Below, one piece after another: positions 1 through 58,239 of a stretch of DNA of 58,239 bases. The notes under the pieces were generated by a model. That model was not told the origin of the DNA and ran no database searches. It saw only the letters and a list, made by a program, of their open reading frames with translations. Positions within the stretch are counted from its first letter, which is position 1. The number at the start of each line of letters is the position of its first letter. The stretch is from Candidatus Blackburnbacteria bacterium RIFCSPHIGHO2_01_FULL_43_15b (GTDB taxonomy: Bacteria; Patescibacteriota; Microgenomatia; UBA8517; UBA10165). Location of the stretch: NCBI GenBank assembly GCA_001816385.1, contig MHBW01000031.1, positions 1 to 58,239 on the forward strand, in the 5' to 3' direction. The translations under genes and the position numbers were made by a program.

Positions 1-151
1 AGATTTGGCAAAATAATTTCAAAAGTTTGCAAAGGTTTTAATTCGGGAGCCAGATGGTTCTTTAGATTCGAAGAATCGCAAGCTCTGCTTACTCGAACTA
101 ATATTTTGGGTAGATTTAATACTTGACAAATCGTCTCAATATGATACGATA

Positions 152-1213
152 ATGTGTATGGATGAGACGATATTAACTACACGGCAAAAATACATTCTTA
201 ATGTAATTAACCAATCGGAGGGACTTCTTAGGGAAGAAATTCAAGAAAAAGTTTCTAAATTATATCCCGTTTCAAAGCCAACCATTATAAGGGATCTTCA
301 TGTTTTATTGATTAAAAAACTGGTTAGTGTAACAGGGAAGGCTAGAGCTACAATATATTTTCCCAAAGTTCAAAACCCACTTCTTCGCGAGTTTAACCTT
401 GAAAGATATTTCGCCGATGATCCAGACAACAGAATTGGTGCCAGAAAATCATTTGATTTTGAGATATTTAAAAACTTGCATGATTTATTGACGCCGGAAG
501 AAATAAACACCCTAGAGAGAGTGGCACTAGGTTTTAGAGAAAAGACGATTAAACTAAGTCCTGACCTTTTGAAAAGGGAATTAGAAAGGTTTGTCATCGA
601 ATTGTCTTGGAAATCATCCAAAATTGAAGGTAATACTTATACTCTACTGGAAACAGAAAGTTTAATCAAAGAGCAAAGAGAGGCAAAAGGTAAGACAAAA
701 GATGAAGCTATAATGATTTTGAATCATAAGTCTGCTTTTGAAACCATACTTAAAAATAAAAATGATTTTAAAACAATTTCTATTGCAATAATTAATCAGC
801 TGCATAATATCTTAATTAGAAATTTAGCTATTTCTACAGGTATCAGAAAACAGACAGTAGGCATAACAGGTACGATTTATCGTCCACCTGACAATGAATT
901 TCAAATAAAAGAAGCGTTTGAAGAAACAATTAAAACAATTAATAAGACCAAAAACCCTTTTGAAAAAACACTGATTGCTCATTTTATGATTCCTTATATT
1001 CAACCGTATACAGATGGTAATAAAAGAACTGCCAGAATGCTGACGAACGCGGTTTTATTAGCTTACGATTTATATCCTCTTTCATATCGCAGTGTTGACG
1101 AAGATGAATTTAAAAGGGCTTTAATTTTGTTTTACGAACAGGAGAGTATTTATGAAATCAAAAAGTTGTTTATAGAACAGATTAAGTTTGCCAACGAAAC
1201 TTATTTTAGATAA
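152..1213 (+). CDS. Fic/DOC-family protein with a degenerate active-site motif
   Basis: 353-aa ORF. The Fic motif position reads QPYTDGNKRTAR (nt 1001-1036) instead of HPFxxGNGRxxR. The upstream core (KIEGNTYTL) and the helical architecture are typical of Fic proteins. ATG codons at 152 and 158. Confidence 0.7.
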   Translation: MCMDETILTTRQKYILNVINQSEGLLREEIQEKVSKLYPVSKPTIIRDLHVLLIKKLVSVTGKARATIYFPKVQNPLLREFNLERYFADDPDNRIGARKSFDFEIFKNLHDLLTPEEINTLERVALGFREKTIKLSPDLLKRELERFVIELSWKSSKIEGNTYTLLETESLIKEQREAKGKTKDEAIMILNHKSAFETILKNKNDFKTISIAIINQLHNILIRNLAISTGIRKQTVGITGTIYRPPDNEFQIKEAFEETIKTINKTKNPFEKTLIAHFMIPYIQPYTDGNKRTARMLTNAVLLAYDLYPLSYRSVDEDEFKRALILFYEQESIYEIKKLFIEQIKFANETYFR

Positions 1214-1274
1214 TTTTAATCTGTGGTAAAAAAACGAGCACTTCGGTGCACTTTGCTTGGACATCCGGCCAAGC

Positions 1275-1472
1275 TCAGTCGAAGCCCCCAGTATCTACTT
1301 GTGGCTTGATTGCTCCCTGATCTACTAATTCCGTCAGTCTTTCCAGGTGCTTGCTATTTGTTTCTGTGCCTTGTCCAATTGCTGTTATTCCAGATTCCTT
1401 AGCTAATTCGGGGTCTGGCTTACCTAGCATGGACACCAAAATCCCTCCTTTTTTAAGATCCCGATCCGCCAT
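1275..1472 (-). pseudogene. C-terminal remnant of a medium-chain dehydrogenase / quinone-oxidoreductase-like gene
   Basis: 65-aa ORF. LKKGGILVSMLG...LTELVDQGAIKPQVD resembles the C-terminal end of MDR-family oxidoreductases. No upstream coding continuation is present. Confidence 0.35.
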
Positions 1473-1559
1473 TTAAGTTAAGTGCTGATCCAAATACTTC
1501 ATCTCTTTAAGAGAGTGTTCGGAAGAGGTAAGGAAAGCAATGTCTGATATACTAAAAAT

Positions 1560-2117
1560 ATGGACCACTGGCGTTCATTTAGATATAAAAACCTGACTTT
1601 ATTTGTAATTTCGGTTTTGTTTGCTGTGCTTCTGTCACGCTTTGAACCATTTCACGCTTTTTTGTTAAATCTTGGAAGCTTGGGATACTTTGGTGCATTT
1701 CTGGCTGGTATCTTATTTGTTTCTACCTTTACAGTCGCAACCGGAGTAGTTATTTTGCTCGTCCTTGCCAAACAGCTATCGCCAATAGAAATTGGACTGG
1801 TAGCAGGGTTTGGTGCAGTTGTAGGAGATTTTACCATCTTTCGATTTATTAAAGATAACCTTCTTGAAGAAATAACACCTTTTTACAATCGTTTTGGAGG
1901 CAATCACATTACTACGGTGTTACATAGCAAATATTTCAGTTGGACACTGCCTGTCATTGGAGCAATTGTTATTGCCTCTCCTTTTCCTGATGAAATAGGA
2001 GTTAGCCTTATGAGTATTGCCAGAATGAAAACATACCAGTTTCTTATTCTTTCTTTTATCTTAAATGCAGTCGGTATTTTCTTTGTTGTCTCAGCAAGTA
2101 CGATAATTAAACCTTAG
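1560..2117 (+). CDS. multi-pass membrane protein, function unknown
   Basis: 185-aa ORF with about 5 hydrophobic helices. No motif recognised. Confidence 0.6.
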   Translation: MDHWRSFRYKNLTLFVISVLFAVLLSRFEPFHAFLLNLGSLGYFGAFLAGILFVSTFTVATGVVILLVLAKQLSPIEIGLVAGFGAVVGDFTIFRFIKDNLLEEITPFYNRFGGNHITTVLHSKYFSWTLPVIGAIVIASPFPDEIGVSLMSIARMKTYQFLILSFILNAVGIFFVVSASTIIKP

Positions 2118-2348
2118 TTTGGTGCGGAATGAACTACCCCCAGCACAGGAGGCTAAGGTTTTTTCTGAGTACATGAAAAAAGGGGCCAGAATCTTTGCCA
2201 GTATAGGGACGGAGGTCCATATTTTAATAACCAAAATGCCCACAAGAACTGGGTAGTTCTTCCTTAGTTAGGCTTTAGTTGCCAATCCACACTTGACAAG
2301 AGGTGCCAGCTGCTGTTTTATTAAATATATTAAGAGTAAGCAGGTAGT

Positions 2349-5300
2349 TTGGCTGCCAAAATGAGAGACAAGTATCGCTTGCCACAGATCTGTCAAAAAG
2401 GAAGTGTTCTACTCCTTCTTGTTTTTTTGTTCCTTGCTCTCCCAGCAAGGGCAATTGCCCTCACAAACGTACAGTCATACTACGACTGGGGCCCTTATTA
2501 CCACTCAAATCAACAAGTTTTGGGAGTAACGTATCCATCCACTGAAAAATTACCCTCCATTACTCCACCAGAAGGCGTTTCAATTCCCCAGTCCACAGGA
2601 ATCCTGCCAGGAAACCCTCTCTCTCCACTAGAACACTTTGCTGAAAATGTGCAATTAGCCTTCACTTTTAACCCGGTAACAAAAGAAGAACTGCGTTTAT
2701 CCATTGCCCAAGAAAGGCTCTCTGAAGCAAAAACTCTCACAGATCAAGAACAATTCCAGCACGCATCAGAAGCAGCTTTCTTGTACCAAAAAACCATGGC
2801 TACCATCGTTCAAAACCTTGAGACTTTAGCTTCAAACAATCCCGACAGTGCAAGTCAACTCGCAACTGCTGTTGAGAATGTAACAGTTTCTCACGCAACT
2901 GCCATCCAAAGTATCGCAGCCGCCAATCCCCCTGCCGCCTCTACGGTCTGGGCACACATCGACAACGGCGCAAACGCTGCCCTTGACGCAGTCAGTAATT
3001 TAAAAGGCGAGCCGCCAATCCCCAATGACTTATCTACCAGCATACAAGCTCTAAAGGAACAGGGGATTTTGACATCCGAAGAAAGCGAGAAAATCTACGG
3101 ACTGCCAAGCCGGGCAGAAGTAAGAGAGACATTAGAAAAATTAACGACTTCCGGAAGATTCCCAATAGCCGAAATGACAAAACTTGATACCCAAATCGCC
3201 TCCCGTTATCCAGAATTCCACAACCAACTTACAAACAATCTACAATTTGTGGAACTGCGTACCTACGAAACCCTGCCTCCACCAGATAATGAAACCAAAA
3301 AATCACTCGAAGAATGGCAAAGCAGAAAAGACAAAGACCTGCCGTTGCCACCAGAAATTCGGCCATACCTCTATACTTCGCGTTCCGAAGAACTCGCAAG
3401 CTCCATAAACTTTGCTCCATTTTCAAAAGACCAGCAAAACGAGGTCGCCAAGTTCTTCCCCGAAGCAGTCCTTGTCAATCCAACCATTCCCTCGGAAACC
3501 TCCTCACCATCACCAACTCCAACACCCGCAACTGGGCCAGAACCAGCTCCCTCGCCCGCAGAACCAGTTACTCCCTCTCCATCTCTTCCCCCACCTTCGA
3601 CAGCGCCATACTTAACAAGCTATAACGGAACCTTGCCTGGAAATACATTCTATTTTCTAAAACGAACTGCGGAAGGCATACAAACAATAACCACCTTTGA
3701 CAAAAGTGAGAAAGCGCGTCTTGCGATGCGTTTTGCTGAAGAGCGACTGCGAGAAGCATCTGTCCTTGCCAAAAATGAGGCGCGCGCCGACGATTACCAG
3801 CAAACACTTGAGCAATACCGGGACACCATGCGCAGCGTAGTTCAGGCAGTCAAGACTCTGAGCGGGCCGGAAGACCAAAAACAGGAACTTGCCGAAATCT
3901 TTGAGTCCGAAGCCTCACGCCACAATATTATTTTTGAAAAAGGACTGTTACCGATCCCAACAGAAAATACCCAAATCTTTACTGATGCAGTCAGGGCAAC
4001 TGAAAACCTGATGGATGTTTCAGCAGATACACTCAAACGTGCGCCCCTACCTTTGGTGCTCGCCAACAGACTACAAGACATGAAAGCCCAAGGGCTACTT
4101 CTCCCGGAAGAAGTAGACGTGTTAACCCAAAGCGAATCTCGCGAAGAAGCACGGGCGCTAATTCGTGATTTTAGCAAAGAAGGTATTTTTCCTCCGACCG
4201 ATACCAAAAAATTAGACGAGGCCCAGGCTTTGGTTTCTCCTTCAGATTTCAACCAGCTGGTAGAAGTAAGAAAAGTGGAAGAGCTGCAGAATTTACGGTC
4301 AATTCAAACAGATTTAGCTCAAACTCCCACGCTTAAAAATAATGCTAATGTTTTAAGCCAAAGAGTAAAAAACTTGACCGAGAGCATTGATATTTCATTA
4401 ATTAAACCCGAAGATATAGCTGGCAGGGAAGATTTAAAGGCGGTTTACGATAAACTGGCGGCTAGTAGTTCGGCCAGGCCAATTAACAGAGGTCAATTTG
4501 GCAATCAACCTCCTTCGCCAACAGATGTGGTTTTAACCGCCTGTCCTGTTGGAGCCACTTTCAAGAGTGGGGAGGGTTGTGTTTGGGCAGATAGCGGTAA
4601 AAAACTTAATGATTATGATCAGTATAAATGTAGCGGTTCGGGACAGTATTATTCATTTGCTGCTCAAAAATGCGTTCCTTATGAAAGGGGCAGGGGTTTT
4701 GGAGATGATGCTTCTCCTGTTTGTCCGGCAGGTTATAATTGGGCTTGGCAAAGCCAAAGTTGTCAGACTTCACCCGGTGGAGTGACACCCTTACCTATTC
4801 CCAGCCCGGGTCCGGGGGATTCAGAGTCCTGTCCCCAAGAATCATCCTACCAAGCGCCAAATGGTTGTGTGTGGGATAATAATGGTAAGCCAGTTAGTGA
4901 TTCCACAGATTACAATTGCCAGAGTAATCAATACTACTCTTTTAGTCAGTTCAAATGTGTTCCACAGCCTAAGCCAGGTGAGGATCCCAGAGACTTTGTA
5001 CCTTCCTGTAAAAGTCCTAATACTTATTGGAGTTGGTCGGACGGTAAATGTACCTTGCCCAGACCTATTGAAGGGGGAATTAAGGAAATAAATATTCCGC
5101 AACCTACTTTTGTTCCTCCTGGCAATCCATTCTATTTTGTTAAACAGTGGGGCGAGGGTTTGCAAAAAACATTTGCTTTTACTCCTCAAGTCAGAGAACA
5201 GGTTAGTTTATCTCAAGCCAAAGAAAGATTAGCTGAAGCTGCCTATGCTTTGAAAAAAGACGATAAAGCAGGAGTTAAAGCAGCCATCTCTGATTATATC

Positions 5301-7553
5301 TGGGCCATGCAAAACACGATGGCTGATGTATCTAGGGAGGGTTTTTCTGAGGGGGCAAAGCAGGAGATTGCCAAGCTTTTGAGTGAAGAATCGGTTGAAC
5401 AAAACCTGTTGCTGACAAAACTGTCAGCTTGGGCCAAAGAAGAGATGGATGAGATTATCCAAACTGCCACCTCTATGCCGATTTTGGGTGTTGACAAAGC
5501 AGCTGATGTTTTAGGTGAGCCTCCTATCCCTGATGATATTAGAACCAAAATTGAAGCGTTGCCTGCGGAGATGATTTCGGAAGAGAATAAGAAAAAACTG
5601 CTGGATGCAGATTCCCGGGTGGCAGTTAGGGCAGAATTGACTAATCTTTCAAATGTTGGAGGTTTGGGAAGAGACGATGTGGTATTTTTGAATGATGATT
5701 TTGATAAAGTTGACAGTGGAGCTCAAGTTGAGTTGGAAGAACTTTCCAAACTGGCAGAGATTGCCGACATTACCAATCAGAAGGATGATATTGATCAAAA
5801 GGTAGAAAAGAATGAGGATATTGTTACAAAACTGGGTGAATTTCAAAAAAACTTTGAGCCCGGTCAAGAAATTCCCGCGGAAATTCGTCCTTATGTGAGG
5901 CTAACCAGGATTGATGAAATAACTCAAACTATCCGTCCTGATGTTGTGAGATTGGAAGATTTCCAAAACCGCAAAGACGTACAGCTTGCTGTGGCAACAC
6001 TCCAGGAAGAATTCAGACCTACCAGTCAATCTGTTCAGCAGGTGCGGGATTTTAGAAGAAGGAATCCCGGTGTTTTCCTACCGCCTGATTTGGCTAGGAT
6101 TGAAGCTTTATCATATAATCTAGGTGTAAGGGATCAGGCTGGTCCATGTTATCTACCCACCCCGCCTTTCCCGGCCAATACTCCTTGTCCTGCCCCGGGC
6201 GCGTCCATACCAATTGCCTCTTATACTGGATATCTGACAATAGATGAGTTTCGTCCCGGATGGCCTGGCGGGCCATCGGGCGGATCAAACAGCAGTCCGT
6301 CTGTTGACAAAGAAGGAAAACCTTTAGTTTATGGTCAAGGACCACAGGCCCAAAGCGCCGGAGTTTGTCCTGACGGATATCATTGGATGTATGACAGCGG
6401 CGGCTGGTGTATGTCAAATAGCGGTAACTACAGTTCTTCTTACAACTATACGCCAACCGGAACCGGTTCGGGTTATACTCCTTACAGCCCTTATTACACT
6501 GCTCCGGGAGCTCCACCTGCCACTTACGGTTACCCAACAGGTGGGAATTATCCTTCGTCTCCTTACTCATATGGTGCGCCTAGTTATTATGGTCCGGCTC
6601 CCACTAATTACACCACTAATCCGCCATCAGGCACTGTACCCGGTTCAGGACCTGCGCCTGTCTCTCCGGGTCAGTGTCCATCAGGCTTTCATTGGATGAG
6701 TGACAGTGGTGGTTGGTGTATGTCAAATGGCAATACTTATGTACCCGGTGGTGGCGGCGGATACGGTGGCGGTAGCGGCGTTAACCCGCTCTACCCAGGC
6801 GGCTCAGGCAATTGCCCACCCGGACAATATTGGACAGGAGGTCCGTCAGGAGGCTCGTGTGTTACTTCCGATACGTGGGGTGGATATGGCGGCACATCAT
6901 GCGGCGTTGGTCCGCCATCATCCGGTTGTGGTTATAATTCATATTGGGATTCCGGCAGTTGTTCCTGCAGAAGTTCCAACACCCCATATTATGGGGGTGG
7001 AGGATCATCAGGTGGTCCAAGCGGTTGTTATCCTCCCCCAGGTGGCTGTGGATCTGGTTGGTGGGATAATGGATCATGTTCATGCAAACAGGCTTCATCA
7101 CAAGGCTGTTACAATGTATCGGCATCAAGTTGTGGCAGCGGATTTTATTGGGATGCCGGCCTTTGTACTTGCCGCTCCAACACCACATCCTCCGGTGGAG
7201 GGACCAGCAGTGGAGGATCTACCAGTAGCGGATCCTGTCCTTCCGGTTCTCATTGGATGAGCGATAATGGCGGTTACTGTATGTCTGATGCCGCTCGAGA
7301 CGGGTCAACATCAGGAGGCTCCACCACCACTGGTGGTTCTACCCCAAGTGGTTCGTGTCCTTCTGGTTATCACTGGATGGGCGATAATGGCGGCTGGTGG
7401 ATGTCTGACGGCGCCCAAACAAGCTCGACTCCCACCACTACCACCACTGAACCATCAACCAGCACTACTACTACAGCTCCCACCACTACCACCACTGAAC
7501 CATCAACCAGCACTACTACTACAGCTCCCACCACTACCACCACTTCTCCATGA
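2349..7553 (+). CDS. giant secreted/cell-surface repeat protein: three DUF5667-like modules, Cys-rich repeats and a Gly/Ser/Tyr/Thr-rich tail
   Basis: 1,734-aa uninterrupted ORF (TTG at 2349; first ATG at 2361) with an N-terminal hydrophobic signal/anchor. There are three roughly 430-aa paralogous modules: GNPLSPLEHFAENVQLAFTFNP..., GNTFYFLKRTAEGIQTITTFD... and GNPFYFVKQWGEGLQKTFAFTP.... The motif CPxGxHWMxDxGGWCMS recurs four times. Confidence 0.85.
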   Translation: MAAKMRDKYRLPQICQKGSVLLLLVFLFLALPARAIALTNVQSYYDWGPYYHSNQQVLGVTYPSTEKLPSITPPEGVSIPQSTGILPGNPLSPLEHFAENVQLAFTFNPVTKEELRLSIAQERLSEAKTLTDQEQFQHASEAAFLYQKTMATIVQNLETLASNNPDSASQLATAVENVTVSHATAIQSIAAANPPAASTVWAHIDNGANAALDAVSNLKGEPPIPNDLSTSIQALKEQGILTSEESEKIYGLPSRAEVRETLEKLTTSGRFPIAEMTKLDTQIASRYPEFHNQLTNNLQFVELRTYETLPPPDNETKKSLEEWQSRKDKDLPLPPEIRPYLYTSRSEELASSINFAPFSKDQQNEVAKFFPEAVLVNPTIPSETSSPSPTPTPATGPEPAPSPAEPVTPSPSLPPPSTAPYLTSYNGTLPGNTFYFLKRTAEGIQTITTFDKSEKARLAMRFAEERLREASVLAKNEARADDYQQTLEQYRDTMRSVVQAVKTLSGPEDQKQELAEIFESEASRHNIIFEKGLLPIPTENTQIFTDAVRATENLMDVSADTLKRAPLPLVLANRLQDMKAQGLLLPEEVDVLTQSESREEARALIRDFSKEGIFPPTDTKKLDEAQALVSPSDFNQLVEVRKVEELQNLRSIQTDLAQTPTLKNNANVLSQRVKNLTESIDISLIKPEDIAGREDLKAVYDKLAASSSARPINRGQFGNQPPSPTDVVLTACPVGATFKSGEGCVWADSGKKLNDYDQYKCSGSGQYYSFAAQKCVPYERGRGFGDDASPVCPAGYNWAWQSQSCQTSPGGVTPLPIPSPGPGDSESCPQESSYQAPNGCVWDNNGKPVSDSTDYNCQSNQYYSFSQFKCVPQPKPGEDPRDFVPSCKSPNTYWSWSDGKCTLPRPIEGGIKEINIPQPTFVPPGNPFYFVKQWGEGLQKTFAFTPQVREQVSLSQAKERLAEAAYALKKDDKAGVKAAISDYIWAMQNTMADVSREGFSEGAKQEIAKLLSEESVEQNLLLTKLSAWAKEEMDEIIQTATSMPILGVDKAADVLGEPPIPDDIRTKIEALPAEMISEENKKKLLDADSRVAVRAELTNLSNVGGLGRDDVVFLNDDFDKVDSGAQVELEELSKLAEIADITNQKDDIDQKVEKNEDIVTKLGEFQKNFEPGQEIPAEIRPYVRLTRIDEITQTIRPDVVRLEDFQNRKDVQLAVATLQEEFRPTSQSVQQVRDFRRRNPGVFLPPDLARIEALSYNLGVRDQAGPCYLPTPPFPANTPCPAPGASIPIASYTGYLTIDEFRPGWPGGPSGGSNSSPSVDKEGKPLVYGQGPQAQSAGVCPDGYHWMYDSGGWCMSNSGNYSSSYNYTPTGTGSGYTPYSPYYTAPGAPPATYGYPTGGNYPSSPYSYGAPSYYGPAPTNYTTNPPSGTVPGSGPAPVSPGQCPSGFHWMSDSGGWCMSNGNTYVPGGGGGYGGGSGVNPLYPGGSGNCPPGQYWTGGPSGGSCVTSDTWGGYGGTSCGVGPPSSGCGYNSYWDSGSCSCRSSNTPYYGGGGSSGGPSGCYPPPGGCGSGWWDNGSCSCKQASSQGCYNVSASSCGSGFYWDAGLCTCRSNTTSSGGGTSSGGSTSSGSCPSGSHWMSDNGGYCMSDAARDGSTSGGSTTTGGSTPSGSCPSGYHWMGDNGGWWMSDGAQTSSTPTTTTTEPSTSTTTTAPTTTTTEPSTSTTTTAPTTTTTSP
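7431..7544 (+). repeat. perfect 48-bp tandem repeat (2.4 copies) encoding the Thr-rich PTTTTTEPSTSTTTTA unit
   Basis: The unit cccaccactaccaccactgaaccatcaaccagcactactactacagct occurs at 7431-7478 and again at 7479-7526. A partial third copy runs to 7544. It lies in frame at the C-terminus of the giant ORF. Confidence 0.9.
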
Positions 7554-7903
7554 TGAAGAATGCTTTGTTCTTTTTTGTTCTAGGCATCATTACGGGAGTT
7601 ATGGCTGTAGAGCTTTTTTCTCAAATCCCCAAAAGACACACAATATTTTACGATGGGCTTATGTTTAGCCCTGAACTTTTAGTAATCAGATTTGGTGATT
7701 CAGTAACTGTTTACAACAACTCGACAAAGGCTATGGAGGTTGCTGCGGGGAAACACGAAAATCACAAAAACCTGCAAGGATTCGAGGAGAAAATTGTCAA
7801 GCCAGAAACGACATACACATTTACTCCTCTGGAAAAAGGAGCGTTTGACTTCCACGATCATCTTAATCCTAAAAAACTAGGAATACTGGCAATTGACGAA
7901 TAA
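7550..7903 (+). CDS. small membrane-anchored protein, possibly a cupredoxin-like beta-sandwich without Cu ligands
   Basis: 117-aa ORF whose ATG overlaps the giant ORF's TGA (ATGATG). It has an N-terminal TM helix. The pattern IRFGDSVTVYNNS...TYTFTPLEKGAFDFHDH resembles a cupredoxin fold, but there is no Cys. Confidence 0.5.
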   Translation: MMKNALFFFVLGIITGVMAVELFSQIPKRHTIFYDGLMFSPELLVIRFGDSVTVYNNSTKAMEVAAGKHENHKNLQGFEEKIVKPETTYTFTPLEKGAFDFHDHLNPKKLGILAIDE

Positions 7904-7960
7904 TTTATTGTAGTGCAACTTCTAAGCAAACTTAACGACTGCCAAAGTAAAATCACAAAC

Positions 7961-8734
7961 CTATCCGATAAGAAAAATCCAAAAGAGCAAGGCAAGAAAA
8001 ATTCGGTAGATGCCAAAGGGAATAAAGGTGTGGGTTTGAATAAATTTCAAGAGGAATTTGACCGCTATAATTGCCACCAAAAACGAGCCCATAAACCCCG
8101 TTGCAAGCAAAAGGTACTCCCTTTCACTCAAAGCAAAATCACTCTTAACAATGTCCAACCCTGACGCAGCCAGCATCGTAGGTACCGCCAATAGAAAAGA
8201 GAACTCTACAGCTACCTTTCTCCTTGCTCCCACAAAAAGTCCCCCCAGAATGGTAGCTGCGGCCCGAGAGACCCCGGGAACCACAGATAGGGACTGACAA
8301 ACTCCAATTAGAAAAGATTGTTTGAAACTTAAATCCTCGACTTTCTTTACATGTTGTTCTTTCTCCTGGTGAAAGAACTCCAGAACAATAAGTGCAATGC
8401 CCCCAAAAAAGAGTGCTAGCAATGTGATGTTTGTGTTACCAATCAAAAAACTTTTTATGTACTTGTAAAGGAAAAACCCCAAAAAGGCAGTTGGCAAAAA
8501 GGCAGTCAGTATGCGCAAACCAGCTCGCTTGCTGGTTAAAAGGGTTTTCCCGTATAAAAAAATTATGGCTGCGATAGCACCAAGCTGGATAATAATTTCA
8601 AAACTTTTGACAAAATCTGTTTGAGGAATATTCAAAATGTTAGCTGTTAAAACCAGATGCCCCGTTGAGGAAACAGGCAAAAACTCAGTCAGCCCCTCAA
8701 CTACCGACAATATAATTGCCTGAAAATATTCCAT
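7961..8734 (-). CDS. uppP: undecaprenyl-diphosphate phosphatase
   Basis: 257 aa. The N-terminus IILSVVEGLTEFLPVSSTGHL and the polytopic layout are characteristic of BacA/UppP. Confidence 0.9.
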   Translation of the reverse strand: MEYFQAIILSVVEGLTEFLPVSSTGHLVLTANILNIPQTDFVKSFEIIIQLGAIAAIIFLYGKTLLTSKRAGLRILTAFLPTAFLGFFLYKYIKSFLIGNTNITLLALFFGGIALIVLEFFHQEKEQHVKKVEDLSFKQSFLIGVCQSLSVVPGVSRAAATILGGLFVGARRKVAVEFSFLLAVPTMLAASGLDIVKSDFALSEREYLLLATGFMGSFLVAIIAVKFLLKFIQTHTFIPFGIYRIFLALLFWIFLIG

Positions 8735-8987
8735 AGAACCTCTACCTGCCAGTATATTGTATTACCCCAAGCCATATGCTCACAACAATATTACCCCTTT
8801 CTTATCCTCTCCTCTTTCTTTTAAAGATATGCTCTCGTATGGAAAATACAAAACCTACCTTCGAGTATTAAGGTTTTACAAGTCCATAGTGCGCACAATT
8901 TTCAGTCAAGCCAATTAAGACAAAACTACAACTGCAAAAACTCCAGAACCTTATACCCGAAATACACCAACACGAGTTTCACACTTT

Positions 8988-9130
8988 GTCATTCCGTACT
9001 TGATACGGAATCCATACAAATAAGTATTGATATGTTCACTTTGTTCAGAAACGAATACGTTATAACAGGTCGAATATCTGATATATCGGAGCTTTGCTCC
9101 GTTATAGATTCCCGCTTTCGCGGGAATGAC
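8988..9130. repeat. composite hairpin element bounded by GTCAT...ATGAC
   Basis: Left hairpin gtcattccgta-cttga-tacggaatc at 8988-9012. Right hairpin gattcccgc-tttc-gcgggaatgac at 9108-9130. An internal hairpin cggagc-tt-tgctccg is also present. Confidence 0.8.
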
Positions 9131-9136
9131 AGCTGA

Positions 9137-9199
9137 TAAAAGAAATCAGAATTTCTCTTCGGCTACGCGTAAAAGAAATCAGAATTTCTCTTCGGCTAC
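9137..9199 (+). repeat. 30-bp direct repeat, two tandem copies 3 bp apart
   Basis: taaaagaaatcagaatttctcttcggctac occurs at 9137-9166 and 9170-9199. It contains the palindrome agaaat-N4-atttct. Confidence 0.9.
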
Positions 9200-9371
9200 A
9201 TATAAAGGCCACGCCGTAATCGCCGCTGGAAACGCCCGTTCCGCCATCTACATATTAGCCATTTCCCCTCCTTAAGGTTCTGGTTTACCAGGTTCTTGCC
9301 CGTTATTGCCAGGTCTCTAATCCTCCAATGCCACGATATATCTTGCCGGAAGGGGGCGAGCAAGTAAACTT

Positions 9372-9452
9372 ATGAGCATTCTAGGTTGGGTAACGTTCGG
9401 CCTTATCGTAGGCACGTTAGCAAATATCATCGACCCTCGACCTTCAATATGA
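9372..9452 (+). pseudogene. truncated GlsB/YeaQ/YmgE-family (transglycosylase-associated) membrane protein gene
   Basis: MSILGWVTFGLIVGTLANIIDPRPSI* matches the N-terminal helix of this roughly 80-aa family. It stops after 26 codons at a TGA that lies inside the 28-bp repeat. Confidence 0.5.
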
Positions 9453-9476
9453 ACTACCACCCCTCGCGCCGTGGTA
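9449..9476 (+). repeat. 28-bp direct repeat, copy 1 (atgaactaccacccctcgcgccgtggta)
   Basis: Identical to 9752-9779. It contains the hairpin taccac-N10-gtggta. The preceding ccttcaa is also shared between the two copies. Confidence 0.9.
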
Positions 9477-9506
9477 GCCTATCATTTAGAGTATACTAAC
9501 AGCGAA

Positions 9507-9755
9507 ATGGCTAACAAAAAGAGTCATACAGACAGTGAAGCTTTTGACCAAGTGCTTCATGACATCAAAACTCCCTTAACAAATATAAAAACCTTTAGCT
9601 ATCTCCTAAACCGCCAACTGGAAACAGGTCAGGATAAAGAAGCTTGTGTAAATTATGTGGGCAAAATACAAACCAATCTAGATCGAGCCATTAGTCTTCT
9701 TGACAACCTTACCGCAACAGTCCGGCAATCTCTGAAAAACCCTTCAAGCACATGA
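9507..9755 (+). pseudogene. isolated HisKA (dimerisation/phospho-acceptor) fragment of a sensor histidine kinase
   Basis: The H-box HDIKTPLTNIKTFSYLL is present, but there is no sensor domain and no ATPase domain. The ORF ends at the TGA inside repeat copy 2. Confidence 0.5.
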
Positions 9756-9779
9756 ACTACCACCCCTCGCGCCGTGGTA
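9752..9779 (+). repeat. 28-bp direct repeat, copy 2
   Basis: Identical to 9449-9476 by manual alignment. Confidence 0.9.
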
Positions 9780-10207
9780 TCCCCACTTACGGGATTCTTA
9801 CCTAATTTTGCCCCAGTTTTAAAGGTCGATAGGTAGCATACGTCTAAAGCCATGAAATTCCTGCCCTCTGAGCGACACAAAATAGTCCTAGGCCCCTCTA
9901 CTCATATCGCCTATTTTCCTTATGAGATGGCATCTCCCAAGTTGAATGTACACGGCCCGCTAGAAAGGGCGTTCTACGCGACCACAAGTCATACTCAACC
10001 CATCATTCATCCTTCGTCCGGATCGAATATTCACACACTACCTGTCAACGGCGAAGAGACACCACAACGCTCGGGCAAAGTACGCAGCCTGCTGAAAAAC
10101 ACACTCGTAGAGCATTTATATACACTTTTTGCCGCACCGATCGAGTAAGCCATATGATCAGTAATTTTGGCAGTGAGCACGGTCCGCCCTAATCTCTGTC
10201 TAATCTT

Positions 10208-10879
10208 TTACTCCTTGAGGACGTACCCAAACCCGCGGACAGAAGAGAGGAGTTTTATTTTGTGACCCCTATCGACTTTTTTGCGCAAATAGCCGATGTA
10301 GACATCAACAACTCGGGTTTCTACCTCGGGAGAATAAAACCAAACCCGGTTTAGAATCGCGTCTCTGGTTAAAACTCGTCCGTGGTTGGCCATTAGATAT
10401 TGCAGTAATTTGAACTCCTGTGGAGTAAGGCTCACAAGCTTACTGCCTCTTTTGACTTCAAAAGTGGTAGGGTCGAGTTCTAAATCCCCTACTTTCATTT
10501 TTTGCTCTCCCATCTGATGCGATCTTAATCTGGCTTTTGCCCGAGCTATCAGTTCATCCGCCACAAAAGGTTTAGTTACATAATCGTCAGCCCCCAAATT
10601 TAATCCCCTGATCACATCTGAAGTAGTGTCGCGAGCAGTCAAAACAACAACAGGCAGCTCCGGATACTTTTTCCTGACCTCCATTAAAACACTTTCTCCA
10701 CTCATTACAGGCAACCCCAGATCAAGAATCAGCAAATCAAACTCACCTTTGTTAATGTTTTTTAAAGCTTCCACTCCATCGGAAGCTGTTTTTACAAAAA
10801 AACCCTCTGCTGTAAAAAGCTCTTTTAAAGAGCTCTGTAAATCCTTGTCGTCCTCAACTAAAAGTAGTTTAGAAACCAT
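10208..10879 (-). CDS. OmpR/PhoB-family response regulator
   Basis: 223 aa. The receiver domain (LLVEDD...DLLILDLGLP...TKPF) is followed by a winged-helix trans_reg_C domain (LTPQEFKLLQYL...VDVYIGYLRKK...RGFGY). Confidence 0.9.
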   Translation of the reverse strand: MVSKLLLVEDDKDLQSSLKELFTAEGFFVKTASDGVEALKNINKGEFDLLILDLGLPVMSGESVLMEVRKKYPELPVVVLTARDTTSDVIRGLNLGADDYVTKPFVADELIARAKARLRSHQMGEQKMKVGDLELDPTTFEVKRGSKLVSLTPQEFKLLQYLMANHGRVLTRDAILNRVWFYSPEVETRVVDVYIGYLRKKVDRGHKIKLLSSVRGFGYVLKE

Positions 10880-10946
10880 ATTAAAGCTATTGTCCCGATA
10901 TTAAACTAAAATTGTAAGAAGTGTGTGAGAAATGTAAAGTGGCAAT

Positions 10947-11726
10947 TTGACAAAACACTCAGGTGTGCTAAGCTCTACAAATAGCCCCATGCCAAATCGA
11001 GCACTTTTGGGTTTTGTGTTAAGTGTAGTTTTCATCTTTGCCGCAATTTTTGCTTTGCCTCTAAGCCGAATCGATTGGGGGAATCTCCACTTTACTCCCG
11101 GAAAAACTATAACCGTCATAGGCCAGTCCCAAACCACACAGAAAAACCAAGTTGCCAGCTTTACCGCAGGAGTAAACGCAGTAAACGACAACAAAGACCA
11201 AGCCGTTGGCGAAGTTAACAAAAAAATGACAGACATTATTAAATCTGTTAAAGACTTTGGCGCCAAAAGCGAAGATATTCAAACCCAAAATATGAGCGTT
11301 TACCAAACTCAAGAAAGCTATTACGACACCGACGGCAGACAAAAAACCAGGCCCGGACAATGGCAGGTTTCTAACTCTATTCAAATAACGTTGCGTGACG
11401 CAAACCGCGCCTCAGATTTAGCAAACTTGCTAACAACCAGCGGAGCAAATAATGTATACGGACCAAGCTTTTCTTTGGAAAGCTTTAAAGATGCAGAAAA
11501 TCAGTTATTGCAAGACGCGATCGAAGATGCAAAGAAAAAGGCTGGTATAATCGCTAGCGCTTCCGGTGGAAAGCTGGGAAAAGTCATTAGTATAACAGAA
11601 GGAACACAACCTGACGCTACATTATTATTTGCCAAGGAAGGCATGGGTGGAGGCGGAGGAGTACCTACAGAGCCCGGATCGACAACAACAGGTAAATTGG
11701 TAACTGTCATGTTTCAATTACAATAA
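10947..11726 (+). CDS. SIMPL/DUF541-family secreted protein
   Basis: 259-aa ORF (alternative ATG at 10989) with an N-terminal TM helix. The pattern ITVIGQS...DIQTQNMSVYQ...WQVSNSIQITLRD...KKAGIIASASGGKLGKVISITEG fits SIMPL. Confidence 0.75.
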   Translation: MTKHSGVLSSTNSPMPNRALLGFVLSVVFIFAAIFALPLSRIDWGNLHFTPGKTITVIGQSQTTQKNQVASFTAGVNAVNDNKDQAVGEVNKKMTDIIKSVKDFGAKSEDIQTQNMSVYQTQESYYDTDGRQKTRPGQWQVSNSIQITLRDANRASDLANLLTTSGANNVYGPSFSLESFKDAENQLLQDAIEDAKKKAGIIASASGGKLGKVISITEGTQPDATLLFAKEGMGGGGGVPTEPGSTTTGKLVTVMFQLQ

Positions 11727-11751
11727 AAGAAATATGAATTTCTCTTCGGCT
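11724..11751 (+). repeat. third copy of the 30-bp repeat, overlapping the SIMPL stop codon
   Basis: taaaagaaatatgaatttctcttcggct matches the 9137 and 9170 copies at 26 of 28 positions. Confidence 0.8.
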
Positions 11752-11762
11752 GTCGTATAGGT

Positions 11763-12164
11763 ATGCAAAAATCTGCTTTAATTTTTTTCTTACTTCTTTT
11801 CTCTTTTTTCTTACTCGTTCAACCATCTGTCGCCCAGGCCGAGCCATCCACTAAGAGTAAGTCGCCCACAGTCTCTGCTTCTGTTGCCAAAAACCGCAAA
11901 TCAGCTTATGTCACTTTTTCAAATCTTACTAGCGTTAAAACTGTGCGCTATATGTTTACCTACGACTCCAAAGGTGGCCCCCAGGGAGCCAGTGGAACTA
12001 TAAGGTTAAAATCCAGGACAAAAACTTTGTCCCGAAGATTGTTGTTTGGAACCTGTTCAAAAAATGTTTGTACTTATCACAAAAATGTAACCAATATTAA
12101 GTTGAGCGTTGATTTTACCCTAAAATCCGGCGGAGTTGTCTCCTTTGAAAAGAAGCTTAAGTAA
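11763..12164 (+). CDS. small secreted protein, function unknown
   Basis: 133 aa with a clear signal peptide (LLLFSFFLLVQPSVAQA). Confidence 0.6.
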   Translation: MQKSALIFFLLLFSFFLLVQPSVAQAEPSTKSKSPTVSASVAKNRKSAYVTFSNLTSVKTVRYMFTYDSKGGPQGASGTIRLKSRTKTLSRRLLFGTCSKNVCTYHKNVTNIKLSVDFTLKSGGVVSFEKKLK

Positions 12165-12232
12165 TCAACAAACTATCCACAGCTTATCAGGAGCTCTTTC
12201 CACCACATTTCAACATGCTTATCCACAATCTC

Positions 12233-13669
12233 TCACTTCTTAGTTTTAGAGGTAGAATAAGAAGCTAAAACTTGACCGATTCCATCCTTTAAATCTTTAA
12301 AGATATTTTCAGCCGACTCATTTTTCAACGCCTCGCCTAAAGCATTTTTGTATATTCTGGAGAACTTTGAATTTATTCCCAGAGACCCATCATTGGTGTT
12401 TGCTGACAAGTAAGAAGAGTCGGCTGTGGCCGCTTCCTGGGAATATACTCCTAAAACAGGATCGCTTGTGTAGTTGCCAGCCAAATCTACCCTGGAGGGT
12501 AAGAATACTTCTCCGCCTGCTATTTTTTGGTTAGTTTGTAAAACAGGCAAAACTGAGGTTGAGGTTATAAAATTGAGAAACTCCCAAGCTTCTTTTTGGT
12601 GTTTACTTTTATTCGAAACACTTTCTACCTGATATGATGCAAAATTTACATCTTGCAGATTGTTGTTAAGTTTGGGAAGTTGGGGTACTGGACTAATCTT
12701 GAAAGCAAGGCCGGGGTTTGCCTTGATCACCTCAAAAGCTTCGGAGGCAGGAGCAATATACATAGCCACCTGCCCTCGCGAGAAAGCCGTGAGCGAATTT
12801 GGAAGAGAGTTGTCCCAATAACCATCTTCTCCGACAAAACTCAAAAATGTATTTAAAACATCAACTGCCGCAGTGGTATCGGGATCATCCGGATTAATTT
12901 TACTTTGCAAAATCATTAAAGAAAGCACGTCTTCCCAATAATTAACATTCTCTGTCTCCCCCAAAGCCACCCCTGCTCTGGTTATCCTCCTGTTTTCGTC
13001 ACGAGTAGTAAAAGTTTTGGCAAGAGCAGTGAGTTCATTCCAATCCTTAGGTGGTAAGACTTGCTTTTCATCAAACATCGCGGTGTTGGTAAATAGTGCC
13101 AAGCCATCAAAATTAAGCGGTATCCCGGCAAAAGAAGAGCCAAGAACCAGGTCGCGTGAGACAACTGGATAGAAATTTTTTTTGTATGCATCGGGCAAAA
13201 TGACAGTGGCAGGCAATGGAGAAAGTTCTGCTGAAAACATTGGAGCCCAAGTGTTGTGTATCTCGTAAATATCCGGCCCCTTATCTTTTTCAAGAGAACT
13301 TTTTAGCCTGTCTCTGTAATCTTGGGCGTCTTGCTTTACATAAACTACCTTAACGTTATTTTTCTTTTCGTATTCCCCAAGTATCGGAGCAACAGCAGCT
13401 GACTCAAGAGTTATCCCCCACCAGGTAATTTCAACTGGTTTATCTTTGCTCATATTTTGTCCCGATAAAAAATATCTAACGCCCACGGCCAAGGCTAGTA
13501 CTAATACCAATCCCCCCACTGTTCCCAAAATCAAAAGTATTGGAAGCTTTCTTTTAGGAGTTTGTCCTAGAACCGGCGGAGGCGTTGACGGCGGCACCAC
13601 ATTCTCTTCTGTATTCTGACTATTCACTAACTCTGGAGGCTCCATGGTTGGATACATGTTATCATACAA
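12233..13669 (-). CDS. membrane-anchored extracellular solute-binding protein (ABC transporter, family 1-like)
   Basis: 478 aa with an N-terminal TM helix. ITWWG...VKVVYVKQDAQDYRDRL...GPDIYEIHNTW is typical of sugar-type solute-binding proteins. No permease or ATPase gene is adjacent. Confidence 0.65.
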   Translation of the reverse strand: MYDNMYPTMEPPELVNSQNTEENVVPPSTPPPVLGQTPKRKLPILLILGTVGGLVLVLALAVGVRYFLSGQNMSKDKPVEITWWGITLESAAVAPILGEYEKKNNVKVVYVKQDAQDYRDRLKSSLEKDKGPDIYEIHNTWAPMFSAELSPLPATVILPDAYKKNFYPVVSRDLVLGSSFAGIPLNFDGLALFTNTAMFDEKQVLPPKDWNELTALAKTFTTRDENRRITRAGVALGETENVNYWEDVLSLMILQSKINPDDPDTTAAVDVLNTFLSFVGEDGYWDNSLPNSLTAFSRGQVAMYIAPASEAFEVIKANPGLAFKISPVPQLPKLNNNLQDVNFASYQVESVSNKSKHQKEAWEFLNFITSTSVLPVLQTNQKIAGGEVFLPSRVDLAGNYTSDPVLGVYSQEAATADSSYLSANTNDGSLGINSKFSRIYKNALGEALKNESAENIFKDLKDGIGQVLASYSTSKTKK

Positions 13670-13671
13670 GC

Positions 13672-15456
13672 ATGCAAATTAGTATTCCAGCTACAGAGGA
13701 AGAGTTGTCAAAATTTTGGCTCAAAACACTTGTTTTGAAAACTCTTTTTTGGACAGTTTTGTTTTTGGCAATTTTAACCGCCACCTACACCATTTATTTT
13801 TTTAACAAAATTTTTCCAGGCATACACTTGGCCAACGTCGATTTGTCAGGAAAAACCAAAGAGCAGGCATTAAAACTTCTTTCTGAAAACAAACCGCCCA
13901 ATCTGGTTTTAGCTGCCAACAACCCCAAAATCCAAATGCCACTCAACCTAGAGGCAAATTACAATTATGAACAATCCACAGAAGCGGCCTACGCTGTCGG
14001 TCGCACAGGAAGTTTTGAAGATAGATTTTTGGCTAAAGTGTCCGCCTTGGTTCAAAAACCTAACCTTCCTTACACGTACTTCTTAAACCAGGATACTCTT
14101 GATAAAAACCTGGCCGATTTAGCCGACCAGATTGGTGTCCCACCCACAGAACCCACATTGTCAATTGAAAAAAACACTGTGGTTGTCAACAAAGGCAAAG
14201 ATGGAGTTGAAGTTGATCAAGCCAAACTCAAAGAGCAAGTCCTAGAAAATTTAAAGTACAAGAAAGGTGACGCTATTGGCATTCCACTAAAAAAGACAAG
14301 TGCCCAACTTTCCGATCAGGAAGCAGAAGACGTTCGAGGGCGCGCGCAAAACCTAATTGGAAAAATTCTCAAACTTTCAATCGACTATAAAACAAATCAG
14401 AATTTATCTTCAACTTCGTATAAAAACTTTGACTATAAAGCTTCTGATCTCCTTCCCATCCTGACTCCGGATGGTGTCAAAGAAGAGAAGTTAACAGCGT
14501 TAATCGACAACATTGCCTCATCAATTGATACCCAACCACAAAACGCCCGACTTGTGTTCGAAGAAGGCAAGGTCAAAGAGTTTGCCCCAGGAAAAGACGG
14601 ATTGGAAACAAACAAAAGTGAGCTGGCAAACAGACTAAAGACAGGTATAGAAAGTTTAGTTGTTAGTGAGCTAAAAGTAACTAAAGTTGAAATTCCGGTC
14701 AATCGAAAGAAACCTCAAGTAGGAACCGGAGATGTTAACAGCCTAGGAATAAAAGAACTCATAGGCCGTGGCGCTTCCCTTTTTGTGGGTTCTATCCCGG
14801 CAAGAGTGCATAATGTGGCACTAGCCGCCAATAGGCTTAATGGACTGTTGATTAAGCCAGGTGAAACTTTTTCTTTTAATAGCGCATTGGGGGACGTGTC
14901 TGCCTACACCGGCTATCAACAAGCGTATATTATCAAAGATGGAAAAACAGTTTTGGGGGACGGCGGGGGTGTTTGCCAAGTATCAACCACACTTTTTCGT
15001 GCAGCACTAAATGCCGGACTTCCCATTATAGAACGCCGCGCTCACGCTTATCGTGTGCACTATTACGAAGAAGATACTAAACCTGGTATTGATGCAACTG
15101 TTTATTCGCCTAGTATTGATCTAAGAATTCAGAATGATACCCCTGCCAATATTCTTATTCAAACTTCAACCGATACAAAAAACATGAAGCTTACTTTTGA
15201 ATTATATGGGGCATCTGATGGAAGAATAGCTCAAATATTAAATCACAGAATTTGGGACATAGTTTCTGCTCCCCCACCCATCTATCAAGATGATCCTACG
15301 CTTGCGCCAGGTACCGTAAAACAAGTAGACTTTGCCGCTGCCGGGACAAAGGCTGCCCTTGACTATAAAGTCACCAGAAATGGTGAGGTTTTGCAAAACA
15401 GAACGTTTTACTCAAATTACCGCCCCTGGCAGGCAATATTCCTGCGAGGCCCCTAG
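13672..15456 (+). CDS. VanW-family protein
   Basis: The start is set at ATG 13672 because the longer ORF from 13585 overlaps the divergent gene. The VanW core is GETFSFNSALGDVS...GGGVCQVSTTLFRAALNAGLPIIERRAHAY. Confidence 0.8.
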   Translation: MQISIPATEEELSKFWLKTLVLKTLFWTVLFLAILTATYTIYFFNKIFPGIHLANVDLSGKTKEQALKLLSENKPPNLVLAANNPKIQMPLNLEANYNYEQSTEAAYAVGRTGSFEDRFLAKVSALVQKPNLPYTYFLNQDTLDKNLADLADQIGVPPTEPTLSIEKNTVVVNKGKDGVEVDQAKLKEQVLENLKYKKGDAIGIPLKKTSAQLSDQEAEDVRGRAQNLIGKILKLSIDYKTNQNLSSTSYKNFDYKASDLLPILTPDGVKEEKLTALIDNIASSIDTQPQNARLVFEEGKVKEFAPGKDGLETNKSELANRLKTGIESLVVSELKVTKVEIPVNRKKPQVGTGDVNSLGIKELIGRGASLFVGSIPARVHNVALAANRLNGLLIKPGETFSFNSALGDVSAYTGYQQAYIIKDGKTVLGDGGGVCQVSTTLFRAALNAGLPIIERRAHAYRVHYYEEDTKPGIDATVYSPSIDLRIQNDTPANILIQTSTDTKNMKLTFELYGASDGRIAQILNHRIWDIVSAPPPIYQDDPTLAPGTVKQVDFAAAGTKAALDYKVTRNGEVLQNRTFYSNYRPWQAIFLRGP

Positions 15457-15471
15457 CCCACACATTGAAAC

Positions 15472-16578
15472 ATGTCAAAATCAAAACATTTCAAAACCAT
15501 ATATGGGGGGAACATTCCTTTGCCAGTGTTTTTTCCCGATGCAACTCGCGCTGTTGTCAAAACAATAGACAGTGTAGATATTGAAAAGACTAAAACCCCA
15601 GGCATACTTGTTAACACATATCATCTGATGCGAGAGCTGGGCAACAAGGTGATAAAAAGCCATAAAGGCGTAAGAAATTTTATGTCTTGGGATGGAGCGG
15701 TCATTTCTGACTCGGGAGGATTTCAGGTGATGTCTGTGGCCAAGAAAATGAGCGGCAGGAAAGCCATAACAGATCGCGGGGTAACTTTTACTCAAAATGG
15801 TAAAAAAGTTTCTATCACTCCCGAGAAATCAATTGAATTTCAAATGTCGCTAAAGAGCGATATGGTTGTCGTTTTGGACGACTTTACTCCGCCTAATGTC
15901 AGCTTTGAAGAAGCTAAAGATACCGTTGTCCGTACCTTAAAATGGGCAAAAAGAAGCAAAGACGAATTTGAAAGGATTTGCAATAAGGAAAAACTTGACC
16001 AAGCCTCCCGTCCTTATCTTTTGGGTGTGGTGCAGGGAGGAGATTTTTTAGATTTGCGGGCCGAATGCACTCAAAAACTGGTTGAGACTGGTTTTGATGG
16101 TTTAGGCTACGGCGGCTGGCCTATTGATTCGGAAGGAATGTTTAACTACGCCGTTGCCCAAACTATTGCCGAAAATTCTCCCAAAGATTATCTTCTATAC
16201 GGATTGGGGATTGGCAAACCCCATGAGGTGGTAGCCCTTTGTAAACTTGGGTATGACATCTTTGACTGTGTACTTCCCACGAGAGATGCCAGACACAAGC
16301 GTCTGTATGTTTATAATGCCCCTTCAATAGACAAAATTAATATCGAGGAAGATAAATTTTCTAGCTACTACGTCCCCGACAAAGAGCGCTATTACAACGA
16401 TACAGAACCGGTTTCAACCGCGTGCGACTGCCTTTTGTGTACCCGCTACTCCCGCGCCTATTTAGCCCACCTTTTTAGGATTGAAGAGTCAACTGCGCTT
16501 CGGTTGGCAACAATTCACAATTTACGCTTCTATTCCATACTTATGGAAAAAATCCGGGGGGCTCAAGAGTCGTGGTAA
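15472..16578 (+). CDS. tgt: tRNA-guanine transglycosylase (queuine tRNA-ribosyltransferase family)
   Basis: 368 aa. Motifs present: NTYHLM, SDSGGFQVMS, DIFDCVLPTR and the Zn site CDCLLCTRYSRAYLAHL. Confidence 0.85.
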   Translation: MSKSKHFKTIYGGNIPLPVFFPDATRAVVKTIDSVDIEKTKTPGILVNTYHLMRELGNKVIKSHKGVRNFMSWDGAVISDSGGFQVMSVAKKMSGRKAITDRGVTFTQNGKKVSITPEKSIEFQMSLKSDMVVVLDDFTPPNVSFEEAKDTVVRTLKWAKRSKDEFERICNKEKLDQASRPYLLGVVQGGDFLDLRAECTQKLVETGFDGLGYGGWPIDSEGMFNYAVAQTIAENSPKDYLLYGLGIGKPHEVVALCKLGYDIFDCVLPTRDARHKRLYVYNAPSIDKINIEEDKFSSYYVPDKERYYNDTEPVSTACDCLLCTRYSRAYLAHLFRIEESTALRLATIHNLRFYSILMEKIRGAQESW

Positions 16579-17600
16579 TTTTAGGAATCGAAACTTCGTG
16601 CGATGAAACAGCTGCCTCAGTGGTCCGAGATGGAAAAGAAATACTCTCCAACGCGATTGCTTCCTCAGTTGAAATGCACGCCAAAACCGGCGGCATAATC
16701 CCCGAACAAGCCGCCCGCGAACAAGTGCGCTCCATTATTCCTGTTATCAGTGAAGCAACGGTAAATAGTAAATATGAAATAAAAAATATAGACGCGATCG
16801 CTGTAACTTGCGGCCCGGGCCTGATCGGTTCTCTGTTGGTTGGTGTAGAAACTGCCCGAACATTGGCTTGGGTTTGGAATAAACCCATCGTCCCCGTAAA
16901 CCACCTTTTGGGCCATATTTATGCCAATTGGCTACAAACCCCACCAATACTTCCAGCAATCGCTTTGGTGGTCTCTGGCGGTCACACAGATATTGTTTTG
17001 TTGAAAGACCGGAAAGAAATCGAATGGATCGGCGGCACACGTGATGACGCCGCTGGCGAAACCTTTGATAAAGCAGCACGTCTTTTAGAACTTGGCTACC
17101 CCGGCGGTCCGGCTATCTCGGCTGCTGCCGAGAAATTCCAAACAACAAATCCCAAGACACAAATAAAATTACCCAGACCCTTACTGTACGATAAAACATT
17201 TGATTTTTCTTTCAGTGGTCTAAAAACTGCAGTGCTTCGCGAAGTGAATCACCTTAAAGAAATTAATCAATTTAATAGTGAAACAACAAATCAGGTTGCT
17301 CATGAGGTGCAGGAAGCAATCACCGATGTTCTTGTTATAAAAACCTTAAAGGCCGTGCGGGAATATTGTGTAAACACAGTACTTGTCTCCGGCGGTGTTG
17401 CCGCCAATTCCCGCCTTCGCGAAAAGTTTGCGTTGGAAATTGAAAATTGGAAATTGGAAATTGATTTACGTGTTCCCCCTCCGCACCTGTGCACCGACAA
17501 CGCCGACATGGTTGCTGCTGCTGCAGAATTTAATTACCACCCTATCCCCTGGCAAGAAGTTACAACCAACCCTGGTTTACAAATTGCAGAGGCCGTTTGA
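16572..17600 (+). CDS. tsaD: tRNA N6-adenosine threonylcarbamoyltransferase
   Basis: 342 aa. Motifs present: ILGIETSCDETAASVV, NHLLGHIY, SGGHT, GGVAAN and CTDNADM. It overlaps tgt by 7 nt. Confidence 0.9.
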   Translation: MVILGIETSCDETAASVVRDGKEILSNAIASSVEMHAKTGGIIPEQAAREQVRSIIPVISEATVNSKYEIKNIDAIAVTCGPGLIGSLLVGVETARTLAWVWNKPIVPVNHLLGHIYANWLQTPPILPAIALVVSGGHTDIVLLKDRKEIEWIGGTRDDAAGETFDKAARLLELGYPGGPAISAAAEKFQTTNPKTQIKLPRPLLYDKTFDFSFSGLKTAVLREVNHLKEINQFNSETTNQVAHEVQEAITDVLVIKTLKAVREYCVNTVLVSGGVAANSRLREKFALEIENWKLEIDLRVPPPHLCTDNADMVAAAAEFNYHPIPWQEVTTNPGLQIAEAV

Positions 17601-17605
17601 TATAT

Positions 17606-17803
17606 CTATTTCTTTTTGGAGAATTCTTCTTGAGTTAAACCCGATTGCTTGATTATCGACTTTATGGTTCCTTTGGGAACCGAACCCCTTGAGTTGAAAG
17701 CTACTGTGACTAAATGCTTTTCTTTTCGAAGCCTGATGTGGCTCCCAGACGTCCGCACCTTCTCAAATCCATGACTAAAAAGAATAGATAAACCTCCCGC
17801 GAT
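17606..17803 (-). CDS. hicA: HicA-like mRNA interferase toxin with no canonical start codon
   Basis: My own translation gives IAGGLSILFSHGFEKVRTSGSHIRLRKEKHLVTVAFNSRGSVPKGTIKSIIKQSGLTQEEFSKKK*. This fits the HicA pattern GF..GSH...G(T)(I/L)..I.KQ.GL. It lies in the same frame as hicB, directly after hicB's TAA. There is no ATG, GTG or TTG in the first codons. Confidence 0.55.
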   Translation of the reverse strand: MAGGLSILFSHGFEKVRTSGSHIRLRKEKHLVTVAFNSRGSVPKGTIKSIIKQSGLTQEEFSKKK

Positions 17804-18112
17804 TTAAGAGAAGGCAGTTTTGATATCTGGTGTTAGTGGGATTGAGGCAACTGTGTGAGAAACTGTAACAAGAATATCTTCAACTATCGCACCCTTTGCA
17901 ATCTTTGTGGGTTTCTTGTTAGTTGGTATTGTCTCCCAGTCTTCTAACTTGGAAAGCACAACAAGCTCCAAAGCGTCTTGCGCCATAAATCGAGCTTCTG
18001 CCAACGATTCTCCAAAGGTTGCGATCTCCGGCAAAGCAGGCACAGAAACGTTATAAACACCTTCTTCGCCTTTTTCCGGAGTAAAAACAACTGTGAATTT
18101 ACACACCTTCAT
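17804..18112 (-). CDS. hicB: HicB-family antitoxin
   Basis: 102 aa. FTVVFTPEKGEEGVYNVSVPALPEIATFGESLAEARFMAQDALELV is a typical HicB/UPF0150 N-domain. Confidence 0.75.
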   Translation of the reverse strand: MKVCKFTVVFTPEKGEEGVYNVSVPALPEIATFGESLAEARFMAQDALELVVLSKLEDWETIPTNKKPTKIAKGAIVEDILVTVSHTVASIPLTPDIKTAFS

Positions 18113-18148
18113 GGTTAAATTCTACCATCAGCTTGCAAGACTTGCACA

Positions 18149-18202
18149 AAAAGGGTGGTACCGTCTGAAATAGACCCCTCGCAATAACATGCGAGGTTTT
18201 TT
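18149..18202 (+). promoter_or_regulatory. T-box riboswitch 3' domain (T-box sequence, antiterminator and intrinsic terminator) upstream of valS
   Basis: aaAGGGUGGUACCGuc (18149-18164) matches the T-box consensus AGGGUGGNACCGCG. The antiterminator is GGG[UGGUACC]GUCU-gaaau-AGAC-CCC. The competing terminator is CCUCGC-aauaacau-GCGAGG followed by U6 (18177-18202). Confidence 0.7.
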
Positions 18203-18224
18203 ATTACGTGTTACCCTTAAGCAT

Positions 18225-20438
18225 ATGGACAAAAACCAAGATCAACTAAACAAAGAAAAAGAAATATACGAGTTCTGGGAAAGCCAGGGATTTTTTCGTG
18301 CCGATCCAAACTCATCTAAAAAGCCTTACTCCCTTTTAATGCCTCCACCCAACTTAACCGGCGACCTTCATTTGGGTCATGCAATGCAACACGCGATTTT
18401 AGATGCTTTAGCCCGCTATAAACGTATGCAAGGCTACGACGTTTTGCTGCTTCCCGGAGTCGACCATGCAGGAATTCAGTTTGAGGGCACGTTTAACAAA
18501 ATCCTTGAAAAAGAAGGTTTGTCAAAACACAAACTAGGCCGCGAAGACTGGTTGAAACGAGCTTGGAAATTTAAAGACGAGGTTTATAAATCCTTCCATA
18601 ACACCTGGACTGTACTCGGAATTTCTGCCGACTGGTCACGCGAAGTATTTACTTTCGAGCCCCGAATCCAAAAAGCAGTGTTCCACGAATTCAAGTCCTT
18701 TTGGGAGCAGGGCCTTCTCTACAAAGGAGCCTACATCGTCCAGTGGTGCCCAAAGTGCGGAACCGCTATCGAAGACCTTGAAATGGAATACCTCGAAAAA
18801 GAAGAGGAGCTTTACTTTGTCCGCTATGTCATTGCGAGTGAAAGCGAAGCAATCTCTAAGGATCAGGGCGGGTCTCCTCGCGATGACGTTATTGTGGTTG
18901 CCACGGCTCGCCCCGAAACCATCTATGCCGACACGGGTATTGCTGTGTATCCTAATCACGCCAAATATTCCGAGTTTATTGGCAAGAAGGCAGTAAATCC
19001 TTTAACCGGAGCACTTATCCCCATCTTTGAAGACAAGCGTGTTGATCCGGAATTTGGAACAGGAGCCTTAAAAATTACACCTGGCCACGATCCCTTAGAT
19101 TATCAAATCGGAAAAGATCACAACCTTCCGATGTTGCACGCTATTGATAAAACCGGACGCACCAACCAACTTACTCAAGATCTTTCTGGCTTAAAGATTG
19201 AAGAGGCCAGGTTAAAAACGACTGAAAAACTTGAGGCAAACGATGCTTTAGAGAAAGTTGAAAATTATACTCACTCAGTCCCCATTTGTGAACGCTGCAA
19301 AACAACAGTTGAGCCTTTGATATCTGAAGAATGGTTTATCAAAATGGAGCCTTTGGCCAAAAAGGCTTTAGAACATATTGGAGAAATTAACTTCTATCCT
19401 GAAAATTATCAAAAAATTCTCACCGACTGGCTGGAAAATATTCATGACTGGTGCATTTCCCGCTCGCTTTGGTGGGGACACAGAATTCCTGTTTGGTACT
19501 GTATAAAATGTAACCCCGGAAAGCTTGTGGGTAAGGACAAAGAAATAATGGTTTCTTTCGAAGAGCCAACCCGGGAGTGTACCTCTTGCGGCAAAAAGCA
19601 CTGGGCACAGGACGAGCAGGTTTTTGATACATGGTTTTCATCCGGCATGTGGCCAATCACCACCCTCGGCTGGCCTCGCCTCGACGAAGCTGGAAGCGAA
19701 GGCGGGCCTGAAGAAACAAGAGAAATCAAGCGTTACTTTCCGTGGGACTTTGAAATAACCGCGCCAGAGATTAAGTATCTTTGGATTGCCAGGATGATTA
19801 TGTTGTCTTTATGGTTTAAAAACGAGATTCCTTTCAAACATATGTTTTTCCACGGTATGCTCCGGCCACTAACTGGTGCAAAGTTTTCCAAGTCTTTGGG
19901 CAACGCCGTTTACCCGAACGAGTTAAGAGATGCTTGGGGAACAGATGCTGTGAGGATGACCCTCTACACATACGCCGCCCCAGGTCGGGATTCACGAACA
20001 TCAAAACAATTAATGGATGATCGCGCCAAAAACTTTCGCAATTTCGGCAACAAGCTCCGGAACATCACCCACTTTATCGTCGACCTAAAGACTTCTGACG
20101 TCACTGCGAGCGAAGCGCGGCAATCCCAACATGAGGACGATTTGTGGATCTTGGATGAACTTGACAAAACCACCAGAGAAGTAACTAAAAACATCGAAAG
20201 TTTCCAGCTGCATCTAGCAACAGAGGAGCTTTATGACTTTATCTGGCATAAATTTGCCGACGTCTATATCGAAAAATCAAAGTCCCGCCGCACCGCAGCC
20301 CAACCTACGCTTGAGTACGTCTTAGACTCTTCTCTTAGGCTATTGCACCCCTTTATGCCGTTTTTGACTGAAGAACTCTGGCAAAAGCTGGGCAATAAAG
20401 AATCCATCATGCTTACTTCTTGGCCAGCCATAAAATGA
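18225..20438 (+). CDS. valS: valyl-tRNA synthetase (short form without a long C-terminal coiled coil)
   Basis: Motifs present: PPPNLTGDLHLGHA (HIGH), PGVDHAGIQ, ATARPET and KFSKSLGN (KMSKS). The start is set at ATG 18225 because ATG 18189 lies in the terminator loop. Confidence 0.9.
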   Translation: MDKNQDQLNKEKEIYEFWESQGFFRADPNSSKKPYSLLMPPPNLTGDLHLGHAMQHAILDALARYKRMQGYDVLLLPGVDHAGIQFEGTFNKILEKEGLSKHKLGREDWLKRAWKFKDEVYKSFHNTWTVLGISADWSREVFTFEPRIQKAVFHEFKSFWEQGLLYKGAYIVQWCPKCGTAIEDLEMEYLEKEEELYFVRYVIASESEAISKDQGGSPRDDVIVVATARPETIYADTGIAVYPNHAKYSEFIGKKAVNPLTGALIPIFEDKRVDPEFGTGALKITPGHDPLDYQIGKDHNLPMLHAIDKTGRTNQLTQDLSGLKIEEARLKTTEKLEANDALEKVENYTHSVPICERCKTTVEPLISEEWFIKMEPLAKKALEHIGEINFYPENYQKILTDWLENIHDWCISRSLWWGHRIPVWYCIKCNPGKLVGKDKEIMVSFEEPTRECTSCGKKHWAQDEQVFDTWFSSGMWPITTLGWPRLDEAGSEGGPEETREIKRYFPWDFEITAPEIKYLWIARMIMLSLWFKNEIPFKHMFFHGMLRPLTGAKFSKSLGNAVYPNELRDAWGTDAVRMTLYTYAAPGRDSRTSKQLMDDRAKNFRNFGNKLRNITHFIVDLKTSDVTASEARQSQHEDDLWILDELDKTTREVTKNIESFQLHLATEELYDFIWHKFADVYIEKSKSRRTAAQPTLEYVLDSSLRLLHPFMPFLTEELWQKLGNKESIMLTSWPAIK
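18828..18887 (+). repeat. 60-bp palindromic element in frame within valS
   Basis: The termini gtcattgcgag (18828-18838) and ctcgcgatgac (18877-18887) are inverted repeats matching at 10 of 11 positions. The element encodes VIASESEAISKDQGGSPRDD. It has the same GTCAT...ATGAC ends as the intergenic hairpin elements. Confidence 0.7.
20099..20125 (+). repeat. hairpin-family-like sequence within valS coding sequence
   Basis: gtcactgcgagcgaagcgcggcaatcc encodes VTASEARQSQ and resembles the 18828 half-element. Confidence 0.45.
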
Positions 20439-20691
20439 AGCTCAATTTCTCGAGCACTGCTTCACCACAAAAAGCTGTTCAGCTAACCACACCTTCGGCG
20501 GAAGAGAAGTATTCATCCACGACCAAAGTCGCGGTTTTCTGCTTTAGCTGACAAGAGGTGTCGAACAATGAATACACAGAGAACAGCCAAACTTGTGGAA
20601 TCCTTCAGCTTACATGGGATGGCTAGGAAATATGATATACGACTTAGAAGATCCTAACGACAAACAAGACTTTTTGTAGGTGCCCGTAGGT

Positions 20692-21447
20692 CTAACTTTC
20701 TGAAGATTTTTCTTTGGCTTCTTCTTCCTCTTTTGGCTCGCCACCGGCGACGCCTTCGGCAGGAGTCTCGCCTTCGACACCTTCTGCTGGAGCGCCTTCT
20801 TCTCCCTCGACGGCGCTAGGAGCAACTTCAACTACTTCTTCTTTGGCTGGCTCAGCAATAGAAACAACAATCCTTTCAGGATCTTCCTCTTTAATCTCAA
20901 CTTTGGATTGGTCAACTTTAAGGTCGGAAACTTTTATGGCATCGTCCACTGCCGCAAGCCCTGAAATATCAACTTGAATGCTGTCTGGAAGATCAGTCGG
21001 CAATGCTTCAACTTCAACTTCATGCATCTGCTGAACCAAAACTCCCTCTTCTGAAGCTACAGCTGGGGATTCACCCACAATTTCAACAGGAACTGTGGCA
21101 GTTACTTTTTCGGATAAGTTAACCTCTAAAAAGTCTACATGTAGAGGTAAATTGTAAACAGGATCTTTGTGGATTTCATGAATCAAAACAGGATGAACTG
21201 ATCCATCAACAGCCAACCCTACAACTCCAGTTTCCCCTGCCAAGTCAAAAACCTTTTTAAATTCGTCAGCTTTCACCTGAACAGAAAAAGACTTGATGTG
21301 CTTTCCTGAAACATTGGCTGGAATTATGCCATTTTTTCGCAGCTTTTTTACCTTTCGGCCAAAAACCTCGCGCTTTTCAGCTTGCAAATTATTTTCAAAT
21401 TGAGACTTTTTAGGAACAGGAGCCTTTTTGTCTTCTATTTTTGCCAT
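20692..21447 (-). CDS. rplY: 50S ribosomal protein L25 (Ctc form) with an acidic C-terminal tail
   Basis: 251 aa. KVKKLRKNGIIPANVSGK...VHPVLIHEIHKDPVYNLPLHVDFLEV is typical of L25/Ctc. The tail is rich in Glu, Ala and Gly. Confidence 0.85.
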   Translation of the reverse strand: MAKIEDKKAPVPKKSQFENNLQAEKREVFGRKVKKLRKNGIIPANVSGKHIKSFSVQVKADEFKKVFDLAGETGVVGLAVDGSVHPVLIHEIHKDPVYNLPLHVDFLEVNLSEKVTATVPVEIVGESPAVASEEGVLVQQMHEVEVEALPTDLPDSIQVDISGLAAVDDAIKVSDLKVDQSKVEIKEEDPERIVVSIAEPAKEEVVEVAPSAVEGEEGAPAEGVEGETPAEGVAGGEPKEEEEAKEKSSES

Positions 21448-24209
21448 TTGGTTGTTAGCAAGAAATCTCTTGCCAGTGTGCTATTGTACCCAACTGACCC
21501 CGAGCCTGTCAATGAAGGTGTCGGTATTGCTTCCTCCAGGTTTGATTTTGTGTTGTTGACAGTCAGCCAAAAAGCATCTTTTGAGGTTCCAGGCTGTTTC
21601 TGCCACAACAACAAATAACTTAAAGGTTGTAAAGCTTGGCCAGATTCCCAAGAAACCATTAGTTGTCGCTCCTCTCCCCCTGGCACAACCACATAACCCC
21701 CAAACAGGGTTTTGTTCCCTTGGTTTGCAAAATCCAGATTTACATTCTCCTGCAAACTTTTTTTTTGGTCAATAAAAAAAGCCTTAGAATTTGTGGTACC
21801 CGCGGGAACAAGGACTTTAAAGTAATTTTTGTAGTCATTTTTTGAGCTGTTTTTATAAAAAACAGTCAGCTTTCTTAAAGTTCTTCCATTTTGCACAAAA
21901 ACATCCAAAGAGAAAGATCTTTTCAGGTAATAACTTGTACTTCCCTCGCCCATGTTGGAATCTGCGAAGTTAAGGTAATCAGAAAAACAGGGATCTCCCC
22001 CTGAACAGGCAGCATGTTTGGTGGAACCACCCCACTTACCCTCGGTCAGGATGTTTTGGATTTGGGCATCGTTAACAAAAAGCATGATATGTTTTTGATC
22101 CAAATTTTCTAAACTTGCTACCCCCAACAAATCCCCTACTTTACTTGGGTTTCTAGTCAGGCTATCATAGAGTTGATTAAAAATATCAACCACGACCTGC
22201 TGCTTTTCCTCATTGTTCTTGCCTAAAACCAGTTTATATAAACTTTTAGAATCCACGCTTACCCCTCCGACTACTACTGGACCAGCTTCCTTGATTAAAT
22301 CCTCCAAGAAATCCAGATCAACAGAAATTACCCCGTCTATTTTTTGATCCAATTCTTTGTCTGCAAACCAAATCGCCCTCTTAGCAACCAATGAAAAATC
22401 CTGATCCCAGAAAACATCCCTAAGCATCCAGTTCTGTTGGCTGGCGTATTTTGCAAGCGGTTGGGGCGGACTTACCTTACCTTTAAGCTGGCCGTCCGCT
22501 ACTGAGGTTTTGAAAAACTCTCCTGAGATTAATCTCCCTTTATCAAATGTAAGAATGCCATACCCCAAAACAACTCCACCACCTGGTCTTGTTTGTGTAT
22601 TATCCTGAATAAGTATCAGATAAGACTTTCTTGTTTTATATCCCAGAATACCTCCTAAATTTGCCGCCAGATCTGAAATGGTTCGGGCTCGGCCTCGCAA
22701 ATCTGACAGTTGAGAGTTTGAGTCCCCCAACCGCTTTGTCACCAAATCGGACAAATCTTTATTGTCTTGTATCTCGGTAGCTAAGAAGGCCAAGCTTTGG
22801 CCAAGTGATGAGTTTTGAACCGACAACAAGCTGGCAAGTGGTGCAATTGAGTAAGAATCCTCGCCCAAAACCTTTTCAAATAGAGAGTTTGTTGATTCCC
22901 TTATGCTCCTTTTTTCTTTGACGATATCAATAATTCTATCCAACACTCTCCCCTTTTGAGCCATGGTAGTTGAAGCTGCCTTTAAGGGAGGGAAAAACGA
23001 CCACCTTAAAAAACTTTCCTGAGAGTTCTTAAACCAAAAACTGGAAATATTTGCCCAAGTTTCGGCTCGGTGCAAATCCTTCTTTCTTACCTTATTTTGA
23101 GCAACTTGTAGGTTTACCAGCCCAAAAAACAACTCAATAAATGGAAAGGCAAAAAACCACAACAAGAAAATAAGCAAGACAAAAAGGACAGTCAGGTTAA
23201 CTTTCCTTTCGGTCTTTTTATTGTTTTTCGCTTTTACTCCAGGTGTGTCTTTTTCTTTTTCCTTGGGTAAGCTATTTTGCCAAAAACCCACGTAAGGCGA
23301 TGGCTCTAGCTCTTTTGTGGTCGCTATCTTGCTTTTGTTTTTTTTAAACCACTCAAGAGTACTGGCTAAACCTTCAGTAAGGGTAGTGTGGGCCTCCCAG
23401 TTAACAAGCTCCCTACCTTCTCTTAATATTCCTCGTCCTAAAAGCTTTTGACGGTTAGGATATTTGTTTTGGTTTGTGTATTCTATGGAGACACTTCCGT
23501 TTAGAGATTTGATGGTCTCTGTAATTGTTGAAAGCGTAGATTTATCACCCGATAAAGAAATTGTTGATCCTTTAGTGCCAGGAGACAATAAGCTTTTAAC
23601 AATTCCCCATACAGCGTCGTCAACAAACAAAGGATAAAAATAAACTTCTTCTCTGGGTACTTTGAGTTTTTCGCTGGTAATGTATTCCTTAATCAGTTGA
23701 GATAAAGGGTTATTTTCAAAAACCATGCGAGGTCCGTAAATATCGCCGAGATGAATAATGCGAAAGTTTATCTTTTGTTTGGAAAACTCTTCGTCTAAGA
23801 TTTGAACAAATTTCTTTTCCTGTTCTGGTGTGTGAATGAAATCATATGCTGATTCCTCATCCAAAAAAGTTGAGATATATAAATAACGTGAGCCAAACCT
23901 GTCAACTAGCTTAAGTAAAAACCTTGTGTTATTAGAATCTACACCGCAAACATCAACTATATAATTAAGCCGCTCAACGTTTTCAAAAAATACTTCCAGA
24001 TTGCCAACGTCAACTAAGGCTATTTGAGGATTATTTTTTAGGTTAGAAGTATTTTCTTTGGAATTATTGTCAAAATCATTAACAGAAATTACTCGAATTT
24101 TTTTCTCTAAAAATTCTTCACACAATCTACTACCAATTAGACTAGATCCACCAAAAACCAAAGCAACAGGAGAATGACTATCAAAAAAATTTTCTGGGGG
24201 AGGAGACAT
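21435..24209 (-). CDS. fusion of an NAD-dependent epimerase/dehydratase-like domain, a TM segment and a DUF4012-like domain
   Basis: 924 aa. The N-terminal Rossmann domain begins VFGGSSLIGSRLCEEF. A central TM segment (VLFVLLIFLLWFFAFPFIELFF) follows. The C-terminal part (GGILGYKTRKSYLILIQDNTQTRPGGGVVLGYG) resembles DUF4012. Confidence 0.7.
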   Translation of the reverse strand: MSPPPENFFDSHSPVALVFGGSSLIGSRLCEEFLEKKIRVISVNDFDNNSKENTSNLKNNPQIALVDVGNLEVFFENVERLNYIVDVCGVDSNNTRFLLKLVDRFGSRYLYISTFLDEESAYDFIHTPEQEKKFVQILDEEFSKQKINFRIIHLGDIYGPRMVFENNPLSQLIKEYITSEKLKVPREEVYFYPLFVDDAVWGIVKSLLSPGTKGSTISLSGDKSTLSTITETIKSLNGSVSIEYTNQNKYPNRQKLLGRGILREGRELVNWEAHTTLTEGLASTLEWFKKNKSKIATTKELEPSPYVGFWQNSLPKEKEKDTPGVKAKNNKKTERKVNLTVLFVLLIFLLWFFAFPFIELFFGLVNLQVAQNKVRKKDLHRAETWANISSFWFKNSQESFLRWSFFPPLKAASTTMAQKGRVLDRIIDIVKEKRSIRESTNSLFEKVLGEDSYSIAPLASLLSVQNSSLGQSLAFLATEIQDNKDLSDLVTKRLGDSNSQLSDLRGRARTISDLAANLGGILGYKTRKSYLILIQDNTQTRPGGGVVLGYGILTFDKGRLISGEFFKTSVADGQLKGKVSPPQPLAKYASQQNWMLRDVFWDQDFSLVAKRAIWFADKELDQKIDGVISVDLDFLEDLIKEAGPVVVGGVSVDSKSLYKLVLGKNNEEKQQVVVDIFNQLYDSLTRNPSKVGDLLGVASLENLDQKHIMLFVNDAQIQNILTEGKWGGSTKHAACSGGDPCFSDYLNFADSNMGEGSTSYYLKRSFSLDVFVQNGRTLRKLTVFYKNSSKNDYKNYFKVLVPAGTTNSKAFFIDQKKSLQENVNLDFANQGNKTLFGGYVVVPGGEERQLMVSWESGQALQPLSYLLLWQKQPGTSKDAFWLTVNNTKSNLEEAIPTPSLTGSGSVGYNSTLARDFLLTTKWQK

Positions 24210-24329
24210 GCTTTAATGGTATTCAAATTCTGGTCATATTGCAACAAATTGACAAAAGAAAAAATGAGTAAAAAAAGGTTTCGGCCCAGACGTGAAAGTT
24301 TCACGCGTTTTATGCGTTTGATGTGGAAC

Positions 24330-24761
24330 TTATAAAGCCAGGGGAGAGTTATCCAGTGCTTTGTTAACAAGAAGATCGGCTTCCTTGTTTTCTTCCCTGG
24401 GAATATGTTGGTATGTAACTCCTGCTTTGAATCTTGTTTCTTGAGCTTTAATTAATAAAACCAACCTTTTTAGGTTTTCATTTTTAATTTTAAAAAGACC
24501 TTTCAATTGGTTGACCACCAACTGAGAGTCGAGAAAAAAATTTATTGAAAAATTTTCCTTATTGTTCTCTACTAACCAATCCATGGCCATTTTAACGGCT
24601 GTATATTCTGCAACGTTATTTGTCGTATACCCAATTTTTTTAGCGCTTTGAAAAATTATATTATTGTCACAATCCTTAACCAAAAAGGCACTGGCAGCAG
24701 GACCAGGGTTACCTCGAGCGCCACCATCTGAAAATACTTTGAGGGAATTCTTACTTTCCAT
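24330..24761 (-). CDS. ribonuclease HI-family protein
   Basis: The start is set at M37 of the ORF (MESKNSLKVFSDGGARGNPGPAA...). NNVAEYTAV, DSQLVVNQ and REENKEAD supply the D-E-D-D catalytic pattern. Confidence 0.8.
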   Translation of the reverse strand: MESKNSLKVFSDGGARGNPGPAASAFLVKDCDNNIIFQSAKKIGYTTNNVAEYTAVKMAMDWLVENNKENFSINFFLDSQLVVNQLKGLFKIKNENLKRLVLLIKAQETRFKAGVTYQHIPREENKEADLLVNKALDNSPLAL

Positions 24762-26040
24762 TTTCTTTTTCAGCAAACAAAAGTGAGTATATGGTTTTAG
24801 GGAAAGAAAGAAAAGAGGGACGAAGATTTGCGAGTCGATAAAGGGCAACTGAGGAACAGACAAAAACAAAGGCTTCAGTTACAACAGTCATTACCGACGC
24901 TGCCTGATACGAGTAAAGGGGGACAAGCAAGAGGTTTAGAATTAAATTTAGGATCAACGCAAAAACTCCGATTACCAAGGAGGTTTTTTGCTTACCCAAA
25001 GCAATTAATGAATAACCAGTTAAATGGTTGAAAAAAGAAAAGATTAAAGCAATAGATAAAATTCGCAGAGGCACGACAGAGGGTAGAGAACTTGCCCCCC
25101 AAAGTAATTCTACAGATGGCGCTAAAATAAAAGTTATTAAGAATAGTGCCAAACAGGATATAAGAAGAATGTCGAAGGTTTTTTGATAAATATATCGAAT
25201 ATTTTCAAAAGCTTTTTGAGAAGATAAAAGGGGATAGGCCGCACTAACTATAAAGGCGGCCACGGTAGTCAGCGTCTCGTAAATCTTGTAGGAAAGCCCA
25301 TAAATGCCAACATTGGCCGTTCCCCAATAATGTTGCAAAATTAAAATATCAATTCTGTTGTAGATTGAAAAAACAATAAGTAGTGTTCCACTTGGCAATG
25401 CCTCTTTGATTATTTTTTTACTAACCCTCCAATCAAAGGAAAATCTTTTTAGATAACCTTGGGCGAACCAAAAGCCCAGAAATGCCGAAAGCCCCGTTGC
25501 TATAACCCAGGAGAGCATGACATAAGACACATTAAAGTTTTTAACCAAAAAAGCCAGTGACAATAGCAAGAAGGCGAAAGATAACAAAACCTCCATTATT
25601 GTTAATGCTCCAAATCGCATGGTTGTTTGAAGAATAATCCCCAGAGAGTTTTTCAGAGATAACAAAAGAAGAACAAAAGAGGCGATCGTTGTTGGTAAAA
25701 CAAATGCCTGCCATTCAATGCTTGTACGAATTACTATATTTACTAAAATGACGGCAACGAAAGAGAGGATAAAGCGAAGGGTAATACTACTTGTAAAGAT
25801 TGTATTTTGGGATTCTAATTTAGTACTCGATGCTTCGCGCACCACTATCAAATTAGTACCCCAGTCCGCAATGTTACCAAAAAACAATACAAACGCCGTG
25901 ACGAATATATAAACACCATAACCCTCATTGCCAAGCTTTTCTCGCAATATCCAGGTTAAGAAAAGGGAAGATAAAACAGTCAGAACCTTACCTGCTATCT
26001 GAAAAGAGGCGTTTTTAAAGATTAGACGTCCTGTGTCCAC
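24751..26040 (-). CDS. MOP-superfamily flippase (Wzx/MurJ-like polysaccharide or lipid-linked oligosaccharide exporter)
   Basis: 429 aa with about 12 TM helices and typical polysaccharide-biosynthesis-protein topology. It overlaps the RNase H start by 11 nt. Confidence 0.65.
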   Translation of the reverse strand: MDTGRLIFKNASFQIAGKVLTVLSSLFLTWILREKLGNEGYGVYIFVTAFVLFFGNIADWGTNLIVVREASSTKLESQNTIFTSSITLRFILSFVAVILVNIVIRTSIEWQAFVLPTTIASFVLLLLSLKNSLGIILQTTMRFGALTIMEVLLSFAFLLLSLAFLVKNFNVSYVMLSWVIATGLSAFLGFWFAQGYLKRFSFDWRVSKKIIKEALPSGTLLIVFSIYNRIDILILQHYWGTANVGIYGLSYKIYETLTTVAAFIVSAAYPLLSSQKAFENIRYIYQKTFDILLISCLALFLITFILAPSVELLWGASSLPSVVPLRILSIALIFSFFNHLTGYSLIALGKQKTSLVIGVFALILNLILNLLLVPLYSYQAASVMTVVTEAFVFVCSSVALYRLANLRPSFLSFPKTIYSLLFAEKENGK

Positions 26041-26044
26041 AAAG

Positions 26045-26554
26045 TTATTGTATCAGTTTAATAACCAGATGACGCTCCCTACCTTCACCTTCTGACTCAG
26101 CCACAATTTCACTTTCGTCTGTTAGAAGTATATGCACAAACCTGCGCTCAGCTGGGGTAAGATCGTAAATATGTTGAGCAACTCCGGTATTCCGTGCTTT
26201 ACCAACCGCCGTTTGAGCAATATTTCTCAAAGTTTCTTCCCTTTTGGATTTCCAATCTCCAACATTGACAAGAATATTGGCAGCTTCTCCCAATCGGTTA
26301 AAAGCAATTTGTCGCAAAATTGTCTGAAAAGACGAAAGGGTCTCACCGCGATGTCCGATTAAAACTCCGGCCTGCTCGGTTTCTATTTGAACGTTAACGA
26401 ACCCGTTTTCTTTATCCTCGGTAACATCCACAGTACCATCAATACCCACAAGCTCTAGCAATTCCTCTGCTTGATCTTTTGTTACCTCTGCTGTCAGAGC
26501 GCCTCCTGCTTTTGGTGCATTTGGTATCTTTCCAGCTTTTGTACTAACTGCCAT
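26045..26554 (-). CDS. jag: Jag/KhpB-like RNA-binding protein (KH + R3H domains)
   Basis: 169 aa with a KH-like segment (VLIGHRGETLSSFQTIL) and an R3H-like segment (LTPAERRFVHILL). It sits in the conserved position downstream of yidC. Confidence 0.8.
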   Translation of the reverse strand: MAVSTKAGKIPNAPKAGGALTAEVTKDQAEELLELVGIDGTVDVTEDKENGFVNVQIETEQAGVLIGHRGETLSSFQTILRQIAFNRLGEAANILVNVGDWKSKREETLRNIAQTAVGKARNTGVAQHIYDLTPAERRFVHILLTDESEIVAESEGEGRERHLVIKLIQ

Positions 26555-26602
26555 AGCTTTGGTATTGTACCAGTTTTACCTGAATCTGACAAAGAGGAGT
26601 TT

Positions 26603-27397
26603 TTAAGAAGCCTTCCGGATTTTATTAACCCAGGGAGCCAGACCGCCCCAGCCGGAAACAAAATACTGTTGAACTGCCTGAAAAAGGGAGAATGTACCCC
26701 AATATAAAACAACCCCTAGTGGAAAATTTAAGCCAATAAATAAAGTAATTAAGGGGAAAAGATATGTCATTTGGGATTGCATAGAAGCCGCTATGTCGTC
26801 AAATCCTTCTTCGGTCTTTTTGGCTACCTTCTCAGCGGCTTGAACATTGGGCATCATCATTTTGGATGATAATAACTGCAGAAAGGCCACGACAATCAAA
26901 AACACCCCCGGAAGGGCAAATGGGATACCATTTGCATTAAACACATCGGGCTTGGTTAAATCGCGGCCGAGGAAAAATCTGTTAACCTCACCATTAATCT
27001 GCAAAGCTGGATAGAGAACTTTATTTAACTGATGGGTTATGTCTGGGCCCTGAAAGACATTGGAAAACCCACTAAATAAAGCAATAAGGACGACAATGCT
27101 GACAACCTGAGGTAAACACCCCGAGGCAGGATTAATTCCTTTTTCCTTATAAAAATCTGCTTGTGCCTGTAAAAGTTTTTTCTTGTCGTCTTTGTATTTT
27201 TCCTTAAGTTTTCTAAGTTCCGGGTTGTATTCCTTCATCTTTTGCATCATTTTCATTGAAGGTAAGGTAAGGGGAGTTAACAAGAGGCGAACAAAAGCGG
27301 TAAAGCCAATTATAGCCAAACCCAAATTACTAAACAGCAAATGATAAAAAATTATCAAAAGGTTTAATAAAGGTTGAGTAATAATGTTTAAATTCAT
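26603..27397 (-). CDS. yidC: membrane protein insertase YidC (short form)
   Basis: 264 aa. Contains LTPLTLPSMKMMQKMKEYNPELRKLKEKYKDDKKKL...GCLPQVVSIVVLIALF and lies in the conserved rnpA-yidD-yidC synteny. Confidence 0.9.
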   Translation of the reverse strand: MNLNIITQPLLNLLIIFYHLLFSNLGLAIIGFTAFVRLLLTPLTLPSMKMMQKMKEYNPELRKLKEKYKDDKKKLLQAQADFYKEKGINPASGCLPQVVSIVVLIALFSGFSNVFQGPDITHQLNKVLYPALQINGEVNRFFLGRDLTKPDVFNANGIPFALPGVFLIVVAFLQLLSSKMMMPNVQAAEKVAKKTEEGFDDIAASMQSQMTYLFPLITLFIGLNFPLGVVLYWGTFSLFQAVQQYFVSGWGGLAPWVNKIRKAS

Positions 27398-27399
27398 GT

Positions 27400-27609
27400 T
27401 TAGTTAAGTTGGTTACATTTAAGCACGCGTCCTGCACCCTTTTTCAAACCTGGCAGAACACCAAATCTCTTTACAGCCTGGTAGGTATATTCCGAACAGG
27501 TTGGGGCTTGGGGACAACCTCCACCAACAACAAAGCTTAACAAGCCCCCTCTTCCACCAAATAATATCTGATATGTTCGAATCAAAAAGCAAACTGTATT
27601 TTTCAACAT
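27400..27609 (-). CDS. yidD: membrane protein insertion efficiency factor YidD
   Basis: 69 aa. IRTYQ...CPQAPTCSEYTYQAVKRFG matches the YidD signature. Confidence 0.85.
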   Translation of the reverse strand: MLKNTVCFLIRTYQILFGGRGGLLSFVVGGGCPQAPTCSEYTYQAVKRFGVLPGLKKGAGRVLKCNQLN

Positions 27610-27612
27610 GTC

Positions 27613-27954
27613 TCAAACTAAGGATACCAAATTGAAACAGCTTTTTAAGTCCTCAAAAAGAGCCAATTTATCTTGAGAAGAAGCACTGTTTTTGGCTACC
27701 ACCACAACATCTAAACCTCTTTCAAATCCGGCAATTTGATCCTGAACAAACGAGCGAATTGCCCTTTTTATCATATTACGAACTACGGCACTTTTGGAAA
27801 CTTTATTGGAAACAATTACCCCAAATCTGCTTTTTTTACTTGAACCATTACTTAATATAATTACATTAAAGAATTTACCCCTGATGTTCTTACCTTTTGA
27901 AAAAACTTGATCAAAATCATTTTTTGAAGTAAGTCTGTGTTGATGGGGAAGCAT
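27613..27954 (-). CDS. rnpA: ribonuclease P protein component
   Basis: 113 aa. It has a basic RNR-like motif (VVRNMIKRAIR) and is positioned after rpmH. Confidence 0.85.
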   Translation of the reverse strand: MLPHQHRLTSKNDFDQVFSKGKNIRGKFFNVIILSNGSSKKSRFGVIVSNKVSKSAVVRNMIKRAIRSFVQDQIAGFERGLDVVVVAKNSASSQDKLALFEDLKSCFNLVSLV

Positions 27955-28100
27955 TATTTTATAGAAATTGCTCTGCGGCCTTTCTTTTGTCTTCTTGTAA
28001 TTACTCTTCTGCCAGACTTGGTTTTTGCGCGAGCCCTGTATCCAGTTTTCCTTCTTCGCCTGGTTTTACTTGGTTGATATGTTCTCTTTGTAGACACCAA
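27954..28100 (-). CDS. rpmH: 50S ribosomal protein L34
   Basis: [41 protein letters not shown] is an L34 sequence. The start is probably TTG 28100 or GTG 28097, not the upstream ATG of the 61-aa ORF. Confidence 0.85.
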
Positions 28101-28177
28101 CAGTATTTTACACAAGAATCTTAAGTAACACAACGACAACTAACTAGATGGAAGAACACTTTCGTCCTTTTTAGGGG

Positions 28178-28206
28178 TTGACACTGATTGTGGATAACTC
28201 TTTAAT
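28178..28206 (+). promoter_or_regulatory. putative dnaA promoter with a perfect DnaA box in the spacer
   Basis: TTGACA at 28178-28183, a 17-nt spacer, then TTTAAT at 28201-28206. TGTGGATAA at 28189-28197 is the reverse complement of the consensus TTATCCACA. Confidence 0.5.
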
Positions 28207-29583
28207 GTGGAAGCAAATATGGACCAAAATTACATCTGGAAAAATGTTTTATCAACTTTAAAAGTCTCACTTTCTCAAGCTAACTTTCAAACTTGGTTTT
28301 CCTCAACTTTTATCGTTTCTTTAAAAAAGATTTCAGACAAGCGGCAAGCGGTTGAAATTGGCTGTTCTTCATCTTTTATTGCTGATGGGATTGAGAAAAG
28401 ATATTTCGATCTTTTACAAGATGCGCTAAACCAAACCACAACCTTAAAAAACGATATTACCTTTGTTGTGCGACAAAAGGTAAAAAAACCGAACCAAAAC
28501 GAGCCTTTATTTGCCAGTTCGCAAATTGAAAATACAGCTTTAATTACTGATGCCCTAAAGAGGGGAAGAGTTAGACCAGGATTTACTTTTGAAAACTTTG
28601 CAGTATCCGGCACAAACCAAATGGCCCACGCCGCTGCTGAGGCAGTAAGCAGAAATCCAGGCCATGCTTATAACCCATTGTTTTTTTATGGAGGGGTTGG
28701 CATTGGAAAAACCCACCTGATGCTGGCTATTGCGCATAGTCTGCTTGAAAAAGACTTAAACACAAGGGTTGCGTACTGCACAGGAGAAGACTTCACTAAT
28801 GAAATAGTTGAAGCTATTCGCAGTAAAACAACTCAGACTTTTAAAGAAAAATATAGAAAACTGAAACTTTTGATGGTTGATGATATCCAATTCATAGCTG
28901 GAAAAGAAAGAGTTCAGGAAGAATTTTTCCACACATTTAATACACTTCAGTCCGCAGGTTCGCAAATAGTATTAACCTCTGACCGTCCACCTCACGAGAT
29001 AGACAAGCTTGAAGCCCGCTTAAGAAGTAGGTTTGAGGCAGGACTAATTGTAGATATTGCACCTCCAGACTTTGAGCTAAGGGCAGCCATTACCTTAATC
29101 AAAGCAAAAGAGAGAGGTGTGGAACTTCCTATGGAGATAGCCCAAGCAATTGCAGCCAACATAGACTCGCCCAGAAGAATCGAGGGTTTTTTAACCAAAC
29201 TTACCAGCCACCTTGCTATAACCCACGAGCCCTTAACGGTTGAACTTGTGAATAAACTTCTCAGTGTGACAAGTGGTGATACCCAAACTTACAAAAAACC
29301 GGTCTCTCCTCAGGCCGTGATTAACGCGGTTTCAATTTATTATTCCCTTGGTAAACGAAGTTTGCTGGGGGAGAGTAGAGCACAAACCGTAGCTTTGCCG
29401 CGGCAAATTTTAATGTATATACTGCGCACAGATTTGAGGCTTCCTCTTCAAGAAGTGGGCCGGTTAGTTGGAGGAAGAGATCACACAACAGTTATGCATG
29501 CTGTGGATAAGATATCTAAAAACATTTCAGAAAAAAGTGGGTTGCATGATGATATTTTGGGGATTAAAAAAAGCATTTCTTAA
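28207..29583 (+). CDS. dnaA: chromosomal replication initiator DnaA
   Basis: 458 aa (GTG 28207; ATG 28219 is more likely if the promoter call is right). Motifs present: NPLFFYGGVGIGKTHL, LLMVDDIQF and a C-terminal DnaA-box-binding domain (GGRDHTTVMHA). Confidence 0.93.
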   Translation: MEANMDQNYIWKNVLSTLKVSLSQANFQTWFSSTFIVSLKKISDKRQAVEIGCSSSFIADGIEKRYFDLLQDALNQTTTLKNDITFVVRQKVKKPNQNEPLFASSQIENTALITDALKRGRVRPGFTFENFAVSGTNQMAHAAAEAVSRNPGHAYNPLFFYGGVGIGKTHLMLAIAHSLLEKDLNTRVAYCTGEDFTNEIVEAIRSKTTQTFKEKYRKLKLLMVDDIQFIAGKERVQEEFFHTFNTLQSAGSQIVLTSDRPPHEIDKLEARLRSRFEAGLIVDIAPPDFELRAAITLIKAKERGVELPMEIAQAIAANIDSPRRIEGFLTKLTSHLAITHEPLTVELVNKLLSVTSGDTQTYKKPVSPQAVINAVSIYYSLGKRSLLGESRAQTVALPRQILMYILRTDLRLPLQEVGRLVGGRDHTTVMHAVDKISKNISEKSGLHDDILGIKKSIS

Positions 29584-29778
29584 TAACTTGTTATCAATTT
29601 ATCAACTCAACATTTAGTGTGGGTAAGAAGAGGATAAATTATCAGCAAAACAACTCTGGCTATTATCAACAAAACTTACGTTCGTTTTGCACATATCAAC
29701 ATTACCTACTACAACGACTAATAAATATTAAAAAGACACTTGTGTTTTATAGTTTATGTCTTTATGCTTTTGCTAAGT
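29584..29778. promoter_or_regulatory. candidate oriC: DnaA-box-like cluster plus an AT-rich stretch in the dnaA-dnaN spacer
   Basis: Same-strand 9-mers: TTATCAATT at 29591, TTATCAACT at 29599, TTATCAGCA at 29639, TTATCAACA at 29663 and ATATCAACA at 29693. One reverse-oriented TGTGGGTAA lies at 29617. An AT-rich stretch at 29718-29770 follows. Confidence 0.55.
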
Positions 29779-30879
29779 ATGAAACTTTCAATACTTCAAG
29801 AAGATTTGGCTGGTAACATTACACTTGCTTCACGATTTGTTTCAACACGCGCACAGCTTCCGGTACTTTCAAATATTTTACTAAAAACCCAAAATGGAAA
29901 ATTATCTTTATCAGCAACCAACCTGGAAACTGGAATCAACGTTTCAACAGGTGCAAAAATAGAAAAAGAAGGGACAATCACAGTTCCCGCAAAAATTTTG
30001 GTTGATCTTGTCAACCATTTACCAGCAGGTAAGGTTTCTTTGGAAGTTGACAAAGATCAGCTTAAAATTTCATGCAACAGCATATCGGCTAATATTTCCG
30101 GTATTCCGGCAACAGAGTTTCCAAATGTTCCTGACTTAGTAAAAGAGGCAACCTTCTCTTTAAAGAGAGAAACATTAGATACTTTAACGGATAATGTTGC
30201 GTTTTCAGCAGCAACGGAGGACACGAGACCGATTTTAACAGGGATTAATCTAATAGTTGGGGAGAAGGTAATAGCAGTAGCCACAGACGGCTTTAGGATG
30301 TCCTACAAAGAGCTTGACGGGGTTAATTTTGACAAGAATGGTTCCAAATTTCTTCTGCCGGCCAGAGTTGTTGAAGAGTTAAATCGGGCATTGGGAGCAA
30401 AAACTGAAGATGTAAAAGTAGCAGTTTTGCAAAAAGAAGGTCAGATAATTTTTCAATCGGAAAATATTATTTTAACCAGCCGTTTGATTGATGGTGAGTT
30501 TCCGGATTACAATCGGGTCATGCCCAAAGCTTGGACAACCAAAGCCTCCTTAGGGAAAGACGAGCTTTTACAAGCTGTTAAGGCAACCTCAGTCTTTGCC
30601 CGGGAATCAGCCAGCATTGTAAGAATTAAGTTTGACTCGAATGGCTTGACCCTAACCTCTGAAAGTAGTCAATATGGGAAAGAAGAGATTCAAGTTGAAG
30701 CAAAAACTGAAGGAGACGAGGTTCAGATTGCCTTTAATTATAAATACTTATTAGATTTCCTAAATTCAATAGATGGAGATTCAATAGTGATAGAAACTCA
30801 AGGACCAACTACCCCTGGTGTTTTCCAGGATTCTAAAGACCCAACATATAAACATATAATCATGCCTGTAAGAGTTTAA
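29779..30879 (+). CDS. dnaN: DNA polymerase III beta sliding clamp
   Basis: The start is set at MKLSILQEDL (ATG 29779). It shows the typical three-domain clamp pattern (PVLSNILLKT..., TDGFRMS..., LIDGEFPDYNRVMP). Confidence 0.92.
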   Translation: MKLSILQEDLAGNITLASRFVSTRAQLPVLSNILLKTQNGKLSLSATNLETGINVSTGAKIEKEGTITVPAKILVDLVNHLPAGKVSLEVDKDQLKISCNSISANISGIPATEFPNVPDLVKEATFSLKRETLDTLTDNVAFSAATEDTRPILTGINLIVGEKVIAVATDGFRMSYKELDGVNFDKNGSKFLLPARVVEELNRALGAKTEDVKVAVLQKEGQIIFQSENIILTSRLIDGEFPDYNRVMPKAWTTKASLGKDELLQAVKATSVFARESASIVRIKFDSNGLTLTSESSQYGKEEIQVEAKTEGDEVQIAFNYKYLLDFLNSIDGDSIVIETQGPTTPGVFQDSKDPTYKHIIMPVRV

Positions 30880-31862
30880 CTACTTCCTTGTATATACTTT
30901 GAGTTTACCGCTGGGGTGTAGATATAGACCGGTTGGTCTCCTTCGTTGGTTTTGGCCGTACCCGTGAGAATATAAATTGGATATAAAGTGTTTGGTTGTG
31001 GTGGGTAGAAAAGTAAAGCGCTGTCGATTCTTATAATATTGACAGAGGTTGGAACGTAAAGCGCTGGTTCTGTAGTGGGTTGACCAATGGTGACAATTTT
31101 GCCTTCTTTTAATAAAGACTCTTTAACTTCTTCCAAAGTTTTGGCAGGATAATTTGTTGGATTTTGAGGATTGGCAAAGCCTGCTTTATAAAGAAAGGAA
31201 TAAACCTTACCATCTTTGCCCAAATAGGAAGTTACGAGAGATGTTGTGGGGTTGTTATCAACGACGCGTGTTTTGGTAATGGTCGGATCGAGTTTTAATT
31301 CGAGAATATTATTCTCAAACATTTTTCGTGAACCATTAATAACCAAAGTTGCCCCTGTGGGGGTAAGGTCGTTCGTCGAGATGAGATTTTGAATAAAATT
31401 TGAGGCCACCTGTTCGCTGGGCAATTCTCCCTGGGAAGATATTGGAGAGCTACTTGTGTCATGGACAAAGTTGATATCAAGTGGGGAGAGTCGAACGAAC
31501 AAACTTTGTGGGCCGGAGAGCCATAGATAGTAGTCCCCAAAAACACTGTCGGTTGAGATATTTGAGGGATTTTCGGGGAAGCCAAAATTTTTAGCCAAAG
31601 CTTTAGCTTCCACGGAATTTAAACTCTTGGGAGATATTTGATAAAGAGAAACCTGGGTTGGCAGATCTGTCCCTGTGAGATTGAAAGTAATCGCGGGAGG
31701 AACTTTCTGGCCCGTCAGGTTTGGATAAGCAATCGAGGGTAGGTTGGGGAGAGATTGTTTGGCGGTTTTGTTGCTTTTCCCCTGAACCCAGACTATGGCC
31801 AGAAGGGTAGCAATTACAGCCAGCATTATTAAAAGCCAGTGGTTTTTGAAAAAATTTAACAT
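30876..31862 (-). CDS. membrane-anchored extracytoplasmic protein, function unknown (first gene of the T4SS-like locus)
   Basis: The start is set at MLNFFKNHWLLIMLAVIATLLAIVW (ATG 31862), giving a single N-terminal TM helix. Its stop overlaps the dnaN stop within TTAA (convergent genes). Confidence 0.6.
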   Translation of the reverse strand: MLNFFKNHWLLIMLAVIATLLAIVWVQGKSNKTAKQSLPNLPSIAYPNLTGQKVPPAITFNLTGTDLPTQVSLYQISPKSLNSVEAKALAKNFGFPENPSNISTDSVFGDYYLWLSGPQSLFVRLSPLDINFVHDTSSSPISSQGELPSEQVASNFIQNLISTNDLTPTGATLVINGSRKMFENNILELKLDPTITKTRVVDNNPTTSLVTSYLGKDGKVYSFLYKAGFANPQNPTNYPAKTLEEVKESLLKEGKIVTIGQPTTEPALYVPTSVNIIRIDSALLFYPPQPNTLYPIYILTGTAKTNEGDQPVYIYTPAVNSKYIQGSS

Positions 31863-31887
31863 AGTTTTTGGGATGACACCTTCTTTG

Positions 31888-33780
31888 TTACCATGTAGTT
31901 CCGCGTTTTCCGGGTAAAGGAATATAAGGCGGTGCCATTGGAATTGTAACAGAACCACTAATCTTTAAGAATTCGTAATGCAAATGGTTTGGGTCGCTGC
32001 CAAAGACATTGCCTGTCGCTCCAACATTTCCAATTTGTGTGCCTGAAGAGACATTTTGGTTGTTTTGTACGCTTCTGGATATCATGTGGGCATAAATTAT
32101 TTCTACGGTTTTACCATTGCAGGAAGTTGTGATTCGCACACATTCTCCGTAAAGTGGGCTGTAGCAGTTAAAGGAAGCAATACCTCTGCTGGTTGCATAA
32201 ATAGGCGCACCCTGGATTCTTCCTTTGGGGCTATTGCCAATATCGACAGCTTCCGCGGTGCTGTGGGTTGACACTACCGTGTCGTTTGGTTCTGAGGTAA
32301 TGGTTCCATAAGTTGTTGCCCAGCCACTGGGACAATCGTCGGGCGGATTACCAACCCTGATTGAGGCGTTGTTGGCAGTGGTTTGAACTTCGGGTTGTTC
32401 GACAACTCGAGCGCTGACGCTAACAGCCAAAACAACATTTACATCTTCTAAATTTTCCAGCTTTAAATTGATTTGGTGAGTTTCTTCTGACCAATTCTCA
32501 CTTGCTAAAGTTTTTGTGCCATCTTTACCTGAAGCGGTGACGGTTGCAGAGATTGTAGGATCACCTTCGAAAGGTTTTTGCTTTGGCTTGACGGTAACAG
32601 TAAAAGTTACATCTTGAGGCAACTCTTCATTTTTAAGCGCGTTTTTAGAAGAGGAAATTTCGATGGATACATACTGGTTGCCTTTAGAAAGTACATCTCC
32701 AACACCTCCTGTACTGCTTAGTGCCGCGCGTTGGGTAAAAGTGGGACCTGTATTGTTAAACACCAGAGGAATGACAATAACTGCAATAAGTATTAAAGCC
32801 AAAACTCCACCCCCGATGGCGGCTGCTTCTCCACCCCCCCCAACAATTAGTAAAAGCCGTCTTGCCCCCATAGCCAGTCTGGTCAATCCTGAGCCAAGTC
32901 CGTGAGCCGCAGAAGAAATCAAACCGCGTCCCAAAATTGCCGATTGAGATGCAGCGTTTTGGGCTGCACTGCCCGCAAACTGTTTCAAAACAGGGGTAAG
33001 TTTGGGAGAAATAAACTGATTAAAGGGTTCTTGGGCGATGCGAACAATATTTGAGGAGGGGCTGATATTTAAATTAAAAACATGTTCCGGATAACCTACC
33101 CGGGGTTGTTCGTAATCATAGCTTTTTGGAGGTACAATGCGGACATTCTTTACTTGACCGGTTAGTGTTTCGACCTCTTCGATGATTCCTTTTCTAGAGC
33201 CATGTAATACTCTAACTGCCTCGGAATTAGCAAACTCGGGGTTTTGGGCAAGAAGTTGGTTTATGGCGTCTTCCAGTCTTTGATCGGAAGTACGCGACCT
33301 TGGGAAAAAGGGAATGGCATCTTTTAATCCATCGGCAAGTCGATCCTGCCAGCTTTTGGGACGGGTAACTAGCGCCAAAAGGTATTGTTCTTGGCTTATT
33401 GGTGACTTACGAGGTTGTTGGGTGGGTGTTGTCGCAGGTCTTATTGGGTGGGATATAGGTATAAATGAAACTTCAGTTTGGGTTTTTGGATTTTTCCCAC
33501 CAGCTGGTGTTTGTTTTAGAAGCGCTTGCCATTGTTCAAGTTGGGTAGTGGGGACAGGCTCTTTAAATTCTGTTTCGGTTTGCTGGTAAACCAACTTGTC
33601 TGAGTCGGGCGATGGCCAATGGGGGTGTTGTTGGGTTTTTAGGATTGGTGGAATTACCGTAGGTGGAGGCACACCATGTGGGAGATTTTGAGAACGAAAC
33701 AAAGTTCGGTTTACGCGATGTTGCAGTTCAGAAATGATATTGGAGAAGACGCCAAAAAAGCCACCAGGTTTTGTAGCCAT
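31888..33780 (-). CDS. membrane protein with a C-terminal M23 (LytM-type) peptidoglycan endopeptidase domain
   Basis: 630 aa with a Pro-rich N-terminal half and a central Gly-rich TM segment (LLLIVGGGGEAAAIGGGVLALILIAVIVIPLVF). M23 motifs are HSTAEAVDIG...IYAHM...GNVGATGNVFGSDPNHLHYEF. Confidence 0.75.
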   Translation of the reverse strand: MATKPGGFFGVFSNIISELQHRVNRTLFRSQNLPHGVPPPTVIPPILKTQQHPHWPSPDSDKLVYQQTETEFKEPVPTTQLEQWQALLKQTPAGGKNPKTQTEVSFIPISHPIRPATTPTQQPRKSPISQEQYLLALVTRPKSWQDRLADGLKDAIPFFPRSRTSDQRLEDAINQLLAQNPEFANSEAVRVLHGSRKGIIEEVETLTGQVKNVRIVPPKSYDYEQPRVGYPEHVFNLNISPSSNIVRIAQEPFNQFISPKLTPVLKQFAGSAAQNAASQSAILGRGLISSAAHGLGSGLTRLAMGARRLLLIVGGGGEAAAIGGGVLALILIAVIVIPLVFNNTGPTFTQRAALSSTGGVGDVLSKGNQYVSIEISSSKNALKNEELPQDVTFTVTVKPKQKPFEGDPTISATVTASGKDGTKTLASENWSEETHQINLKLENLEDVNVVLAVSVSARVVEQPEVQTTANNASIRVGNPPDDCPSGWATTYGTITSEPNDTVVSTHSTAEAVDIGNSPKGRIQGAPIYATSRGIASFNCYSPLYGECVRITTSCNGKTVEIIYAHMISRSVQNNQNVSSGTQIGNVGATGNVFGSDPNHLHYEFLKISGSVTIPMAPPYIPLPGKRGTTW

Positions 33781-33798
33781 ATTTGTATTGTACCGTAT

Positions 33799-35562
33799 TT
33801 ACTGAGCTTCTTCGACGCGAAGAATAGGACCCGGGTTGGAGTTGGACACTGGAGTTTGTTGTATCTCGGCCGGATTGGTTGTCACTAGTTTGTGTTCTTC
33901 GTCTGAGGCCACGACACGGATAGCGACATGGTTTGGTCCGGCAAAGAAAATTCCTTCGCCCACGTCTGCGGATAATAACAGTTGTTTTTCCCCTTGGGAA
34001 AGTTTGAAAACCTCACCAACTTTATCTATGGCCGTGGGGGACTGTTTCATTAATAGTTTTAAGGCTGAATTGGTAACTATTGCCTTACCAATATCTAAGG
34101 ACAGAAAGTCTTCAACGTCTTGGGTTATGGTGGTTAAACCTAAGTAATATTTGCGCGAGCGCTTGGCAATAGAGAAGAGGAATTGCGCGGTATCGGGGTA
34201 GCGCATCATATGCCACGCCTCATCAACGATTAAAATGCGCTTTTTCAAGTTTTCTTTAATGCGAGTCCAGATAAAATCCAAAACCACAAACATCGCAATG
34301 GGGCGCAAGGATTCTTCCAAATCACGCACAGAAAAAACTGTAAATGGATTTCTAAGACTTATGTTTGTGTGCTGGTCAAAAATTCCAGCAAAAGACCCCT
34401 TAACAAATTTTTCGACCCGATCGGCCAAAGAGCGTGAAACCGCATCCTCCATCCCAATAAGTGTTTTATAAAGATCTTCCATTAAAGGGGGAGTCTTGGT
34501 TTGGGTTGCCGGATCAGGAGTTATTCCTTTGGCTTTATATGTGGCAATCAGAGCCCTGTCCAAAACTGCCTGTTCGGATGGGTTTAATGTCCCCATGATT
34601 ACCCCAAACAGAGAATGCAGGGAAAGGATTTTTAAACCCAGTTGATTTTCCTCAGGATCAATGATATTTGATAGGTCAAAAGGATTTATTTTTGCCTGTG
34701 AGTTGAAGGAAAAAGAGATAAACTCGCCGCCGACCGCCTCGGCAAGTTTTTTATATTCCTGTTCGGGGTCAATAATAAATACTTCCGTCCCAAGCATTAA
34801 AGACCGCAGTGCTTCTAACTTCACGCTGTAGCTTTTGCCGGATCCAGAAGTTGCGAAAACGGTTGAATTGTAGTTCTCAAGAGAAAAGCGGTCAAAGATA
34901 ACCAAGGAATCATTATCTTCGTTGATGCCGTACAAAACTCCGCTGTCTGAGGAAAGCTCGGCGGAAGAAAAAGGAAAAGTTGTTGATAGGGAAGTAGTAT
35001 CCATGTTGCGAGTTATGGATAATCTGTCTTCCCCCAATGGCAGGCTTGTTAAAAATCCATCCTCCATGCGCAAGGTAGTTTTTTTAGCCACAACCAACAA
35101 AGACCCCAAGGTGGACTCAACCTGGGCGGTAATATTGTTTAACTCTTCTAAGTTTGAAGCGGGGATGGTGATGTAAAAAGAGAACTGGAAAAAGCGCTCC
35201 GCACCTTTTACCAATTGGTCTTGTAAATCGTGGGCGTCTTCAAGTTTTGCTTGAGTTGCCGGGTTTAACACCTTGCCGCGTTGTAAATCTGTGGACAGTT
35301 CTGCCTCCATCTCGGTTATCTTTCTTCGCAAATCATCAAGCACGGTTTTGCCGGCAACGGGATAGGTAAAGAAGGAGATATCAAGAGAGTGATCAAAGTT
35401 GATAATGGGATCAAGCCAGCCGGGATAAACGAATCTTGGGTAACCTGACACAAAAAGAGTTCTAAAATAGCGGTCATCAATTTTTATATGGTTAAAATCA
35501 ACCTCAATTTTTTGTGGGGCAATAATATCTTGAATGGATTTGGAGGACACAGGTTTGATCAT
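33799..35562 (-). CDS. virB4: VirB4/TraC-like type IV secretion ATPase (C-terminal ATPase body)
   Basis: 587 aa. Walker A is FATSGSGKSYSVK and Walker B is ILIVDEAWHMM. The downstream TTITQDVEDF is typical of the VirB4/DUF87 ATPase family. Confidence 0.8.
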   Translation of the reverse strand: MIKPVSSKSIQDIIAPQKIEVDFNHIKIDDRYFRTLFVSGYPRFVYPGWLDPIINFDHSLDISFFTYPVAGKTVLDDLRRKITEMEAELSTDLQRGKVLNPATQAKLEDAHDLQDQLVKGAERFFQFSFYITIPASNLEELNNITAQVESTLGSLLVVAKKTTLRMEDGFLTSLPLGEDRLSITRNMDTTSLSTTFPFSSAELSSDSGVLYGINEDNDSLVIFDRFSLENYNSTVFATSGSGKSYSVKLEALRSLMLGTEVFIIDPEQEYKKLAEAVGGEFISFSFNSQAKINPFDLSNIIDPEENQLGLKILSLHSLFGVIMGTLNPSEQAVLDRALIATYKAKGITPDPATQTKTPPLMEDLYKTLIGMEDAVSRSLADRVEKFVKGSFAGIFDQHTNISLRNPFTVFSVRDLEESLRPIAMFVVLDFIWTRIKENLKKRILIVDEAWHMMRYPDTAQFLFSIAKRSRKYYLGLTTITQDVEDFLSLDIGKAIVTNSALKLLMKQSPTAIDKVGEVFKLSQGEKQLLLSADVGEGIFFAGPNHVAIRVVASDEEHKLVTTNPAEIQQTPVSNSNPGPILRVEEAQ

Positions 35563-36197
35563 GTTTGCTTATATATTTTGAAAAACAATGTGGCTAACTC
35601 TTCGGTCACCAACTGATCCATCTTAATTCCCAAGCGACCTACTTGGCGAATTAAGTGATCGCGTTTTGGATAAAGGACCGTTTTGGTTTTTTTGATGATG
35701 TAACTTTTTGAATAAGGCAGATTTTTGGCCCTCTTAGTCTTAACCGAGGGAGTAAACAAATCGATAAAGTTGCTTGTAGTGATACCAAGTTCAAGGGGCG
35801 AGAAAGGTATAACTATGTAAAACTCTTTTTCCAAAACATTGCGCTTTTTGACCATTTGTGAGACAAAATTTTTATAAACGACCATAAGATTTTTTAATTG
35901 CGGATTGGTTTGGAGTTTTTCCTGAGTATCCAAAAATGCAAGGTAGCGCGTAATATCCTTCTTTTGAGAACGGACAAGGATTTGGATAGGAAAAGACAAA
36001 GAGTTAAGAAGCGCGGCGTAAGAAATTGTTACCGCCTCCTGTTCTTTTTCGGATAAAAGTGAGAAGTTAAGCGCTGTGGAGCGCAAAACCACAGCAGCAC
36101 CGCCATCTTTGGTTAATACCACGTCATCAACAATGTCTGCAACGATAATATGATGTTGGGAAGAAGCTTTAATTGGTTGAATGTTACTCATAATCAC
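35559..36197 (-). CDS. VirB4 N-terminal-domain-like protein (putative split VirB4)
   Basis: 212 aa whose stop overlaps the virB4 ATG by 4 nt. IIVADIVDDVVLTKDGGAAVVLRSTALNFSLLSEKEQEAVTISYAALLNSLSFPIQILV resembles the N-terminal CagE/TrbE/VirB4 region. Confidence 0.45.
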   Translation of the reverse strand: MIMSNIQPIKASSQHHIIVADIVDDVVLTKDGGAAVVLRSTALNFSLLSEKEQEAVTISYAALLNSLSFPIQILVRSQKKDITRYLAFLDTQEKLQTNPQLKNLMVVYKNFVSQMVKKRNVLEKEFYIVIPFSPLELGITTSNFIDLFTPSVKTKRAKNLPYSKSYIIKKTKTVLYPKRDHLIRQVGRLGIKMDQLVTEELATLFFKIYKQT

Positions 36198-36201
36198 TAT
36201 C

Positions 36202-37185
36202 TCACTTCGCCTTTATAAGAATCGGTGGAATAATACTACTACTGGCTGTTATTTTGATTGGGTCGAAAGCCAAGTCATCTTTCTCGGTTAAAATCTCATA
36301 CTCGCCGTCTTTAATAGGGGTAACGGTCATAAAATGACCAATTTTGTTGGTGCGCAGAGCTCTTACCGGAGTCCCCCCAACTTCTCTTATCTCAAGAATG
36401 GCTGACTCGACAATCTTGCCGTTGTTGGTTACCACCTGGCCGACAATAATATTAGGTTGCACGGGAGGATTGGGTGGTGCGGCCTGAAGCGCAAACTGCG
36501 CCTGAGAAACTTGTCGGTTTGAGGGTAAGGCAGTACCAAAAACCGGAGCCAAGGGGACAGTGTTGTATTCAACTTTAGTTTGAGGTTGAGGAAAATCCTT
36601 TTGCTGATGCTCAACCTTGATTGGCTGTGGGGGAGGAGCAAGTGGCGCGTTAGGGTCAATAGAAGCGGGAGGTTGTGGCGCAGATTGTTGAAACATCCCA
36701 AAAACTTTTTTAAAGAACCCTTTTTCCAATTCTTCGAGCCGGGTTACAACCTCTGCTTGGGGAACTGAGTGTAAATACTCTTCGGCTTTTTCCTGGCCTT
36801 GGGGAGCAATAACGGTTGGCGCGCTTACGCTATCAACAGCAAAGACATCTTCGGATGCCCCATTTTCCCAGGCATAAAGTGTTGGGGAATAAATTGCTTT
36901 AATAAAAGAGAAAAACCAAAAAGATAAAGGCCTTTCTTCAATGGGTAAAAAAGCCAGGGCCGCTCCTGAAATTGCAGCCAAAGCCACAATCGGCCATTTA
37001 ATTAAAGCTGGGAGGGGAGTAACGAAAATTAGAAAAGCAATTCCAACACCACCGGCCAGTTGTAAAAACTGTTTTAAGGTCATATCTCCTACCAGGCGGA
37101 ACTCGTAGGAGGAAATTTCTTGTGGTACCGGATGTTGTTCTAAAGGCATTTGCGACGTAGTCGCAAAACATAAAACATAATTCAT
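36202..37185 (-). CDS. PrgI/VirB3-like membrane protein with a C-terminal CarboxypepD_reg-like beta-sandwich
   Basis: 327-aa ORF (alternative ATG 37149). The N-terminus, SSYEFRLVGDMTLKQFLQLAGGVGIAFLIF... followed by a second TM helix, is typical of PrgI-family proteins. The middle is Pro-rich. The C-terminus reads IVGQVVTNNGKIVESAILEIRE...IKDGEYEI. Confidence 0.55.
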   Translation of the reverse strand: MNYVLCFATTSQMPLEQHPVPQEISSYEFRLVGDMTLKQFLQLAGGVGIAFLIFVTPLPALIKWPIVALAAISGAALAFLPIEERPLSFWFFSFIKAIYSPTLYAWENGASEDVFAVDSVSAPTVIAPQGQEKAEEYLHSVPQAEVVTRLEELEKGFFKKVFGMFQQSAPQPPASIDPNAPLAPPPQPIKVEHQQKDFPQPQTKVEYNTVPLAPVFGTALPSNRQVSQAQFALQAAPPNPPVQPNIIVGQVVTNNGKIVESAILEIREVGGTPVRALRTNKIGHFMTVTPIKDGEYEILTEKDDLAFDPIKITASSSIIPPILIKAK

Positions 37186-37369
37186 TAAGCATAAATAATT
37201 TGCTTTTTGTTTTTTTGCTTTATGCTTTGTTTCTCTTTACCTCCAATCTTTTCACCATTTGATAGTCTTGAGCGCAGTTTTGTTTTATCTGACTATGCAA
37301 GGTTAACATATGAAACACTCTTTGCAAGCGAGGCTGTTTTCACACTTGCATTTATGGTAGAATTAAGGA

Positions 37370-37690
37370 ATGTCAAAAGCTAAGATTAAAAGCACAAAAC
37401 TTCCTGGATTTTTAAGAGATTATTTTTGGGATGTAAGGTTTGATGAGCTGGATATTAAAAAATCCAGATTTTTCGTTCTCAAGCGAGTTTTAGATAGAGC
37501 TGACACGGGGGCTTTAAGATGGTTATTAAGAAATTACAACACAAAAGAAATTGTAGAAGTTCTTTATACAACTCGCGATATTTCTCAAGTAACTGCAAAT
37601 TTTTGGACTGATTATCTAAAGCTGGATAGAAAAAAAGTGATATGTTTGCAAAAGCCGCACTCCCCGATACAATGGGGGCTATCAAGCTAG
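37370..37690 (+). CDS. small protein of the type found upstream of or fused to AbiEii-like nucleotidyltransferases (putative antitoxin partner)
   Basis: 106 aa. The motif YFWDVRFDELDIKKSRFFVLKRVLDRADTGALRWLLRNY is one I recall from such modules. It overlaps the next ORF. Confidence 0.45.
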   Translation: MSKAKIKSTKLPGFLRDYFWDVRFDELDIKKSRFFVLKRVLDRADTGALRWLLRNYNTKEIVEVLYTTRDISQVTANFWTDYLKLDRKKVICLQKPHSPIQWGLSS

Positions 37691-38218
37691 TTTCAGATAT
37701 ACCTGAAATTAAAAAAGCATATCTTGCCGGCGGTACGGCTTTGGCCCTTCACCTTGGCCACAGAATTTCCATAGATTTAGATTTTTTTACCTCCAAAAAA
37801 TTTAACCCCCTGGGGAACAGTTTTGGGCAAGATTGGGCGTACAAAATTTAGCATCTTCTGTTGCCAATATCCGCTTATTGCCAAGCCTACAGGATTTGGG
37901 GGAATTCACATCGCCAGCAAAGAGGATATCGCGGCTATGAAAATCCACGCAATTGAAGAAAGGGGGACAAAGAGAGATTTTATAGACTTATATTTTTTGG
38001 CTCGGGACTTTTCAATGGAGCAAATGCTTGATTTTTACAACCAAAAGTATGGCGTTCTTGAAGAACATCTGTATATGATTATTCGAAGTTTAGACTATTT
38101 TGCCGGTGCCGAAGATAACGATATGCCCCAGATGATTGAAAGGGTTTCATGGAAAAACGTCAAAAAATTTTTTCAAAAACAAGCAATGAGACTGGCCCAA
38201 GAAAACTTTAGAATCTGA
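37642..38218 (+). pseudogene. AbiEii/AbiGii-family nucleotidyltransferase toxin gene, frameshifted
   Basis: Frame 1 (37642-37851) gives LAGGTALALHLGHRISIDLDFF. Frame 2 (37823-38218) continues with IASKEDIAAMKIHAIEERGTKRDFIDLYFL. The frames switch near the C6 run at about 37805-37810. Confidence 0.6.
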
Positions 38219-38231
38219 AAAGTGGTGGACA

Positions 38232-39530
38232 TTACACACTATTTCGCCATTTTTCTTGTAGTTCTTGGGCGCGGTGAACTTGAGCGTCTATTTTTTGTCT
38301 CTTTCGCGCTTTTCCACCTCCCTTGTCTACTCGAGATTGTTTTTGTTGCGCTTTTAGGAACGCATCGCGAAGACCATTAGTTAAATCTTCGTCTCCGTCG
38401 GCTCCTTCTTCGACCACGGTTGCTTCGGGTTCAGTGCTATATGACGGGGTAAGCGAGCCACGAAATCGTTGCCATCTCTGCGTTTGATCCTTTCTTTCCT
38501 CTTCTTTCAAAAGATCCTGCATAGGTGCTACTTCTGCAGCCGCCACTTCTGGTGCCGATGGTGTTTCTGGGGCAACTTCTACTTCTTCGTCCTGCCCCAG
38601 GGAAGCCTCTTGTTCTACAAGTTGGGAGTGGGTGATAAAACCATTTGTTATGTCAATTAAATCATAAAGATCAAACTTGTAACCTGGGGGTAGTCCAAAT
38701 AGGGTACGCAGTTCGGCTCTATCATCATGCCCCCCTCTCCTTGTTCGGATATCTTCCAAAACTTCCCGGCATTTTTCCTCTTGGAAATCTTCAGGCTTTT
38801 GTCCAGAACCTGTTGCCAGTTTCTCCCAAAAGCTCTCAGGGGTTCCCAGCCAAAATTCGTCGTTTCTTATTTGAGCTTCAACTTGTTCCCGATCGTTTGG
38901 ATCAGCACCTCTTTCTCTCAGCGACGCATTAATTTCGTCCAACAACCACCTCAATGGAGGCCTTGCTTCTCTTTTTTCAGAAGCTTGTCCTGCTTCACCG
39001 CGCGCTCTTAACCTGGCCCGTTCATTTTCAAACCAATAATCGGCTCGGTTTGCCATTAATGGGTTGGGGTTCCAGGCTTCTTGGTAAGTTCTGTAAGCAA
39101 TTTGCTCGTCTCTATCTCTAAAACGCGGCAGCTTTTCTTTTGTTTTTGCCGGTTCAGCTGTTCTTTCTCCGCCTCCCGAGGTTCCGCCGGTGGCAGCTCT
39201 TAAATCATCTAAAGTAGGGCTTTCACTGCTAATGTTGAGCATTCTTTTTAAGCTTTGGACATCTGTGCTGGTTGACCCTAGTTTTTGTGATTCTTCAGAA
39301 AGTGTAAAGCATACCAGCTCTTGAGTCCTTTCGGGTGGGGAGTGCGTGGAAGAACGCCTTGTCCAAAATCCTCGTTTTCCATACCAAAAATCTTTATCAC
39401 TTATGGCTTTGCGGACTTCTTCTGGATACTGAGTGTCAACTTCTCTTAAGCGCAGAGAGTGTTCAAGTTGGACAATAAAGGAACCAATTTGTGATTGTTG
39501 AAACTCTGATTGTGGGGCAAGCTCTGTCAT
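38232..39530 (-). CDS. highly charged soluble protein, no recognisable domain
   Basis: 432 aa, rich in Glu, Arg and Asp, with no TM helix or signal peptide. An internal motif recurs: DKDFWYGKRGFWTRR and NDEFWLGTPESFWEKL. Confidence 0.6.
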   Translation of the reverse strand: MTELAPQSEFQQSQIGSFIVQLEHSLRLREVDTQYPEEVRKAISDKDFWYGKRGFWTRRSSTHSPPERTQELVCFTLSEESQKLGSTSTDVQSLKRMLNISSESPTLDDLRAATGGTSGGGERTAEPAKTKEKLPRFRDRDEQIAYRTYQEAWNPNPLMANRADYWFENERARLRARGEAGQASEKREARPPLRWLLDEINASLRERGADPNDREQVEAQIRNDEFWLGTPESFWEKLATGSGQKPEDFQEEKCREVLEDIRTRRGGHDDRAELRTLFGLPPGYKFDLYDLIDITNGFITHSQLVEQEASLGQDEEVEVAPETPSAPEVAAAEVAPMQDLLKEEERKDQTQRWQRFRGSLTPSYSTEPEATVVEEGADGDEDLTNGLRDAFLKAQQKQSRVDKGGGKARKRQKIDAQVHRAQELQEKWRNSV

Positions 39531-39613
39531 ATTGCTTGTTTCACTTTAATACTAACTCTAATTTTTGCCTGGAGCAACTCTTTGCTATATAATTGTATTT
39601 AGTCTAAAAAGAC

Positions 39614-41641
39614 ATGGCAGAAATACTATTCCCATATACTCCAGAAATTAACCGGCCGACTTCCTGGTTTGAGCAAAGCCAGCTTGAGCTTGAGAGAATT
39701 AGCGAGAAAGAAGTATTGGGTCAGGCGGCAGGCCCCGACTTTTTAAGGCGAGGCGAGATTTTAGAAGATAGGGAAAGGATGGGAGCAAATGCCCGCCGGG
39801 CAGGAGCTTTTGCTTTGGCTGATGAAAGGTTAATGGGTGTGCTGGCTGGTTTGAGAGAGACTTCCAGACCTCTAGATTACGTTACCGAACTCACCCGAGG
39901 AGATAAATTGGCTCACGAAGCAGAAAGCGACCTTTGGAGTGAGCGTCGTTTTAGAAATAACCCAGATTTTTCTCGCCAAATCTACCAGGGAATGGTCGAA
40001 ATTTATATAGCCAACGCGCTTGAGGATATAAGAGATTCAATAAGAGGTGAAGCTCCACCGCCTCAAGAAGAGTGGGTGTGGGATATGCGTGAAGCTGCTT
40101 CTGCGCCCGAGCCAGCCCGACCCGAGCCAAGAGACGAAGGAGCGGAAAGAGTAAGAGAAGCCCAGCTTGCGGCAGCAGAAGCCCAACGCCAAGCGGCTGA
40201 GGAATTGCGAAGGTTAACACAACAACAAGCAGAAACTGAGAGAGCTCGTGCTGCTGCCGAAGCAGCCAGGGCTGCGGGTGTGGGAGAGCACGACCCCTAT
40301 AACGAAGAGAGATTTATTGTTTGGAACGACCCAGAAGACGAACGCGTTGATCGACCAAGAGCTTTTTCTCGACGTTGGGCTCGAAGCCATGGATTGCCTG
40401 ATGCCTTACTGTCCGGTGCTGGCAGGGGTGCAGTTATGCGAAGAGTTCATTCAAACGAAGTGTTAAGCGGTTATGCGGAGACTGGTAATAACCCGATTGT
40501 TAATAAGGCTTTAGAGCCGGTTATTGCGTCTTCGAAAGAGGACGGCTTTACAGAAGCAGCAGCAGCGGGTTTACTTCCATTACTACACCTAGACCGTGTT
40601 ATGCGGGGCTCCCGGCTTGAATATGTTGCCCAAGCACTAGAAACAAACGGTCCAACACCTGACGGAGTTGCCAGGTGGCTTCGTATAGATTCGGAGACAA
40701 GAAGATGTTTGGCCTTATTATTAAGGTTACAAGGATATCAGATAGCTGCCGAACCCGGGGTGCACGATGTTATAGAAGGACTGGGTCATAACAATATATT
40801 AGTAGGTACACGTCATAAATTTTCTGACGTTCGTAGAGTTGAGGGTTACAACGGACAACCAATAAACGATAAGGAGAGAAACGCAGATTTAAAGCGAGAC
40901 GAACTTCATAAGTATCTAGAGGCAGTCCAGAGAGCAGTTAATACTGATCCGGGAGTGGTGCGAGTAGCATACACAATATTTAGATATTTTGGCTTTCCGC
41001 ACGAAAATAGCAAATTCCTTGATTTGTATAATAAATACTTATATGACGAGAGAAACCCAAATGGAGATTTAAAGCCCGAAAAGAGAGACACAGAAGGAAA
41101 TCTAATAGAAGCTGGAGACTTGACTCCTTTTATAGATAAAATTAAAGACCCTGTGTCTGGAAGAATGCTTACTGAGGTTGCGGCACAGGATGGGATGATA
41201 GCTTTTGCTAATGCCCTCGAAGCCCCTGACCCTCTTGACCCAACAGGAACAGAAGCGCAACGTATTAGACGAGACTGGGAGGACCTCAAGCTTGTTTTGG
41301 ATGTTATGGACTCTGTAGCGGGTGCACGCACTGGCCAAGGTCCAAGTGGAGCAAATGTTGATTATGGCCGACGGTTGGAAATAATACAAAAAGCTTTTGA
41401 AAGGGATGCTGGAGTTGCACAAGTAAAGCGAAAGATAAGCCAAGAGGCTGTAAAAAGAATTGTAGACCCATCAAGAATAAAGCGCACAGATCAAGTAGCT
41501 AAAGTATCAAGTATACAAAGAGAAACACAAGGGGCTCGAGAAATTTTGCACCAGGCTACGGCTCCAGTTAGGGGAATTAAATCCTTCGACAGTTGGGTGA
41601 GAAGAGTTACGGGCCAACCTCCACGAAAAGACGAACAATAG
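39614..41641 (+). CDS. large charged soluble protein with an Ala/Glu/Arg coiled-coil segment, no recognisable domain
   Basis: 675 aa with no TM helix or signal peptide. The coiled-coil-like stretch is REAQLAAAEAQRQAAEELRRLTQQQAETERARAAAEAARAAG. Confidence 0.6.
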   Translation: MAEILFPYTPEINRPTSWFEQSQLELERISEKEVLGQAAGPDFLRRGEILEDRERMGANARRAGAFALADERLMGVLAGLRETSRPLDYVTELTRGDKLAHEAESDLWSERRFRNNPDFSRQIYQGMVEIYIANALEDIRDSIRGEAPPPQEEWVWDMREAASAPEPARPEPRDEGAERVREAQLAAAEAQRQAAEELRRLTQQQAETERARAAAEAARAAGVGEHDPYNEERFIVWNDPEDERVDRPRAFSRRWARSHGLPDALLSGAGRGAVMRRVHSNEVLSGYAETGNNPIVNKALEPVIASSKEDGFTEAAAAGLLPLLHLDRVMRGSRLEYVAQALETNGPTPDGVARWLRIDSETRRCLALLLRLQGYQIAAEPGVHDVIEGLGHNNILVGTRHKFSDVRRVEGYNGQPINDKERNADLKRDELHKYLEAVQRAVNTDPGVVRVAYTIFRYFGFPHENSKFLDLYNKYLYDERNPNGDLKPEKRDTEGNLIEAGDLTPFIDKIKDPVSGRMLTEVAAQDGMIAFANALEAPDPLDPTGTEAQRIRRDWEDLKLVLDVMDSVAGARTGQGPSGANVDYGRRLEIIQKAFERDAGVAQVKRKISQEAVKRIVDPSRIKRTDQVAKVSSIQRETQGAREILHQATAPVRGIKSFDSWVRRVTGQPPRKDEQ

Positions 41642-41650
41642 ACAAGAAAA

Positions 41651-43072
41651 TTACCTACCTGGTTTTGTTGCGCCTGCTATAGTTCCCCAGATAGCTCTGC
41701 CCGTAAAACTTGTTGAGGCACGCGCTTGCCCTTCTGCGCCAGACGCGATAGGTGTCCTTATAAGATTTGTTGCTTCTCCTGGGGCAAATTGCATAGGTCT
41801 TCTGGCAAAGACGTTACGAATGGCTTGGGGGACTTGGTGCGCAATCATTAGCATTCCCAACCCAATAAGAAAAGGTATTGCTCCAGAAACTAAAGTACCC
41901 CCGAGCATGGGTGGCATCCACAGATTTTGACCTGCATGTCGTATCAAAATTTGACCTAAAATAAGTACAAAAGCTACAGCGGGGAAAATTAGGATGTTTA
42001 TAAAGAGATTTTTAAACCAGTCTCCCGCTCCAGGCAACCCGGGAATAACACCCATAGCTATTTGGAGGGGACCAAAAACAACCCCCAAGATAATGAATAT
42101 GTACGCTTTGAGTAATTCAAAAAACAATTTGAAGAGTAGGTAAAGAACGATTATTGAGAGTACTAATACTACGACTGCTACTCCAAGTCCCACTATTCCC
42201 AAGGCAGTTAATGCGGTAATACCCAAAAATAGAAGTGAGCCAGCAGCTACCAAGCCGCCTGCTACTAATCCAGCAACCCCAACGCCAGTACCACCGTCTC
42301 TTGCGCCAAACACAGTGCTGAATAAACGCCCTGTAAGTTGCCAAAAGCCGCCATTGATAAATTCAGTTTGTAGGTCTTGGGCAGATATATATTCGGGAAT
42401 AGAACCGAAAATTAAGGCCACGATTGCAATCATGACATACAACAAATCAACCATAAGGCCCGCGATGGCGTAAGAGAAAGTAACAAGAAGCAAAGCTATT
42501 ACAATTCTTGGAATAGCTGATTGGATAGTAAGTGTTGTCCGAGGGTCGAGCTTCATTCTAAACATAATTGCTAAACCGATAAAAATAAAGACAATCGCGA
42601 AAAAGGCATAAGCAAAGTTACGAAAAGCTTTCCAAACGGGTAGAATAGGCGAAAAGGCACCAAACCCAGTTCCTGTTGTTTGAGCGTAAGCTTGTTGGAC
42701 TGGGTTGATGTGATGCAAAATGTCCGCAAAGTAAGTTACGCCTGATGCTGGTGGGTTAGCATATAAACTGGCTACCATTGTTGTTGTGATGGGGATAGCT
42801 CCAGTTTTAAGCTCATTTGGACAGTTGTTGTTTTCTTTTACGCAGCCTGACAAAGCTATGTTTGCAGAGTTAATAAACCCAGCAAAATTCTGTTCGGAAA
42901 ATTTTTGAAGATTTTGTCCTCCGGCTCCCAACGCTTCCTGATGAGAATCAAGTGAATACTGAGCATAGGCAGCAGGGGCGGCGACTAAAGCGCAGAAAAG
43001 AATAAATGCAAAAAACTTTGGGTGGTGGGCAACTATACGAATGAGATTGCGAGCAGGCTTGAAGAGTTTCAT
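41651..43072 (-). CDS. VirB6/TrbL-like polytopic membrane protein
   Basis: 473 aa. It has an N-terminal signal/anchor, a roughly 100-aa extracytoplasmic segment and then at least 6 TM helices rich in Gly, Ala and Ile. Its size, topology and locus context fit VirB6/TrbL. Confidence 0.5.
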   Translation of the reverse strand: MKLFKPARNLIRIVAHHPKFFAFILFCALVAAPAAYAQYSLDSHQEALGAGGQNLQKFSEQNFAGFINSANIALSGCVKENNNCPNELKTGAIPITTTMVASLYANPPASGVTYFADILHHINPVQQAYAQTTGTGFGAFSPILPVWKAFRNFAYAFFAIVFIFIGLAIMFRMKLDPRTTLTIQSAIPRIVIALLLVTFSYAIAGLMVDLLYVMIAIVALIFGSIPEYISAQDLQTEFINGGFWQLTGRLFSTVFGARDGGTGVGVAGLVAGGLVAAGSLLFLGITALTALGIVGLGVAVVVLVLSIIVLYLLFKLFFELLKAYIFIILGVVFGPLQIAMGVIPGLPGAGDWFKNLFINILIFPAVAFVLILGQILIRHAGQNLWMPPMLGGTLVSGAIPFLIGLGMLMIAHQVPQAIRNVFARRPMQFAPGEATNLIRTPIASGAEGQARASTSFTGRAIWGTIAGATKPGR

Positions 43073-43115
43073 GGATTACGTTTTGTACTCTAATACGATC
43101 TTAGCATAAAAAGCC

Positions 43116-44078
43116 TTACTTTTTCAAACTAACAAATTTTCGTGCTCTTTCTCTTTGGCCAATATATCTTCTAATTGCCTCATAGCTTGTTAACCAATTT
43201 CGGCCTTGCTTGTGGGCTTCAAGCTTGCCAGTTCGCGCTAACAAGTTTAAATATTTAGTTGAATATGGAGCTTTTCTACTCATCTGCCTAAGCGAACCAA
43301 ACTTTTCCCTGCGTTGGTTTATTGGTGTAAGGGTCTTTAAGTAAATATTCAGAGAACGTTCTACTGCTTGAGCAATAACTTGAACGAGAAGAGAATATTT
43401 TCCGCTATCTGCTTGGCTTAAAGCTCGATAGTATTTTTTTCTATCGTTTTTCAGTATAATAACCAACGGATATCCGGCCTTCATCAGTATAATATTCATA
43501 ACTAATCGTGCTGTCCGGCCGTTTCCGTCAAAAAATGGATGTATGTAAACGAGTTTGTGGTGCAACAGAGCTGCAAGTTCTATTGGGTGAAGGCGCTTTA
43601 TGTTTTTGGAAAACCAACGAATAAGATCAGGCATCTGTTTCGGTACGAGAAGCGCGTCGGGAGGAACATGATCGGCTCCTCCTATAAAAACATTGCTATT
43701 CCTATATTTTCCTGCATACTCTTCATCGGTTTTCTTCATAACGATTTGATGGAGCGTTCGTATTAAGTGCTCAGAGAGGGTTGGTTGCGAGCCGTGTTCG
43801 ACGGTCTCATGCAAAAATTCCAAAGCCTCATGATGATCTTTTGCTTCTAGATGGTCTTTAAGGGGTTTTCCTTTTATAGTTAAACCTTCTTGGATAACAA
43901 GATAAGTTTCTTTTAGAGTAAGGCTGTTTCCCTCGATGGCGTTTGAGTTGTAAGTCATTTCAATTTCAAACTGTTCTTGGAGTTTTTTTACGGCAGAAGG
44001 GGGCAAAGGCCTTAGTTTCTGAAGAATTTTTAGTTTGCTTTCTATTCTATCAATCAATATTTTGGATAAGTACGACAT
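43116..44078 (-). CDS. Fic-family protein with a canonical active site and a C-terminal DNA-binding-like tail
   Basis: The start is set at MSYLSKILIDR (ATG 44078). The motif HPFFDGNGRTAR lies at nt 43506-43541. EGNSLTLKET is also present. Confidence 0.85.
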   Translation of the reverse strand: MSYLSKILIDRIESKLKILQKLRPLPPSAVKKLQEQFEIEMTYNSNAIEGNSLTLKETYLVIQEGLTIKGKPLKDHLEAKDHHEALEFLHETVEHGSQPTLSEHLIRTLHQIVMKKTDEEYAGKYRNSNVFIGGADHVPPDALLVPKQMPDLIRWFSKNIKRLHPIELAALLHHKLVYIHPFFDGNGRTARLVMNIILMKAGYPLVIILKNDRKKYYRALSQADSGKYSLLVQVIAQAVERSLNIYLKTLTPINQRREKFGSLRQMSRKAPYSTKYLNLLARTGKLEAHKQGRNWLTSYEAIRRYIGQRERARKFVSLKK

Positions 44079-44164
44079 ATACTTAATATGGTTTAGCCTA
44101 AAAACAAGCATATACCATACTAAGTAACTTGTCAAAAAACCACCTCAAAAATTAATTGCATTTC

Positions 44165-44192
44165 TTGACATTTATATCAACTTTGATATAAT
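44165..44192 (+). promoter_or_regulatory. near-consensus sigma-70-type promoter for the XRE gene
   Basis: TTGACA at 44165-44170, a 16-nt spacer, then an extended -10 TGATATAAT (TATAAT at 44187-44192). Confidence 0.6.
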
Positions 44193-44265
44193 CACTATGG
44201 AATTTGAAATTAGTTACTACCAGGACAACTTGAACTTAGAAGTAGAGTTTATCACAAGGAGGAAA

Positions 44266-44565
44266 ATGAAAAGAAAAAAAGACGATCTTGATAGAACAAT
44301 AGAAAAAATTCTCAAGGAGGATCCTGCTTTTCAGTACGAGCTTGACCAAGCAGGGGCTGCTTGGGATATTGCTCTTCAGATTTATGATCTTCGCAAAAAA
44401 GCGGGTCTTACTCAAACGCAGTTGGCAAAATTGGTTGGAACTACTCAATCCAACATTGCTCGGATTGAAGCAGCGGACTATACAGGCTATACCCACAAAA
44501 CTTTAGAAAAAGTTGCAAGGGCACTCAATGCCAAGCTTGAAGTGAGACTGGTTCCTCTTCGTTAG
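44266..44565 (+). CDS. XRE-family helix-turn-helix protein (HigA-like antitoxin/regulator)
   Basis: ATG 44266 is preceded by AAGGAGG. The longer ORF from 44197 would have to be leaderless. The HTH is LRKKAGLTQTQLAKLVGTTQSNIARIE. Confidence 0.75.
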   Translation: MKRKKDDLDRTIEKILKEDPAFQYELDQAGAAWDIALQIYDLRKKAGLTQTQLAKLVGTTQSNIARIEAADYTGYTHKTLEKVARALNAKLEVRLVPLR

Positions 44566-44591
44566 GGAGCGAAGCCGCGGACGAAAACTGG

Positions 44592-45002
44592 TTATTGTCT
44601 GGGGCCGGCGCCGCGGACGGCGCTCCATTGGATTGTTACATACCCTGGATCAACTCCATTTTGTCTCATCCAACTTTCCGCTAAGGCTTTATTATTTTCG
44701 TATGGCTGCCTCTGAATAGAGATTAAGAAATAGTCCTGGTCAGGGAAGTACTGGACTGTGAATTGCTCCGAACTGAAGGGCAGTTGAGAAATTAAACGCT
44801 GCTTGTTTTGCTGTAAAGCGTTTTGTTCCTGTATGGTTAGGGCTTTGGTTGGTGTTGGAAGAGGTGAGGTGGTTTGTGTAGCGGGAGCCTGGTTGTTGCT
44901 GGTAAACACATAGCCTGCTGCTAACAAGATAACAATCAACAAGACAGCAATTCTTTTTTTACTCCTGGTAAAAAACTGGCCCATGGCAGTAAGGTATTTC
45001 AT
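44592..45002 (-). CDS. small membrane-anchored protein, function unknown
   Basis: 136 aa with a single N-terminal TM helix. Its start overlaps the stop of the upstream gene by 4 nt. Confidence 0.55.
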   Translation of the reverse strand: MKYLTAMGQFFTRSKKRIAVLLIVILLAAGYVFTSNNQAPATQTTSPLPTPTKALTIQEQNALQQNKQRLISQLPFSSEQFTVQYFPDQDYFLISIQRQPYENNKALAESWMRQNGVDPGYVTIQWSAVRGAGPRQ

Positions 45003-46072
45003 TGTGATTGGGAAGAATATGACTTAAAAAGCCTCCATACGGTTCCACAGTAATCAGGCCCACACGCACGACTTGGGTTGCATGTTCCACAGTAGGCCCC
45101 AGCAACCTTTCTTATAGTTGGCTCGTCCCAAGCTGGTGTTGCTCCGGCGTCCCTTTTTATTTTAACAGCTGTGCCAACAAAAGCTGCAGCCACATTACAC
45201 CGATCGTCGGCAGTGATGGTCTTGTTCAATCCAAATTTTGATTGCAACACGCTTTGGATACCTACTAAACCACGAGAGGCGTTATCGTTTATTAAACTTC
45301 TCCATGTGGCGGCCTCGAATTGTGTTGCTCCACGGACGTCGTTGTTTGGACAACCCAATGACGGATCAGAACAGGTATTGTAGCAATACCCCTTTTTGAG
45401 GGTGTCGTATGGCGAACCAGCCCACCAATTGTCCGTGCTAAAAAACTTCACGTCCTCATCTGTGTAGCTAAAAGCTCCCGGGGCTTCGGTTTGGGAGATA
45501 GCCAATAAAAGAGGGGCTGGAACTTCAGTTGCTTCGGCTGCACTATTTATGATTCCCTTAAGATTTTCGGATTGCATATTGAAGGCTGAGGCGATTCCTG
45601 AGGTTATTCTGAAGGGATTAGCGTTGAATGGGTTTAGTGAGTCGATATATTCGTCAACTCCGCGGTTAAACTCGTTCTTTGTTTCTTCTGTTTCGGTCAG
45701 CTTAGGAGCATTTGTTCCATTGGTGTAAATAGTCCCAAAGAAAGGTATGCCGCCAGAAAAAAGCCTGGCGAAAACTTCATCAAACAGACCCCTGAGGGCA
45801 TTAAAGAAGTTTTCAAATTGTGCTTGGGGAGAGGGTGTGGGAGCATAGGCATTGGTTGAGTCACGGAAAAACTCCGCAGATTTTCCGAAGTCAGCAATGG
45901 TTGGAGAATCTCCTTTGTAAGGAATTAATTTCTGGGCGTTTTCAGGGCTAAATAGCTGCTGGCCCTTTTCGGTTCCGTAAGAATCGGGAGTAGTATCAGC
46001 AGCGTGCGTGGTTTGTGTGAATAGAATCAAAAAGAAGGGTAGGAGTGATAAGAATGATAAGAAGCGGATCAT
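44999..46072 (-). CDS. secreted lytic-transglycosylase-like (VirB1-like) protein
   Basis: 357 aa with a signal peptide (LLPFFLILFTQTTHA). LLLAISQTEAPGAF...VRGATQFEAATW resembles the catalytic Glu and G-x-x-Q motifs of SLT domains. The C-terminal half is Cys-rich. Confidence 0.5.
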   Translation of the reverse strand: MIRFLSFLSLLPFFLILFTQTTHAADTTPDSYGTEKGQQLFSPENAQKLIPYKGDSPTIADFGKSAEFFRDSTNAYAPTPSPQAQFENFFNALRGLFDEVFARLFSGGIPFFGTIYTNGTNAPKLTETEETKNEFNRGVDEYIDSLNPFNANPFRITSGIASAFNMQSENLKGIINSAAEATEVPAPLLLAISQTEAPGAFSYTDEDVKFFSTDNWWAGSPYDTLKKGYCYNTCSDPSLGCPNNDVRGATQFEAATWRSLINDNASRGLVGIQSVLQSKFGLNKTITADDRCNVAAAFVGTAVKIKRDAGATPAWDEPTIRKVAGAYCGTCNPSRACGPDYCGTVWRLFKSYSSQSQ

Positions 46073-46088
46073 GAAGAGTTTCTAATTT

Positions 46089-46143
46089 AAAAATTGTAAT
46101 TTGATAATTGATTGAAAATTGTAAATTGAAAATTAGAAATTAC
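46089..46143. repeat. 7-bp periodic AT-rich repeat (NAAATTG units)
   Basis: aaaattg taatttg ataattg attgaaaattg taaattg aaaatta gaaatta. The related string ggaaattgaaaattggaaattggaaattga occurs inside tsaD at 17435-17464. Confidence 0.7.
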
Positions 46144-46150
46144 TCCATTC

Positions 46151-46489
46151 CTATGGAGTCGTTACCTTAAATTGAGTTACCTGCACTCCTGTTACAGCTT
46201 GAATAACCAATAAAACCGCAAATGCCAAAACCAAAACAACTAGCCCCGCAATGGCTGCTGTTAGAGTATGTTTTGCTGATTCTACTGCCTTTGGATCAGA
46301 TCCTGAGGTTAGATATTTAAAACCTCCTATCAAAAACGTAACGAAAACTACCACACCGGAAAGAGCCAAAACGACATCAACGACGTTCCCAAAAGCGCAC
46401 TCCAAACCAGCAATTGTTGCGACATCCGACGCATCAACTGTGTCGCTTATCTTTGTGCCAACACATGCAGTTCCCAACCAGCTTGCCAT
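46151..46489 (-). CDS. VirB2/TrbC-like pilin-module protein, paralog 1
   Basis: 112 aa with two TM helices flanking the loop FLIGGFKYLTSGSDPKAVESAKHTLTAAIAGLVVLV. Confidence 0.55.
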   Translation of the reverse strand: MASWLGTACVGTKISDTVDASDVATIAGLECAFGNVVDVVLALSGVVVFVTFLIGGFKYLTSGSDPKAVESAKHTLTAAIAGLVVLVLAFAVLLVIQAVTGVQVTQFKVTTP

Positions 46490-46584
46490 ATTGCAAGTGT
46501 ATCAGAAAAGCAGCGATGGGGCAAAATGCGAAAGGGATTAGGATAGATACTAACCACTATCACCAATCCCTATCACTTTTGCTG

Positions 46585-46983
46585 TCAGACACCAACTCTG
46601 CTAATCGTAAGATTGAACAAGTCGACGTCGAACAATATCTTTATAAGTTGAGCAATTGCCCAAGCCGAAAAGACTACAACCAAACCAACCAAAGCTGACG
46701 TTATTTGTTGGCGAGCTTCTTCGGTTTTGTTTTTATCTCCACCTGAGGTGATCCATTTAATACCACCTAATACCAACCAGAAGAAGAACAAAACGGCTGC
46801 AACAACGACTAAAATTTTGATAGCTGTTGAGACGATTGCTCCAATTGTCAGTTCGGCAACAGTTGTGGATGGAGCACCTGTACCTATATTAATTTTTGCT
46901 TCGCCAGCTGCTGCTACAGGTGTAGCGGACAACGCCAAAGCTAAGCTAGAAGTCCAAAGAGAATTTAAAGTTTGTTTTGTCAT
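46585..46983 (-). CDS. VirB2/TrbC-like pilin-module protein, paralog 2
   Basis: 132 aa with a signal peptide. The loop is LVLGGIKWITSGGDKNKTEEARQQITSALVGLVVVF. Confidence 0.55.
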   Translation of the reverse strand: MTKQTLNSLWTSSLALALSATPVAAAGEAKINIGTGAPSTTVAELTIGAIVSTAIKILVVVAAVLFFFWLVLGGIKWITSGGDKNKTEEARQQITSALVGLVVVFSAWAIAQLIKILFDVDLFNLTISRVGV

Positions 46984-47010
46984 GTTTTCACCCCCTCGCC
47001 GTATGTGTGC

Positions 47011-47349
47011 TTATATTTTAATCGCGCCAAGATCAATTTGTAAAATGTTGACGCCAAAGACAGCTTCGATAAGCTTCAAGATTGCAAAAAGAGAAAGCAT
47101 AACGACAACCCCAAGAAGCGCATGAACTATGCTGTTGCGGGCCTTTTCGAGGGCCTTTGCGTCTCCTGTTGATGTAATCCACTGAAGCCCTCCTATTAAA
47201 AAGTAAACAATAAAAAGCACAAACCCGACGACAAAGAAAGTTTTAAGAATAACTGCTATAACGGCACTGAAACCGCTAACTCCTGCTAACCCAGAGGTGG
47301 GATTTAACTTGGAAGGCAATAATGGATTTGAAACGTCTGCTAAATACAT
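47011..47349 (-). CDS. VirB2/TrbC-like pilin-module protein, paralog 3
   Basis: 112 aa. The loop is FLIGGLQWITSTGDAKALEKARNSIVHALLGVVVML. Confidence 0.55.
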   Translation of the reverse strand: MYLADVSNPLLPSKLNPTSGLAGVSGFSAVIAVILKTFFVVGFVLFIVYFLIGGLQWITSTGDAKALEKARNSIVHALLGVVVMLSLFAILKLIEAVFGVNILQIDLGAIKI

Positions 47350-47362
47350 AATTTTGTGTTTG

Positions 47363-47734
47363 TCATTTAATGCTCAAATTGTTAATGAAATCGTCAATTT
47401 TCAAAATATCGATGCCCATCAAAAAACCGATTACAGATATAAACACTAAAGCGATAAAAACAACCACTAAACCAATAACAGCATTTGTAATTCCCTGCCT
47501 TGCGTCTGCTGCACCTTTGGGATCTCCGCCTGCGGTCATTAGGCTATAACCACCAATAACAATTTGGACAATAAACCACAAGATTGCCCCAACAGTCATA
47601 AACCCAATAATGTTGGACAACAGCTTTTCCAAAAGACCCCCTGCACCCTCCGTGAGGCTGGTAGGGTCACCCAAAGGACCAAAGCCCTTAATTTCCCCCA
47701 AACTTTCTGCTACTAAATTTGTCGAATTTGTCAT
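47363..47734 (-). CDS. VirB2/TrbC-like pilin-module protein, paralog 4
   Basis: 123 aa. The loop is IVIGGYSLMTAGGDPKGAADARQGITNAVIGLVVVF. Confidence 0.55.
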   Translation of the reverse strand: MTNSTNLVAESLGEIKGFGPLGDPTSLTEGAGGLLEKLLSNIIGFMTVGAILWFIVQIVIGGYSLMTAGGDPKGAADARQGITNAVIGLVVVFIALVFISVIGFLMGIDILKIDDFINNLSIK

Positions 47735-47753
47735 ATTTGTCGAATTTAACCCA

Positions 47754-48269
47754 TTAGGGAGTTATTAACTGCGGTTTAAGTATAGCCGTTGCATCTCCAA
47801 AGAATATTTGTCCAATGATTGCTGCAAACAGGAAGGACGCAGCGATTATAACTACACCTACCAGGCTTTGCCAAATTCTTGCCCAGGCAGCACCGACTGC
47901 TTTTGCATCTCCTCCCGCTTGAATAAATTGATACCCAGCAATTATAAAGTTAAACAAGGCCCAAACTCCACCAGCAATGACTAAAAGTCTTAAAATTGCG
48001 CTTATCAGATTTCCCAAACCAGAAACTTCAGGAGCAACTCTGGCGGGGGGGGTAATTTTACCAAACAAAGCTCCTGATCCGCCAGTGGAGGTGTAACAAA
48101 CAAAGGTGGGTTGGTCGCCTACAGTTATATTATTACAGGCACCTGGACATCTAGACATTCGACACTCAGCCTCACTGTCGAAAGTTTTGCCTGCTTGAGC
48201 AGAAGCTGGAGATGCACTAAAAAAGACAAGTGATAAAAAAAGGGTCAAAGCAAAGATGAGATTTTTCAT
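47754..48269 (-). CDS. VirB2/TrbC-like pilin-module protein, paralog 5, with a Cys-rich N-terminal insert
   Basis: 171 aa with a signal peptide (SASPASAQA) and the insert CRMSRCPGACNNITVGDQPTFVC. The loop is FIIAGYQFIQAGGDAKAVGAAWARIWQSLVGVVIIA. Confidence 0.55.
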   Translation of the reverse strand: MKNLIFALTLFLSLVFFSASPASAQAGKTFDSEAECRMSRCPGACNNITVGDQPTFVCYTSTGGSGALFGKITPPARVAPEVSGLGNLISAILRLLVIAGGVWALFNFIIAGYQFIQAGGDAKAVGAAWARIWQSLVGVVIIAASFLFAAIIGQIFFGDATAILKPQLITP

Positions 48270-48270
48270 A

Positions 48271-48681
48271 TTAAAATATTTTAATATTGGTCAACGCTTC
48301 AATAAGTTGAATTATCCAATATGAGACGAAGATAATCAAGAAACCGGTAATTGCCGAGAAAATAACCTTCTTCCCACGGCCAATGGCATCCCTGTCATCA
48401 GAGCCTGCGCCACGGATATATTCAAACCCGCCCCACAGGAAAAAGATGAAGACTATAACGCCGGCGATAAGATAAAGATTCCCGGCTACGGCTGAGACCA
48501 AACCTCCAATATTGGCTAATTCCTTAACAGGAGAGTTATATTCTTTGCCAATATCGACAGCTAAGGCAGAGGTGACTAGTAACTTGTGACTAGCGACTAG
48601 AGTAAGGAGGGTTGTAATTGTGTATTTTGCGAAACTAGCTACCACGTTACGAGTTGACGAGTTACTTTTTATTATTTTCAC
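48271..48681 (-). CDS. VirB2/TrbC-like pilin-module protein, paralog 6
   Basis: 136 aa. The loop is FLWGGFEYIRGAGSDDRDAIGRGKKVIFSAITGFLIIF. Confidence 0.5.
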   Translation of the reverse strand: MKIIKSNSSTRNVVASFAKYTITTLLTLVASHKLLVTSALAVDIGKEYNSPVKELANIGGLVSAVAGNLYLIAGVIVFIFFLWGGFEYIRGAGSDDRDAIGRGKKVIFSAITGFLIIFVSYWIIQLIEALTNIKIF

Positions 48682-48725
48682 AGTTCTAAGTGTATCAGGC
48701 AGAAGCGTAGCTTTGCAATTACCCT

Positions 48726-48806
48726 GTCATTCTGAGGCGTAGCCGAAGAATCTCTCGACTCGTTCGCGGAGTTTACGGTGAGTTTGTCGAATCTGCTCAG
48801 TGTGAC
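48726..48806. repeat. hairpin-family element (GTCAT...GTGAC) between a pilin gene and uppS
   Basis: gtcattctgaggcgtagccgaagaatc is followed by tcgactcgttcgcggag...gtcga and ends in ctcagtgtgac. The 61-aa ORF at 48727-48912 is a spurious translation of this element. Confidence 0.65.
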
Positions 48807-48820
48807 ACGGGATTGTGGGG

Positions 48821-49600
48821 TTATCCGCGGGTGACAAGTCGTGTTGCCTTTTTAACGTAATCAGTAAATTTCCCTTTCCCAAACCGTCTTGATCTTTTTG
48901 CAAAATTGGCAAGCGCCAGATCTAATTTCTTTGGGTTAAAGTCAGGCCAGAGAGTTTTTGTAAAGTAAAGTTCTGCATAAACCGCCTGCCAGGGGAAATA
49001 CCCGGAAAGCCTTTTGTCTCCGCCGGTTCTGATTATTAAATCCGGGTCGGGTATGCCGGCGGTATCCAAATAACCTGAAAATTCTTCCTCAGTTATGGGG
49101 GTTTCTGCAGAGCGCTGATGTGTTTGGACTTTGTCCAAGAGACGGGAGATAGCCCGCAAAAGTTCATCGCGCCCTCCGTAGTTGAGGGCAAAAGAAACGG
49201 TTATCTTTTTGTTATCTCTGGTTTTTTCAACAATCTTTTTGGCTAGAGTTGCAATATCTTCCGGAAACCAATCAATGTTGCCGATTATTTTTACCCGTAC
49301 TCCCAATTCTGCAAGCTCTAAAAGGTTAGTTTTTAACGCGTCCCGGAAGATTTTAAAAAGTCCTTGAAGCTCGTAAGTATCCCGTTTTTGATTTTCTGTA
49401 GAAAATGCCCAAAAAGTTAAATATCCGAGTCCGCGCTTTATAGCATGTTCGACAATCGGCTTGATGGTTTTTTCAGCAGCGACCCTGTGACCATCAATTG
49501 CGCCAACACCGTGTTTGGCAGCCCAACGGCGGTTGCCGTCCATAATTATTGCCACATGATTAGGAACACCAGTGGAAGAGTTATTTGCGATTTTTGCCAT
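48821..49600 (-). CDS. uppS: undecaprenyl diphosphate synthase (isoprenyl transferase)
   Basis: 259 aa. Motifs present: HVAIIMDGNRRWA, LTFWAFSTEN and IRTGGDKRLSGYFPWQ. Confidence 0.9.
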   Translation of the reverse strand: MAKIANNSSTGVPNHVAIIMDGNRRWAAKHGVGAIDGHRVAAEKTIKPIVEHAIKRGLGYLTFWAFSTENQKRDTYELQGLFKIFRDALKTNLLELAELGVRVKIIGNIDWFPEDIATLAKKIVEKTRDNKKITVSFALNYGGRDELLRAISRLLDKVQTHQRSAETPITEEEFSGYLDTAGIPDPDLIIRTGGDKRLSGYFPWQAVYAELYFTKTLWPDFNPKKLDLALANFAKRSRRFGKGKFTDYVKKATRLVTRG

Positions 49601-49694
49601 ATACCAGGTGGGTGGATTTTAACACAGGTCGAGTTCTTTGAACAATTGCGACTTGACGATCTTCCTAGTGAGTCGCGAGCTTACGAGTTACCGA

Positions 49695-50012
49695 TTAGAA
49701 CAGGTTTCTAAACTGGCTAATTCCTAATATCAGTCCAAGTATTTGCACTATCCAAAAAGCGGCGAAAATAATTACAAAACCAATGACTGCTCGGGTTATC
49801 CTGTCTTTTCCGGCGGCGGTGGCTTTTGGATCACCATGGGACATCATGATTCCAAACCCTCCCCAGATGAAGTAAAGAAACAAAACTATACCAGCCAGAC
49901 CAAAAACATAAGGTACAAAAGCGCTGACGATGCCGCCCAAAGTATTCAGGTTTTGGTTATAGCCCGTCTCGTTTAAATTTTGCTGTAAAACTCCAAAATC
50001 TATTGCTGCCAT
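49695..50012 (-). CDS. VirB2/TrbC-like pilin-module protein, paralog 7
   Basis: 105 aa. The loop is FIWGGFGIMMSHGDPKATAAGKDRITRAVIGFVIIF. Confidence 0.55.
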   Translation of the reverse strand: MAAIDFGVLQQNLNETGYNQNLNTLGGIVSAFVPYVFGLAGIVLFLYFIWGGFGIMMSHGDPKATAAGKDRITRAVIGFVIIFAAFWIVQILGLILGISQFRNLF

Positions 50013-50058
50013 AAGAAAATTATTAACTTGCTATCTTGTTAAAACACAACTTCTCCCC

Positions 50059-50114
50059 GTCATACTGAACTTGATTCAGTATCTACATAGATTCCGTGTC
50101 AGGCACGGAATGAC
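50059..50114. repeat. paired hairpin element (GTCAT...ATGAC)
   Basis: gtcatactgaa-cttga-ttcagtatc at 50059-50083 and gattccgtg-tcagg-cacggaatgac at 50090-50114. It has the same flanks and the same CTTGA loop as 8988-9012, but a different, compensated stem. Confidence 0.8.
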
Positions 50115-50141
50115 AGCAAGAGGTAGGTTTTGAAACGAGAT

Positions 50142-51209
50142 CTACCCGAATCCTGGTAATCCTAATATATCTACTCCAATTAATTTTAACAAGAAGACGG
50201 AAAAAATTATCAAAATTAAACCGGATATCGCTGCGTTTAGGAGCTCCTTCCCACCTTGAATTTTATCCGGGTTGCCTGTTGAGCTCATAATTTGGAATCC
50301 TGCGAAGATTATTAACAAAAATGCAACCCCTCCAGCTATTCCCAAGGCCCACTTCAGAAACCACCCAACGAATTGATTGGTGTCTCGTATGGGTATGCAT
50401 CCTAGGGCTGTTTGCAAACTTGTTTTGCTTGAGTCGCACCAAGTAGGTTCGAATGCTGAGGTCGGCGGAGACTCCTCTCCAGGTTTGTAAGTAAAGGTGC
50501 TTTGATCTCCTCTTGTTTTGCCAACACTAAACTCACGAGAGCAAAGAACCTCCGCACTAATATCATCTGTTCTGCGTGCTTTAACTACAATGGTGTATTG
50601 ACCGTCTGATTGGAAATTGCCGGCGGTCGCCTCATATGTATCACCCTTTTGGCCACCACTGATTATTTGGCCTTTGTCAGGAGAAATTTCTGAGAATAAA
50701 CCGAACCTAGCTACAGCGATATCTGTAAGTTGAGAAAAATTTGAGAAAACAAAGTTAACCTGCTGGTCTACTCCTGGCTGCTTAGGGGTTTGGTCGACTC
50801 GGCATCCCTCATATGACGGATATACCTTATAATCAATTCGACAAACCTCTTCACTCTCACTATTAGCTTTAGTTATCTTAATTTGCTTATCTCCTACTGA
50901 TGTTTCATTTCCCTCCCCACCAACACTAAAAGTGAGGTCGCTACCTTCTACTTTGGGGGTCAGGGGCATTGAGCTGTCACGAGCATTCAGTTTAAGTAAA
51001 TACCAATTACCCCCACGAACAAAGTAAATGCTATAGTCTTGAGTAGGGTTAAATTTGTATCCGGAGACGGTGAATTTGGCTGGTCTGTCAGCGTAAAGTG
51101 TTTTAGGGTTGGTGGTTACCGAGCAACGATCAAATGCATAAGCTGGGCGAGGAACAATGGTGGCTGGTGCAAGGAGTGCAACCGAAATTAAAAAAAATAT
51201 TTTTTTCAT
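50142..51209 (-). CDS. large secreted ectodomain fused to a C-terminal VirB2/TrbC-like pilin module (paralog 8)
   Basis: The start is set at MKKIFFLISVALLAPA (ATG 51209), giving a signal peptide. A roughly 280-aa beta-rich domain follows. The C-terminus is FLLIIFAGFQIMSSTGNPDKIQGGKELLNAAISGLILIIF. Confidence 0.55.
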   Translation of the reverse strand: MKKIFFLISVALLAPATIVPRPAYAFDRCSVTTNPKTLYADRPAKFTVSGYKFNPTQDYSIYFVRGGNWYLLKLNARDSSMPLTPKVEGSDLTFSVGGEGNETSVGDKQIKITKANSESEEVCRIDYKVYPSYEGCRVDQTPKQPGVDQQVNFVFSNFSQLTDIAVARFGLFSEISPDKGQIISGGQKGDTYEATAGNFQSDGQYTIVVKARRTDDISAEVLCSREFSVGKTRGDQSTFTYKPGEESPPTSAFEPTWCDSSKTSLQTALGCIPIRDTNQFVGWFLKWALGIAGGVAFLLIIFAGFQIMSSTGNPDKIQGGKELLNAAISGLILIIFSVFLLKLIGVDILGLPGFG

Positions 51210-51307
51210 ACAAACAAACCCTCTTTTTCTAGAGGTTTGTGCAAAGTGTAGCACAATAGACCCGTTTCTCGCGAGTTTGGCTTGTTGTTTCGTGATACAA
51301 TGCAGCC

Positions 51308-51583
51308 ATGGAGAAAACAATTTTAAACTATCGAGTTATTATAGAGCCTGAAAAGTATCCAAGTGGCGATCTGGTTTATAATGCCCATTGTCCAACACTG
51401 GGTGTAGCTGACTATGGCGATACTGTGGACGAGGCTTTATCAAGCATACAAGACGGTATTGAATTAGCTATTGAAACCTTGGCGAGTAAGGGCGAGGGTG
51501 TTCCGGTAGATAACATTGAACAACAGATAATAGCTTCAGCAAAAGTTACTTTTCAACAAAAGTTAAAAATCCAAATAGTCTAA
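51308..51583 (+). CDS. hicB: HicB-family antitoxin
   Basis: 91 aa. YRVIIEPEKYPSGDLVYNAHCPTLGVADYGDTVDEALSSIQDGIELAIE fits the HicB/UPF0150 fold pattern. Confidence 0.7.
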   Translation: MEKTILNYRVIIEPEKYPSGDLVYNAHCPTLGVADYGDTVDEALSSIQDGIELAIETLASKGEGVPVDNIEQQIIASAKVTFQQKLKIQIV

Positions 51584-51585
51584 CC

Positions 51586-51810
51586 TTGAGCAAACTTCCC
51601 AGGAATATTAAAGGTAAAGAATTGGTTAAGATCCTTGGGAGACTGGGTTTTAAAAAAGAAAGCGGGAAAGGAAGTCATATAAGAATGACTTGTCCAGACG
51701 GCCGGTGGACTCAAGTAGCAATTCACACAAAACCAATTCCACAAGGAACGCTCAAAGCAATTTTGAAACAATCGGGAGTCACAGTTGAAGATCTCCTCAA
51801 AAACATGTAA
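51586..51810 (+). CDS. hicA: HicA-family toxin
   Basis: 74 aa with a TTG start. KELVKILGRLGFKKESGKGSHIRM...IPQGTLKAILKQSGV is a typical HicA sequence. Confidence 0.8.
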   Translation: MSKLPRNIKGKELVKILGRLGFKKESGKGSHIRMTCPDGRWTQVAIHTKPIPQGTLKAILKQSGVTVEDLLKNM

Positions 51811-51847
51811 TTTCCAACGTGTACTTAAGATCGCTGCTGGTATACTA

Positions 51848-53590
51848 ATGGTAATGTTCAAGAAGGCAAAACGGCATACGGTATACGGCAAACACTTCTT
51901 GCTTTTGGGAATTTTCTTTTCGGCGTTCGTTTCTTTCGTTTTTCGTTTTTCGTTTTTCGTCTACGCCGATTGCGCTAATGCTAACAACGCCGAGTCTTTT
52001 CAATGTCAAATTGACCAGATTCAAAGAGAAATTGACCAAATAAAGCCGGCCCATGACAAAAACAAAGCAGAACTGGCCAGTCTTCGTGTAAAATTAAGCA
52101 GTTTAAATGCCAAAATAAACAGCCTTTCACGCCAGCTGGATACGGTTGAAAAAAATTTAGAAGATCGTGAGGCAAGTCTGGCGGTTCGACAGCAGTTGTT
52201 TGAAGAAAAAACTAAACGCCATTATATGGTTTTGCGCCAACAAGACCCCCTGGCCCCCTTTTTGCTGGCCGATACAGCCACAGATCTTTTGCAGCAAATA
52301 GCCATTCGCTCAAGAGTCATCGCTCAAGATCAGCAGGATATTGTAAAAATTGCCCAGGATATTAATGATCTTGAAAACGACAAACAAACCTTAACCAAAA
52401 ACCGAAGTTCTCTACAAACTGCCCAAAGTTCTTTAAATAAAAACGCGGACTTTTTGGCAGGGGAAGTGGCTAAGGTTGAAAAATATATCCAAGGTTTAAC
52501 CCAAAAGCAGAAAAACTTAATTGCGGCAAAGTTGGCCAGTCTTCATCTGCCAACCTCTTTAGGCGCCGGTCCTTTGTTGTGTACGGATGACAGAAAAATT
52601 GACCCGGGATTTTCACCAGGCTTTGCTTTCTATACATATGGCATTCCGCACCGTGTTGGTTTAAACCAATATGGAGCCTATGGAAGGGCAAAAGCTGGAC
52701 AAAACTATCGAGATATTTTAAATGCCTACTATCAGGGAGTGAGCTTGGACAAAAAAGAAAACATCACTCTCTCGGTTAATGGCTATGGCAATCTGGTGAT
52801 GGAAACTTATCTTTTGGGCATTGCCGAAATGCCTGGCGACTGGCCTTTGGAGGCTTTGAAAGCCCAGGCTGTGGCGGCTCGTTCTTACGCCTGGTCGTAT
52901 ACAAACGGGGGAGCCAAATCTATTTGTACCACTCAGGCCTGCCAGGTTTATAAAGGTTCAAACCGCGGGGGAAACTGGGAGCAGGCAGTAAAAGCAACAG
53001 AGGGAGAGGTTCTAAGCTCGGGAGGTTCGCCGATTACAGCCTGGTATGCTTCAACTTTTGGTGGGTATGAGCTTGCCTCGGCAGATATTGGATGGTCTCC
53101 AACTTCCTGGACTAAGAGAATGCGGGACACATCAGGCGACGTGGGCAGTTTCGGTGATCTTAATAATTTATCCTACGACAAGGATTCACCCTGTTTTTAT
53201 GCCGCTCAGGGTTTCAGGAAAGAATACAACAAGAGTGCCTGGCTAAAAGGTGATGAAGTGGCAGATATCGTAAACAGTTTAAAATTGTCCAAAGCCGATT
53301 CTGGGACACAATCCCATCTTTCTCAACCTGACAAATCAGACAGCGACACTTGGGACCAAGGAAGGGTTAAGCGGGAGCTTTCCTCGCGGGGAACTACTCC
53401 CTACAATTCCATAAGCAGCGTTTCAGTTTCTGATTGGGATACTGGTATGGGTAAAACAAACTCTGTTTCTGTTTCAGGGGATGCCGGATCCGATACTTTC
53501 TCGGGAGATGAGTTTAAGACGTTCTTCAACTTGCGCGCGCCTGGAAATATTCAAATCGTCGGACCGCTTTTCAATATCGAGAGGCGCTAA
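51848..53590 (+). CDS. SpoIID/LytB-domain protein with an N-terminal coiled coil
   Basis: The start is set at MVMFKK (ATG 51848). A TM helix is followed by a roughly 200-aa coiled coil. The SpoIID core is LEALKAQAVAARSYAW...CTTQACQVYKG...GEVLSSGGSPITAWYASTFGG. Confidence 0.75.
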   Translation: MVMFKKAKRHTVYGKHFLLLGIFFSAFVSFVFRFSFFVYADCANANNAESFQCQIDQIQREIDQIKPAHDKNKAELASLRVKLSSLNAKINSLSRQLDTVEKNLEDREASLAVRQQLFEEKTKRHYMVLRQQDPLAPFLLADTATDLLQQIAIRSRVIAQDQQDIVKIAQDINDLENDKQTLTKNRSSLQTAQSSLNKNADFLAGEVAKVEKYIQGLTQKQKNLIAAKLASLHLPTSLGAGPLLCTDDRKIDPGFSPGFAFYTYGIPHRVGLNQYGAYGRAKAGQNYRDILNAYYQGVSLDKKENITLSVNGYGNLVMETYLLGIAEMPGDWPLEALKAQAVAARSYAWSYTNGGAKSICTTQACQVYKGSNRGGNWEQAVKATEGEVLSSGGSPITAWYASTFGGYELASADIGWSPTSWTKRMRDTSGDVGSFGDLNNLSYDKDSPCFYAAQGFRKEYNKSAWLKGDEVADIVNSLKLSKADSGTQSHLSQPDKSDSDTWDQGRVKRELSSRGTTPYNSISSVSVSDWDTGMGKTNSVSVSGDAGSDTFSGDEFKTFFNLRAPGNIQIVGPLFNIERR

Positions 53591-53631
53591 TTGTACCGAA
53601 GGCTTGTAGTGGTGTAGAATAACACAAACCT

Positions 53632-54228
53632 ATGCCTGATCTTTACGTTTCTGAACAAAAGAGTACAAACGGAAATGCAGCAAAAAAAGGAGGCAACCCT
53701 TTGTCTGCATTTTTTTATCTTCCTAAAAAAGCGAAGTTCGAGAACCAGGATGATGACGAGCAAGTCATTCTATTGCTTCGTCGCCATCCGATAACCAACC
53801 TCCCTTGGATTCTGTTAGTTATTTCTCTCGCCCTTGCCCCCACCCTTCTAAATTTTTTTCCAGAGTTATCCATATTGCCAGGAAGATTCCAGTTGGTGAC
53901 AGTTGTGCTCTGGTATCTGTTTACAACAGCTGTCTTTATTCAGGGCGCTCTCACTTGGTTTTTTAACGTAAATATAATCACAAACAGAAGAATAGTAGAC
54001 GTCGACTTTTACACTCTTATTTACCGGGAGATTTCCGACGCCCGCTTAGATAACATTCAGGAAATAACTTATAAAGTGGGAGGTTTGCTTGGGACGTTTT
54101 TTCACTTTGGCAATGTCGAAATCCAAACTGCTGGAGCCCTTCCCAATTTTAACTTTGAAAATGTTCCCAATCCGGCACAAGTAACAAACATCTTGCAAGA
54201 TTTGCAGCGCAACAAGGGGAATATATGA
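53632..54228 (+). CDS. membrane protein with a bacterial PH-like (YdbS/YdbT-type) domain
   Basis: 198 aa. DEQVILLLRRHPITNLPW is followed by two TM helices and a C-terminal beta-rich domain. Confidence 0.45.
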   Translation: MPDLYVSEQKSTNGNAAKKGGNPLSAFFYLPKKAKFENQDDDEQVILLLRRHPITNLPWILLVISLALAPTLLNFFPELSILPGRFQLVTVVLWYLFTTAVFIQGALTWFFNVNIITNRRIVDVDFYTLIYREISDARLDNIQEITYKVGGLLGTFFHFGNVEIQTAGALPNFNFENVPNPAQVTNILQDLQRNKGNI

Positions 54229-54440
54229 TATTTGAATTAGCATCAATTTGGCTTTTAGTAAAAGTTTTTTACCTTGTCGCATTTTTTGTATATGTTGTTT
54301 TTGCTGCGGTTACAGTAAAACAAACATATCTTATGACCAAAACTCTAGAAATTGGCCTTGAAAGTCTAGTGCGCACGTTATCCTGGGCTCATTTTATTTT
54401 TGCGGTGGCAGTATTAGTTCTTGCCTTTGTTCTGCTGTAG
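54225..54440 (+). CDS. small two-helix membrane protein
   Basis: 71 aa. It overlaps the upstream stop by 4 nt (ATGA). Confidence 0.5.
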   Translation: MIFELASIWLLVKVFYLVAFFVYVVFAAVTVKQTYLMTKTLEIGLESLVRTLSWAHFIFAVAVLVLAFVLL

Positions 54441-54449
54441 AAAAAACAT

Positions 54450-56204
54450 ATGCCCGTTCTCACTGCCAAGATTCTTCTAAACTCTACTCGGCGTGCATGG
54501 ACGCAAATTTACGAACAAAATAGTTTTGTGGCTTTAATCTCTTTAGAAGCAGGTGAAGAACAAGAGGCTGCGTCTGCTACGGAAAAAGGTCACGAAGCCC
54601 TTTCTTTACTGCAAGCAGAATGCGCATCCTCAGAAAACCTGGCCCAGCATTTACCCTCTATTGTTGAAAGACTGTATTCAACTTTCAGCGCAAACAATCC
54701 GGAAGTGGCTGCCTGTGTGGTTTTGGGAGACTACATATATTTTGCCAAAAAAGGATTGTCTGAAATTTGGGCTATCAGAGACCAGAAGCCATACCGATTA
54801 AGTTCTGATAATTTTTCAGGAAGATTGGATTTCGGGGATTTATTCTTGCTGGGTACGGCTGAATTTTTCAAGAGAGCCAGCGAGGGGAGCCTGGAAGAAA
54901 TACTTAAAGACAAAAGTACGGTTGATGAGGTTGGAGATGCGATAAGTCCTCTGATCCACAGAAGTGACGACCCCAAAGCCGGAGGTGTAATTATCAAGGC
55001 AAAAATTGTACCGGCTCCAGTTAAGGAGGTGCAGCCAGAATTTACAAGACCAAACGTTTTTAAAAGACTTCTGGTTAAACTAGCTTACAAATTGCCGGAG
55101 CGCGAATTCACACCCAATATGCCCGGAGCTTCAAGAAGAACTGCATTTTTTATCGGGGTAATGCTTTTGGTTTTACTAAGCGTCAGTATCTTTTTTGGGA
55201 TAAAACAGAAAGGAGTACTTGATTACAAAGCATCCTATCAGGATCGCTTAAGTCGCGCTCAAGTTCTTTATAACGATGCAGTGTCGCTGAAAGGTTCAAA
55301 CATTCTTGCGGCAAGAGATTCTTTTACCCAGGCTAAAGCAATTTTAACCTCACTAAAAGAAGAAGGGGTTACCGATCCGGAATTGGATCAGCTAAAGACC
55401 AGTCTTGATTCTCAGGAGTCGGATATTTTGGGACAGTCCCATATTCCTGCCAGCCCTTTTTCCGACTTAGCCATATTCAAGTCAGATATAAACGCCTCTG
55501 ACCTTTCATTTAGTAATGGAACAATGGCAGTATTGGATACAAAAGGCGAGCGTGTTGTGTTTGTAGGCAGTAAAAGCAAAGAAACAGCGGTTTCGGGTAA
55601 AGCTGCCGGACCTTTATCTGTTTCAACGGCTGACGGGAAAACATATGTTTTAGGCACAGATGGAATTTCAGAGGTCGATAAGTTGGGGGGCAAGGTTATT
55701 ATTCCCACAGACAGCCAGTGGACTTCTCCGGTTAAACTTGCTGCGTTTGGTTCAAATTTATATTTGCTAGAAAAAGGCGGCGTAATTTGGAAGTATCCCG
55801 GAATTACTTCAGGGTTTGGCAGCAAACAGGAATGGCTAAAAAGTGGATCTTCAGATTTAGTAGGAAATGCCAGGGCTTGGGCCATTGATGGTTCAGTCTA
55901 TGTTTTGGGCAATGGTGGAACGATTGCTAAGTACGTTAGGGAAGTAAAAGACAGTTTCCGAGTTTCTGAACTGTCCCGCGCTTTTGGAGACGCTACATCT
56001 ATTTACACCGATCCTTCTTTGGATTCTTTATATGTGTTGGATAAAGGGATTGGACGTGTTGTAGAGCTTGATAAAACCGGCAGTTACAAATTTGAATATG
56101 TAGTTGACGAGGCCAGGCAAGCCGGTGGAATGGTAGTTTCCCAGGCGGATAGAAAGATTTTTCTTCTTGTTAACAACAAAATTTTCTCAATTCCTTTAAA
56201 ATAA
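54450..56204 (+). CDS. membrane protein, function unknown (cytoplasmic N-domain, one TM helix, beta-rich ectodomain)
   Basis: 584 aa with a TM helix at FFIGVMLLVLLSVSIFFGI. The C-terminal half has repeated beta-strand blocks that look propeller-like. Confidence 0.55.
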   Translation: MPVLTAKILLNSTRRAWTQIYEQNSFVALISLEAGEEQEAASATEKGHEALSLLQAECASSENLAQHLPSIVERLYSTFSANNPEVAACVVLGDYIYFAKKGLSEIWAIRDQKPYRLSSDNFSGRLDFGDLFLLGTAEFFKRASEGSLEEILKDKSTVDEVGDAISPLIHRSDDPKAGGVIIKAKIVPAPVKEVQPEFTRPNVFKRLLVKLAYKLPEREFTPNMPGASRRTAFFIGVMLLVLLSVSIFFGIKQKGVLDYKASYQDRLSRAQVLYNDAVSLKGSNILAARDSFTQAKAILTSLKEEGVTDPELDQLKTSLDSQESDILGQSHIPASPFSDLAIFKSDINASDLSFSNGTMAVLDTKGERVVFVGSKSKETAVSGKAAGPLSVSTADGKTYVLGTDGISEVDKLGGKVIIPTDSQWTSPVKLAAFGSNLYLLEKGGVIWKYPGITSGFGSKQEWLKSGSSDLVGNARAWAIDGSVYVLGNGGTIAKYVREVKDSFRVSELSRAFGDATSIYTDPSLDSLYVLDKGIGRVVELDKTGSYKFEYVVDEARQAGGMVVSQADRKIFLLVNNKIFSIPLK

Positions 56205-56439
56205 AAAAGGGTTTTACCAGTTGTTGGCTGGCTGGGTGCCCTTAGACCCATGGGTGAGTTTACCGAACGCCGAGTGTTTTGTACTCAAGGCCTTGACGAG
56301 ATTTTTTGTGCCGGGCCCCTCCTCGACGTGAGCCAGGTAACTATCTGGTGTTTCGACAAGATAAACACTCTCGCCGCGACTGGCCTTTAGCTCTGAAAAG
56401 CCAAACCGACGAACGTTGAATGCTCGGGCGGGCAAAAAG

Positions 56440-56494
56440 GGAGGGGGTTGGGGGGAAGGAATTTTTGTCCGCCCTCGCTTTCCGCCGCCGAATT
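56440..56494. repeat. left arm of a perfect 55-bp inverted repeat
   Basis: ggagggggttggggggaaggaatttttgtccgccctcgctttccgccgccgaatt is the exact reverse complement of 58109-58163 (aligned base by base). Imperfect similarity extends outward to about 56422. Confidence 0.9.
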
Positions 56495-56514
56495 CAGTTA
56501 GTATATAATCACAA

Positions 56515-57768
56515 CTATACCAAACCAATCTCCGCTGGCAATGTGTTGAGCATAAATTCTTCTGGTTTCTCTACAAATATAATCCTTTTGCTTAAAGAGT
56601 TAGCAAATCCTATTTCTATAAGTGCAGAAGCGCCGACATATCCTTCAGGATCACAAACAATCAAAGCATCTGATTTTAATATAGAATCCAAATGATGCCG
56701 TTCCAATTCAAGTGGGGTTAGTCCTTCTTCGCCGGTAAAAACAACAAATTTTTCACCAGGATTTTTTGGTTCAGTGAACCTCGGACTGAGAACTTTAGAG
56801 CCTTCCGATTCAATTTTTTCTTTAATCTTTAGTATGTAATCAAGATGTTTTCTGAAACTTCCGCTGATAGTAACATACCTAAATTCTTGTCTTGCAACGC
56901 CATTGATAAGGTTAGAGTTAGATGGGATAACAGATTGGATAAGATATTTTTGAAAAACAGCTTGAGCGATTGCTGAACAACCTCTTGCACCATGCATCCA
57001 TTTTGGATTTTCCGACATCAATGACTCAAGTTCGCTCAATGTCAATTTTTCAAAAATATCATTATTGCGCTTTGAGAAATTATCCACTGATATAACCGAG
57101 GGGTGGTCATCGTCAGAAAATAATTTATTGGTTTCTAAAACATAGCCAGTTATTTGCATGTAATTCAATTCGCCGCCAGTATAAAAAGCATATCTGACCT
57201 TATTATCCAAACTTGGAAGTCGATTGCTTACATAGTCAATTATTTCATTCAGCGAGATTCCAGCTATTGGCTCGTTTATTTTTGAAAATTGAGTATTTAC
57301 CGTACCGACTCCAAGGTCTACATTTTTCATTTCTATTGCCTCGCGACCGTACATTACAACTAACTCCATAGAACCTCCACCGATATTAACTAGCAACACC
57401 GGCTCATTAAGCGGACATTTTCCAACCAAAGCCATTTCTAGGTAAAAGTTTTCTATGTCTTGATCTATGATATTAAAGTATAAGCCAGTTCGTCCGAAAA
57501 ATTCATCAATAAAAGTAACCTTCGTACTTTTGACAAGCTTTCTAAAAATACCAGTGGCGAAAATTTTGATTTTTGAATTTTTGTTTTTATCTTTTACAGA
57601 ATCAATAATCTCAAAAAGTTCTTTTTTTGCCACAGAAGAAATACCGCCCTCTGGATCAAAGCCATCCTTAAAAGGAATACTCTTCTGAAACAGAATTTCG
57701 ACATCTTGTTTGGTATTTTTGTATACTTTTATAGTTGACGACCCCACATCTACTAAAATCGTGTTCAT
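56515..57768 (-). CDS. Ppx/GppA-type (ASKHA) phosphatase domain fused to a C-terminal nucleoside 2-deoxyribosyltransferase-like (NDT/SLOG-type Rossmannoid) domain
   Basis: 417 aa. The ASKHA phosphate motifs are ILVDVGSSTIKVY and LLVNIGGGSMELVV. The C-terminal 115 aa, VTISGSF...SDALIVCDPEGYVGASALIEIGFANSLSKRIIFV, follows the NDT-like pattern. Confidence 0.55.
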   Translation of the reverse strand: MNTILVDVGSSTIKVYKNTKQDVEILFQKSIPFKDGFDPEGGISSVAKKELFEIIDSVKDKNKNSKIKIFATGIFRKLVKSTKVTFIDEFFGRTGLYFNIIDQDIENFYLEMALVGKCPLNEPVLLVNIGGGSMELVVMYGREAIEMKNVDLGVGTVNTQFSKINEPIAGISLNEIIDYVSNRLPSLDNKVRYAFYTGGELNYMQITGYVLETNKLFSDDDHPSVISVDNFSKRNNDIFEKLTLSELESLMSENPKWMHGARGCSAIAQAVFQKYLIQSVIPSNSNLINGVARQEFRYVTISGSFRKHLDYILKIKEKIESEGSKVLSPRFTEPKNPGEKFVVFTGEEGLTPLELERHHLDSILKSDALIVCDPEGYVGASALIEIGFANSLSKRIIFVEKPEEFMLNTLPAEIGLV

Positions 57769-57779
57769 AGTTTTGGAAA

Positions 57780-57986
57780 TTAATTTATTAAATTTTCTAT
57801 TGAAACTCGAAGTGCTTTAGCGATTTTTGCCATAGTTTGAACACTTGGCTTATTAACTGTGCCACTTTCAACCTTCATAAGCGTTGTGTATTTAATATCC
57901 GCTTTCTTCGCCAAATCGTCTTGCGTTAAGCCGAGTTTCGCCCGCAATTTCTTAATGTTTTCGCTGATTGTTTTTCCACTTGTCAT
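57780..57986 (-). CDS. XRE-family helix-turn-helix regulator
   Basis: 68 aa. IKKLRAKLGLTQDDLAKKADIKYTTLMKVESG is a Cro/CI-type HTH. Confidence 0.8.
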   Translation of the reverse strand: MTSGKTISENIKKLRAKLGLTQDDLAKKADIKYTTLMKVESGTVNKPSVQTMAKIAKALRVSIENLIN

Positions 57987-57997
57987 ATAAATAAAGT

Positions 57998-58050
57998 TTT
58001 GGTAGTATTTTAGTATATAAGGTTATTACCCTTATTGTTATACTACCAAA
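57998..58050. promoter_or_regulatory. putative operator: 11-bp inverted repeat upstream of the XRE gene
   Basis: tttggtagtat at 57998-58008 and atactaccaaa at 58040-58050 are perfect inverted repeats. They flank an AT-rich stretch containing TATATAA. Confidence 0.45.
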
Positions 58051-58108
58051 TAAAATGAAAATGATCAAACAAATTTCTTGGCGGCGTATTTCGCAAGGCG
58101 AAATACGA

Positions 58109-58163
58109 AATTCGGCGGCGGAAAGCGAGGGCGGACAAAAATTCCTTCCCCCCAACCCCCTCC
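58109..58163. repeat. right arm of the perfect 55-bp inverted repeat
   Basis: Exact reverse complement of 56440-56494. It is directly preceded by a 9-bp-stem hairpin, cgtatttcg-caagg-cgaaatacg, at 58085-58107. Confidence 0.9.
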
Positions 58164-58239
58164 TTCCGCCGCACCCGAGCGGAGCGGTCAGGAATTTTTC
58201 TCAAAATGGGTTCGCGCTATTTTCAGAATATCCCACAAT

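What the first reader, a model, noticed from the sequence alone, without database searches (positions are those of the whole stretch)
30876..51320. T4SS-like locus without coupling protein or relaxase, directly downstream of dnaN
**Content seen.** About 20 kb directly downstream of dnaN carries an M23 peptidase, a VirB4-like ATPase, a PrgI/VirB3-like protein, a VirB6/TrbL-like protein, an SLT-like hydrolase and eight VirB2/TrbC-like pilin-module genes. A SpoIID-domain gene lies just outside at 51848.

**What is missing.** I see no VirD4-type coupling ATPase, no VirB11, no relaxase and no integrase or transposase. That argues against a conventional conjugative element.

**Interpretation.** It may instead be a chromosomally fixed surface-filament or secretion machine. 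Such a machine could matter for an episymbiotic small-genome bacterium.

**Other observations.** TA-type modules (AbiEii-like, Fic+XRE) and uppS are interleaved, and hicBA lies next to the locus, so the locus looks like a mosaic.
Basis: partly seen in the sequence, partly recalled or inferred. Interest (0 to 1): 0.8.

Follow-up and report, generated by a model that had tools for sequence, protein, structure and literature searches.

The report
Known Patescibacteria type IV secretion locus
This is a real, chromosomally fixed type IV secretion/pilus gene cluster next to the replication origin of an ultrasmall Microgenomatia (Blackburnbacteria-like) bacterium, but this kind of cluster, including its lack of coupling protein and relaxase, its pilin arrays and its position next to dnaA/dnaN, has already been described in print.

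Summary
Downstream of dnaA-dnaN lie an M23 peptidase, a monoderm-type VirB4 ATPase, a PrgI/VirB3-like protein, eight VirB2-like pilin genes, uppS and toxin-antitoxin-like inserts. No integrase, relaxase or second secretion ATPase was found anywhere in the 58-kb window.

I add four points:
- VirB4 is split. The 212-aa ORF upstream is a TrsD-like copy of the VirB4 N-domain.
- The 473-aa polytopic protein matches no sequence profile, but its AlphaFold model hits R388 VirB6 first.
- The "SLT-like" gene is supported only indirectly.
- No VirB8-like protein was found.

The order dnaA-dnaN | VirB4-TrsD-PrgI | VirB6-like | pilins recurs in most of 80 Microgenomatia loci. VirB4 is 67-93% identical across them, so the locus is inherited vertically and is not an ICE.

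All of this matches published work (Wang 2023 Cell; Quinonero-Coronel 2025 Microb Genom). A 2026 preprint on a cultured Microgenomatia strain reports possible T4SS pili.

Small new items:
- A soluble, hypervariable protein sits on the opposite strand next to the VirB6-like gene in 61 of 63 loci.
- A roughly 2.8-kb tract is near-identical to a genome that is otherwise about 77% identical.
- The locus is transcribed head-on to replication.

The parts
28207..30879 (+). dnaA (28207-29583) and dnaN (29740-30879). They are context and mark the replication origin.
   Evidence: Pfam Bac_DnaA 2.5e-64 and DNA_pol3_beta domains. The cumulative GC skew reaches its minimum at about 29-30 kb. Perfect DnaA boxes lie at 28189 and 29502. 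rnpA, yidC and jag lie on the other side.
30876..31862 (-). Bitopic membrane protein of about 328 aa, counted from the ATG at 31862. It is the last gene of the VirB4 operon and its function is unknown.
   Evidence: No Pfam, NCBIfam or PDB match. It has one N-terminal hydrophobic helix. A bitopic membrane protein occupies the same position in most loci (clusters c16, c15, c21, c39). 15 of 66 such proteins carry an Ig-like Big_5 domain and none carries VirB8.
31888..33780 (-). Membrane-anchored M23 peptidoglycan endopeptidase, acting as a cell-wall remodeller (functional analogue of VirB1).
   Evidence: PF01551 1.1e-14 at residues 523-606. NCBIfam hits to peptidoglycan endopeptidases. The cluster is present next to VirB4 in 79 loci.
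33799..35562 (-). VirB4 ATPase lacking its N-terminal domain.
   Evidence: NF045971, 389 bits (cutoff 325), aligned to profile positions 183-734 of 752. The only PDB hit is 4AG5, the Thermoanaerobacter VirB4, at 2e-45. Walker A is present. Present in 80 of 80 loci at 67-93% identity. The best plasmid relatives are Bacillota and Actinomycetota at 32-38%.
35559..36197 (-). TrsD-like protein, a separately encoded VirB4 N-terminal domain. Its stop codon overlaps the VirB4 start.
   Evidence: NF041427 TrsD/TraD at 2.5e-6, and VirB4_plasma profile positions 107-233 at 2e-5; both are below their curated cutoffs. Present in 80 of 80 loci. It is fused to VirB4 as one 832-aa ORF in L041. The L081 orthologue carries PF26593 TraC-like.
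36202..37185 (-). PrgI/VirB3-like membrane protein with a long Pro/Gln-rich linker and a C-terminal domain.
   Evidence: PF12666 at 1.7e-6, 28.9 bits against a 27-bit cutoff. Present in 78 of 80 loci.
37370..38218 (+). DUF6922 gene followed by an AbiEii toxin gene broken into two frames. This is a decayed toxin-antitoxin insert and not part of the machine.
   Evidence: PF21956 at 2.4e-13. AbiEii profile positions 10-43 and 130-190 lie on two overlapping ORFs. The insert is absent from L001 and L081. The sequence is identical in three independent assemblies.
38232..39530 (-). Acidic soluble protein of 432 aa, probably largely disordered, with an apparent internal duplication. It evolves fast and its function is unknown.
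   Evidence: No family match. No transmembrane segment and no Walker A. Only 55-58% identical to L001 and L081, where its neighbours are 86-96% identical. Found only in Blackburnbacteria-like loci.
39614..41641 (+). Soluble protein of 675 aa on the opposite strand. It fills a positionally conserved, hypervariable slot next to the VirB6-like gene.
   Evidence: A neighbour on the opposite strand is present in 61 of 63 loci, 440-1067 aa long, falling into at least 21 clusters. Eight representatives have no Pfam match. 58 of 61 lack Walker A and 57 of 61 lack a hydrophobic segment. Only 35 relatives exist among 1.84 billion representatives, and the conserved core is the C-terminal 390 aa or so. 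Weak profile links reach clusters c96 and c20, and c20 matches c30 at 97% by hhalign. The AlphaFold model has pLDDT 55, so the fold search is uninformative.
41651..43072 (-). Polytopic membrane protein of 473 aa and the VirB6-like candidate. It has a signal/anchor helix, an extracellular N-domain with conserved cysteines, and about five or six transmembrane helices.
   Evidence: No sequence-profile match. The AlphaFold model has pLDDT 79.9. The top five of 350,542 PDB chains are all from R388 stalk entries (TrwJ/VirB5-TrwI/VirB6), read as TrwI/VirB6 from their chain lengths: probability 0.84-1.00, E 0.04-0.3, target-normalised TM-score 0.40-0.46. Present in 63 of 81 loci at a fixed position.
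43116..44565 (.). Fic gene (43116-44135, minus strand) and XRE-family HTH gene (44197-44565, plus strand). A variable insert, not part of the machine.
   Evidence: PF02661 at 1e-24 and PF01381 at 8e-11. L081 has HicAB in this slot. The pair lies inside the tract that is about 100% identical to L001. A 12/12 consensus promoter sits at 44165-44192.
44592..45002 (-). Small bitopic membrane protein of 136 aa. It belongs to a conserved accessory family that usually sits directly upstream of the VirB6-like gene.
   Evidence: hhalign of c45 against c22 gives 93% over the C-terminal domain. jackhmmer links it to c22, which occupies the same position in other loci. No known domain.
44999..46072 (-). 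Secreted protein of 357 aa and a candidate lysozyme-like (SLT_3/SLT) cell-wall hydrolase.
   Evidence: No direct profile hit. jackhmmer aligns residues 150-222 and 273-348 to the C-terminus of the proteins at the same position in other loci (clusters c11 and c33). 4 of 33 of those proteins hit PF18896 SLT_3, best 5.7e-9. L059 hits SLT PF01464 at E 0.03 within the aligned stretch. The motif LLLAISQTEAPGAFSY resembles the consensus IWxxESxASNY.
46151..48681 (-). Six tandem VirB2-like pilin genes: 46151-46489, 46585-46983, 47011-47349, 47363-47734, 47754-48269 and 48271-48681.
   Evidence: PF18895, E from 4.6e-11 to 5e-4. All share a two-helix hairpin core and are 16-36% identical to each other. 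Comparable arrays occur in other loci.
48821..49600 (-). uppS (undecaprenyl-diphosphate synthase) embedded in the pilin array.
   Evidence: PF01255 at 4.8e-70. It occupies the same position in L081.
49695..51320 (-). Pilin 7 (49695-50012) and pilin 8 (50142-51209 or 51320). Pilin 8 is a pilin module fused behind an extracellular domain of about 280 aa.
   Evidence: PF18895 at 1.7e-11 and 4.5e-6; TrbC/VirB2 PF04956 at 1.2e-4. Pilin 8 is the fastest-evolving gene of the locus, 44% identical to its L081 counterpart.
51308..51810 (+). hicB-hicA toxin-antitoxin pair at the edge of the locus.
   Evidence: HicA PF07927 at 1.7e-16. HicB-like at 4e-4, below the cutoff.

Best explanation
**What it is.** This is the chromosomal, vertically inherited type IV secretion system typical of Patescibacteria, here in a Microgenomatia (Blackburnbacteria-like) genome next to oriC.

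**Proposed working (inferred unless marked as shown).**
- A monoderm-type VirB4 ATPase powers the machine. It is encoded in two pieces, a TrsD-like N-domain and an ATPase body.
- VirB4 sits on a membrane platform made of the PrgI/VirB3-like protein and the VirB6-like polytopic protein.
- An M23 endopeptidase and a lysozyme-like protein open the cell wall locally.
- VirB4 extracts VirB2-like pilins from the membrane and polymerises them into a surface tube or filament that reaches the host cell. There are eight divergent pilin paralogues, one of which carries a large extracellular domain.
- In well-studied systems, pilus biogenesis needs VirB4 but not a coupling protein. This fits a locus with no VirD4 or relaxase.
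- The filament serves host contact and probably exchange of macromolecules, rather than conjugative DNA export.

**What is shown.** Gene identities, the split VirB4, conserved synteny, and the absence of mobility genes in the window.
For: **Gene content.**

**Split VirB4.**
- The profile coordinates of the two ORFs are complementary.
- The two are fused into one ORF in L041.
- The L081 orthologue of the small ORF is annotated TraC-like.

**VirB6-like fold.**

**Vertical inheritance.**
- 80 loci from Blackburnbacteria, Woesebacteria and Microgenomates carry VirB4 at 67-93% identity.
- They share the order rnpA | dnaA dnaN | ... VirB4-TrsD-PrgI ... VirB6-like ... pilins.

**No mobility genes.**
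- No T4CP, VirB11, relaxase or integrase.
- Only two P-loop ORFs in the window.
- No flanking repeats.

**Monoderm ancestry.** The best PDB hit is a Firmicute VirB4. The best plasmid hits are Bacillota and Actinomycetota.

**Literature.**
- PMC10633639: the Saccharibacteria T4SS with a pilin array is essential for epibiotic growth and has no recognisable coupling protein or relaxase.
- PMC12102498: distribution across the phylum, TrsD, VirB2 arrays of 2-11 genes averaging about 25% identity, and proximity to dnaA/dnaN.
- 10.64898/2026.06.21.733656: a cultured Microgenomatia strain shows tubular structures, possibly T4SS pili, extending toward the host.
Against: - No experiment exists for this organism. 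The substrate of any Patescibacteria T4SS is unknown.
- The VirB6 assignment rests on a weak fold match (TM-score 0.30-0.46, E 0.04).
- The lysozyme assignment is transitive.
- No VirB8-like subunit was found.
- A coupling protein could be encoded elsewhere in the genome. PMC12102498 reports VirD4 homologues in many Patescibacteria genomes, mostly far from virB4. Protein or DNA transfer therefore cannot be excluded.
- Three of the eight pilin genes are below Pfam's threshold.
Confidence: 0.78

Rival explanations
1. The machine is mainly an effector or protein translocator into the host bacterium. It would use a coupling protein encoded elsewhere, or none at all, as in the Bordetella Ptl and Brucella VirB systems. 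The pilins would form only a short conduit.
For: - Some T4SSs secrete proteins without a T4CP (review text).
- Two fast-evolving soluble proteins with no known domain lie inside the locus: 38232-39530 and 39614-41641. The second fills a slot conserved in 61 of 63 loci. Such proteins could be substrates.
- PMC10633639 suggests the system may export proteins.
Against: - No effector domain, secretion signal or chaperone was recognised.
- The AlphaFold model of the 675-aa protein is unreliable.
- This rival does not exclude the pilus model.
Confidence: 0.3
2. The machine imports nucleic acid or other macromolecules from the host. It would work in the uptake direction, like the ComB and Ced systems, and feed a bacterium that cannot make nucleotides.
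For: - VirB4 has weak matches to the archaeal DNA-import ATPases CedB (3.6e-9) and CedD (4.9e-8).
- The 2026 preprint links Microgenomatia parasitism to host RNA acquisition. [quoted passage not shown]
Against: - The matches to conjugative VirB4 families are far stronger: 3.7e-116 for the CD1110 family.
- No DNA-binding or nuclease component lies in the locus.
- Per the review, ComEC-dependent competence is dispensable in Saccharibacteria while the T4SS is essential. The link to uptake is therefore speculative.
Confidence: 0.2
3. The locus is a decayed integrative conjugative element that has lost its relaxase, coupling protein and integrase.
For: - VirB4 is of conjugative (MPF_FATA-like) ancestry.
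- Toxin-antitoxin-like modules are interleaved.
- A 2.8-kb tract has been exchanged between lineages.
Against: - The locus sits at the same chromosomal position in most of 80 loci spanning several candidate orders. Core proteins are strongly conserved.
- No att repeats.
- Base composition in the locus is no more atypical than elsewhere in the window.
- The homologous system is essential in Saccharibacteria.
Confidence: 0.03

Closest known systems
Patescibacteria T4SS as catalogued by Quinonero-Coronel et al. 2025 (Microb Genom, PMC12102498), Microgenomatia arrangement
   Same: - VirB4 related to MPF_FATA.
- A TrsD-like gene next to virB4.
- PrgI-type VirB3.
- M23-type hydrolase.
- An array of sequence-divergent VirB2-like pilins: eight here at a mean of 26% identity, against 2-11 at about 25% in the paper.
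- No relaxase or T4CP nearby.
- Position next to dnaA, dnaN and rnpA.
   Different: Nothing essential differs. The paper reports that VirB6 homologues are scarce in Microgenomatia. Here a conserved polytopic protein at a fixed position gives a VirB6-like fold. The paper does not mention the hypervariable gene on the opposite strand or the head-on orientation.
Southlakia epibionticum (Saccharibacteria) T4SS, SEML1_0006-0019 (Wang et al. 2023, Cell, PMC10633639)
   Same: - Origin-proximal chromosomal cluster.
- Gram-positive-like subunit set plus a pilin array.
- No recognisable coupling protein or relaxase.
- Peptidase and lysozyme genes beside virB4.
   Different: - It belongs to a different class (Saccharimonadia against Microgenomatia).
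- It has six pilins against eight here.
- Essentiality was shown there by Tn-seq and nothing has been tested here.
- The accessory genes are not detectably homologous.
Monoderm conjugative T4SS (MPF_FATA: pCF10 Prg/Pcf, pGO1 Trs, CTn2 of C. difficile)
   Same: - VirB4 of the CD1110 family, above the curated cutoff.
- TrsD-like, PrgI-like and VirB6-like membrane components.
- Cell-wall hydrolases.
- No outer-membrane core complex.
   Different: - No T4CP (PcfC), relaxase, oriT, adhesin (PrgB) or VirB8-like (PrgL) subunit was found.
- It carries VirB2-like pilins, which Gram-positive systems lack.
- It is chromosomal and not mobile.
- VirB4 is at most 38% identical to plasmid-borne homologues.
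Diderm VirB/Trw-type T4SS (A. tumefaciens VirB, R388 Trw)
   Same: - VirB2-type two-helix pilins (weak TrbC/VirB2 PF04956 hit for pilin 7).
- VirB6-like fold.
- VirB4-driven pilus biogenesis is the mechanistic model.
   Different: - No VirB5, VirB7, VirB9, VirB10 or VirB11.
- The cell envelope is monoderm.
- There are eight pilin paralogues rather than one major pilin.

Membership tests
Patescibacteria-type chromosomal T4SS (PMC12102498; PMC10633639) | VirB4 ATPase of monoderm (MPF_FATA-related) type | tested here: met
   NF045971, 389 bits against a 325-bit cutoff. PDB 4AG5 at 2e-45. The best plasmid hits are Bacillota and Actinomycetota. Placement inside the Patescibacteria VirB4 clade by phylogeny was not done.
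Patescibacteria-type chromosomal T4SS (PMC12102498; PMC10633639) | TrsD-like protein and PrgI/VirB3-like protein adjacent to virB4 | tested here: met
   TrsD NF041427 at 2.5e-6, below the curated cutoff. PrgI PF12666 above its cutoff. Both are adjacent to virB4 in 78-80 of 80 loci.
Patescibacteria-type chromosomal T4SS (PMC12102498; PMC10633639) | Array of divergent VirB2-like pilin genes near virB4 | tested here: met
   Eight PF18895 genes, five above the cutoff. Pairwise identity is 16-36% with a mean of 26%.
Patescibacteria-type chromosomal T4SS (PMC12102498; PMC10633639) | No relaxase or coupling protein near virB4, and a chromosomal location that is often origin-proximal | tested here: met
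   Pfam on nearly all ORFs of 90 aa or more in the 58-kb window. Walker-A scan. dnaN ends at the start of the locus. GC-skew switch and DnaA boxes.
Patescibacteria-type chromosomal T4SS (PMC12102498; PMC10633639) | Needed for epibiotic growth or makes a surface structure | not testable with these tools
   Shown only for S. epibionticum by Tn-seq. Putative pili were seen in the Microgenomatia strain OT8.
Canonical T4SS inner-membrane platform | VirB6-family polytopic subunit | tested here: inconclusive
   No TrbL/VirB6 Pfam hit in any of 61 homologues and no hit with a profile against PDB. The AlphaFold model (pLDDT 79.9) has the R388 stalk (TrwI/VirB6) chains as its top five Foldseek hits: probability 0.84-1.00, target-normalised TM-score 0.40-0.46, E 0.04-0.3.
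Canonical T4SS inner-membrane platform | VirB8-like (NTF2-fold) bitopic subunit | tested here: not met
   No VirB8, PrgL or TraM hit among 66 bitopic proteins of the locus family, and 15 of them carry Big_5. No structure prediction was made for 30876-31862 or 44592-45002, so a fold-level VirB8 remains possible.
Canonical T4SS inner-membrane platform | VirB1-type lytic transglycosylase | tested here: inconclusive
   44999-46072 has no direct SLT hit. There is a transitive link to proteins carrying SLT_3 or SLT at the same position. The M23 peptidase is confirmed as an alternative hydrolase.
Conjugative element (ICE or conjugative plasmid) | Relaxase, type IV coupling protein, integrase or replication module, and attachment-site repeats | tested here: not met
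   None detected. The locus is fixed at the same site across the class.
Type II/IV toxin-antitoxin modules (AbiE, Fic-XRE, HicAB) | Paired toxin and antitoxin genes with intact reading frames | tested here: inconclusive
   HicA is strong and HicB weak. Fic and XRE are divergently arranged. AbiEii is split into two frames and so is probably a pseudogene. No PADLOC scan was run.

The most novel reading that the evidence does not exclude
Across Microgenomatia, a large soluble protein is encoded on the opposite strand right next to the VirB6-like gene. Here it is 39614-41641, possibly working with the acidic protein at 38232-39530.

The slot is conserved in 61 of 63 loci. Its occupant evolves so fast that at least 21 sequence clusters exist, and only some of them can be linked by profiles.

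The most novel reading still open is that this is a lineage-specific substrate or host-specificity factor of the T4SS, diversifying in an arms race with host bacteria. On that reading, homologous recombination within the locus shuffles surface-exposed and accessory parts between lineages, as in the 2.8-kb tract that is about 100% identical to a genome otherwise about 77% identical.
Probability: 0.15. Interest if true: 0.6.

Novelty: already known. Interest (0 to 1): 0.25.

Why it matters
The T4SS of Patescibacteria is one of the few machines known to be essential for the epibiotic lifestyle of this very large, mostly uncultured group. Its substrate and direction of transport are still unknown.

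This window adds no new kind of system. It is a clean example, assembled independently in three samples, from Microgenomatia. That class now has a first cultured member with possible T4SS pili.

The useful increments are:
- a candidate for the VirB6 subunit that sequence profiles miss in this class;
- a clear case of a split VirB4;
- a positionally conserved, hypervariable soluble protein that would be a reasonable first candidate when looking for substrates or specificity factors.

Tried and rejected
**Unassigned ORFs.**
- Pfam at E up to 10 and NCBIfam on all unassigned ORFs gave nothing except TrsD for the 212-aa ORF.
- Sequence or profile searches against PDB gave nothing. They covered the 473-aa family, the 357-aa, 360-aa and 212-aa proteins and the 675-aa family.

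**The 212-aa ORF and VirB4.** hhalign of the 212-aa family against the N-terminus of the VirB4 ORF was not significant. This is expected, because the VirB4 ORF lacks that domain. The two had clustered together only through a fused ORF in L041.

**The 675-aa protein.**
- Only 8 homologues were usable for the alignment.
- The model has pLDDT 55 and Foldseek returned only noise, with PPAR ligand-binding domains at probability 0.08 or less.
- No conclusion about a relaxase-like or T4CP-like fold is therefore possible from structure. The lack of Walker A argues against an ATPase.

**The hypervariable slot.** Profile-profile comparison among eight clusters of the opposite-strand proteins linked only c20 with c30.

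**The 357-aa protein.** A direct HMM built from the lysozyme-like C-terminus of cluster c11 scored only marginally against it (E 0.015 in a 30-sequence set).

**Regulatory and repeat scans.**
- Promoter-like and terminator-like sites are not enriched over shuffles.
- No meaningful repeats lie in or around the locus.
- No tRNA genes and no Rfam matches in the window.

**Chimeric assembly, considered and rejected.** I considered this as the cause of the mosaic. The window is 100% identical to contigs from three independent samples. A chimera in L001 itself cannot be excluded.

Full report
**1. What is in the sequence**

The window is the origin region of a small bacterial chromosome.
- rnpA, yidC and jag lie on the minus strand, and dnaA (28207-29583) and dnaN (29740-30879) on the plus strand.
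- The cumulative GC skew reaches its minimum at about 29-30 kb.
- Perfect DnaA boxes lie at 28189 and 29502.

From the stop codon of dnaN to 51.3 kb, almost all genes are on the minus strand.
- an M23 peptidase (31888-33780);
- a VirB4 ATPase (33799-35562; NCBIfam CD1110-family VirB4, 389 bits against a cutoff of 325);
- a PrgI/VirB3-like protein (36202-37185);
- eight PF18895 T4SS_pilin genes between 46151 and 51320;
- uppS inside the pilin array;
- Fic with XRE, DUF6922 with AbiEii, and hicBA.

The eight pilins share a two-helix hairpin core. They are only 16-36% identical to each other, with a mean of 26%.

**2. Corrections and additions to the gene list**

*Split VirB4.* The VirB4 ORF aligns to positions 183-734 of the 752-position CD1110 profile. 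The 212-aa ORF just upstream (35559-36197) overlaps the VirB4 start. It matches TrsD/TraD (2.5e-6) and positions 107-233 of a full-length VirB4 profile (2e-5). It occurs in all 80 related loci, is fused to VirB4 in L041, and its orthologue in L081 is annotated TraC-like.

*VirB6-like gene.* The 473-aa gene at 41651-43072 has no Pfam, NCBIfam or PDB-profile match, even when 61 family members are scanned. An AlphaFold model built on 70 homologues has pLDDT 79.9. Its five best Foldseek matches in the PDB are chains from R388 stalk entries (TrwJ/VirB5-TrwI/VirB6), which I read as TrwI/VirB6 from their lengths. Probabilities are 0.84-1.00, but TM-scores are modest at 0.30-0.46. I treat it as VirB6-like with moderate confidence.

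*SLT-like gene.* The gene at 44999-46072 has no direct match. jackhmmer links its residues 150-222 and 273-348 to the C-terminus of the larger proteins that occupy the same position in other loci. A few of those hit Pfam SLT_3 (4 of 33, best 5.7e-9), or SLT within the aligned stretch. The assignment is plausible but not shown.

*AbiEii.* The gene is broken into two frames. The same sequence occurs in three independent assemblies, so it is probably a real pseudogene.

*VirB8.* No VirB8-like protein was found. The two bitopic membrane proteins (30876-31862 and 44592-45002) belong to families in which 15 of 66 members carry an Ig-like Big_5 domain.

**3. What is missing**

Pfam scans of nearly all non-overlapping ORFs of 90 aa or more, including every large one, found no integrase, transposase, relaxase, VirD4/TcpA or VirB11. 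The only real Walker-A ORFs in the window are DnaA and VirB4. There are no flanking repeats. This holds for the window only. The literature notes that VirD4 homologues in Patescibacteria usually lie far from virB4.

**4. Relatives and synteny**

A genome-collection scan with VirB4 returned 80 loci, all from Blackburnbacteria, Woesebacteria or other Microgenomates/Patescibacteria MAGs. Some carry obviously wrong "Gammaproteobacteria" titles. VirB4 identity is 67-93%.

tblastn and clustering of all ORFs give a conserved layout:
- rnpA | dnaA dnaN;
- a small bitopic protein;
- M23, VirB4, TrsD-like and PrgI;
- a variable stretch;
- a large soluble protein on the opposite strand;
- the VirB6-like gene;
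- a small bitopic protein;
- a lysozyme-like protein;
- the pilin array.

The closest relative is L081 (Blackburnbacteria JACQIP010000024.1), with VirB4 96% identical. It has the same order, including uppS inside the pilin array. It carries HicAB where the window has Fic-XRE, and it has no AbiE module. The toxin-antitoxin-like genes are therefore variable inserts, and the machine genes are fixed. This rules out a conventional or recently decayed ICE.

**5. Mechanism**

The best-supported reading is a monoderm-derived T4SS that has been kept for pilus or conduit formation at the host interface.
- Shown: gene identities, the split VirB4, synteny and the lack of mobility genes.
- Inferred from established T4SS biology: VirB4 with VirB3 and VirB6 forms the membrane platform and extracts pilins. 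Pilus biogenesis does not need a coupling protein. Hydrolases open the wall.
- From the literature: the homologous Saccharibacteria system is essential for epibiotic growth (PMC10633639). A cultured Microgenomatia strain shows tubular structures, possibly T4SS pili, reaching toward the host (10.64898/2026.06.21.733656).

Protein export and macromolecule import remain open and are not mutually exclusive with this reading.

**6. Comparison with what is known**

Every element of the finding is already described:
- a T4SS without coupling protein or relaxase;
- Gram-positive-like subunits together with VirB2-like pilin arrays;
- M23 and lysozyme neighbours;
- TrsD;
- proximity to dnaA/dnaN, explicitly including Microgenomatia.

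These are in Wang et al. 2023 and Quinonero-Coronel et al. 2025, and are summarised in a 2025 FEMS review. Hence "already known".

**7. Small new points**

*A hypervariable slot.* In 61 of 63 loci the gene next to the VirB6-like gene lies on the opposite strand. It encodes a soluble protein of 440-1067 aa with no Pfam domain in the representatives scanned. Nearly all lack Walker A and hydrophobic segments. These proteins fall into at least 21 clusters.

The window's copy is 39614-41641. It has only 35 relatives among 1.84 billion representative proteins. Weak profile links tie it to some of the other clusters. Its fold could not be predicted.

*A recombination tract.* Window positions of about 43.0-45.75 kb (Fic, XRE, the 136-aa protein and most of the lysozyme-like gene) are about 100% identical to L001. 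The backbone of L001 is about 77% identical to the window. Against L081, which has the nearest backbone, the same genes are only 54-59% identical. The window itself is reproduced exactly in three independent samples.

*Head-on orientation.* All core T4SS genes are transcribed toward the origin, head-on to replication. This orientation relative to dnaN holds in all loci examined that include dnaN.

**8. Verdict**

The novelty class is "already known" and the interest score is 0.25. The most novel reading still open is that the hypervariable soluble proteins are T4SS substrates or specificity factors. I give that a probability of about 0.15.

Noticed in passing
window 43000-45750 (Fic, XRE, 136-aa and 357-aa genes), compared with L001 positions 1-3200: This tract of about 2.8 kb is 99-100% identical in nucleotides to L001 (CAYYLO010000005.1), whose backbone is only about 77% identical. 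The same genes are 54-59% identical in amino acids to L081, the closest backbone relative. This points to recent recombination between lineages inside the T4SS locus, or to a chimera in L001.
   Followed up: partly
window 39614-41641 and the equivalent slot in L001-L080: A large soluble protein on the opposite strand sits next to the VirB6-like gene in 61 of 63 loci. These proteins fall into at least 21 sequence clusters, only partly linkable by profiles, and have no known domain.
   Followed up: partly
window 30876-37185 and 41651-51320, relative to the origin at about 28-30 kb: All core T4SS genes lie on the lagging strand and are transcribed head-on to replication. The orientation opposite to dnaN is the same in all related loci examined that include dnaN. 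The published discussion mentions only gene dosage.
   Followed up: no
window 35559-36197 and 33799-35562; L041 10001-12500: VirB4 is encoded as two overlapping ORFs, a TrsD-like N-domain and the ATPase. In L041 the two are one 832-aa ORF.
   Followed up: partly
window 50142-51320: The last pilin gene carries an N-terminal extracellular domain of about 280 aa in front of the pilin module. It is the fastest-evolving gene of the locus, 44% identical to its L081 counterpart. It may be a tip or adhesin pilin.
   Followed up: no
window 37642-38218: The AbiEii toxin gene is split into two frames, with the middle of the domain missing. The sequence is identical in three independent metagenome assemblies, so this is probably a real pseudogene and not a sequencing error.
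   Followed up: partly
L081 13631-14093 and 21195-22035: In the closest relative, HicAB occupies the slot where the window has Fic-XRE. A HepT/MNT pair sits at the end of the pilin array. Toxin-antitoxin-like modules seem to turn over at fixed intergenic slots of the locus.
   Followed up: no
window 48821-49600 and 7961-8734: uppS lies inside the pilin array, as it also does in L081. The undecaprenyl-diphosphatase gene bacA is also in the window. This may link carrier-lipid supply with envelope machinery.
   Followed up: no
window 2349-7553: A 1734-aa ORF carries three DUF5667 stretches and nothing else recognisable.
   Followed up: no
window 152-1213: A second Fic-domain protein has an N-terminal winged-helix match of the Penicillinase_R type.
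   Followed up: no
L003, L005, L008, L020 and others, around the PrgI gene: Small ORFs of about 125 aa (cluster c14, 28 copies in 22 loci) are scattered around PrgI in many loci. By my reading of the sequences, not a test, they resemble four-helix-bundle proteins of the kind encoded in 23S rRNA intervening sequences.
   Followed up: no
L001, L006, L008 and many other loci (record titles): Many of the MAG records that carry this Microgenomatia locus are titled "uncultured Gammaproteobacteria bacterium". Given the gene content and their nearest relatives, this label is evidently wrong.
   Followed up: no
window 44165-44192: A perfect 12/12 sigma-70 consensus promoter with an extended -10 TG lies directly upstream of the XRE gene. 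Promoter-like sites as a whole are not enriched.
   Followed up: no

Follow-up and report, generated by a model that had tools for sequence, protein, structure and literature searches.

The closest described systems are the chromosomal, MPF-FATA-related T4SSs of the Patescibacteria, which (Quinonero-Coronel et al. 2025, PMC12102498; Wang et al. 2023, PMC10633639) comprise the same machine in the same context as the locus described below. The likeness takes in VirB4, a TrsD-like protein, PrgI, a peptidase, a VirB6-like protein and a VirB2-like pilin array by dnaA/dnaN, together with a locus that has no relaxase and a T4CP-like gene that lies elsewhere. The published T4SS of the CPR has no relaxase and no known substrate; most loci are without a relaxase, and unrecognised relaxases have been suggested (PMC12102498). 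The sole Patescibacterium tested cannot grow as an epibiont without its T4SS, and the cargo of the system is unknown according to PMC10633639, PMC12102498 and PMC12857230. Neighbouring genes were matched in the published surveys against known MPF profiles only (PMC12102498), and the portions of PMC12102498 and PMC10633639 used here hold no description of a soluble variable slot or of a gene pair such as the one that follows.

How does the present locus compare? The window, by which we mean the whole 58,239-nucleotide stretch of DNA that was analysed, is the dnaA-proximal T4SS locus of a Candidatus Blackburnbacteria genome (CPR, Microgenomatia), that of an ultra-small groundwater bacterium. Genes for VirB4, a TrsD-like protein, PrgI and an M23 peptidase adjoin dnaA/dnaN, an arrangement that matches the published T4SSs of the CPR; a VirB2-like pilin array and a VirB6-like gene are also part of it. 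The locus contains no relaxase, and a T4CP-like ORF of 782 aa is found elsewhere in the genome, on contig C10. Within it lies a divergent pair of genes, P0001 (432 aa, 38232–39530, minus strand) and P0002 (675 aa, 39614–41641, plus strand). The position assigned to them in the preliminary description is borne out: the pair is flanked by PrgI (VirB3-like), the TrsD-like protein and VirB4 at one end and by a polytopic VirB6-like protein at the opposite end. The PrgI/VirB3-like gene (36202–37185, minus strand; Pfam PF12666) anchors the variable region on the left; it is conserved, being present in 60 of the 61 sampled genomes of the class. The VirB6-like gene (473 aa, 41651–43072, minus strand) is convergent with P0002; its product has a signal-like N-terminus and then about seven TM segments by hydropathy, has no large hydrophilic domain and is not covalently fused to P0002.

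Both ORFs, which diverge from an 83-bp spacer, are real, as had been proposed, and for each the conserved N-termini of the homologues agree on the start codon. Hydropathy reveals no TM segment and no signal peptide in either soluble protein, again in agreement with the preliminary description. The richness in Glu, Arg, Asp and Ala reported there holds for charge in both, P0001 (D+E 18.8%, K+R 14.8%) standing at the 98th percentile of the genome for DEKR and P0002 (16.7% and 14.5%) at the 95th. It holds for Ala in P0002 only (11.4%, 96th percentile); the 7.9% of P0001 is ordinary for the genome.

Do these proteins belong to any known family? Neither matches Pfam, NCBIfam, PHROGs, PADLOC or the PDB sequence profiles, just as no domain had been recognised at the outset. 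Pfam likewise gives nothing above its cut-off in P0002, in P0006, P0010 and eight other proteins of the same slot, or in 27 members of the type A family described below; a DotZ match in one slot protein (E = 0.011) lay under the cut-off and was dismissed. A third word-index search, with wide alignment, yielded no new matches. The AF2 models of both proteins are all-helical and of modest confidence (mean pLDDT about 62). Foldseek comparison of both models with the PDB, and of P0002 with BFVD, returned no fold match (best E 0.04–0.5, TM-scores about 0.1). The pair has no HUH or Walker motif and no match to an ATPase (VirB4, VirB11, VirD4) or relaxase family in Pfam/NCBIfam. The features of VirB8-like proteins are also absent: there is no TM helix, and the models are all-alpha, not NTF2-like alpha/beta.

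P0002, present in a single copy in the genome, is a modular protein in which an N-domain, a long helix, a disordered linker, a C-domain that we call type A and a basic tail follow one another. The helical N-domain (aa 1–170, 39614–40123, plus strand; AF2 pLDDT 50–85) yields an HMM that matches only the small group of proteins that includes P0003, P0006 and P0010. The long helix, rich in Ala, Glu, Arg and Gln (aa 176–221, 40139–40276, plus strand; pLDDT 83–88), is the most GC-rich stretch, the 60-nt lines at 40092 and 40152 having 65% and 58% GC. It had been described as an Ala/Glu/Arg coiled coil; it is predicted as one long helix, which may be a coiled coil or a single helix. The type A C-domain (aa 284–625, 40463–41488, plus strand; pLDDT 70–89) is all-alpha. 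A C-terminal helix and a mildly basic tail follow (41489–41638, plus strand), with a net charge of +2 in the last 20 residues and +3 in the last 30, where the genome background is +1.0 ± 2.8. Among type A cluster representatives, the last 20 residues carry a mean of +3.2 versus +0.86 for the genome (Mann–Whitney p = 6e-7, an overstated value, as the sequences are related).

Type A relatives form 28 clusters among 1.84 billion representatives, all at E < 1e-10 and with a sharp cut-off. In all seven of their loci examined (L065–L070 and L072) they occupy the same T4SS slot, and in other lineages the type A domain alone, without N-domain or P0001, fills it. Its distribution is patchy, with one occurrence among 400 other genomes of the class. 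Conserved residues of the domain include Arg, Lys, His and Tyr. A Cys–His catalytic pair was considered and rejected: C365 and H463 are invariant in close relatives but not in the 27-sequence alignment. The word orphan, applied earlier to both proteins, is apt for function, where there is no known domain or fold, and inapt for kinship.

P0001 is restricted to the Blackburnbacteria family, where its homologues are 55–58% identical and stand beside the partner gene in loci L001, L003 and L004. It is present only where the P0002 N-domain is present, and missing where type A stands alone. An internal repeat had been noted in it; the repeat is real and larger than described, being a duplication of about 100 aa (Smith–Waterman score 69 vs 30.8 ± 5 in shuffles, z = 7.7) that is also seen as two-register BLAST hits to relatives and is matched by two helical domains in the AF2 model. 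Domain 1 (aa 12–115, 39186–39497, minus strand; pLDDT 80–90) contains the motif D-x-D-F-W-x-G-x3-F-W. Domain 2 (aa 190–300, 38631–38963, minus strand; pLDDT 72–86, with invariant columns) is followed by the conserved DLYDLIDITNGFIT motif; a weak hhalign match between this domain and the G002 partner takes in the DLxDxTNG motif. Each copy has one Cys at an equivalent place, Cys74 and Cys254. The remainder (aa 310–432, 38235–38603, minus strand) consists of a disordered acidic region (aa 310–383, pLDDT < 50) and a basic C-terminal helix (aa 408–431). The last 30 residues have a net charge of +6, within the family's +5 to +8, against the background of +1.0 ± 2.8. The dN/dS of P0001 is 0.19–0.41.

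The divergent spacer (39531–39613) holds a promoter-like site, TTGCCT-17-TATAAT at 39565–39593, facing P0002. With 10 of 12 matches it is the region's best, in a region where the number of such sites is not above that in shuffles. Several stretches of the pair had been described as markedly more GC-rich than the pilin region. This was overstated: at 46.3% and 47.2% the two genes lie at the 89th–93rd percentile of a genome of 43.0% (sd 3.0% in 2-kb windows), and their GC3, about 35%, is lower than the genome average of 39.8% and not foreign-like. Single 60-nt lines had been put at 57–65% GC; of 56 such lines, 2 are at ≥57%, and both belong to the Ala/Glu/Arg helix. For the pilin region, put at about 30%, the mean is 42.8%. 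Since GC3 is under the genome mean, the surplus GC is owed to codons for Arg, Ala, Glu and Asp.

How constant is the slot that P0002 fills, and how constant are its occupants? In all 15 loci of the order, and in 17 of the 20 taken from across the class, a soluble charged protein of 440–1436 aa stands tail-to-tail with the VirB6-like gene. The 37 slot proteins form 21 BLAST clusters, and profile comparison shows no relationship among the C-domain classes. One hidden superfamily behind all of these classes was sought with hhalign, which found none, save for a weak C–E link at 40% probability. One and the same class turns up in distant families, and a single family can hold several classes. Of 41 relatives, 40 have VirB4, at 67–95% identity; a P0002 homologue is present in four of the ten members of the family and in no genome among 30 from the two remaining families. 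Within the genus, VirB4 is 95% identical and P0002 36–42%. The pair itself is syntenic in every Blackburnbacteria locus examined, and its homologues, far from being housekeeping proteins, are tightly linked to T4SS genes. We conclude that the pair is the variable module of the Microgenomatia version of the chromosomal Patescibacteria T4SS, set among highly conserved machine genes.

The variation proceeds by whole domains. The N-domains of P0003, P0006 and P0010 are 63–75% identical to that of P0002, and close relatives join N-domain and long helix to at least three unrelated C-domains; aa 1–170 are common to P0002, P0006 and P0010 despite unrelated C-domains. The DNA mosaic and the domain-wise identities place the recombination joints at domain boundaries, one of them at the start of the long helix, where homology to the P0006 and P0010 genes stops. 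Compared with L004, P0001 domain 1 and the P0002 N-domain are only 27% and 29% identical, whereas the rest of P0001 is 85–88% identical. Domain 1, the promoter spacer and the N-domain appear to be exchanged as one block, a co-variation read from three comparisons of adjacent DNA that a single recombination event could explain. Compared with L001, the VirB6-like protein is 95% and the P0002 C-domain 94% identical; where the C-domain differs, VirB6-like identity is 59–63%, L003 and L004 being divergent in both. Among close relatives the C-domain and the VirB6-like gene are, to judge from these identities, probably inherited as one block. The putative exchange modules are then three: P0001 aa 116–432; the block that runs from P0001 domain 1 across the spacer to the N-domain of P0002; and the C-domain of P0002 together with the VirB6-like gene. 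P0001 does not track the C-domain class, being 55–58% identical whether its partner is of type A or type C. A search of the rest of the genome turned up no orphan cassettes. In measurable segments dN/dS is 0.01–0.58, indicating purifying selection; several divergent segments are saturated.

What, then, might the pair do? Secreted substrate and machine component, both among the roles first suggested, are the two leading readings. We favour, at a probability of roughly 0.4, the reading in which P0002 would be a dedicated client of the Blackburnbacteria T4SS or a host-specificity protein, and P0001 its cytoplasmic partner. P0002 would be recruited at the VirB4/VirB6 channel and then delivered to or into the host bacterium, at which its exchangeable C-domain would provide a host-specific activity or contact; P0001 would be kept in the cytoplasm as a chaperone or adaptor for the N-domain. 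The swapping of whole domains between close relatives makes the larger protein a leading candidate for whatever the machine handles or exports. For this reading we count the identity of the locus, the contrast in conservation, the slot, the modularity, the constrained genes and the absence of a Sec signal from soluble proteins, as well as the basic tails of the type A family and of P0001 and the T4CP-like gene elsewhere. Against it, a single copy, a fixed slot and presence in nearly every genome fit a machine subunit equally well, the slot proteins scanned have no recognisable enzymatic, toxin or binding domain, and the tail of P0002 itself is mildly basic. Nor can a pair of chaperone and tag be general, since type A works in the slot without N-domain or P0001. 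We are doubtful of a broader version, in which slot proteins would be T4SS substrates drawn from a class-wide pool of unrelated effector heads, reshuffled by recombination and deciding the host, with lineage-specific N-terminal tags and partners such as P0001 guiding them to the channel.

A serious rival to the client reading, if a tentative one, is a non-secreted accessory of the machine: P0002 would associate with the short VirB6-like protein, either in the cytoplasm or as a plug of the channel, possibly as the functional counterpart of the large hydrophilic domains fused to extended VirB6 proteins elsewhere, with P0001 as a second accessory or regulatory subunit. The constant position beside the VirB6-like gene in order and class, the lone copy of P0002 and the shared inheritance of C-domain and VirB6-like gene all suit such a subunit, the last with the reservation that block inheritance may reflect adjacency alone. 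Saccharibacterial VirB6-like proteins of 999 aa and 1089 aa carry ARM-like hydrophilic domains (Table S2 of Wang et al. 2023, PMC10633639), against 473 aa here, and the hydrophilic extensions of Anaplasma VirB6 are acidic and strain-variable (PMC3556328). VirB6-like proteins beside type A domains resemble one another somewhat more than PrgI similarity predicts, in a test confounded by kinship; classes B, C, D1 and E, however, show no such excess between families (residuals −0.04 to +0.03, under the same confounding). Many unrelated slot classes would be unusual for a fixed subunit, and the P0002 gene, being on the opposite strand, is not a simple fission product.

The other explanations fare worse. 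It is improbable that P0002 is a polymorphic toxin, with a trafficking N-domain, an interbacterial toxin as C-domain and P0001 as immunity or targeting factor. A conserved N-domain on unrelated C-domains, a joint at the linker/helix and an adjoining partner gene are what such a system would offer; but Pfam finds no toxin domain in any class, the gene downstream of the C-domain is not a small one but the convergent VirB6-like gene, and P0001 is indifferent to C-domain class and missing beside solitary type A, in a genome free of orphan cassettes. We think it very improbable that the pair processes DNA or nucleoprotein, as an unrecognised relaxase or accessory pair of a DNA-moving T4SS. The relaxases missing from most CPR loci (PMC12102498) and the conserved Arg, Lys, His and Tyr of type A would leave room for this; the lack of HUH and Walker motifs, an all-alpha fold matching no known relaxase, the filling of one slot by unrelated classes and the loss of Cys and His invariance in the wider family argue otherwise. 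That the pair is recent foreign cargo inserted in the T4SS locus, as the preliminary description had also entertained, we reject as barely credible. The slight rise in GC and the patchiness of type A might suggest it, but the rise reflects amino-acid composition, synteny is kept in all relatives and the slot extends across order and class; what has in fact been inserted nearby is the DUF6922/AbiEii module (37370–38218).

Whether client or subunit, the pair is informative. Fixed beside a channel gene, yet present in unrelated versions in close relatives, the slot gene is a concrete and testable candidate for T4SS cargo or a host-specificity determinant. The mapped module boundaries show where constructs could be cut for interaction and translocation work. 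If P0002 is a fixed subunit instead, its plasticity would be unusual for a component of such a machine.

CagA of Helicobacter is a large, strain-variable effector without homologues, encoded in a T4SS island with its acidic partner CagF nearby. P0002 is also large, variable and encoded in a T4SS locus, with the acidic P0001 as partner. Homology is lacking, however, P0002 is a predicted client only, its proposed target is a bacterium, and its variation is whole-domain replacement. Polymorphic toxins (LXG/T7SS, CDI, Rhs) share with P0002 a conserved N-terminal part joined to unrelated C-terminal parts, and LXG systems also have helical partners that bind the conserved part. In contrast to these, the pair has no toxin domain, downstream immunity gene or orphan cassettes, and its C-domain can fill the slot without the N-domain. 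Extended VirB6 proteins (of Rickettsiales, such as Anaplasma VirB6-4, and Southlakia SEML1_0011 and SEML1_0013) are, like the slot proteins, large, acidic, hydrophilic and strain-variable. Both kinds are tied to VirB6, here by gene position, and we found no similarity of sequence or fold between them. Unlike the extensions, the slot protein is the product of a separate gene on the opposite strand, and it varies not in repeat number but by the swapping of unrelated domains.

What are the two large charged proteins embedded in the T4SS locus? The gene for the 432-aa protein P0001 (38232–39530, minus strand) and that for the 675-aa protein P0002 (39614–41641, plus strand) diverge from an 83-bp spacer, as the preliminary description had it, and the conserved N-termini of homologues back both start codons. 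The best sigma-70-like site of this region, TTGCCT-17-TATAAT, falls within the spacer at 39565–39593 and faces P0002; the region as a whole is no richer in sites of this kind than shuffled sequence. Hydropathy revealed no hydrophobic segment in either protein, in agreement with the proposed absence of TM helices. At 18.8% D+E and 14.8% K+R for P0001, and 16.7% and 14.5% for P0002, with Arg high and Lys low, the two stand at the 98th and 95th percentiles for charged residues among 620 ORFs of the genome. They are indeed highly charged, but the enrichment in Ala ascribed to both is confined to P0002. Where dN/dS could be measured it lies between 0.01 and 0.58, so the two genes are constrained; several divergent segments are saturated and gave no estimate. 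We conclude that P0001 and P0002 are real genes.

The surrounding locus runs dnaA, dnaN, a 360-aa unknown protein, M23 peptidase, VirB4, a TrsD-like protein, PrgI, a DUF6922/AbiEii module, P0001 and P0002, a VirB6-like polytopic protein, Fic with an HTH protein, two exported proteins and a VirB2-like pilin array. This is the published chromosomal T4SS of Patescibacteria, described as near the origin, without relaxase, essential in Southlakia and of unknown substrate (PMC12102498, PMC10633639, PMC12857230). The genome (0.905 Mb in 35 contigs, 97% complete) has one copy each of P0001 and P0002, and no orphan cassettes were found in it. Far from the T4SS locus, its contig C10 carries at about 7400–9800 (fetched as L073 and L074) a T4CP-like open frame of 782 aa with matches to two coupling-protein domains, TraG-D_C and TrwB_AAD_bind.

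Is the pair foreign to this genome? GC contents of 46.3% (P0001) and 47.2% (P0002) compare with 43.0% for the genome, corresponding to the 89th–93rd percentile of 2-kb windows, and with a mean of 42.8% for the pilin region. Of 56 60-nt lines, just two are at 57% or more, both inside the Ala/Glu/Arg helix of P0002; the strong contrast with the pilin region reported earlier was overstated. The GC3 of the pair, about 35%, falls below the genome mean of 39.8%. Taken with the modest overall GC, this indicates that the surplus reflects codons for Arg, Ala, Glu, Asp and Gly rather than foreign DNA, and nothing in the composition hints at a foreign origin. We therefore reject a recently acquired cargo: the excess GC is one of amino-acid codons, and in all the Blackburnbacteria loci fetched the pair keeps its syntenic place, flanked by PrgI and the VirB6-like gene.

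The DUF6922 and AbiEii-like module (37370–38218, between PrgI and P0001) is present only in the window's genome. Since P0001 directly follows PrgI, across about 100–120 bp, in the relatives' loci L001, L003 and L004, we regard this module as a local insertion. Just beyond the VirB6-like gene there is a different toxin–antitoxin-type module from relative to relative: Fic with HTH in the window (43116–44565) and in L004, HicA/HicB in L001 (13631–14093) and BrnT/CopG in L003 (9413–9959).

The internal repeat noticed in P0001 belongs to a domain of about 100 aa that is present twice. The halves align with a Smith–Waterman score of 69 (shuffles, 30.8 ± 5), one relative matches the family in two registers, and one Cys occupies the equivalent place in each copy. 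The AlphaFold model of P0001 (mean pLDDT 62) predicts two helical domains (aa 12–115 and 190–300, pLDDT 72–90), a disordered acidic region and a basic terminal helix; that of P0002 (mean pLDDT 62.8, pTM 0.51) predicts a helical N-domain, one long helix formed by the Ala/Glu/Arg segment (aa 176–221), a disordered linker (aa 222–283), an all-alpha C-domain (pLDDT 70–89) and a terminal helix. Foldseek gave no credible match in PDB or BFVD, and Walker and HUH motifs are absent. In P0001 and its family the last 30 residues have a net charge of +5 to +8. Representatives of type A, the class of the P0002 C-domain, average +3.2 in the last 20 (genome, +0.86), the window's own P0002 tail being only mildly basic at +2 to +3.

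How do these domains evolve? P0002 and the relatives' proteins P0003, P0006 and P0010 have aa 1–170, the N-domain, in common at 63–75% identity, after which P0006 and P0010 carry unrelated C-domains. We compared the window's genes domain by domain with three relatives. Against L001, P0001 is 66% identical in domain 1, 59% in the linker and 76% in domain 2, while the P0002 N-domain is at 75%, its C-domain at 94% and the VirB6-like protein at 95%. Against L003 the values for P0001 are 61%, 77% and 79%, with 74% for the N-domain and 59% for VirB6-like; the C-domain is unrelated (21% by forced alignment). Against L004, of the same genus, they are 27%, 85% and 88%, followed by 29% for the N-domain, 45% for the C-domain and 63% for VirB6-like. 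DNA identity profiles place joints near 39200, near 40100–40250 and near 43100, which define three blocks: P0001 aa 116–432; P0001 domain 1, the spacer and the P0002 N-domain; and the P0002 C-domain with the VirB6-like gene. Domains have thus been swapped at defined joints.

The VirB6-like protein (41651–43072) is itself fast-evolving, at 60–63% identity within the genus as against 95% for VirB4. A second hot spot of divergence is the 392-aa pilin-module fusion protein (50142–51320), 46–57% identical to close relatives, with neighbouring pilins mostly at 76–98% to the same relatives. The stretch 43116–46489, spanning Fic, the 136-aa and 357-aa genes and the first pilin, hardly differs from its counterpart in the same-genus genome L004/G001 (Fic 99% identical; dS 0–0.025 for the 136-aa, 357-aa and pilin genes), whereas dS of the flanking genes is about 0.7–1.3; two species thus seem to have recombined here very recently.

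How widely are the proteins distributed? VirB4 was found in 40 of 41 relatives (67–95% identity). Of 10 family members, four have a P0002 homologue and three have P0001; the 30 genomes from the other two families have no P0002 homologue. Among 5.8 billion clustered proteins P0002 has eight relatives and P0001 four, and a profile search of 1.84 billion representatives returned 28 clusters, each at E below 1e-10, and no weaker match; the homologues are named in databases as Candidatus Blackburnbacteria or Microgenomates. The type A C-domain lies in the same position, tail-to-tail with the VirB6-like gene, in all seven relatives' loci that were fetched and read (L065–L070, L072), in some as a stand-alone 377–442-aa protein without N-domain and without P0001. 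In the genome G002 the locus is split: 28 kb separate its PrgI–VirB4–peptidase half (L062) from a second half (L063/L065) comprising the pair, the VirB6-like gene and the pilins, so that it is the VirB6-like gene that the variable pair has kept as its neighbour. Linkage between the pair and the T4SS is tight.

This slot is fixed in position and extremely diverse in content. All 15 loci analysed in the order have one soluble 440–923-aa protein there (D+E 13–18%, K+R 12–16%), and 17 of 20 loci from different families of the class share the arrangement, with proteins of 587–1436 aa; the other three are split next to PrgI. BLAST clustering of 37 slot proteins gave 21 clusters, and profile comparison among classes A–G found no relation except a weak C–E signal. 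Class B is common to the genomes G003 and G089, C to L003 and G077, and E to three families; within one family, f1, classes A, B, C and D all occur; among 400 other genomes of the taxonomic class, only one was found to have type A. Such a distribution suggests that alternative cassettes form an old pool and are re-assorted between lineages. Our literature search found no paper describing the slot. In other genera the position of P0001 is taken by unrelated 307–380-aa proteins ending in a zinc-ribbon-like CxxC...CxxC tail (L049 7402–8544, L050 8263–9186, L051 7956–8924, L057 8836–9786), three of them weakly related mutually, with no link found for that of L051.

What, then, might the pair do? 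A polymorphic toxin fails as an explanation, since neither a toxin domain nor an immunity gene nor any orphan cassette was found. We infer that P0002 would be a dedicated T4SS client, either an effector or a host-specificity factor, and that P0001 would partner its N-domain in the cytoplasm. The chief rival to the client reading is that P0002 is not secreted but pairs with the short VirB6-like protein, as an equivalent of the hydrophilic domains of an extended VirB6. Set against cassette class, VirB6 similarity was in excess for class A alone and not for classes B, C, D1 and E, in a comparison confounded by kinship. Under this rival, P0002 would correspond to the hydrophilic domains of Southlakia SEML1_0011 and SEML1_0013, and to that of Anaplasma VirB6-4 (PMC3556328).

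Follow-up and report, generated by a model that had tools for sequence, protein, structure and literature searches.

An Ordered Array of Eight Pilin-like Genes near a Monoderm-Type T4SS Core in Candidatus Blackburnbacteria

Tandem arrays of 'VirB2-like' pilin genes, comprising 2–11 members, have been described in Patescibacteria, where they are abundant in Microgenomatia (Quinonero-Coronel et al. 2025, PMC12102498). The paralogs of these arrays share ~25% identity and are encoded near dnaA; pilin genes were found near virB4 in 1135 assemblies, and host-range versatility was suggested as the benefit of the arrays (PMC12102498). In the Saccharibacterium Southlakia epibionticum, the whole pilin series is essential, implying non-redundancy of its members (Wang et al. 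2023, PMC10633639).

The DNA stretch analyzed here (58,239 nucleotides, hereinafter the window) belongs to a Candidatus Blackburnbacteria bacterium, being the origin-proximal part of its chromosome, and harbors an array of this kind. The host is an ultrasmall, uncultured, groundwater-type bacterium (Microgenomates, Patescibacteria/CPR).

The Array and Its Shared Module

Eight ORFs predicted to share one module are all present on the minus strand at 46151–51209; they are numbered p1–p8 from the gene at 50142 down to that at 46151:

50142..51209, minus strand: p1, pilin-like module with a predicted signal peptide and two predicted Ig-like ectodomains (PF18895, 27.1 bits)
50052..50121, minus strand: twin-hairpin (Y-shaped) element in the p1–p2 spacer (dG −28.9 kcal/mol, z −4.3)
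49695..50012, minus strand: p2, pilin-like, 105 aa, no signal peptide (PF18895, 44.5 bits; NF045849, 36.5 bits)
48821..49600, minus strand: uppS, undecaprenyl-diphosphate synthase (PF01255, 236 bits)
48271..48681, minus strand: p3, pilin-like, 136 aa (PF18895, 24.5 bits; positional orthogroup p3)
47754..48269, minus strand: p4, pilin-like, 171 aa, predicted signal peptide and 4-Cys insert (PF18895, 20.5 bits)
47363..47734, minus strand: p5, pilin-like, 123 aa (PF18895, 33.7 bits; orthogroup p5)
47011..47349, minus strand: p6, pilin-like, 112 aa (PF18895, 24.5 bits; orthogroup p6)
46585..46983, minus strand: p7, pilin-like, 132 aa, predicted signal peptide (PF18895, 43.1 bits)
46151..46489, minus strand: p8, pilin-like, 112 aa (PF18895, 37.5 bits; orthogroup p8)

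Each of the eight proteins is a two-helix hairpin: the alignment reveals in all of them a TM helix, a loop with the consensus GG-x-x-(aromatic/aliphatic)-x-(T/S)-x-G-(D/N)-P/x-K...A, and a second TM helix, at a pairwise identity of 21–29% (global alignment). Both helices are strongly hydrophobic and, as modelled, ~33–35 residues long with a polar tip; the AF2 model of p2 is a helical hairpin with helices at 25–57 and 62–96. The Pfam family PF18895 (T4SS_pilin) matches all eight proteins (E 1.7e-11 to 5e-4), with five exceeding its gathering score of 26.6 bits. The proposed assignment of the module to T4SS pilins is thus supported by membership in the family that Pfam names so and by the synteny between the array and genuine T4SS core genes. 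An HMM built of the eight modules detected no ninth copy in the window, the next best ORF having E = 0.38.

The N-termini diverge, as had been noticed from the sequence, and comprise signal-peptide-like starts, the 4-Cys insert of p4 and the ~255 aa ectodomain of p1. Signal-peptide-like N-termini are discernible by eye in the translations of p7, p4, p3 and p1; a simple hydropathy scan flagged an N-terminal hydrophobic segment in p4 and p1 only.

The array was also thought to be interrupted by uppS and by hairpin repeat elements. The former does reside between p2 and p3, and its homologs occur in 29 related loci, directly downstream of p2 in those compared. Regarding the latter, a strong twin hairpin was confirmed at ~50052–50121 (0 of 200 shuffles were as stable), but no significant structure was found at 48726 (z 0.2). 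The twin hairpin has no Rfam match and is missing in the closest relative, where the p1–p2 gap is 2 nt. The 12-nt motif shared by the sites at 48726 and 50059 is at chance level, with at least two matches in 13 of 100 shuffles.

Conservation of the Array Positions and Divergence of p1

Eight copies, initially regarded as an oddity, turned out to be the norm: exactly eight genes were found in 27 of 39 complete (full-flank) loci from other Microgenomates species. Loci with fewer genes are mostly located on short or cut contigs, or show a 2+6 split extending beyond the 10-kb flank; in loci with more than eight, the extras are mostly added p1 copies. The order p1–p8 is kept in all loci, while the number and order of p2–p8 barely vary and no recent duplicates occur among them. 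Across 45 loci, the best cross-locus match falls at the same array position in 86–100% of cases, with a same-position identity of 47–62% vs. 21–29% between the window's own paralogs (global alignment) and an average of 32% between paralogs within a locus (over BLAST-reported pairs). Each position is hallmarked by its own consensus signature, e.g., AWxxIWQ in helix 2 for orthogroup p4. Most array genes display a dN/dS of 0.07–0.25 and are under purifying selection; when close strains are compared, the array region shows mosaicism due to recombination. Judging by these comparisons, the array represents a fixed, ordered set of eight ancient orthogroups and not recent variable copies, which is a new finding.

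The p1 gene likely starts with the ATG at 51209, which is preceded by AAGAGGG and fits the ortholog lengths; the frame is extendable to a TTG at 51320. Its ~255 aa ectodomain was modelled as two Ig-like beta-sandwiches (residues 30–130 and 137–230; AF2 pLDDT 85), connected through a neck with the conserved TAxGCIP to hairpin helices at 277–343. The top Foldseek matches were InvD, intimin D0–D1, invasin and titin Ig tandems; together with the conservation pattern, this fold makes p1 a candidate adhesin-like protein. Compared with the closest relative, the C-terminal 100 aa (the module) of p1 are 87% identical and the ectodomain 35%, and the copy number of p1 varies from 1 to 4 across loci. Rapid divergence and copy-number change concentrate in p1, which is likewise new.

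Antigenic or host-range variation by VirB2 paralogs has been proposed for Bartonella and Anaplasma; for Patescibacteria, a use of this kind was suggested in the 2025 survey (PMC12102498). The low identity of the window's paralogs, the hypervariable p1 ectodomain with its changing copy number and the recombination mosaic could all be expected if the array encoded alternative, interchangeable major pilins. Such an arrangement is nevertheless improbable and disfavoured, considering the stable positional orthogroups, the near-constancy of p2–p8 and the low dN/dS of most genes; the essentiality of the whole series in S. epibionticum (PMC10633639) also argues against redundancy. Hence, the diversification under host or phage pressure suggested by the original prediction does not fit p2–p8 but does fit the ectodomain and copy number of p1. 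Since it is p1 that diversifies in these respects, a heteropolymeric structure or alternative tips remain the better, plausible part of that guess.

The T4SS Core and a Possible Heteromeric Assembly

The genes of a monoderm-type T4SS core (PrgI/VirB3, TrsD, VirB4) reside 9–12 kb from the array. They and their neighbors are as follows:

44592..46072, minus strand: two co-oriented genes after p8, encoding a Cys-rich secreted protein (357 aa) and a protein with one TM segment (136 aa)
41651..43072, minus strand: 7-TM membrane protein (seven hydrophobic segments)
36202..37185, minus strand: PrgI-family (VirB3-like) protein (PF12666, 28.9 bits vs. a cutoff of 27)
35559..36197, minus strand: TrsD-like protein, corresponding to a split-off N-terminal portion of VirB4 (NF041427, E 2.5e-6; the N-terminus of Mbov_0397 VirB4 is matched as well)
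33799..35562, minus strand: VirB4-like T4SS ATPase (NF045971 CD1110 family, 389 bits, cutoff 325; Mbov_0397, 278.7 bits; PF19044 and PF12846 matches)
31888..33780, minus strand: M23 peptidoglycan endopeptidase with 2 TM segments (PF01551, 54.9 bits)

The 7-TM protein, lacking family or PDB matches, is a candidate VirB6-like channel subunit, and the M23 endopeptidase is a possible wall-remodelling partner by virtue of its adjacency. The gene pair after p8 occurs at this place in Blackburnbacteria loci only and has no Pfam, NCBIfam or PDB match. No T4CP or relaxase was found among the window ORFs.

The distance between the array and VirB4 (10.6 kb), with unrelated Fic and toxin–antitoxin genes in between, might suggest that their neighborhood is coincidental and that the hairpins form a generic family of double-TM anchors having nothing to do with T4SS, the more so as VirB2/TrbC similarity is at noise level and Foldseek has little power to discriminate so simple a fold. 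This explanation is disfavoured and seems very improbable: the array, the 7-TM protein (homolog downstream of the array in 44 loci) and PrgI–TrsD–VirB4 follow the same order in related genomes, where the flank reaches PrgI in 15 loci, TrsD in 4 and VirB4 in 2. Consistent homology to a family encoded in conjugation modules of Mycoplasma ICEs and the recurrence of pilin genes near virB4 in the published survey speak against it as well.

The best explanation, to which a probability of about one half can be ascribed, is that the eight genes encode eight non-interchangeable subunits of one heteromeric T4SS-associated surface assembly of a monoderm Patescibacterium. The hairpins would be inserted into the membrane N-out and C-out, with the SGGDPK...A(K/R) turn, which is polar and conserved, facing the cytoplasm and the signal peptide, where present, cleaved; the VirB4 machine would then extract them and assemble a filament or conduit of heteromeric composition. 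Its body would consist of one abundant subunit, for which p7 is the best candidate because it combines the strongest ribosome-binding site of the array (the best Shine–Dalgarno, upstream AGGGGGTG) with the most conserved module (62% cross-species identity, joint highest). For the other small subunits, the minor pilins of type IV pilus and type II secretion systems suggest, by analogy, that they may be minor, initiating or adaptor ones. The p1 protein would be the host-contact subunit displaying its two Ig-like domains outside, which would explain why p1 alone is hypervariable and sometimes multi-copy. The structure would serve epibiotic contact or exchange with a host cell rather than conjugation, since the coupling protein and relaxase are absent. 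To our knowledge, a filament built by this system has never been observed in a Patescibacterium, which speaks against such an assembly.

Comparison with Known Systems

Similarity to the classical TrbC/VirB2 pilins (PF04956), on which the original prediction was staked, did not emerge: only p2 matches the profile (22.6 bits vs. the cutoff of 27.9), the profile matches 10 among 90 family members, a share not exceeding that obtained with a noise family, and hhalign against VirB2 yielded a probability of 0.4–0.6%. Foldseek returned no significant match for the hairpin, a fold too simple to discriminate; the best pilin-like match, non-significant, was the Aeropyrum conjugation pilus (TM 0.62). Homology to VirB2/TrbC is undetectable here by sequence, profile or fold. 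The resemblance to these pilins (A. tumefaciens T-pilin, PDB 8cue, 8fai) includes small size, two hydrophobic helices with a short polar/basic loop, a cleavable signal peptide in some copies (predicted here) and an encoding together with VirB4 and a VirB3-type machine. In contrast, the window encodes eight types instead of one and lacks VirB5 and, because the host is monoderm, an outer-membrane complex.

The clearest curated relative, as suggested by profile matches, is the Mycoplasma ICE protein Mbov_0395/MMCAP2_0565 (NF045849, 'pilin-like conjugal transfer protein'), a two-TM hairpin of ~80 aa. Its model matches 82 of 90 family members (best E 1.6e-11) and is aligned over its full length (positions 4–76 of 80), although none of the eight window proteins reaches the curated equivalog threshold (40 bits; highest score 36.5). 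By locus-tag numbering alone, Mbov_0395 is two tags from the VirB4 Mbov_0397, which also matches the window's VirB4. In Mycoplasma, the system is a conjugative, mobile element possessing a T4CP, whereas that of the window is chromosomal and devoid of one.

We know of no conjugative pilus in the wall-less Mycoplasma. The CDS13 and CDS15 proteins of Mycoplasma ICEs were reviewed as having VirB3-like features (PMC12857230). Along with the NF045849 matches, the Mbov_0397 similarity of VirB4 and TrsD, the undetectable VirB2 similarity and the hydrophobicity of both helices, this makes it possible, if less probable, that the hairpins never leave the membrane. They would then be integral translocon subunits that surround VirB4 and the 7-TM protein as a VirB3-/CDS15-like hetero-oligomeric ring or platform, with p1 as a hairpin-anchored membrane adhesin. 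However, a separate PrgI/VirB3-family protein is already encoded, and Mbov_0395 is equated with CDS15 tentatively, by locus-tag order. A resemblance to conjugative pilins is discernible in the long modelled helices and their polar tip, the best pilin-like match, though non-significant, being that to Aeropyrum, and eight distinct conserved subunits with an ectodomain-type expansion better fit a surface organelle.

For the surface assembly favoured here, the minor-pilin sets known from type IV pili and type II secretion (e.g., GspH-I-J-K, FimU-PilVWX) offer a functional analogy only. In both cases, an ordered operon encodes several paralogs of one structural module that are divergent but individually conserved. 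In minor-pilin sets, the fibre is built from one paralog, while the others serve to prime or cap it and may bear an adhesin. The window proteins are unrelated to them in fold, lack a class III signal peptide and an N-terminal methylated helix, and are accompanied by an assembly ATPase of another family.

With the published patescibacterial arrays, the array of the window shares the PF18895 family, the Microgenomatia lineage, a paralog identity of ~25%, a tandem arrangement that a non-pilin gene may interrupt, nearby MPF-FATA-like VirB4, TrsD and PrgI, the proximity of dnaA/dnaN and the lack of a relaxase or T4CP. There is no essential difference: it is one more instance of the array kind already published, here resolved into eight fixed, ordered orthogroups.

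The eight-gene array and the family of its shared module

Eight minus-strand ORFs in 46151-51209 share a C-terminal module, as the original prediction had it, and all of them are matched by the Pfam family PF18895 (T4SS_pilin). In transcription order, the genes are as follows:

Pilin-like genes of the array
p1: 50142-51209, minus strand, pilin-like module and an ectodomain of ~255 residues
p2: 49695-50012, minus strand, pilin-like module
p3: 48271-48681, minus strand, pilin-like module
p4: 47754-48269, minus strand, pilin-like module and a 4-Cys insert
p5: 47363-47734, minus strand, pilin-like module
p6: 47011-47349, minus strand, pilin-like module
p7: 46585-46983, minus strand, pilin-like module
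p8: 46151-46489, minus strand, pilin-like module

The module spans ~90 residues at the C-terminus of all eight proteins and comprises two hydrophobic helices joined by a turn of the motif GG-x-x-(Y/W/I)-(L/I/M)-(T/S)-x-G-(D/N)-P/x-K...A-(K/R); two hydrophobic segments were found in each of p1-p8 by a hydropathy scan. The paralogs of the window are 21-29% identical (pairwise to the first sequence, global alignment), and an HMM of the eight modules revealed no ninth copy among the 650 six-frame ORFs of the window (next best E = 0.38). The predicted divergence of the N-termini and the interruption of the array by uppS were likewise borne out: signal-peptide-like starts are discernible by eye in the translations of p1, p3, p4, and p7 (in a simple hydropathy scan, p1 and p4 alone show a hydrophobic segment at the N-terminus), p4 harbors the 4-Cys insert and p1 the large ectodomain, and uppS (PF01255, 236 bits) is situated between p2 and p3. 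Type IV (T4P) pilins were considered and ruled out from the sequence alone, the class III leader of the G/FTLIE type being present in none of the eight proteins.

Judged by the whole-protein score, for which the gathering threshold of PF18895 is 26.6 bits, five of the eight proteins belong to this family (p1, 27.1; p2, 44.5; p5, 33.7; p7, 43.1; p8, 37.5 bits), and the other three fall slightly below the threshold (p3, 24.5; p4, 20.5; p6, 24.5 bits; E 3e-5 to 5e-4). The family is also matched by all 90 members of an alignment of the module, which takes in orthologs of the three sub-threshold proteins. The two-helix hairpin architecture characteristic of PF18895 is apparent from the hydrophobic segments of all eight proteins and from the helix-turn-helix predicted by AlphaFold2 for p1 and p2; in the p2 model (90-sequence alignment, mean pLDDT 75.6), the helices span residues 25-57 and 62-96 and are joined by the turn S-H-G-D.

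The claim that these proteins are T4SS pilins stood as far as the PF18895 family and the genomic context are concerned, and homology to the classical VirB2/TrbC pilins found support in none of the tests run. With the TrbC/VirB2 profile PF04956 (gathering threshold 27.9 bits), p2 alone gave a match, a sub-threshold one (22.6 bits, E 1.2e-4); in the family alignment, the profile is found at E<=0.01 in 10 of the 90 members, fewer than for the noise family WLS-like_TM (13 of 90), i.e., at the noise level of membrane proteins. Comparison of the family alignment by hhalign with Agrobacterium tumefaciens VirB2 (sequence from PDB 8cue) and with a narrow alignment of five VirB2 sequences from plasmid records yielded probabilities of 0.6% and 0.45%. 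The family HMM detected no pilin among all PDB sequences, the best match being a transmembrane segment of a viral glycoprotein (E 0.02). Foldseek returned nothing at E<=0.001 for the p2 model against the PDB, helical hairpins carrying little signal; the conjugation pilus of Aeropyrum (8dfu; TM 0.62, E = 5) ranked 12th. Overall, the sequence and model comparisons do not demonstrably identify the module as VirB2.

A relative was detectable elsewhere. NF045849, the NCBIfam model of the Mbov_0395 pilin-like conjugal transfer protein from Mycoplasma ICEs, matches 82 of the 90 family members at E<=0.01 (best E 1.6e-11, over the full model length); its equivalog cutoff of 40 bits is reached by none of the eight proteins (p2, 36.5 bits; others, 9.9-27.5 bits; p3, no match). 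Mbov_0397 VirB4, from the same Mycoplasma ICE family, is matched by both VirB4 and TrsD of the window. Hence, a relative of the module can be detected within a T4SS of monoderm or wall-less bacteria (MPF-FATA type), and this link bears on the suggestion that the pilin might have been co-opted from other T4SS classes (PMC12102498). The reading of the shared segment as a double-TM anchor unrelated to T4SS is disfavoured by this Mycoplasma ICE homology together with the T4SS synteny described below.

With 86,468 representatives (50% identity, E<=1e-3), the family is very large, and many of its top matches feature 2-17 tandem pilin modules in a single polypeptide, e.g., P0252 with six modules separated by short linkers. 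Such proteins could be natural "polypilins" made by concatenation, or else products of read-through in gene calling.

Ordered orthogroups and the mode of evolution

Related loci were collected with the conserved C-terminus of p1, taking one genome per GTDB species, and the scan gave 80 loci, which belong to Woesebacteria, Gottesmanbacteria, Blackburnbacteria, and further Microgenomates. Among the 39 loci with full 10-kb flanks, 27 contain exactly eight module-bearing ORFs by HMM count, the others containing 2-11. Positional orthology was assessed in 45 loci with eight co-oriented genes by finding the best BLAST match of each module in every other locus: from p1 to p8, the match occupied the same position in 100, 97, 96, 96, 94, 86, 100, and 97% of the comparisons. 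Module identity at the same position averages 47-62%, being highest for p1 and p7, vs. the above 21-29% for the paralogs of the window in global alignment and 32% on average for the BLAST-reported pairs within a locus. Each array position is hallmarked by a consensus signature of its own, e.g., TAxGCI...GNPE in p1, AGYxFxSAGxDxKK...AWxxIWQ in p4, and GGIxWIxSGGDKxxTExARxQITAALVGLVIVFAAWAI in p7.

The p1-to-p8 order is also kept in all loci deviating from eight genes. Those with fewer genes represent mostly short or cut contigs, or a 2+6 split extending beyond the 10-kb flank; those with more carry mostly added copies of p1 (four in L047, three in L062, and two each in L052, L066, L070, and L085), p5 or p7 being only rarely duplicated. 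Homologs of uppS occur in 29 loci and, in those compared, come immediately after p2 on its downstream side, mostly in the opposite orientation; eight genes with a central uppS are found as well in the two nearest Blackburnbacteria genomes. In the HYU80 Blackburnbacteria genome (L001 10320-10709, also L002 and L003), a gene of the bAvd/23S-rRNA-IVP four-helix-bundle family, which includes the accessory protein of diversity-generating retroelements, is inserted between p2 and uppS; no reverse transcriptase was found within 10 kb. Many of the related MAG records (L007, L011, L012, etc.) are titled "uncultured Gammaproteobacteria bacterium"; their content is clearly that of Microgenomates, and the title looks like a placeholder given at submission.

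Comparison with L004, the closest relative, revealed protein identities of 79-98% for p2-p8 and dN/dS of 0.07-0.25 for p2, p4, p5, p6, and p7; the values for p3 (0.49) and p8 (0.71) both come from very few substitutions. For p1, overall protein identity amounts to 50%; the ectodomain reaches 35%, and the last 100 residues at the C-terminus reach 87%. The array region is a recombination mosaic: the block 43116-46489, encompassing p8, the genes for a 357-aa and a 136-aa protein, an HTH gene, and a Fic gene, is ~99% identical to that of L004 (dS ~0.01-0.03), and it is flanked by p1-p7 with dS of 0.2-1.9 and by a 7-TM protein with 63% identity.

What emerges is the pattern of eight old parts, each constrained individually, and of a single surface domain that evolves fast. 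These identities and dN/dS values do not fit a gene family that was amplified recently and is diversifying, and the original suggestion of diversification under host or phage pressure is disfavoured for p2-p8 by the fixed positional orthogroups and the low dN/dS of most genes. Antigenic variation, in which the copies would serve as interchangeable alternatives, is disfavoured on the same grounds, namely the ordered orthogroups across loci and the evolutionary rates relative to L004. The Microgenomates array is a fixed eight-part kit, with purifying selection on most genes and one variable adhesin-like member, and not a pool of variable alternatives; this moves the working model away from antigenic variation and towards a heteromeric machine of defined parts.

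The variable member was modelled with AlphaFold2 from a 63-sequence alignment (pLDDT 85). The predicted p1 structure consists of a signal peptide, two beta-sandwiches (residues 30-130 and 137-230), a short beta-hairpin carrying the near-invariant TAxGCIP motif, and the helices 277-309 and 314-343. Foldseek related the ectodomain to tandem Ig-like domains, the best matches including the bacterial adhesins InvD, intimin D0-D1, and invasin (E 4e-7 to 7e-5).

The original prediction had placed hairpin repeat elements at 48726 and 50059. One does fold: the p1-p2 spacer is filled by a 70-nt twin hairpin with a closing outer stem (50052-50121, minus strand; dG -28.9 kcal/mol, z -4.3, a stability reached by 0 of 200 shuffles). 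At 48726, the predicted folding does not surpass that of shuffled sequences, and a hairpin repeat family was rejected, as the shared 12-mer is at chance frequency and just one of the two sites folds. The p1-p2 gap of L004 measures 2 nt, so the 50052-50121 element has the appearance of a recently inserted sequence or of an RNA element specific to the strain; Rfam yielded nothing at the gathering threshold in the whole window or at E<=1 in the array, this element included. Scanning of the array returned 11 promoter-like sites (shuffle expectation 11.4) and 13 terminator-like ones (expectation 7.3, a modest excess), with no interpretable site among them. A strong Shine-Dalgarno sequence was found, besides p1, only for p7 (AGGGGGTG). 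The spacer between p8 and the gene for the 357-aa protein contains two copies of an AT-rich tandem and inverted repeat, TTAAAAATTGTAATTTGATAATT (46079-46139), which may represent an operator or promoter region.

Genomic setting and published arrays

The window covers the chromosome origin region: at 26-31 kb, jag, yidC, and rnpA diverge from dnaA and dnaN, and the housekeeping genes leuS, tgt, tsaD, L25, and bacA are located upstream; no tRNAs were found in the window. Directly after dnaN come an M23 peptidase, VirB4, a TrsD-like protein, and a PrgI/VirB3-family protein, constituting a monoderm-type T4SS core; VirB4 scores 389 bits with the NCBIfam CD1110-family model (cutoff 325) and 279 bits with Mycoplasma Mbov_0397 VirB4. 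The coupling protein (VirD4/T4CP) and the relaxase, whose presence at the locus marks a conjugative (DNA-transfer) T4SS, were both absent among the ORFs scanned with Pfam and NCBIfam in the 58-kb window.

The interval between the core and the array houses unannotatable proteins, toxin-antitoxin genes, the Fic protein, and the 7-TM protein (41651-43072, minus strand; 473 aa, seven hydrophobic segments). The latter and the secreted 357-aa protein have no sequence match in Pfam, NCBIfam, or the PDB; as a guess, the former could be a VirB6-like subunit, VirB6 being reported as "scarce" in Microgenomatia (PMC12102498), and the latter could be wall-hydrolase-like. In the related loci, a 7-TM homolog lies downstream of the array in 44 cases, followed by PrgI, TrsD, and VirB4 where the flank extends far enough. 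On the other side, a divergent cluster upstream of p1 (51785-56204, plus strand) encodes a SpoIID-domain protein, a 198-aa membrane protein, and a 584-aa protein; it is retained beside p1 in 67-74 related loci, a linkage as tight as that of the T4SS core, and it may be a peptidoglycan-remodelling partner.

Toxin-antitoxin-type genes also mark the array borders and differ between relatives: HicB/HicA and DUF6922/AbiEii in the window (51308-51810 and 37370-38218), Mut7-C/DUF433 in L004 (6748-7333), and HepT/MNT in L001 (15852-16671). Farther away, a 1734-aa protein (2349-7553, plus strand) with three DUF5667 repeats and no other annotation is probably a giant surface protein.

Arrays of this kind have been documented by Quinonero-Coronel et al. 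(2025), who applied PF18895 and PF04956 to 3,035 genomes of Patescibacteria (PMC12102498) and defined an array as two or more PF18895/VirB2-like genes, tandemly arranged or with one non-pilin gene between them, in a genome with a VirB4 of the Patescibacteria clade. The mean within-array identity was 25%; the T4SS were related to the monoderm MPF-FATA type, mostly lacked a relaxase, and often resided near dnaA and dnaN (PMC12102498). The window holds eight such genes with the single uppS interruption, together with VirB4, and its closest proteins come from MAGs of Candidatus Blackburnbacteria in the Microgenomates group of Patescibacteria/CPR. It matches every element of the published description and is a further example of an already known kind of array; the phenomenon was published previously, and no new kind of system is added here.

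A proposed heteromeric assembly and its relation to known systems

The role of the T4SS in the sole genetically tractable Patescibacterium, where it is essential, is described as completely unknown (PMC11665869), and in Southlakia epibionticum, the series of pilin genes within the T4SS cluster proved essential by Tn-seq (Wang et al. 2023, PMC10633639). In reviews, the pilin array is singled out as what is most unexpected in a Gram-positive-type T4SS, and a pilus is mentioned as no more than a possibility (PMC12857230). We propose, with a probability of about 0.5, that the eight hairpin proteins are assembled by the T4SS machine into one heteromeric surface structure with p7 as an abundant and p1 as a host-contact subunit. 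The hairpins would adopt an N-out, loop-in, C-out topology in the membrane, from which they would be built into the structure by the VirB4-TrsD-PrgI machine, perhaps on a VirB6-like platform formed by the 7-TM protein. Candidate for the abundant subunit is p7, in view of its strong Shine-Dalgarno sequence and of module conservation that is joint highest with p1; p1 is the candidate host-contact subunit. For the remaining six, the minor pilins of T4P and T2SS offer an analogy: they might serve as minor, priming, or adaptor subunits.

In the main rival reading, which we consider possible, if rather unlikely, the proteins stay in the membrane throughout, as components of the translocon. In the Mycoplasma ICE, CDS13 and CDS15 have been described as having VirB3-like features (review, PMC12857230), and Mbov_0395 would correspond to CDS15 from the locus-tag order.

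The heteromeric surface structure can be tentatively elaborated into a more specific and somewhat doubtful version, an obligately heteromeric filament or conduit built from VirB2-like hairpins in a single-membrane cell, where p7 would form the shaft, p2-p6 and p8 would be minor or adaptor subunits, and p1, with its Ig-like domains, would serve as an exchangeable host-recognition tip, all descending from a small monoderm or Mycoplasma-type T4SS subunit and not from a diderm loan. The ordered orthogroups, the variation confined to p1, the Mycoplasma ICE link, and the conserved 7-TM partner offer testable refinements of the open problem, with concrete targets in p7 as the candidate shaft, p1 as the candidate determinant of host specificity, and the 7-TM protein as the candidate VirB6. 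If true, such a heteromeric pilus architecture would be without counterpart among known T4SS: these use one pilin together with VirB5, whereas the structure proposed for Microgenomates would employ eight types of hairpin protein.

Follow-up and report, generated by a model that had tools for sequence, protein, structure and literature searches.

The exact 55-bp inverted repeats close to the end of contig MHBW01000031.1 are probably (a probability of roughly 0.6) the conserved inner cores of the long inverted repeats at either end of cargo cassettes, which belong to a widespread family of elements that is linked to a large serine recombinase (LSR) and occurs mainly in CPR/Patescibacteria. The window, by which we mean the whole stretch of DNA that was analysed, comprises 58,239 nt. 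The left arm (56440–56494) and the right arm (58109–58163), neither of which is assigned a strand, are reverse-complementary at 55 of 55 positions and are separated by 1,614 nt, so that the pairing and the enclosed length given in the initial annotation both stand. A matching repeat was found in none of 100 shuffled sequences. No third copy of the arm is present within the window when up to three mismatches are allowed, and the family profile run on the window returns two copies only, which are the two arms (56416–56494, 76 bits; 58107–58181, 57 bits). The weaker outward similarity of about 18 bp that had been described is also real: a two-gap alignment (56422–56494 against 58109–58180) reaches 74 nt at 91.9%. 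The interior is AT-rich as claimed (34.9% GC, against an estimate of about 35%), compared with 42.3% for the window and 61.8% for the arms. Both arms are found with no mismatches in seven contigs from seven samples, produced by several assemblers. The left arm would be the GC-rich core, conserved in the family, of the cassette repeat on the far (cargo) side, and the right arm the core of the XRE-side, recombinase-proximal one. Two other identities for the arms were rejected. As a known structured RNA they have no Rfam match: no family reaches its gathering score when the covariance models are run against the window, and the arms receive chance-level matches only. At an intact locus of the family the tRNA is the sole match at gathering score; a few sub-threshold matches lie close to it, and the arms have none. 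As attC sites the arms lack the R boxes, inspection of the window arms revealing no GTTRRRY/RYYYAAC (R′/R′′) boxes.

The two genes of the cassette, one of which encodes a regulator, lie wholly inside the repeats, and a promoter-like site is enclosed with them. The first gene (57780–57986, minus strand) encodes a 68-residue XRE-family helix–turn–helix regulator (PF01381, E = 4e-15); proteins 89–97% identical to it lead cassettes with at least eight different cargoes in other phyla. The cargo gene (56515–57768, minus strand) encodes a 417-residue fusion of a Ppx/GppA fold and a nucleoside 2-deoxyribosyltransferase (NDT)-like domain. The N-terminal 300 residues are Ppx/GppA (PF02541; Foldseek match to 1t6d, E = 8e-19). 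The C-terminal NDT-like domain (PF05014) is matched in 20 of 24 homologues, with a best E value of 1.3e-5, and is unmatched in the window protein itself; of the gene content described initially, the XRE regulator, the Ppx/GppA part and the strand thus hold for the window, and the NDT-like part is supported at the level of the family. Many CPR and DPANN genomes encode homologues of the fusion. One of these lies in another decayed cassette (L138), but most are ordinary genes of the chromosome with no arms beside them, and the gene was therefore rejected as a hallmark of the element. The cargo was likewise rejected as a defence system, models of such systems matching the generic XRE protein and not the cargo.

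Upstream of the XRE gene (57987–58084, minus strand) there is a promoter-like site at 58041–58012, flanked by a 10-bp inverted repeat (TTGGTAGTAT at 57999–58008 and ATACTACCAA at 58040–58049) that is a putative autoregulatory operator. Between the XRE promoter and the XRE-side arm lies hairpin B (58085–58107, no strand assigned; CGTATTTCGC-AAG-GCGAAATACG), which is conserved in the family. This is the hairpin noted earlier next to the inner edge of the right arm; its stem is 10 bp long rather than 9 bp. The corresponding hairpin of the cargo side (hairpin A) shows covariation across the family and is missing from the window copy.

The exact arm core is present in more than 119 reference genome contigs, mostly from CPR phyla; the family also occurs in Elusimicrobiota and in contigs binned as Gammaproteobacteria or Bdellovibrionales. 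In reference genomes other than that of the window, 39 inverted arm pairs were found, enclosing segments of 1339–5304 bp (median 2280 bp). With boundaries anchored by BLAST, the paired repeats are usually 150–210 bp long, and the members of a pair are 94–100% identical over 150–290 nt. An XRE gene is enclosed in 35 of the 39 pairs and is the first gene, reading inward, in 33, in which it lies 113–198 nt from an arm; in each of the 19 pairs that could be typed, the XRE-side arm is accompanied by hairpin B. Going outward, the cassette repeat consists of a hairpin, the GC-rich arm (itself a hairpin with a 13-bp stem and a C-rich loop) and a terminus that resembles the 3′ end of a tRNA (..GTTCGAAC..CACCGCCA). 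The arms are nearly invariant across phyla and the outer parts are of several types. The cargo varies: restriction–modification (RM) systems, transporters and metabolic genes occur in addition to the Ppx/GppA–NDT fusion of the window. Several of the cargoes are RM systems with a C-protein-like XRE in the lead (L055, L057 and L152), and the same cargo can stand behind two XRE types (L125 and L133). Occasional tandem cassettes (L016, L094 and L152) were seen, as were members with a truncation or chimeric join inside the arm (L016, L019, L030, L109, L134 and the window copy), and the same architecture is present in a closed 1.06-Mb genome. The proposal that the repeats are the termini of a mobile cassette is thus borne out by arms that bracket an XRE gene and cargo at 39 or more other loci, by strain variants that diverge at the right terminus and by the AT-richness of the cassette relative to its host. 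Recent local duplication, one of the two causes offered initially for the perfect 55-mer, explains it less well than does the tendency of the family to have long, near-identical repeats, whose core alone survives here.

At 12 loci (L027, L036, L043, L057, L058, L070, L084, L089, L093, L116, L121 and L152) an intact LSR gene lies directly outside the XRE-side repeat, and in all 12 of these LSR-bearing loci inspected it is the XRE gene that is proximal to the recombinase. The LSR is 500–580 residues long with Resolvase, Recombinase and Zn-ribbon domains. In NCBIfam it is matched best by CcrB, XisF and CcrA, but it scores far below every NCBIfam cut-off (96 bits against 900 bits for CcrB) and therefore falls outside these families. 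The recombinase sequences form more than 7,900 clusters. A second pair of inverted repeats (T, 90–134 bp) brackets the LSR gene and abuts the 3′ end of a tRNA, usually tRNA-Ser. The intact order thus runs from the tRNA 3′ end through a T repeat, the LSR gene and the inverted T repeat to the inverted cassette repeat (about 160 bp), hairpin B and the XRE gene, and on through the cargo, hairpin A and the second cassette repeat to host DNA. The junctions of tRNA with T, of cassette repeat with T and of cassette repeat with host DNA in the intact loci have only a CCG(CCA) core in common. Some LSR–XRE units have divergent arms or no far-side repeat (L152), and other decayed copies (L063, L102 and L138) retain a tRNA, a short T repeat, cargo, hairpin A and an arm.

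The locus in the window has the same neighbour in a degraded form. In most assemblies an LSR gene starts 215 nt beyond the right arm, at 139 nt after the end of the window; the earlier statement that the window holds no recombinase is literally true and yet misleading. Through an internal deletion this gene has lost about 55 codons, including those for the DRLARN motif, and carries a frameshift. With the adjacent recombinase gene a pseudogene, the description of this copy as non-autonomous fits, and the copy is immobilized and eroded. The outer right repeat (58164–58238, plus strand) ends at the terminus ...GGGTTCGCGCTATTTTCAGAATATCCCACAA and is similar to the outer segments of other members (..AAAAATGTTCGAAC..CACCGCCA); three strain contexts part ways at its outer end, after 58230 or 58238. 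A short frame at the end of the window (MGSRYFQN) was considered as an IS200/RAYT transposase and rejected, as longer contigs show a noncoding repeat terminus followed by the LSR gene. No tRNA is adjacent to this copy. Type IV pilin genes lie nearby.

On the left, 56416–56439 (minus strand) extends the repeat outward, matches the family consensus (CTCCCTTTTTGCCCGCCCGAGC) and contributes the 3′-side strand of the hairpin that canonical arms form. Beyond it lies a GC-rich segment of uncertain origin (56280–56415, no strand assigned), tentatively delimited and with no relatives found, which may be a diverged outer part of the repeat with an end near 56347 (..GTCGAAACACC). The outermost part (56205–56279, plus strand) is host intergenic DNA downstream of a gene for a 584-residue protein; its homologue in a related genome lies upstream of smpB, and it is 77% identical to L151 over 133 columns. 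The view that 56214–56440 looks like a start-less gene fragment is therefore unsupported, since part of it aligns to intergenic DNA and part belongs to the repeat consensus. No match in Pfam or PADLOC and no tblastx relatives in 136 loci were found for a protein-coding fragment, and a fragment of smpB or of tmRNA was rejected because neither smpB nor ssrA is similar to the left flank. All family members have an open frame running through the arm, simply because the arm contains no stop codons. As the left segment is unrelated to the right outer part, the two ends of the cassette are of different types, and these different outer segments leave only the arm core still identical (55 bp, or 74 bp with gaps). 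This is the pattern expected if recombination within the arms joined the ends of two different family members.

Related genomes carry smpB–ssrA at the position of the cassette, in a region that is rearranged rather than a clean empty site. No empty site was found among the 11 contigs that carry the neighbouring gene for the 584-residue protein, all of which contain the cassette or end inside it, and the contigs show no excision product or circular junction for the window cassette. A metagenome scan with the arm variant specific to the window returned a single contig, already known, and no further junctions. A phage or plasmid origin is unsupported, the arm core being absent from 2.9 million viral contigs and the canonical site region giving no blastn match in phage and plasmid collections.

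In the mechanism that we propose, the LSR would recombine at the repeat termini and the unit would integrate and excise beside tRNA genes. The long repeats would be two inverted copies of one site region of about 290 bp, with the arms and hairpins A and B acting as structural boundary modules around a self-regulated XRE–cargo operon, in which XRE may be a C-protein-like or repressor-like controller. Canonical serine-integrase chemistry alone, however, does not create long inverted repeats, which counts against an explanation by the LSR. Such repeats may come from a circle with two inverted sites or from a pair of independent elements, each with terminal repeats. The presumed crossover points are about 100 nt further out than the arms, and this offset, together with the members broken within the arm, suggests that the arm itself may be a recombination substrate.

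Inversion was the other function initially suggested for the repeats: either the serine recombinase or homologous exchange between the arms would flip the 1.6-kb cassette as a phase-variation switch. The presence of inverted repeats with a serine recombinase gene just outside one of them recalls Gin/G and Cin/C, many family contigs end in both repeats, and L007, a contig of 1.5 kb, links the Ppx end via the arm to right-flank sequence as inversion predicts. However, this contig reaches only 38 nt past the arm and is explained equally well by an intact copy with symmetric repeats, and contig breaks are expected regardless where repeats exceed the assembly k-mer. All seven contigs that span both arms have the orientation of the window, and the reciprocal junction (left flank, arm, XRE side) was not observed among the contigs. 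Orientation is also fixed in the family, as judged by hairpin B at the XRE-side arm (19 of 19) and by the LSR-proximal XRE side (12 of 12, including the closed genome). The local LSR gene is a pseudogene and, because the cassette has its own promoter and regulator, its orientation would not switch expression. An invertible segment is thus a weak reading, and we consider it unlikely. We also judge it improbable that the arms, hairpins and XRE gene are mainly portable homology, through which naturally competent CPR cells swap cargo by homologous recombination with the recombinase a mere neighbour. Several observations would suit such exchange: one XRE type (89–97% identical) precedes at least eight unrelated cargoes while L125 and L133 share a cargo and differ in XRE type, near-invariant arms are joined to outer parts of several types, the window ends are chimeric with identity limited to the arm, breakpoints fall inside the arms in L016, L019, L030 and L134, and type IV pilin genes are close by. 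It leaves unexplained the inverted arrangement, the tRNA-like termini beside tRNA genes and the consistently adjacent LSR with repeats of its own. Exchange through the arms may be additional to site-specific recombination rather than a replacement for it.

A transposon with terminal inverted repeats (MITE-like, with passenger genes, and mobilized by a DDE-type or other transposase encoded elsewhere) would account for long terminal repeats around passenger genes and for many copies across genomes. We regard it as very unlikely: the canonical junctions show no target-site duplications (for example, TGATATTATT and CCAAGTTTTA at the two junctions of L089), the recurrent neighbour is the LSR and not any transposase homologue, each window or locus holds a single pair rather than dispersed multiple copies, and the insertion points are tRNA 3′ ends. 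An assembly artefact, either a chimeric join or a collapsed palindrome, was named initially as what would refute the repeats; the window does stop 76 nt past the right arm, and breaks close to the repeats are common among related contigs. The chance of this is negligible, since the arms and the interior are identical in the seven contigs from seven samples (MEGAHIT, IDBA-type and JGI assemblies), the final k-mer of 141 exceeds the 55-bp repeat and the closed genome shows the same architecture; the independent assemblies exclude it.

If the repeats are the cores of LSR-linked cassette boundaries, as we favour, they bear on a group of organisms that makes up a large share of bacterial diversity, in which few mobile elements are known and the movement of accessory genes is poorly understood. 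The same vehicle, consisting of a regulator and cargo, hairpin-bearing repeats and one recombinase family, recurs in more than 100 species-level genomes. Its repeats exceed typical assembly k-mers, so that cassettes and recombinase genes drop out as orphan contigs of 2–4 kb, and part of the accessory-gene content of CPR is consequently lost from genome bins in a systematic way. The defined tRNA-Ser targets and the more than 7,900 recombinase clusters make these enzymes candidate site-specific integration tools. For the genome in the window, the cassette represents a horizontally acquired and now immobilized insertion at a strain-variable hotspot. Our literature search found no published description of this architecture or mobile-element family. 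A broader proposal, which we put forward tentatively and hold to be rather doubtful, is that the family is an undescribed serine-recombinase gene-cassette platform, a CPR counterpart of integrons or tycheposons. The LSR would act on twin inverted sites of about 290 bp, with an outer end that mimics a tRNA 3′ end and an inner end that is an almost invariant GC-rich hairpin, and would capture, carry and exchange XRE-controlled cargo across CPR phyla and possibly beyond; the 55-mer of the window would be its fossil.

Known LSR elements (SCCmec CcrAB/CcrC, Tn4451/TnpX, Tn5397/TndX, fdxN XisF and serine-integrase prophages) share with the CPR family the Resolvase, Recombinase and Zn-ribbon domains, compactness, variable cargo, a very short junction core and a recombinase gene at one end. 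The CPR family differs in targeting the tRNA 3′ end, a classical habit of tyrosine integrases, and in bracketing both the LSR gene and the cargo by near-identical inverted repeats of 90–290 bp, with an intact copy of the site between them. Its backbone also includes the GC-rich hairpin arm and the XRE lead gene. The serine invertases (Mu Gin/G, P1 Cin/C, Salmonella Hin/H and p15B Min) similarly place a recombinase gene next to, or within, a segment that has inverted repeats at its ends, and the LSR gene of the CPR family itself lies between inverted repeats, as does hin. These invertases are of about 190 residues, act on 26–34-bp sites with a Fis enhancer, and by inversion swap promoters or the 3′ ends of genes. 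By comparison, the CPR enzyme is an LSR of 500–580 residues, the repeats are 5–10 times longer, the cassette forms an operon complete in itself and its orientation is the same in all the genomes compared.

Integron cassettes (IntI/attC) resemble the CPR cassettes in holding 1–4 genes, in their variable cargo, in boundaries that form hairpins of conserved structure and in occasional tandems, and the CPR recombinase gene is placed in an integron-like manner at one end, divergent from the cassettes. The CPR recombinase is, however, a serine enzyme, with no tyrosine integrase present, each cassette has a pair of inverted boundary repeats, one per end, instead of a single attC, and the cassettes carry their own regulator and promoter. 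Transposon-like RM units flanked by long inverted repeats (PMC2853133) are alike in their compact RM genes and in having 26–65-bp repeats without a transposase. They differ in showing 8-bp target duplications and no common repeat sequence (PMC2853133); the CPR repeats form one family with no duplication seen, and are linked to an LSR and to tRNA. The tycheposons of Prochlorococcus likewise carry cargo at specific tRNA genes, including tRNA-Ser, in streamlined genomes without classical mobile elements (10.1101/2020.12.28.424599). Their degenerate remnants pile up beside the tRNA (10.1101/2020.12.28.424599), and the decayed copies L063, L102, L138 and that of the window look similar. Tycheposons have tyrosine recombinases in 474 of 501 cases, are flanked by direct partial-tRNA repeats and carry a replication module; GC-rich inverted arms and an XRE lead gene, as found in the CPR family, are not described for them (10.1101/2020.12.28.424599).

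The 55-nt arms at 56440-56494 and 58109-58163 are reverse-complementary at 55/55 positions across a spacing of 1,614 nt, as the initial annotation had stated, and the weaker outward similarity that it described was recovered by a gapped alignment, which extends the match to 74 nt at 92% with two gaps. No third arm copy is present in the 58-kb window at ≤3 mismatches, and an arm match was found in none of 100 shuffles. The GC content of the enclosed DNA (34.9%) agrees with the earlier count of about 35% in one 60-nt line, compared with 42.3% for the whole window and 61.8% for the arms. The hairpin annotated directly inside the right arm is present, although its stem is 10 bp rather than 9 bp. 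Both arms occur with 0 mismatches in seven contigs from seven samples; the repeat is therefore not an assembly artefact, a source that the initial annotation had allowed for and that is ruled out by these copies.

The arms enclose two minus-strand genes encoding an XRE helix-turn-helix protein of 68 aa and a cargo protein of 417 aa, residues 1-300 of which have a Ppx/GppA fold (pLDDT of 87.6 for the AlphaFold model of the protein; Foldseek match to 1t6d, E 8e-19). These assignments are as annotated, but the proposed C-terminal nucleoside 2-deoxyribosyltransferase (NDT) domain was matched in 20/24 close homologues and not in the window protein itself. Elsewhere, Ppx-NDT is a common chromosomal gene of CPR (Candidate Phyla Radiation/Patescibacteria) and DPANN genomes, without arms; one homologue (locus L138) lies inside another decayed cassette adjacent to a tRNA. 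The window also contains a distant second XRE-like coding region (44368-44541; 33% identity to the cassette XRE) without arms nearby. A HicA-toxin-like ORF at ~51685-51810 encodes 41 aa compared with the full 74 aa in the same-population assembly JGI C687J35174, and the toxin gene is thus truncated in the window strain.

A search for further copies, as the initial annotation had proposed, located exact matches to a 24-nt arm core in more than 119 species-representative genomes; the matches listed come almost exclusively from CPR/Patescibacteria and span many candidate phyla. The core had no match in viral contigs, and no similar DNA was found in phage and plasmid collections. Read from the inside outward, the consensus drawn from aligned arm copies consists of GGCGGCG, a hairpin of type A (cargo end) or type B (XRE end), CGAAATTCGGCGGCGGCGG, an optional 17-nt insert, AAAGCGAGGGCGGGCAAAAA-TTCCTTCCCCCCAACCCCCTTCC-TTTTTGCCCGCCCGAGCG and 60-130 nt of one of several 'outer' types with the terminus ..AAAAATGTTCGAAC..CAAAAAACACCGCC(A). 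Across the family the arm sequence is almost invariant and the outer parts are variable. About half of the copies have the optional insert (AAAAAAATTGGAATCGG or AAAAATCGGAATCGG), which interrupts the arm's GGCGG run, and extra GC-rich hairpin inserts occur in some arm loops (L030, L032, L046, L117 and L136). The arm itself folds into a hairpin whose 13-bp stem carries a C-rich loop (DNA fold z = -2.95). In hairpin A, two base pairs show compensatory changes (GC/AU/CG in 22/16/2 sequences and UA/CG in 20/16 sequences), and neither arms nor hairpins matched an Rfam family. About 15 of the first 80 arm-bearing contigs, some of them >100 kb, belong to MAGs labelled Gammaproteobacteria, Bdellovibrionales, Verrucomicrobiota, Actinomycetota or Thermodesulfobacteriota (L020, L021, L029, L057, L064, L065, L068, L086, L090, L093, L095 and others); these labels reflect either cross-phylum spread or CPR contigs that were mis-binned or mislabelled.

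A profile search identified 39 inverted arm pairs in family loci. The cassette repeats are usually 150-210 nt long (maximum 484) with within-pair identities of 94-100%, and enclose 1,339-5,304 nt (median 2,280). An XRE gene lies inside 35 of the 39 pairs and is the first gene in 33, reading inward 113-198 nt from one arm, and the hairpin at this arm is type B in all 19 typed pairs. The cargo ranges from methyltransferase-endonuclease sets, transporters, synthetase-like and radical-SAM genes and an ArsR operon to many unknowns. The window-type XRE is found, at 89-97% identity, in front of at least eight different cargoes, and one cargo lies behind two XRE types (L125 versus L133).

A gene for a large serine recombinase (LSR), whose product has Resolvase, Recombinase and zinc-ribbon domains, immediately flanks the XRE-side repeat on its outer side and is divergent from the XRE in 12 loci (L027, L036, L043, L057, L058, L070, L084, L089, L093, L116, L121 and the closed genome L152). 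A second inverted repeat, T (90-134 nt, 93-100% identity), surrounds the LSR gene, and its outer copy adjoins the 3' end of a tRNA gene, mostly Ser and also Gly and Leu; an Elusimicrobiota LSR homologue likewise adjoins tRNA-Ser. The LSR family comprises at least 7,970 clusters at E ≤ 1e-30, and many of its members are found on contigs of ~2 kb, the outcome to be expected when a gene is enclosed by repeats.

The junctions of L089 read ..CTCTCCG/CCA/AGTTTTACATTCAGCG.. on the tRNA side, ..AAAAAACACCG/CCA/AGTTTTACATTCAGCG.. internally and ..AAAAAACACCG/AATAATATC.. on the far side, where AATAATATC is host DNA. Comparison of the three limits their common part to CCG(CCA), a short core whose pattern is repeated in other loci. 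The middle site is complete, roughly dyad-symmetric and inverted, and each of the outer two resembles one half of it, fused to tRNA in one case and to host DNA in the other. This three-junction layout would arise if a circle with two copies of one ~290-nt site, inverted relative to each other, had integrated; two adjacent elements each with terminal inverted repeats would also produce it. The LSR probably recombines at the repeat termini. The XRE may regulate the cargo and, possibly, also the divergent LSR promoter, much as a C protein of a restriction-modification system or a phage repressor does; it matches a PADLOC control-protein model (4.6e-10) and an NCBIfam RstR-like model (1.4e-13). 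The arms and hairpins could be structural boundary elements or stretches of homology prone to recombination.

Remnants without a recombinase were seen at L063 2536-2700, L102 4352-4400 and L138 5690-5990, where a tRNA 3' end and 20-190 nt of T lead directly into cargo or into an XRE that is truncated or decayed; the break comes immediately after the first ~20 nt of T in L063 and L102 (AGTTTTACATTCAGCGAAAT). One unit of the closed 1.06-Mb genome L152 carries a 294-nt inverted repeat (9466-9757/6593-6886) with a divergent arm, the G/C-rich loop of which is opposite to the family consensus orientation, a flip-flop-like state; a neighbouring unit is without any far-side repeat.

The window carries a decayed member of this family. 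In the right repeat (58109-58238), hairpin B and the arm are preserved, and the outer segment and terminus can still be recognised. In the left repeat, hairpin A has been lost; what survives is the arm plus 24 consensus nt (56416-56439), outward of which are 136 nt without relatives among the sequences compared and then host intergenic DNA (56205-56279). As their outer parts differ, the two ends are of different types, with identity limited to the arm core; we interpret this as the outcome either of recombination within the arms, which would have put the present structure together, or of the replacement of one end. In contig L007 (1.5 kb) the Ppx end is followed by the arm and then by right-flank sequence; this contig may be the symmetric parent form or an inversion product.

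The window ends 76 nt past the right arm, and contains no recombinase, as annotated; however, same-population contigs reach further. Beyond the right arm these share ~70-75 nt and then enter three contexts, so that the strains diverge at the repeat terminus. Most enter an LSR gene, the start of which is 215 nt from the arm and 139 nt beyond the end of the window. L001 instead has a DUF488 gene and no recombinase. In L016 (1-2500) a second cassette adjoins the right repeat, with an XRE 86% identical in DNA, a 44-aa ORF, a 687-aa protein of unknown function without a Pfam domain and a degenerate arm copy, the end repeat being cut in the middle of the arm hairpin. The local LSR (L002 156-885) has a frameshift and a ~160-nt deletion that removes ~55 codons, including the conserved ..AWHPDRLARNS.. 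stretch, and is therefore a pseudogene. A second LSR was inactivated independently by an in-frame TAA (L121, 4903-6459), and the two events suggest that immobilisation after insertion is frequent. At the cassette position Candidatus Blackburnbacteria relatives have smpB and the tmRNA gene, ssrA, whose place in the window strain is taken by the cassette and other genes of foreign appearance; neither smpB nor ssrA was found anywhere in the 58-kb window. Synteny with the relatives L148-L151 breaks at 54450-56279, where they carry a 584/592-aa gene followed by smpB and ssrA. The ssrA gene is a classical island integration target.

No description of an LSR/tRNA/arm/XRE system was found in the literature. 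The LSR is generically similar to Ccr/XisF but scores far below the cut-offs of those families. Tycheposons are likewise cargo elements with a tRNA target (10.1101/2020.12.28.424599), restriction-modification units with flanking inverted repeats have been noted before (PMC2853133), and Gin/Hin also place a serine recombinase beside a segment bounded by inverted repeats. None of these has the full combination of LSR, tRNA target, twin long inverted repeats, conserved GC-rich hairpin arm and XRE lead gene, and we rate the arm/LSR family as a new form of serine-recombinase integrative element.
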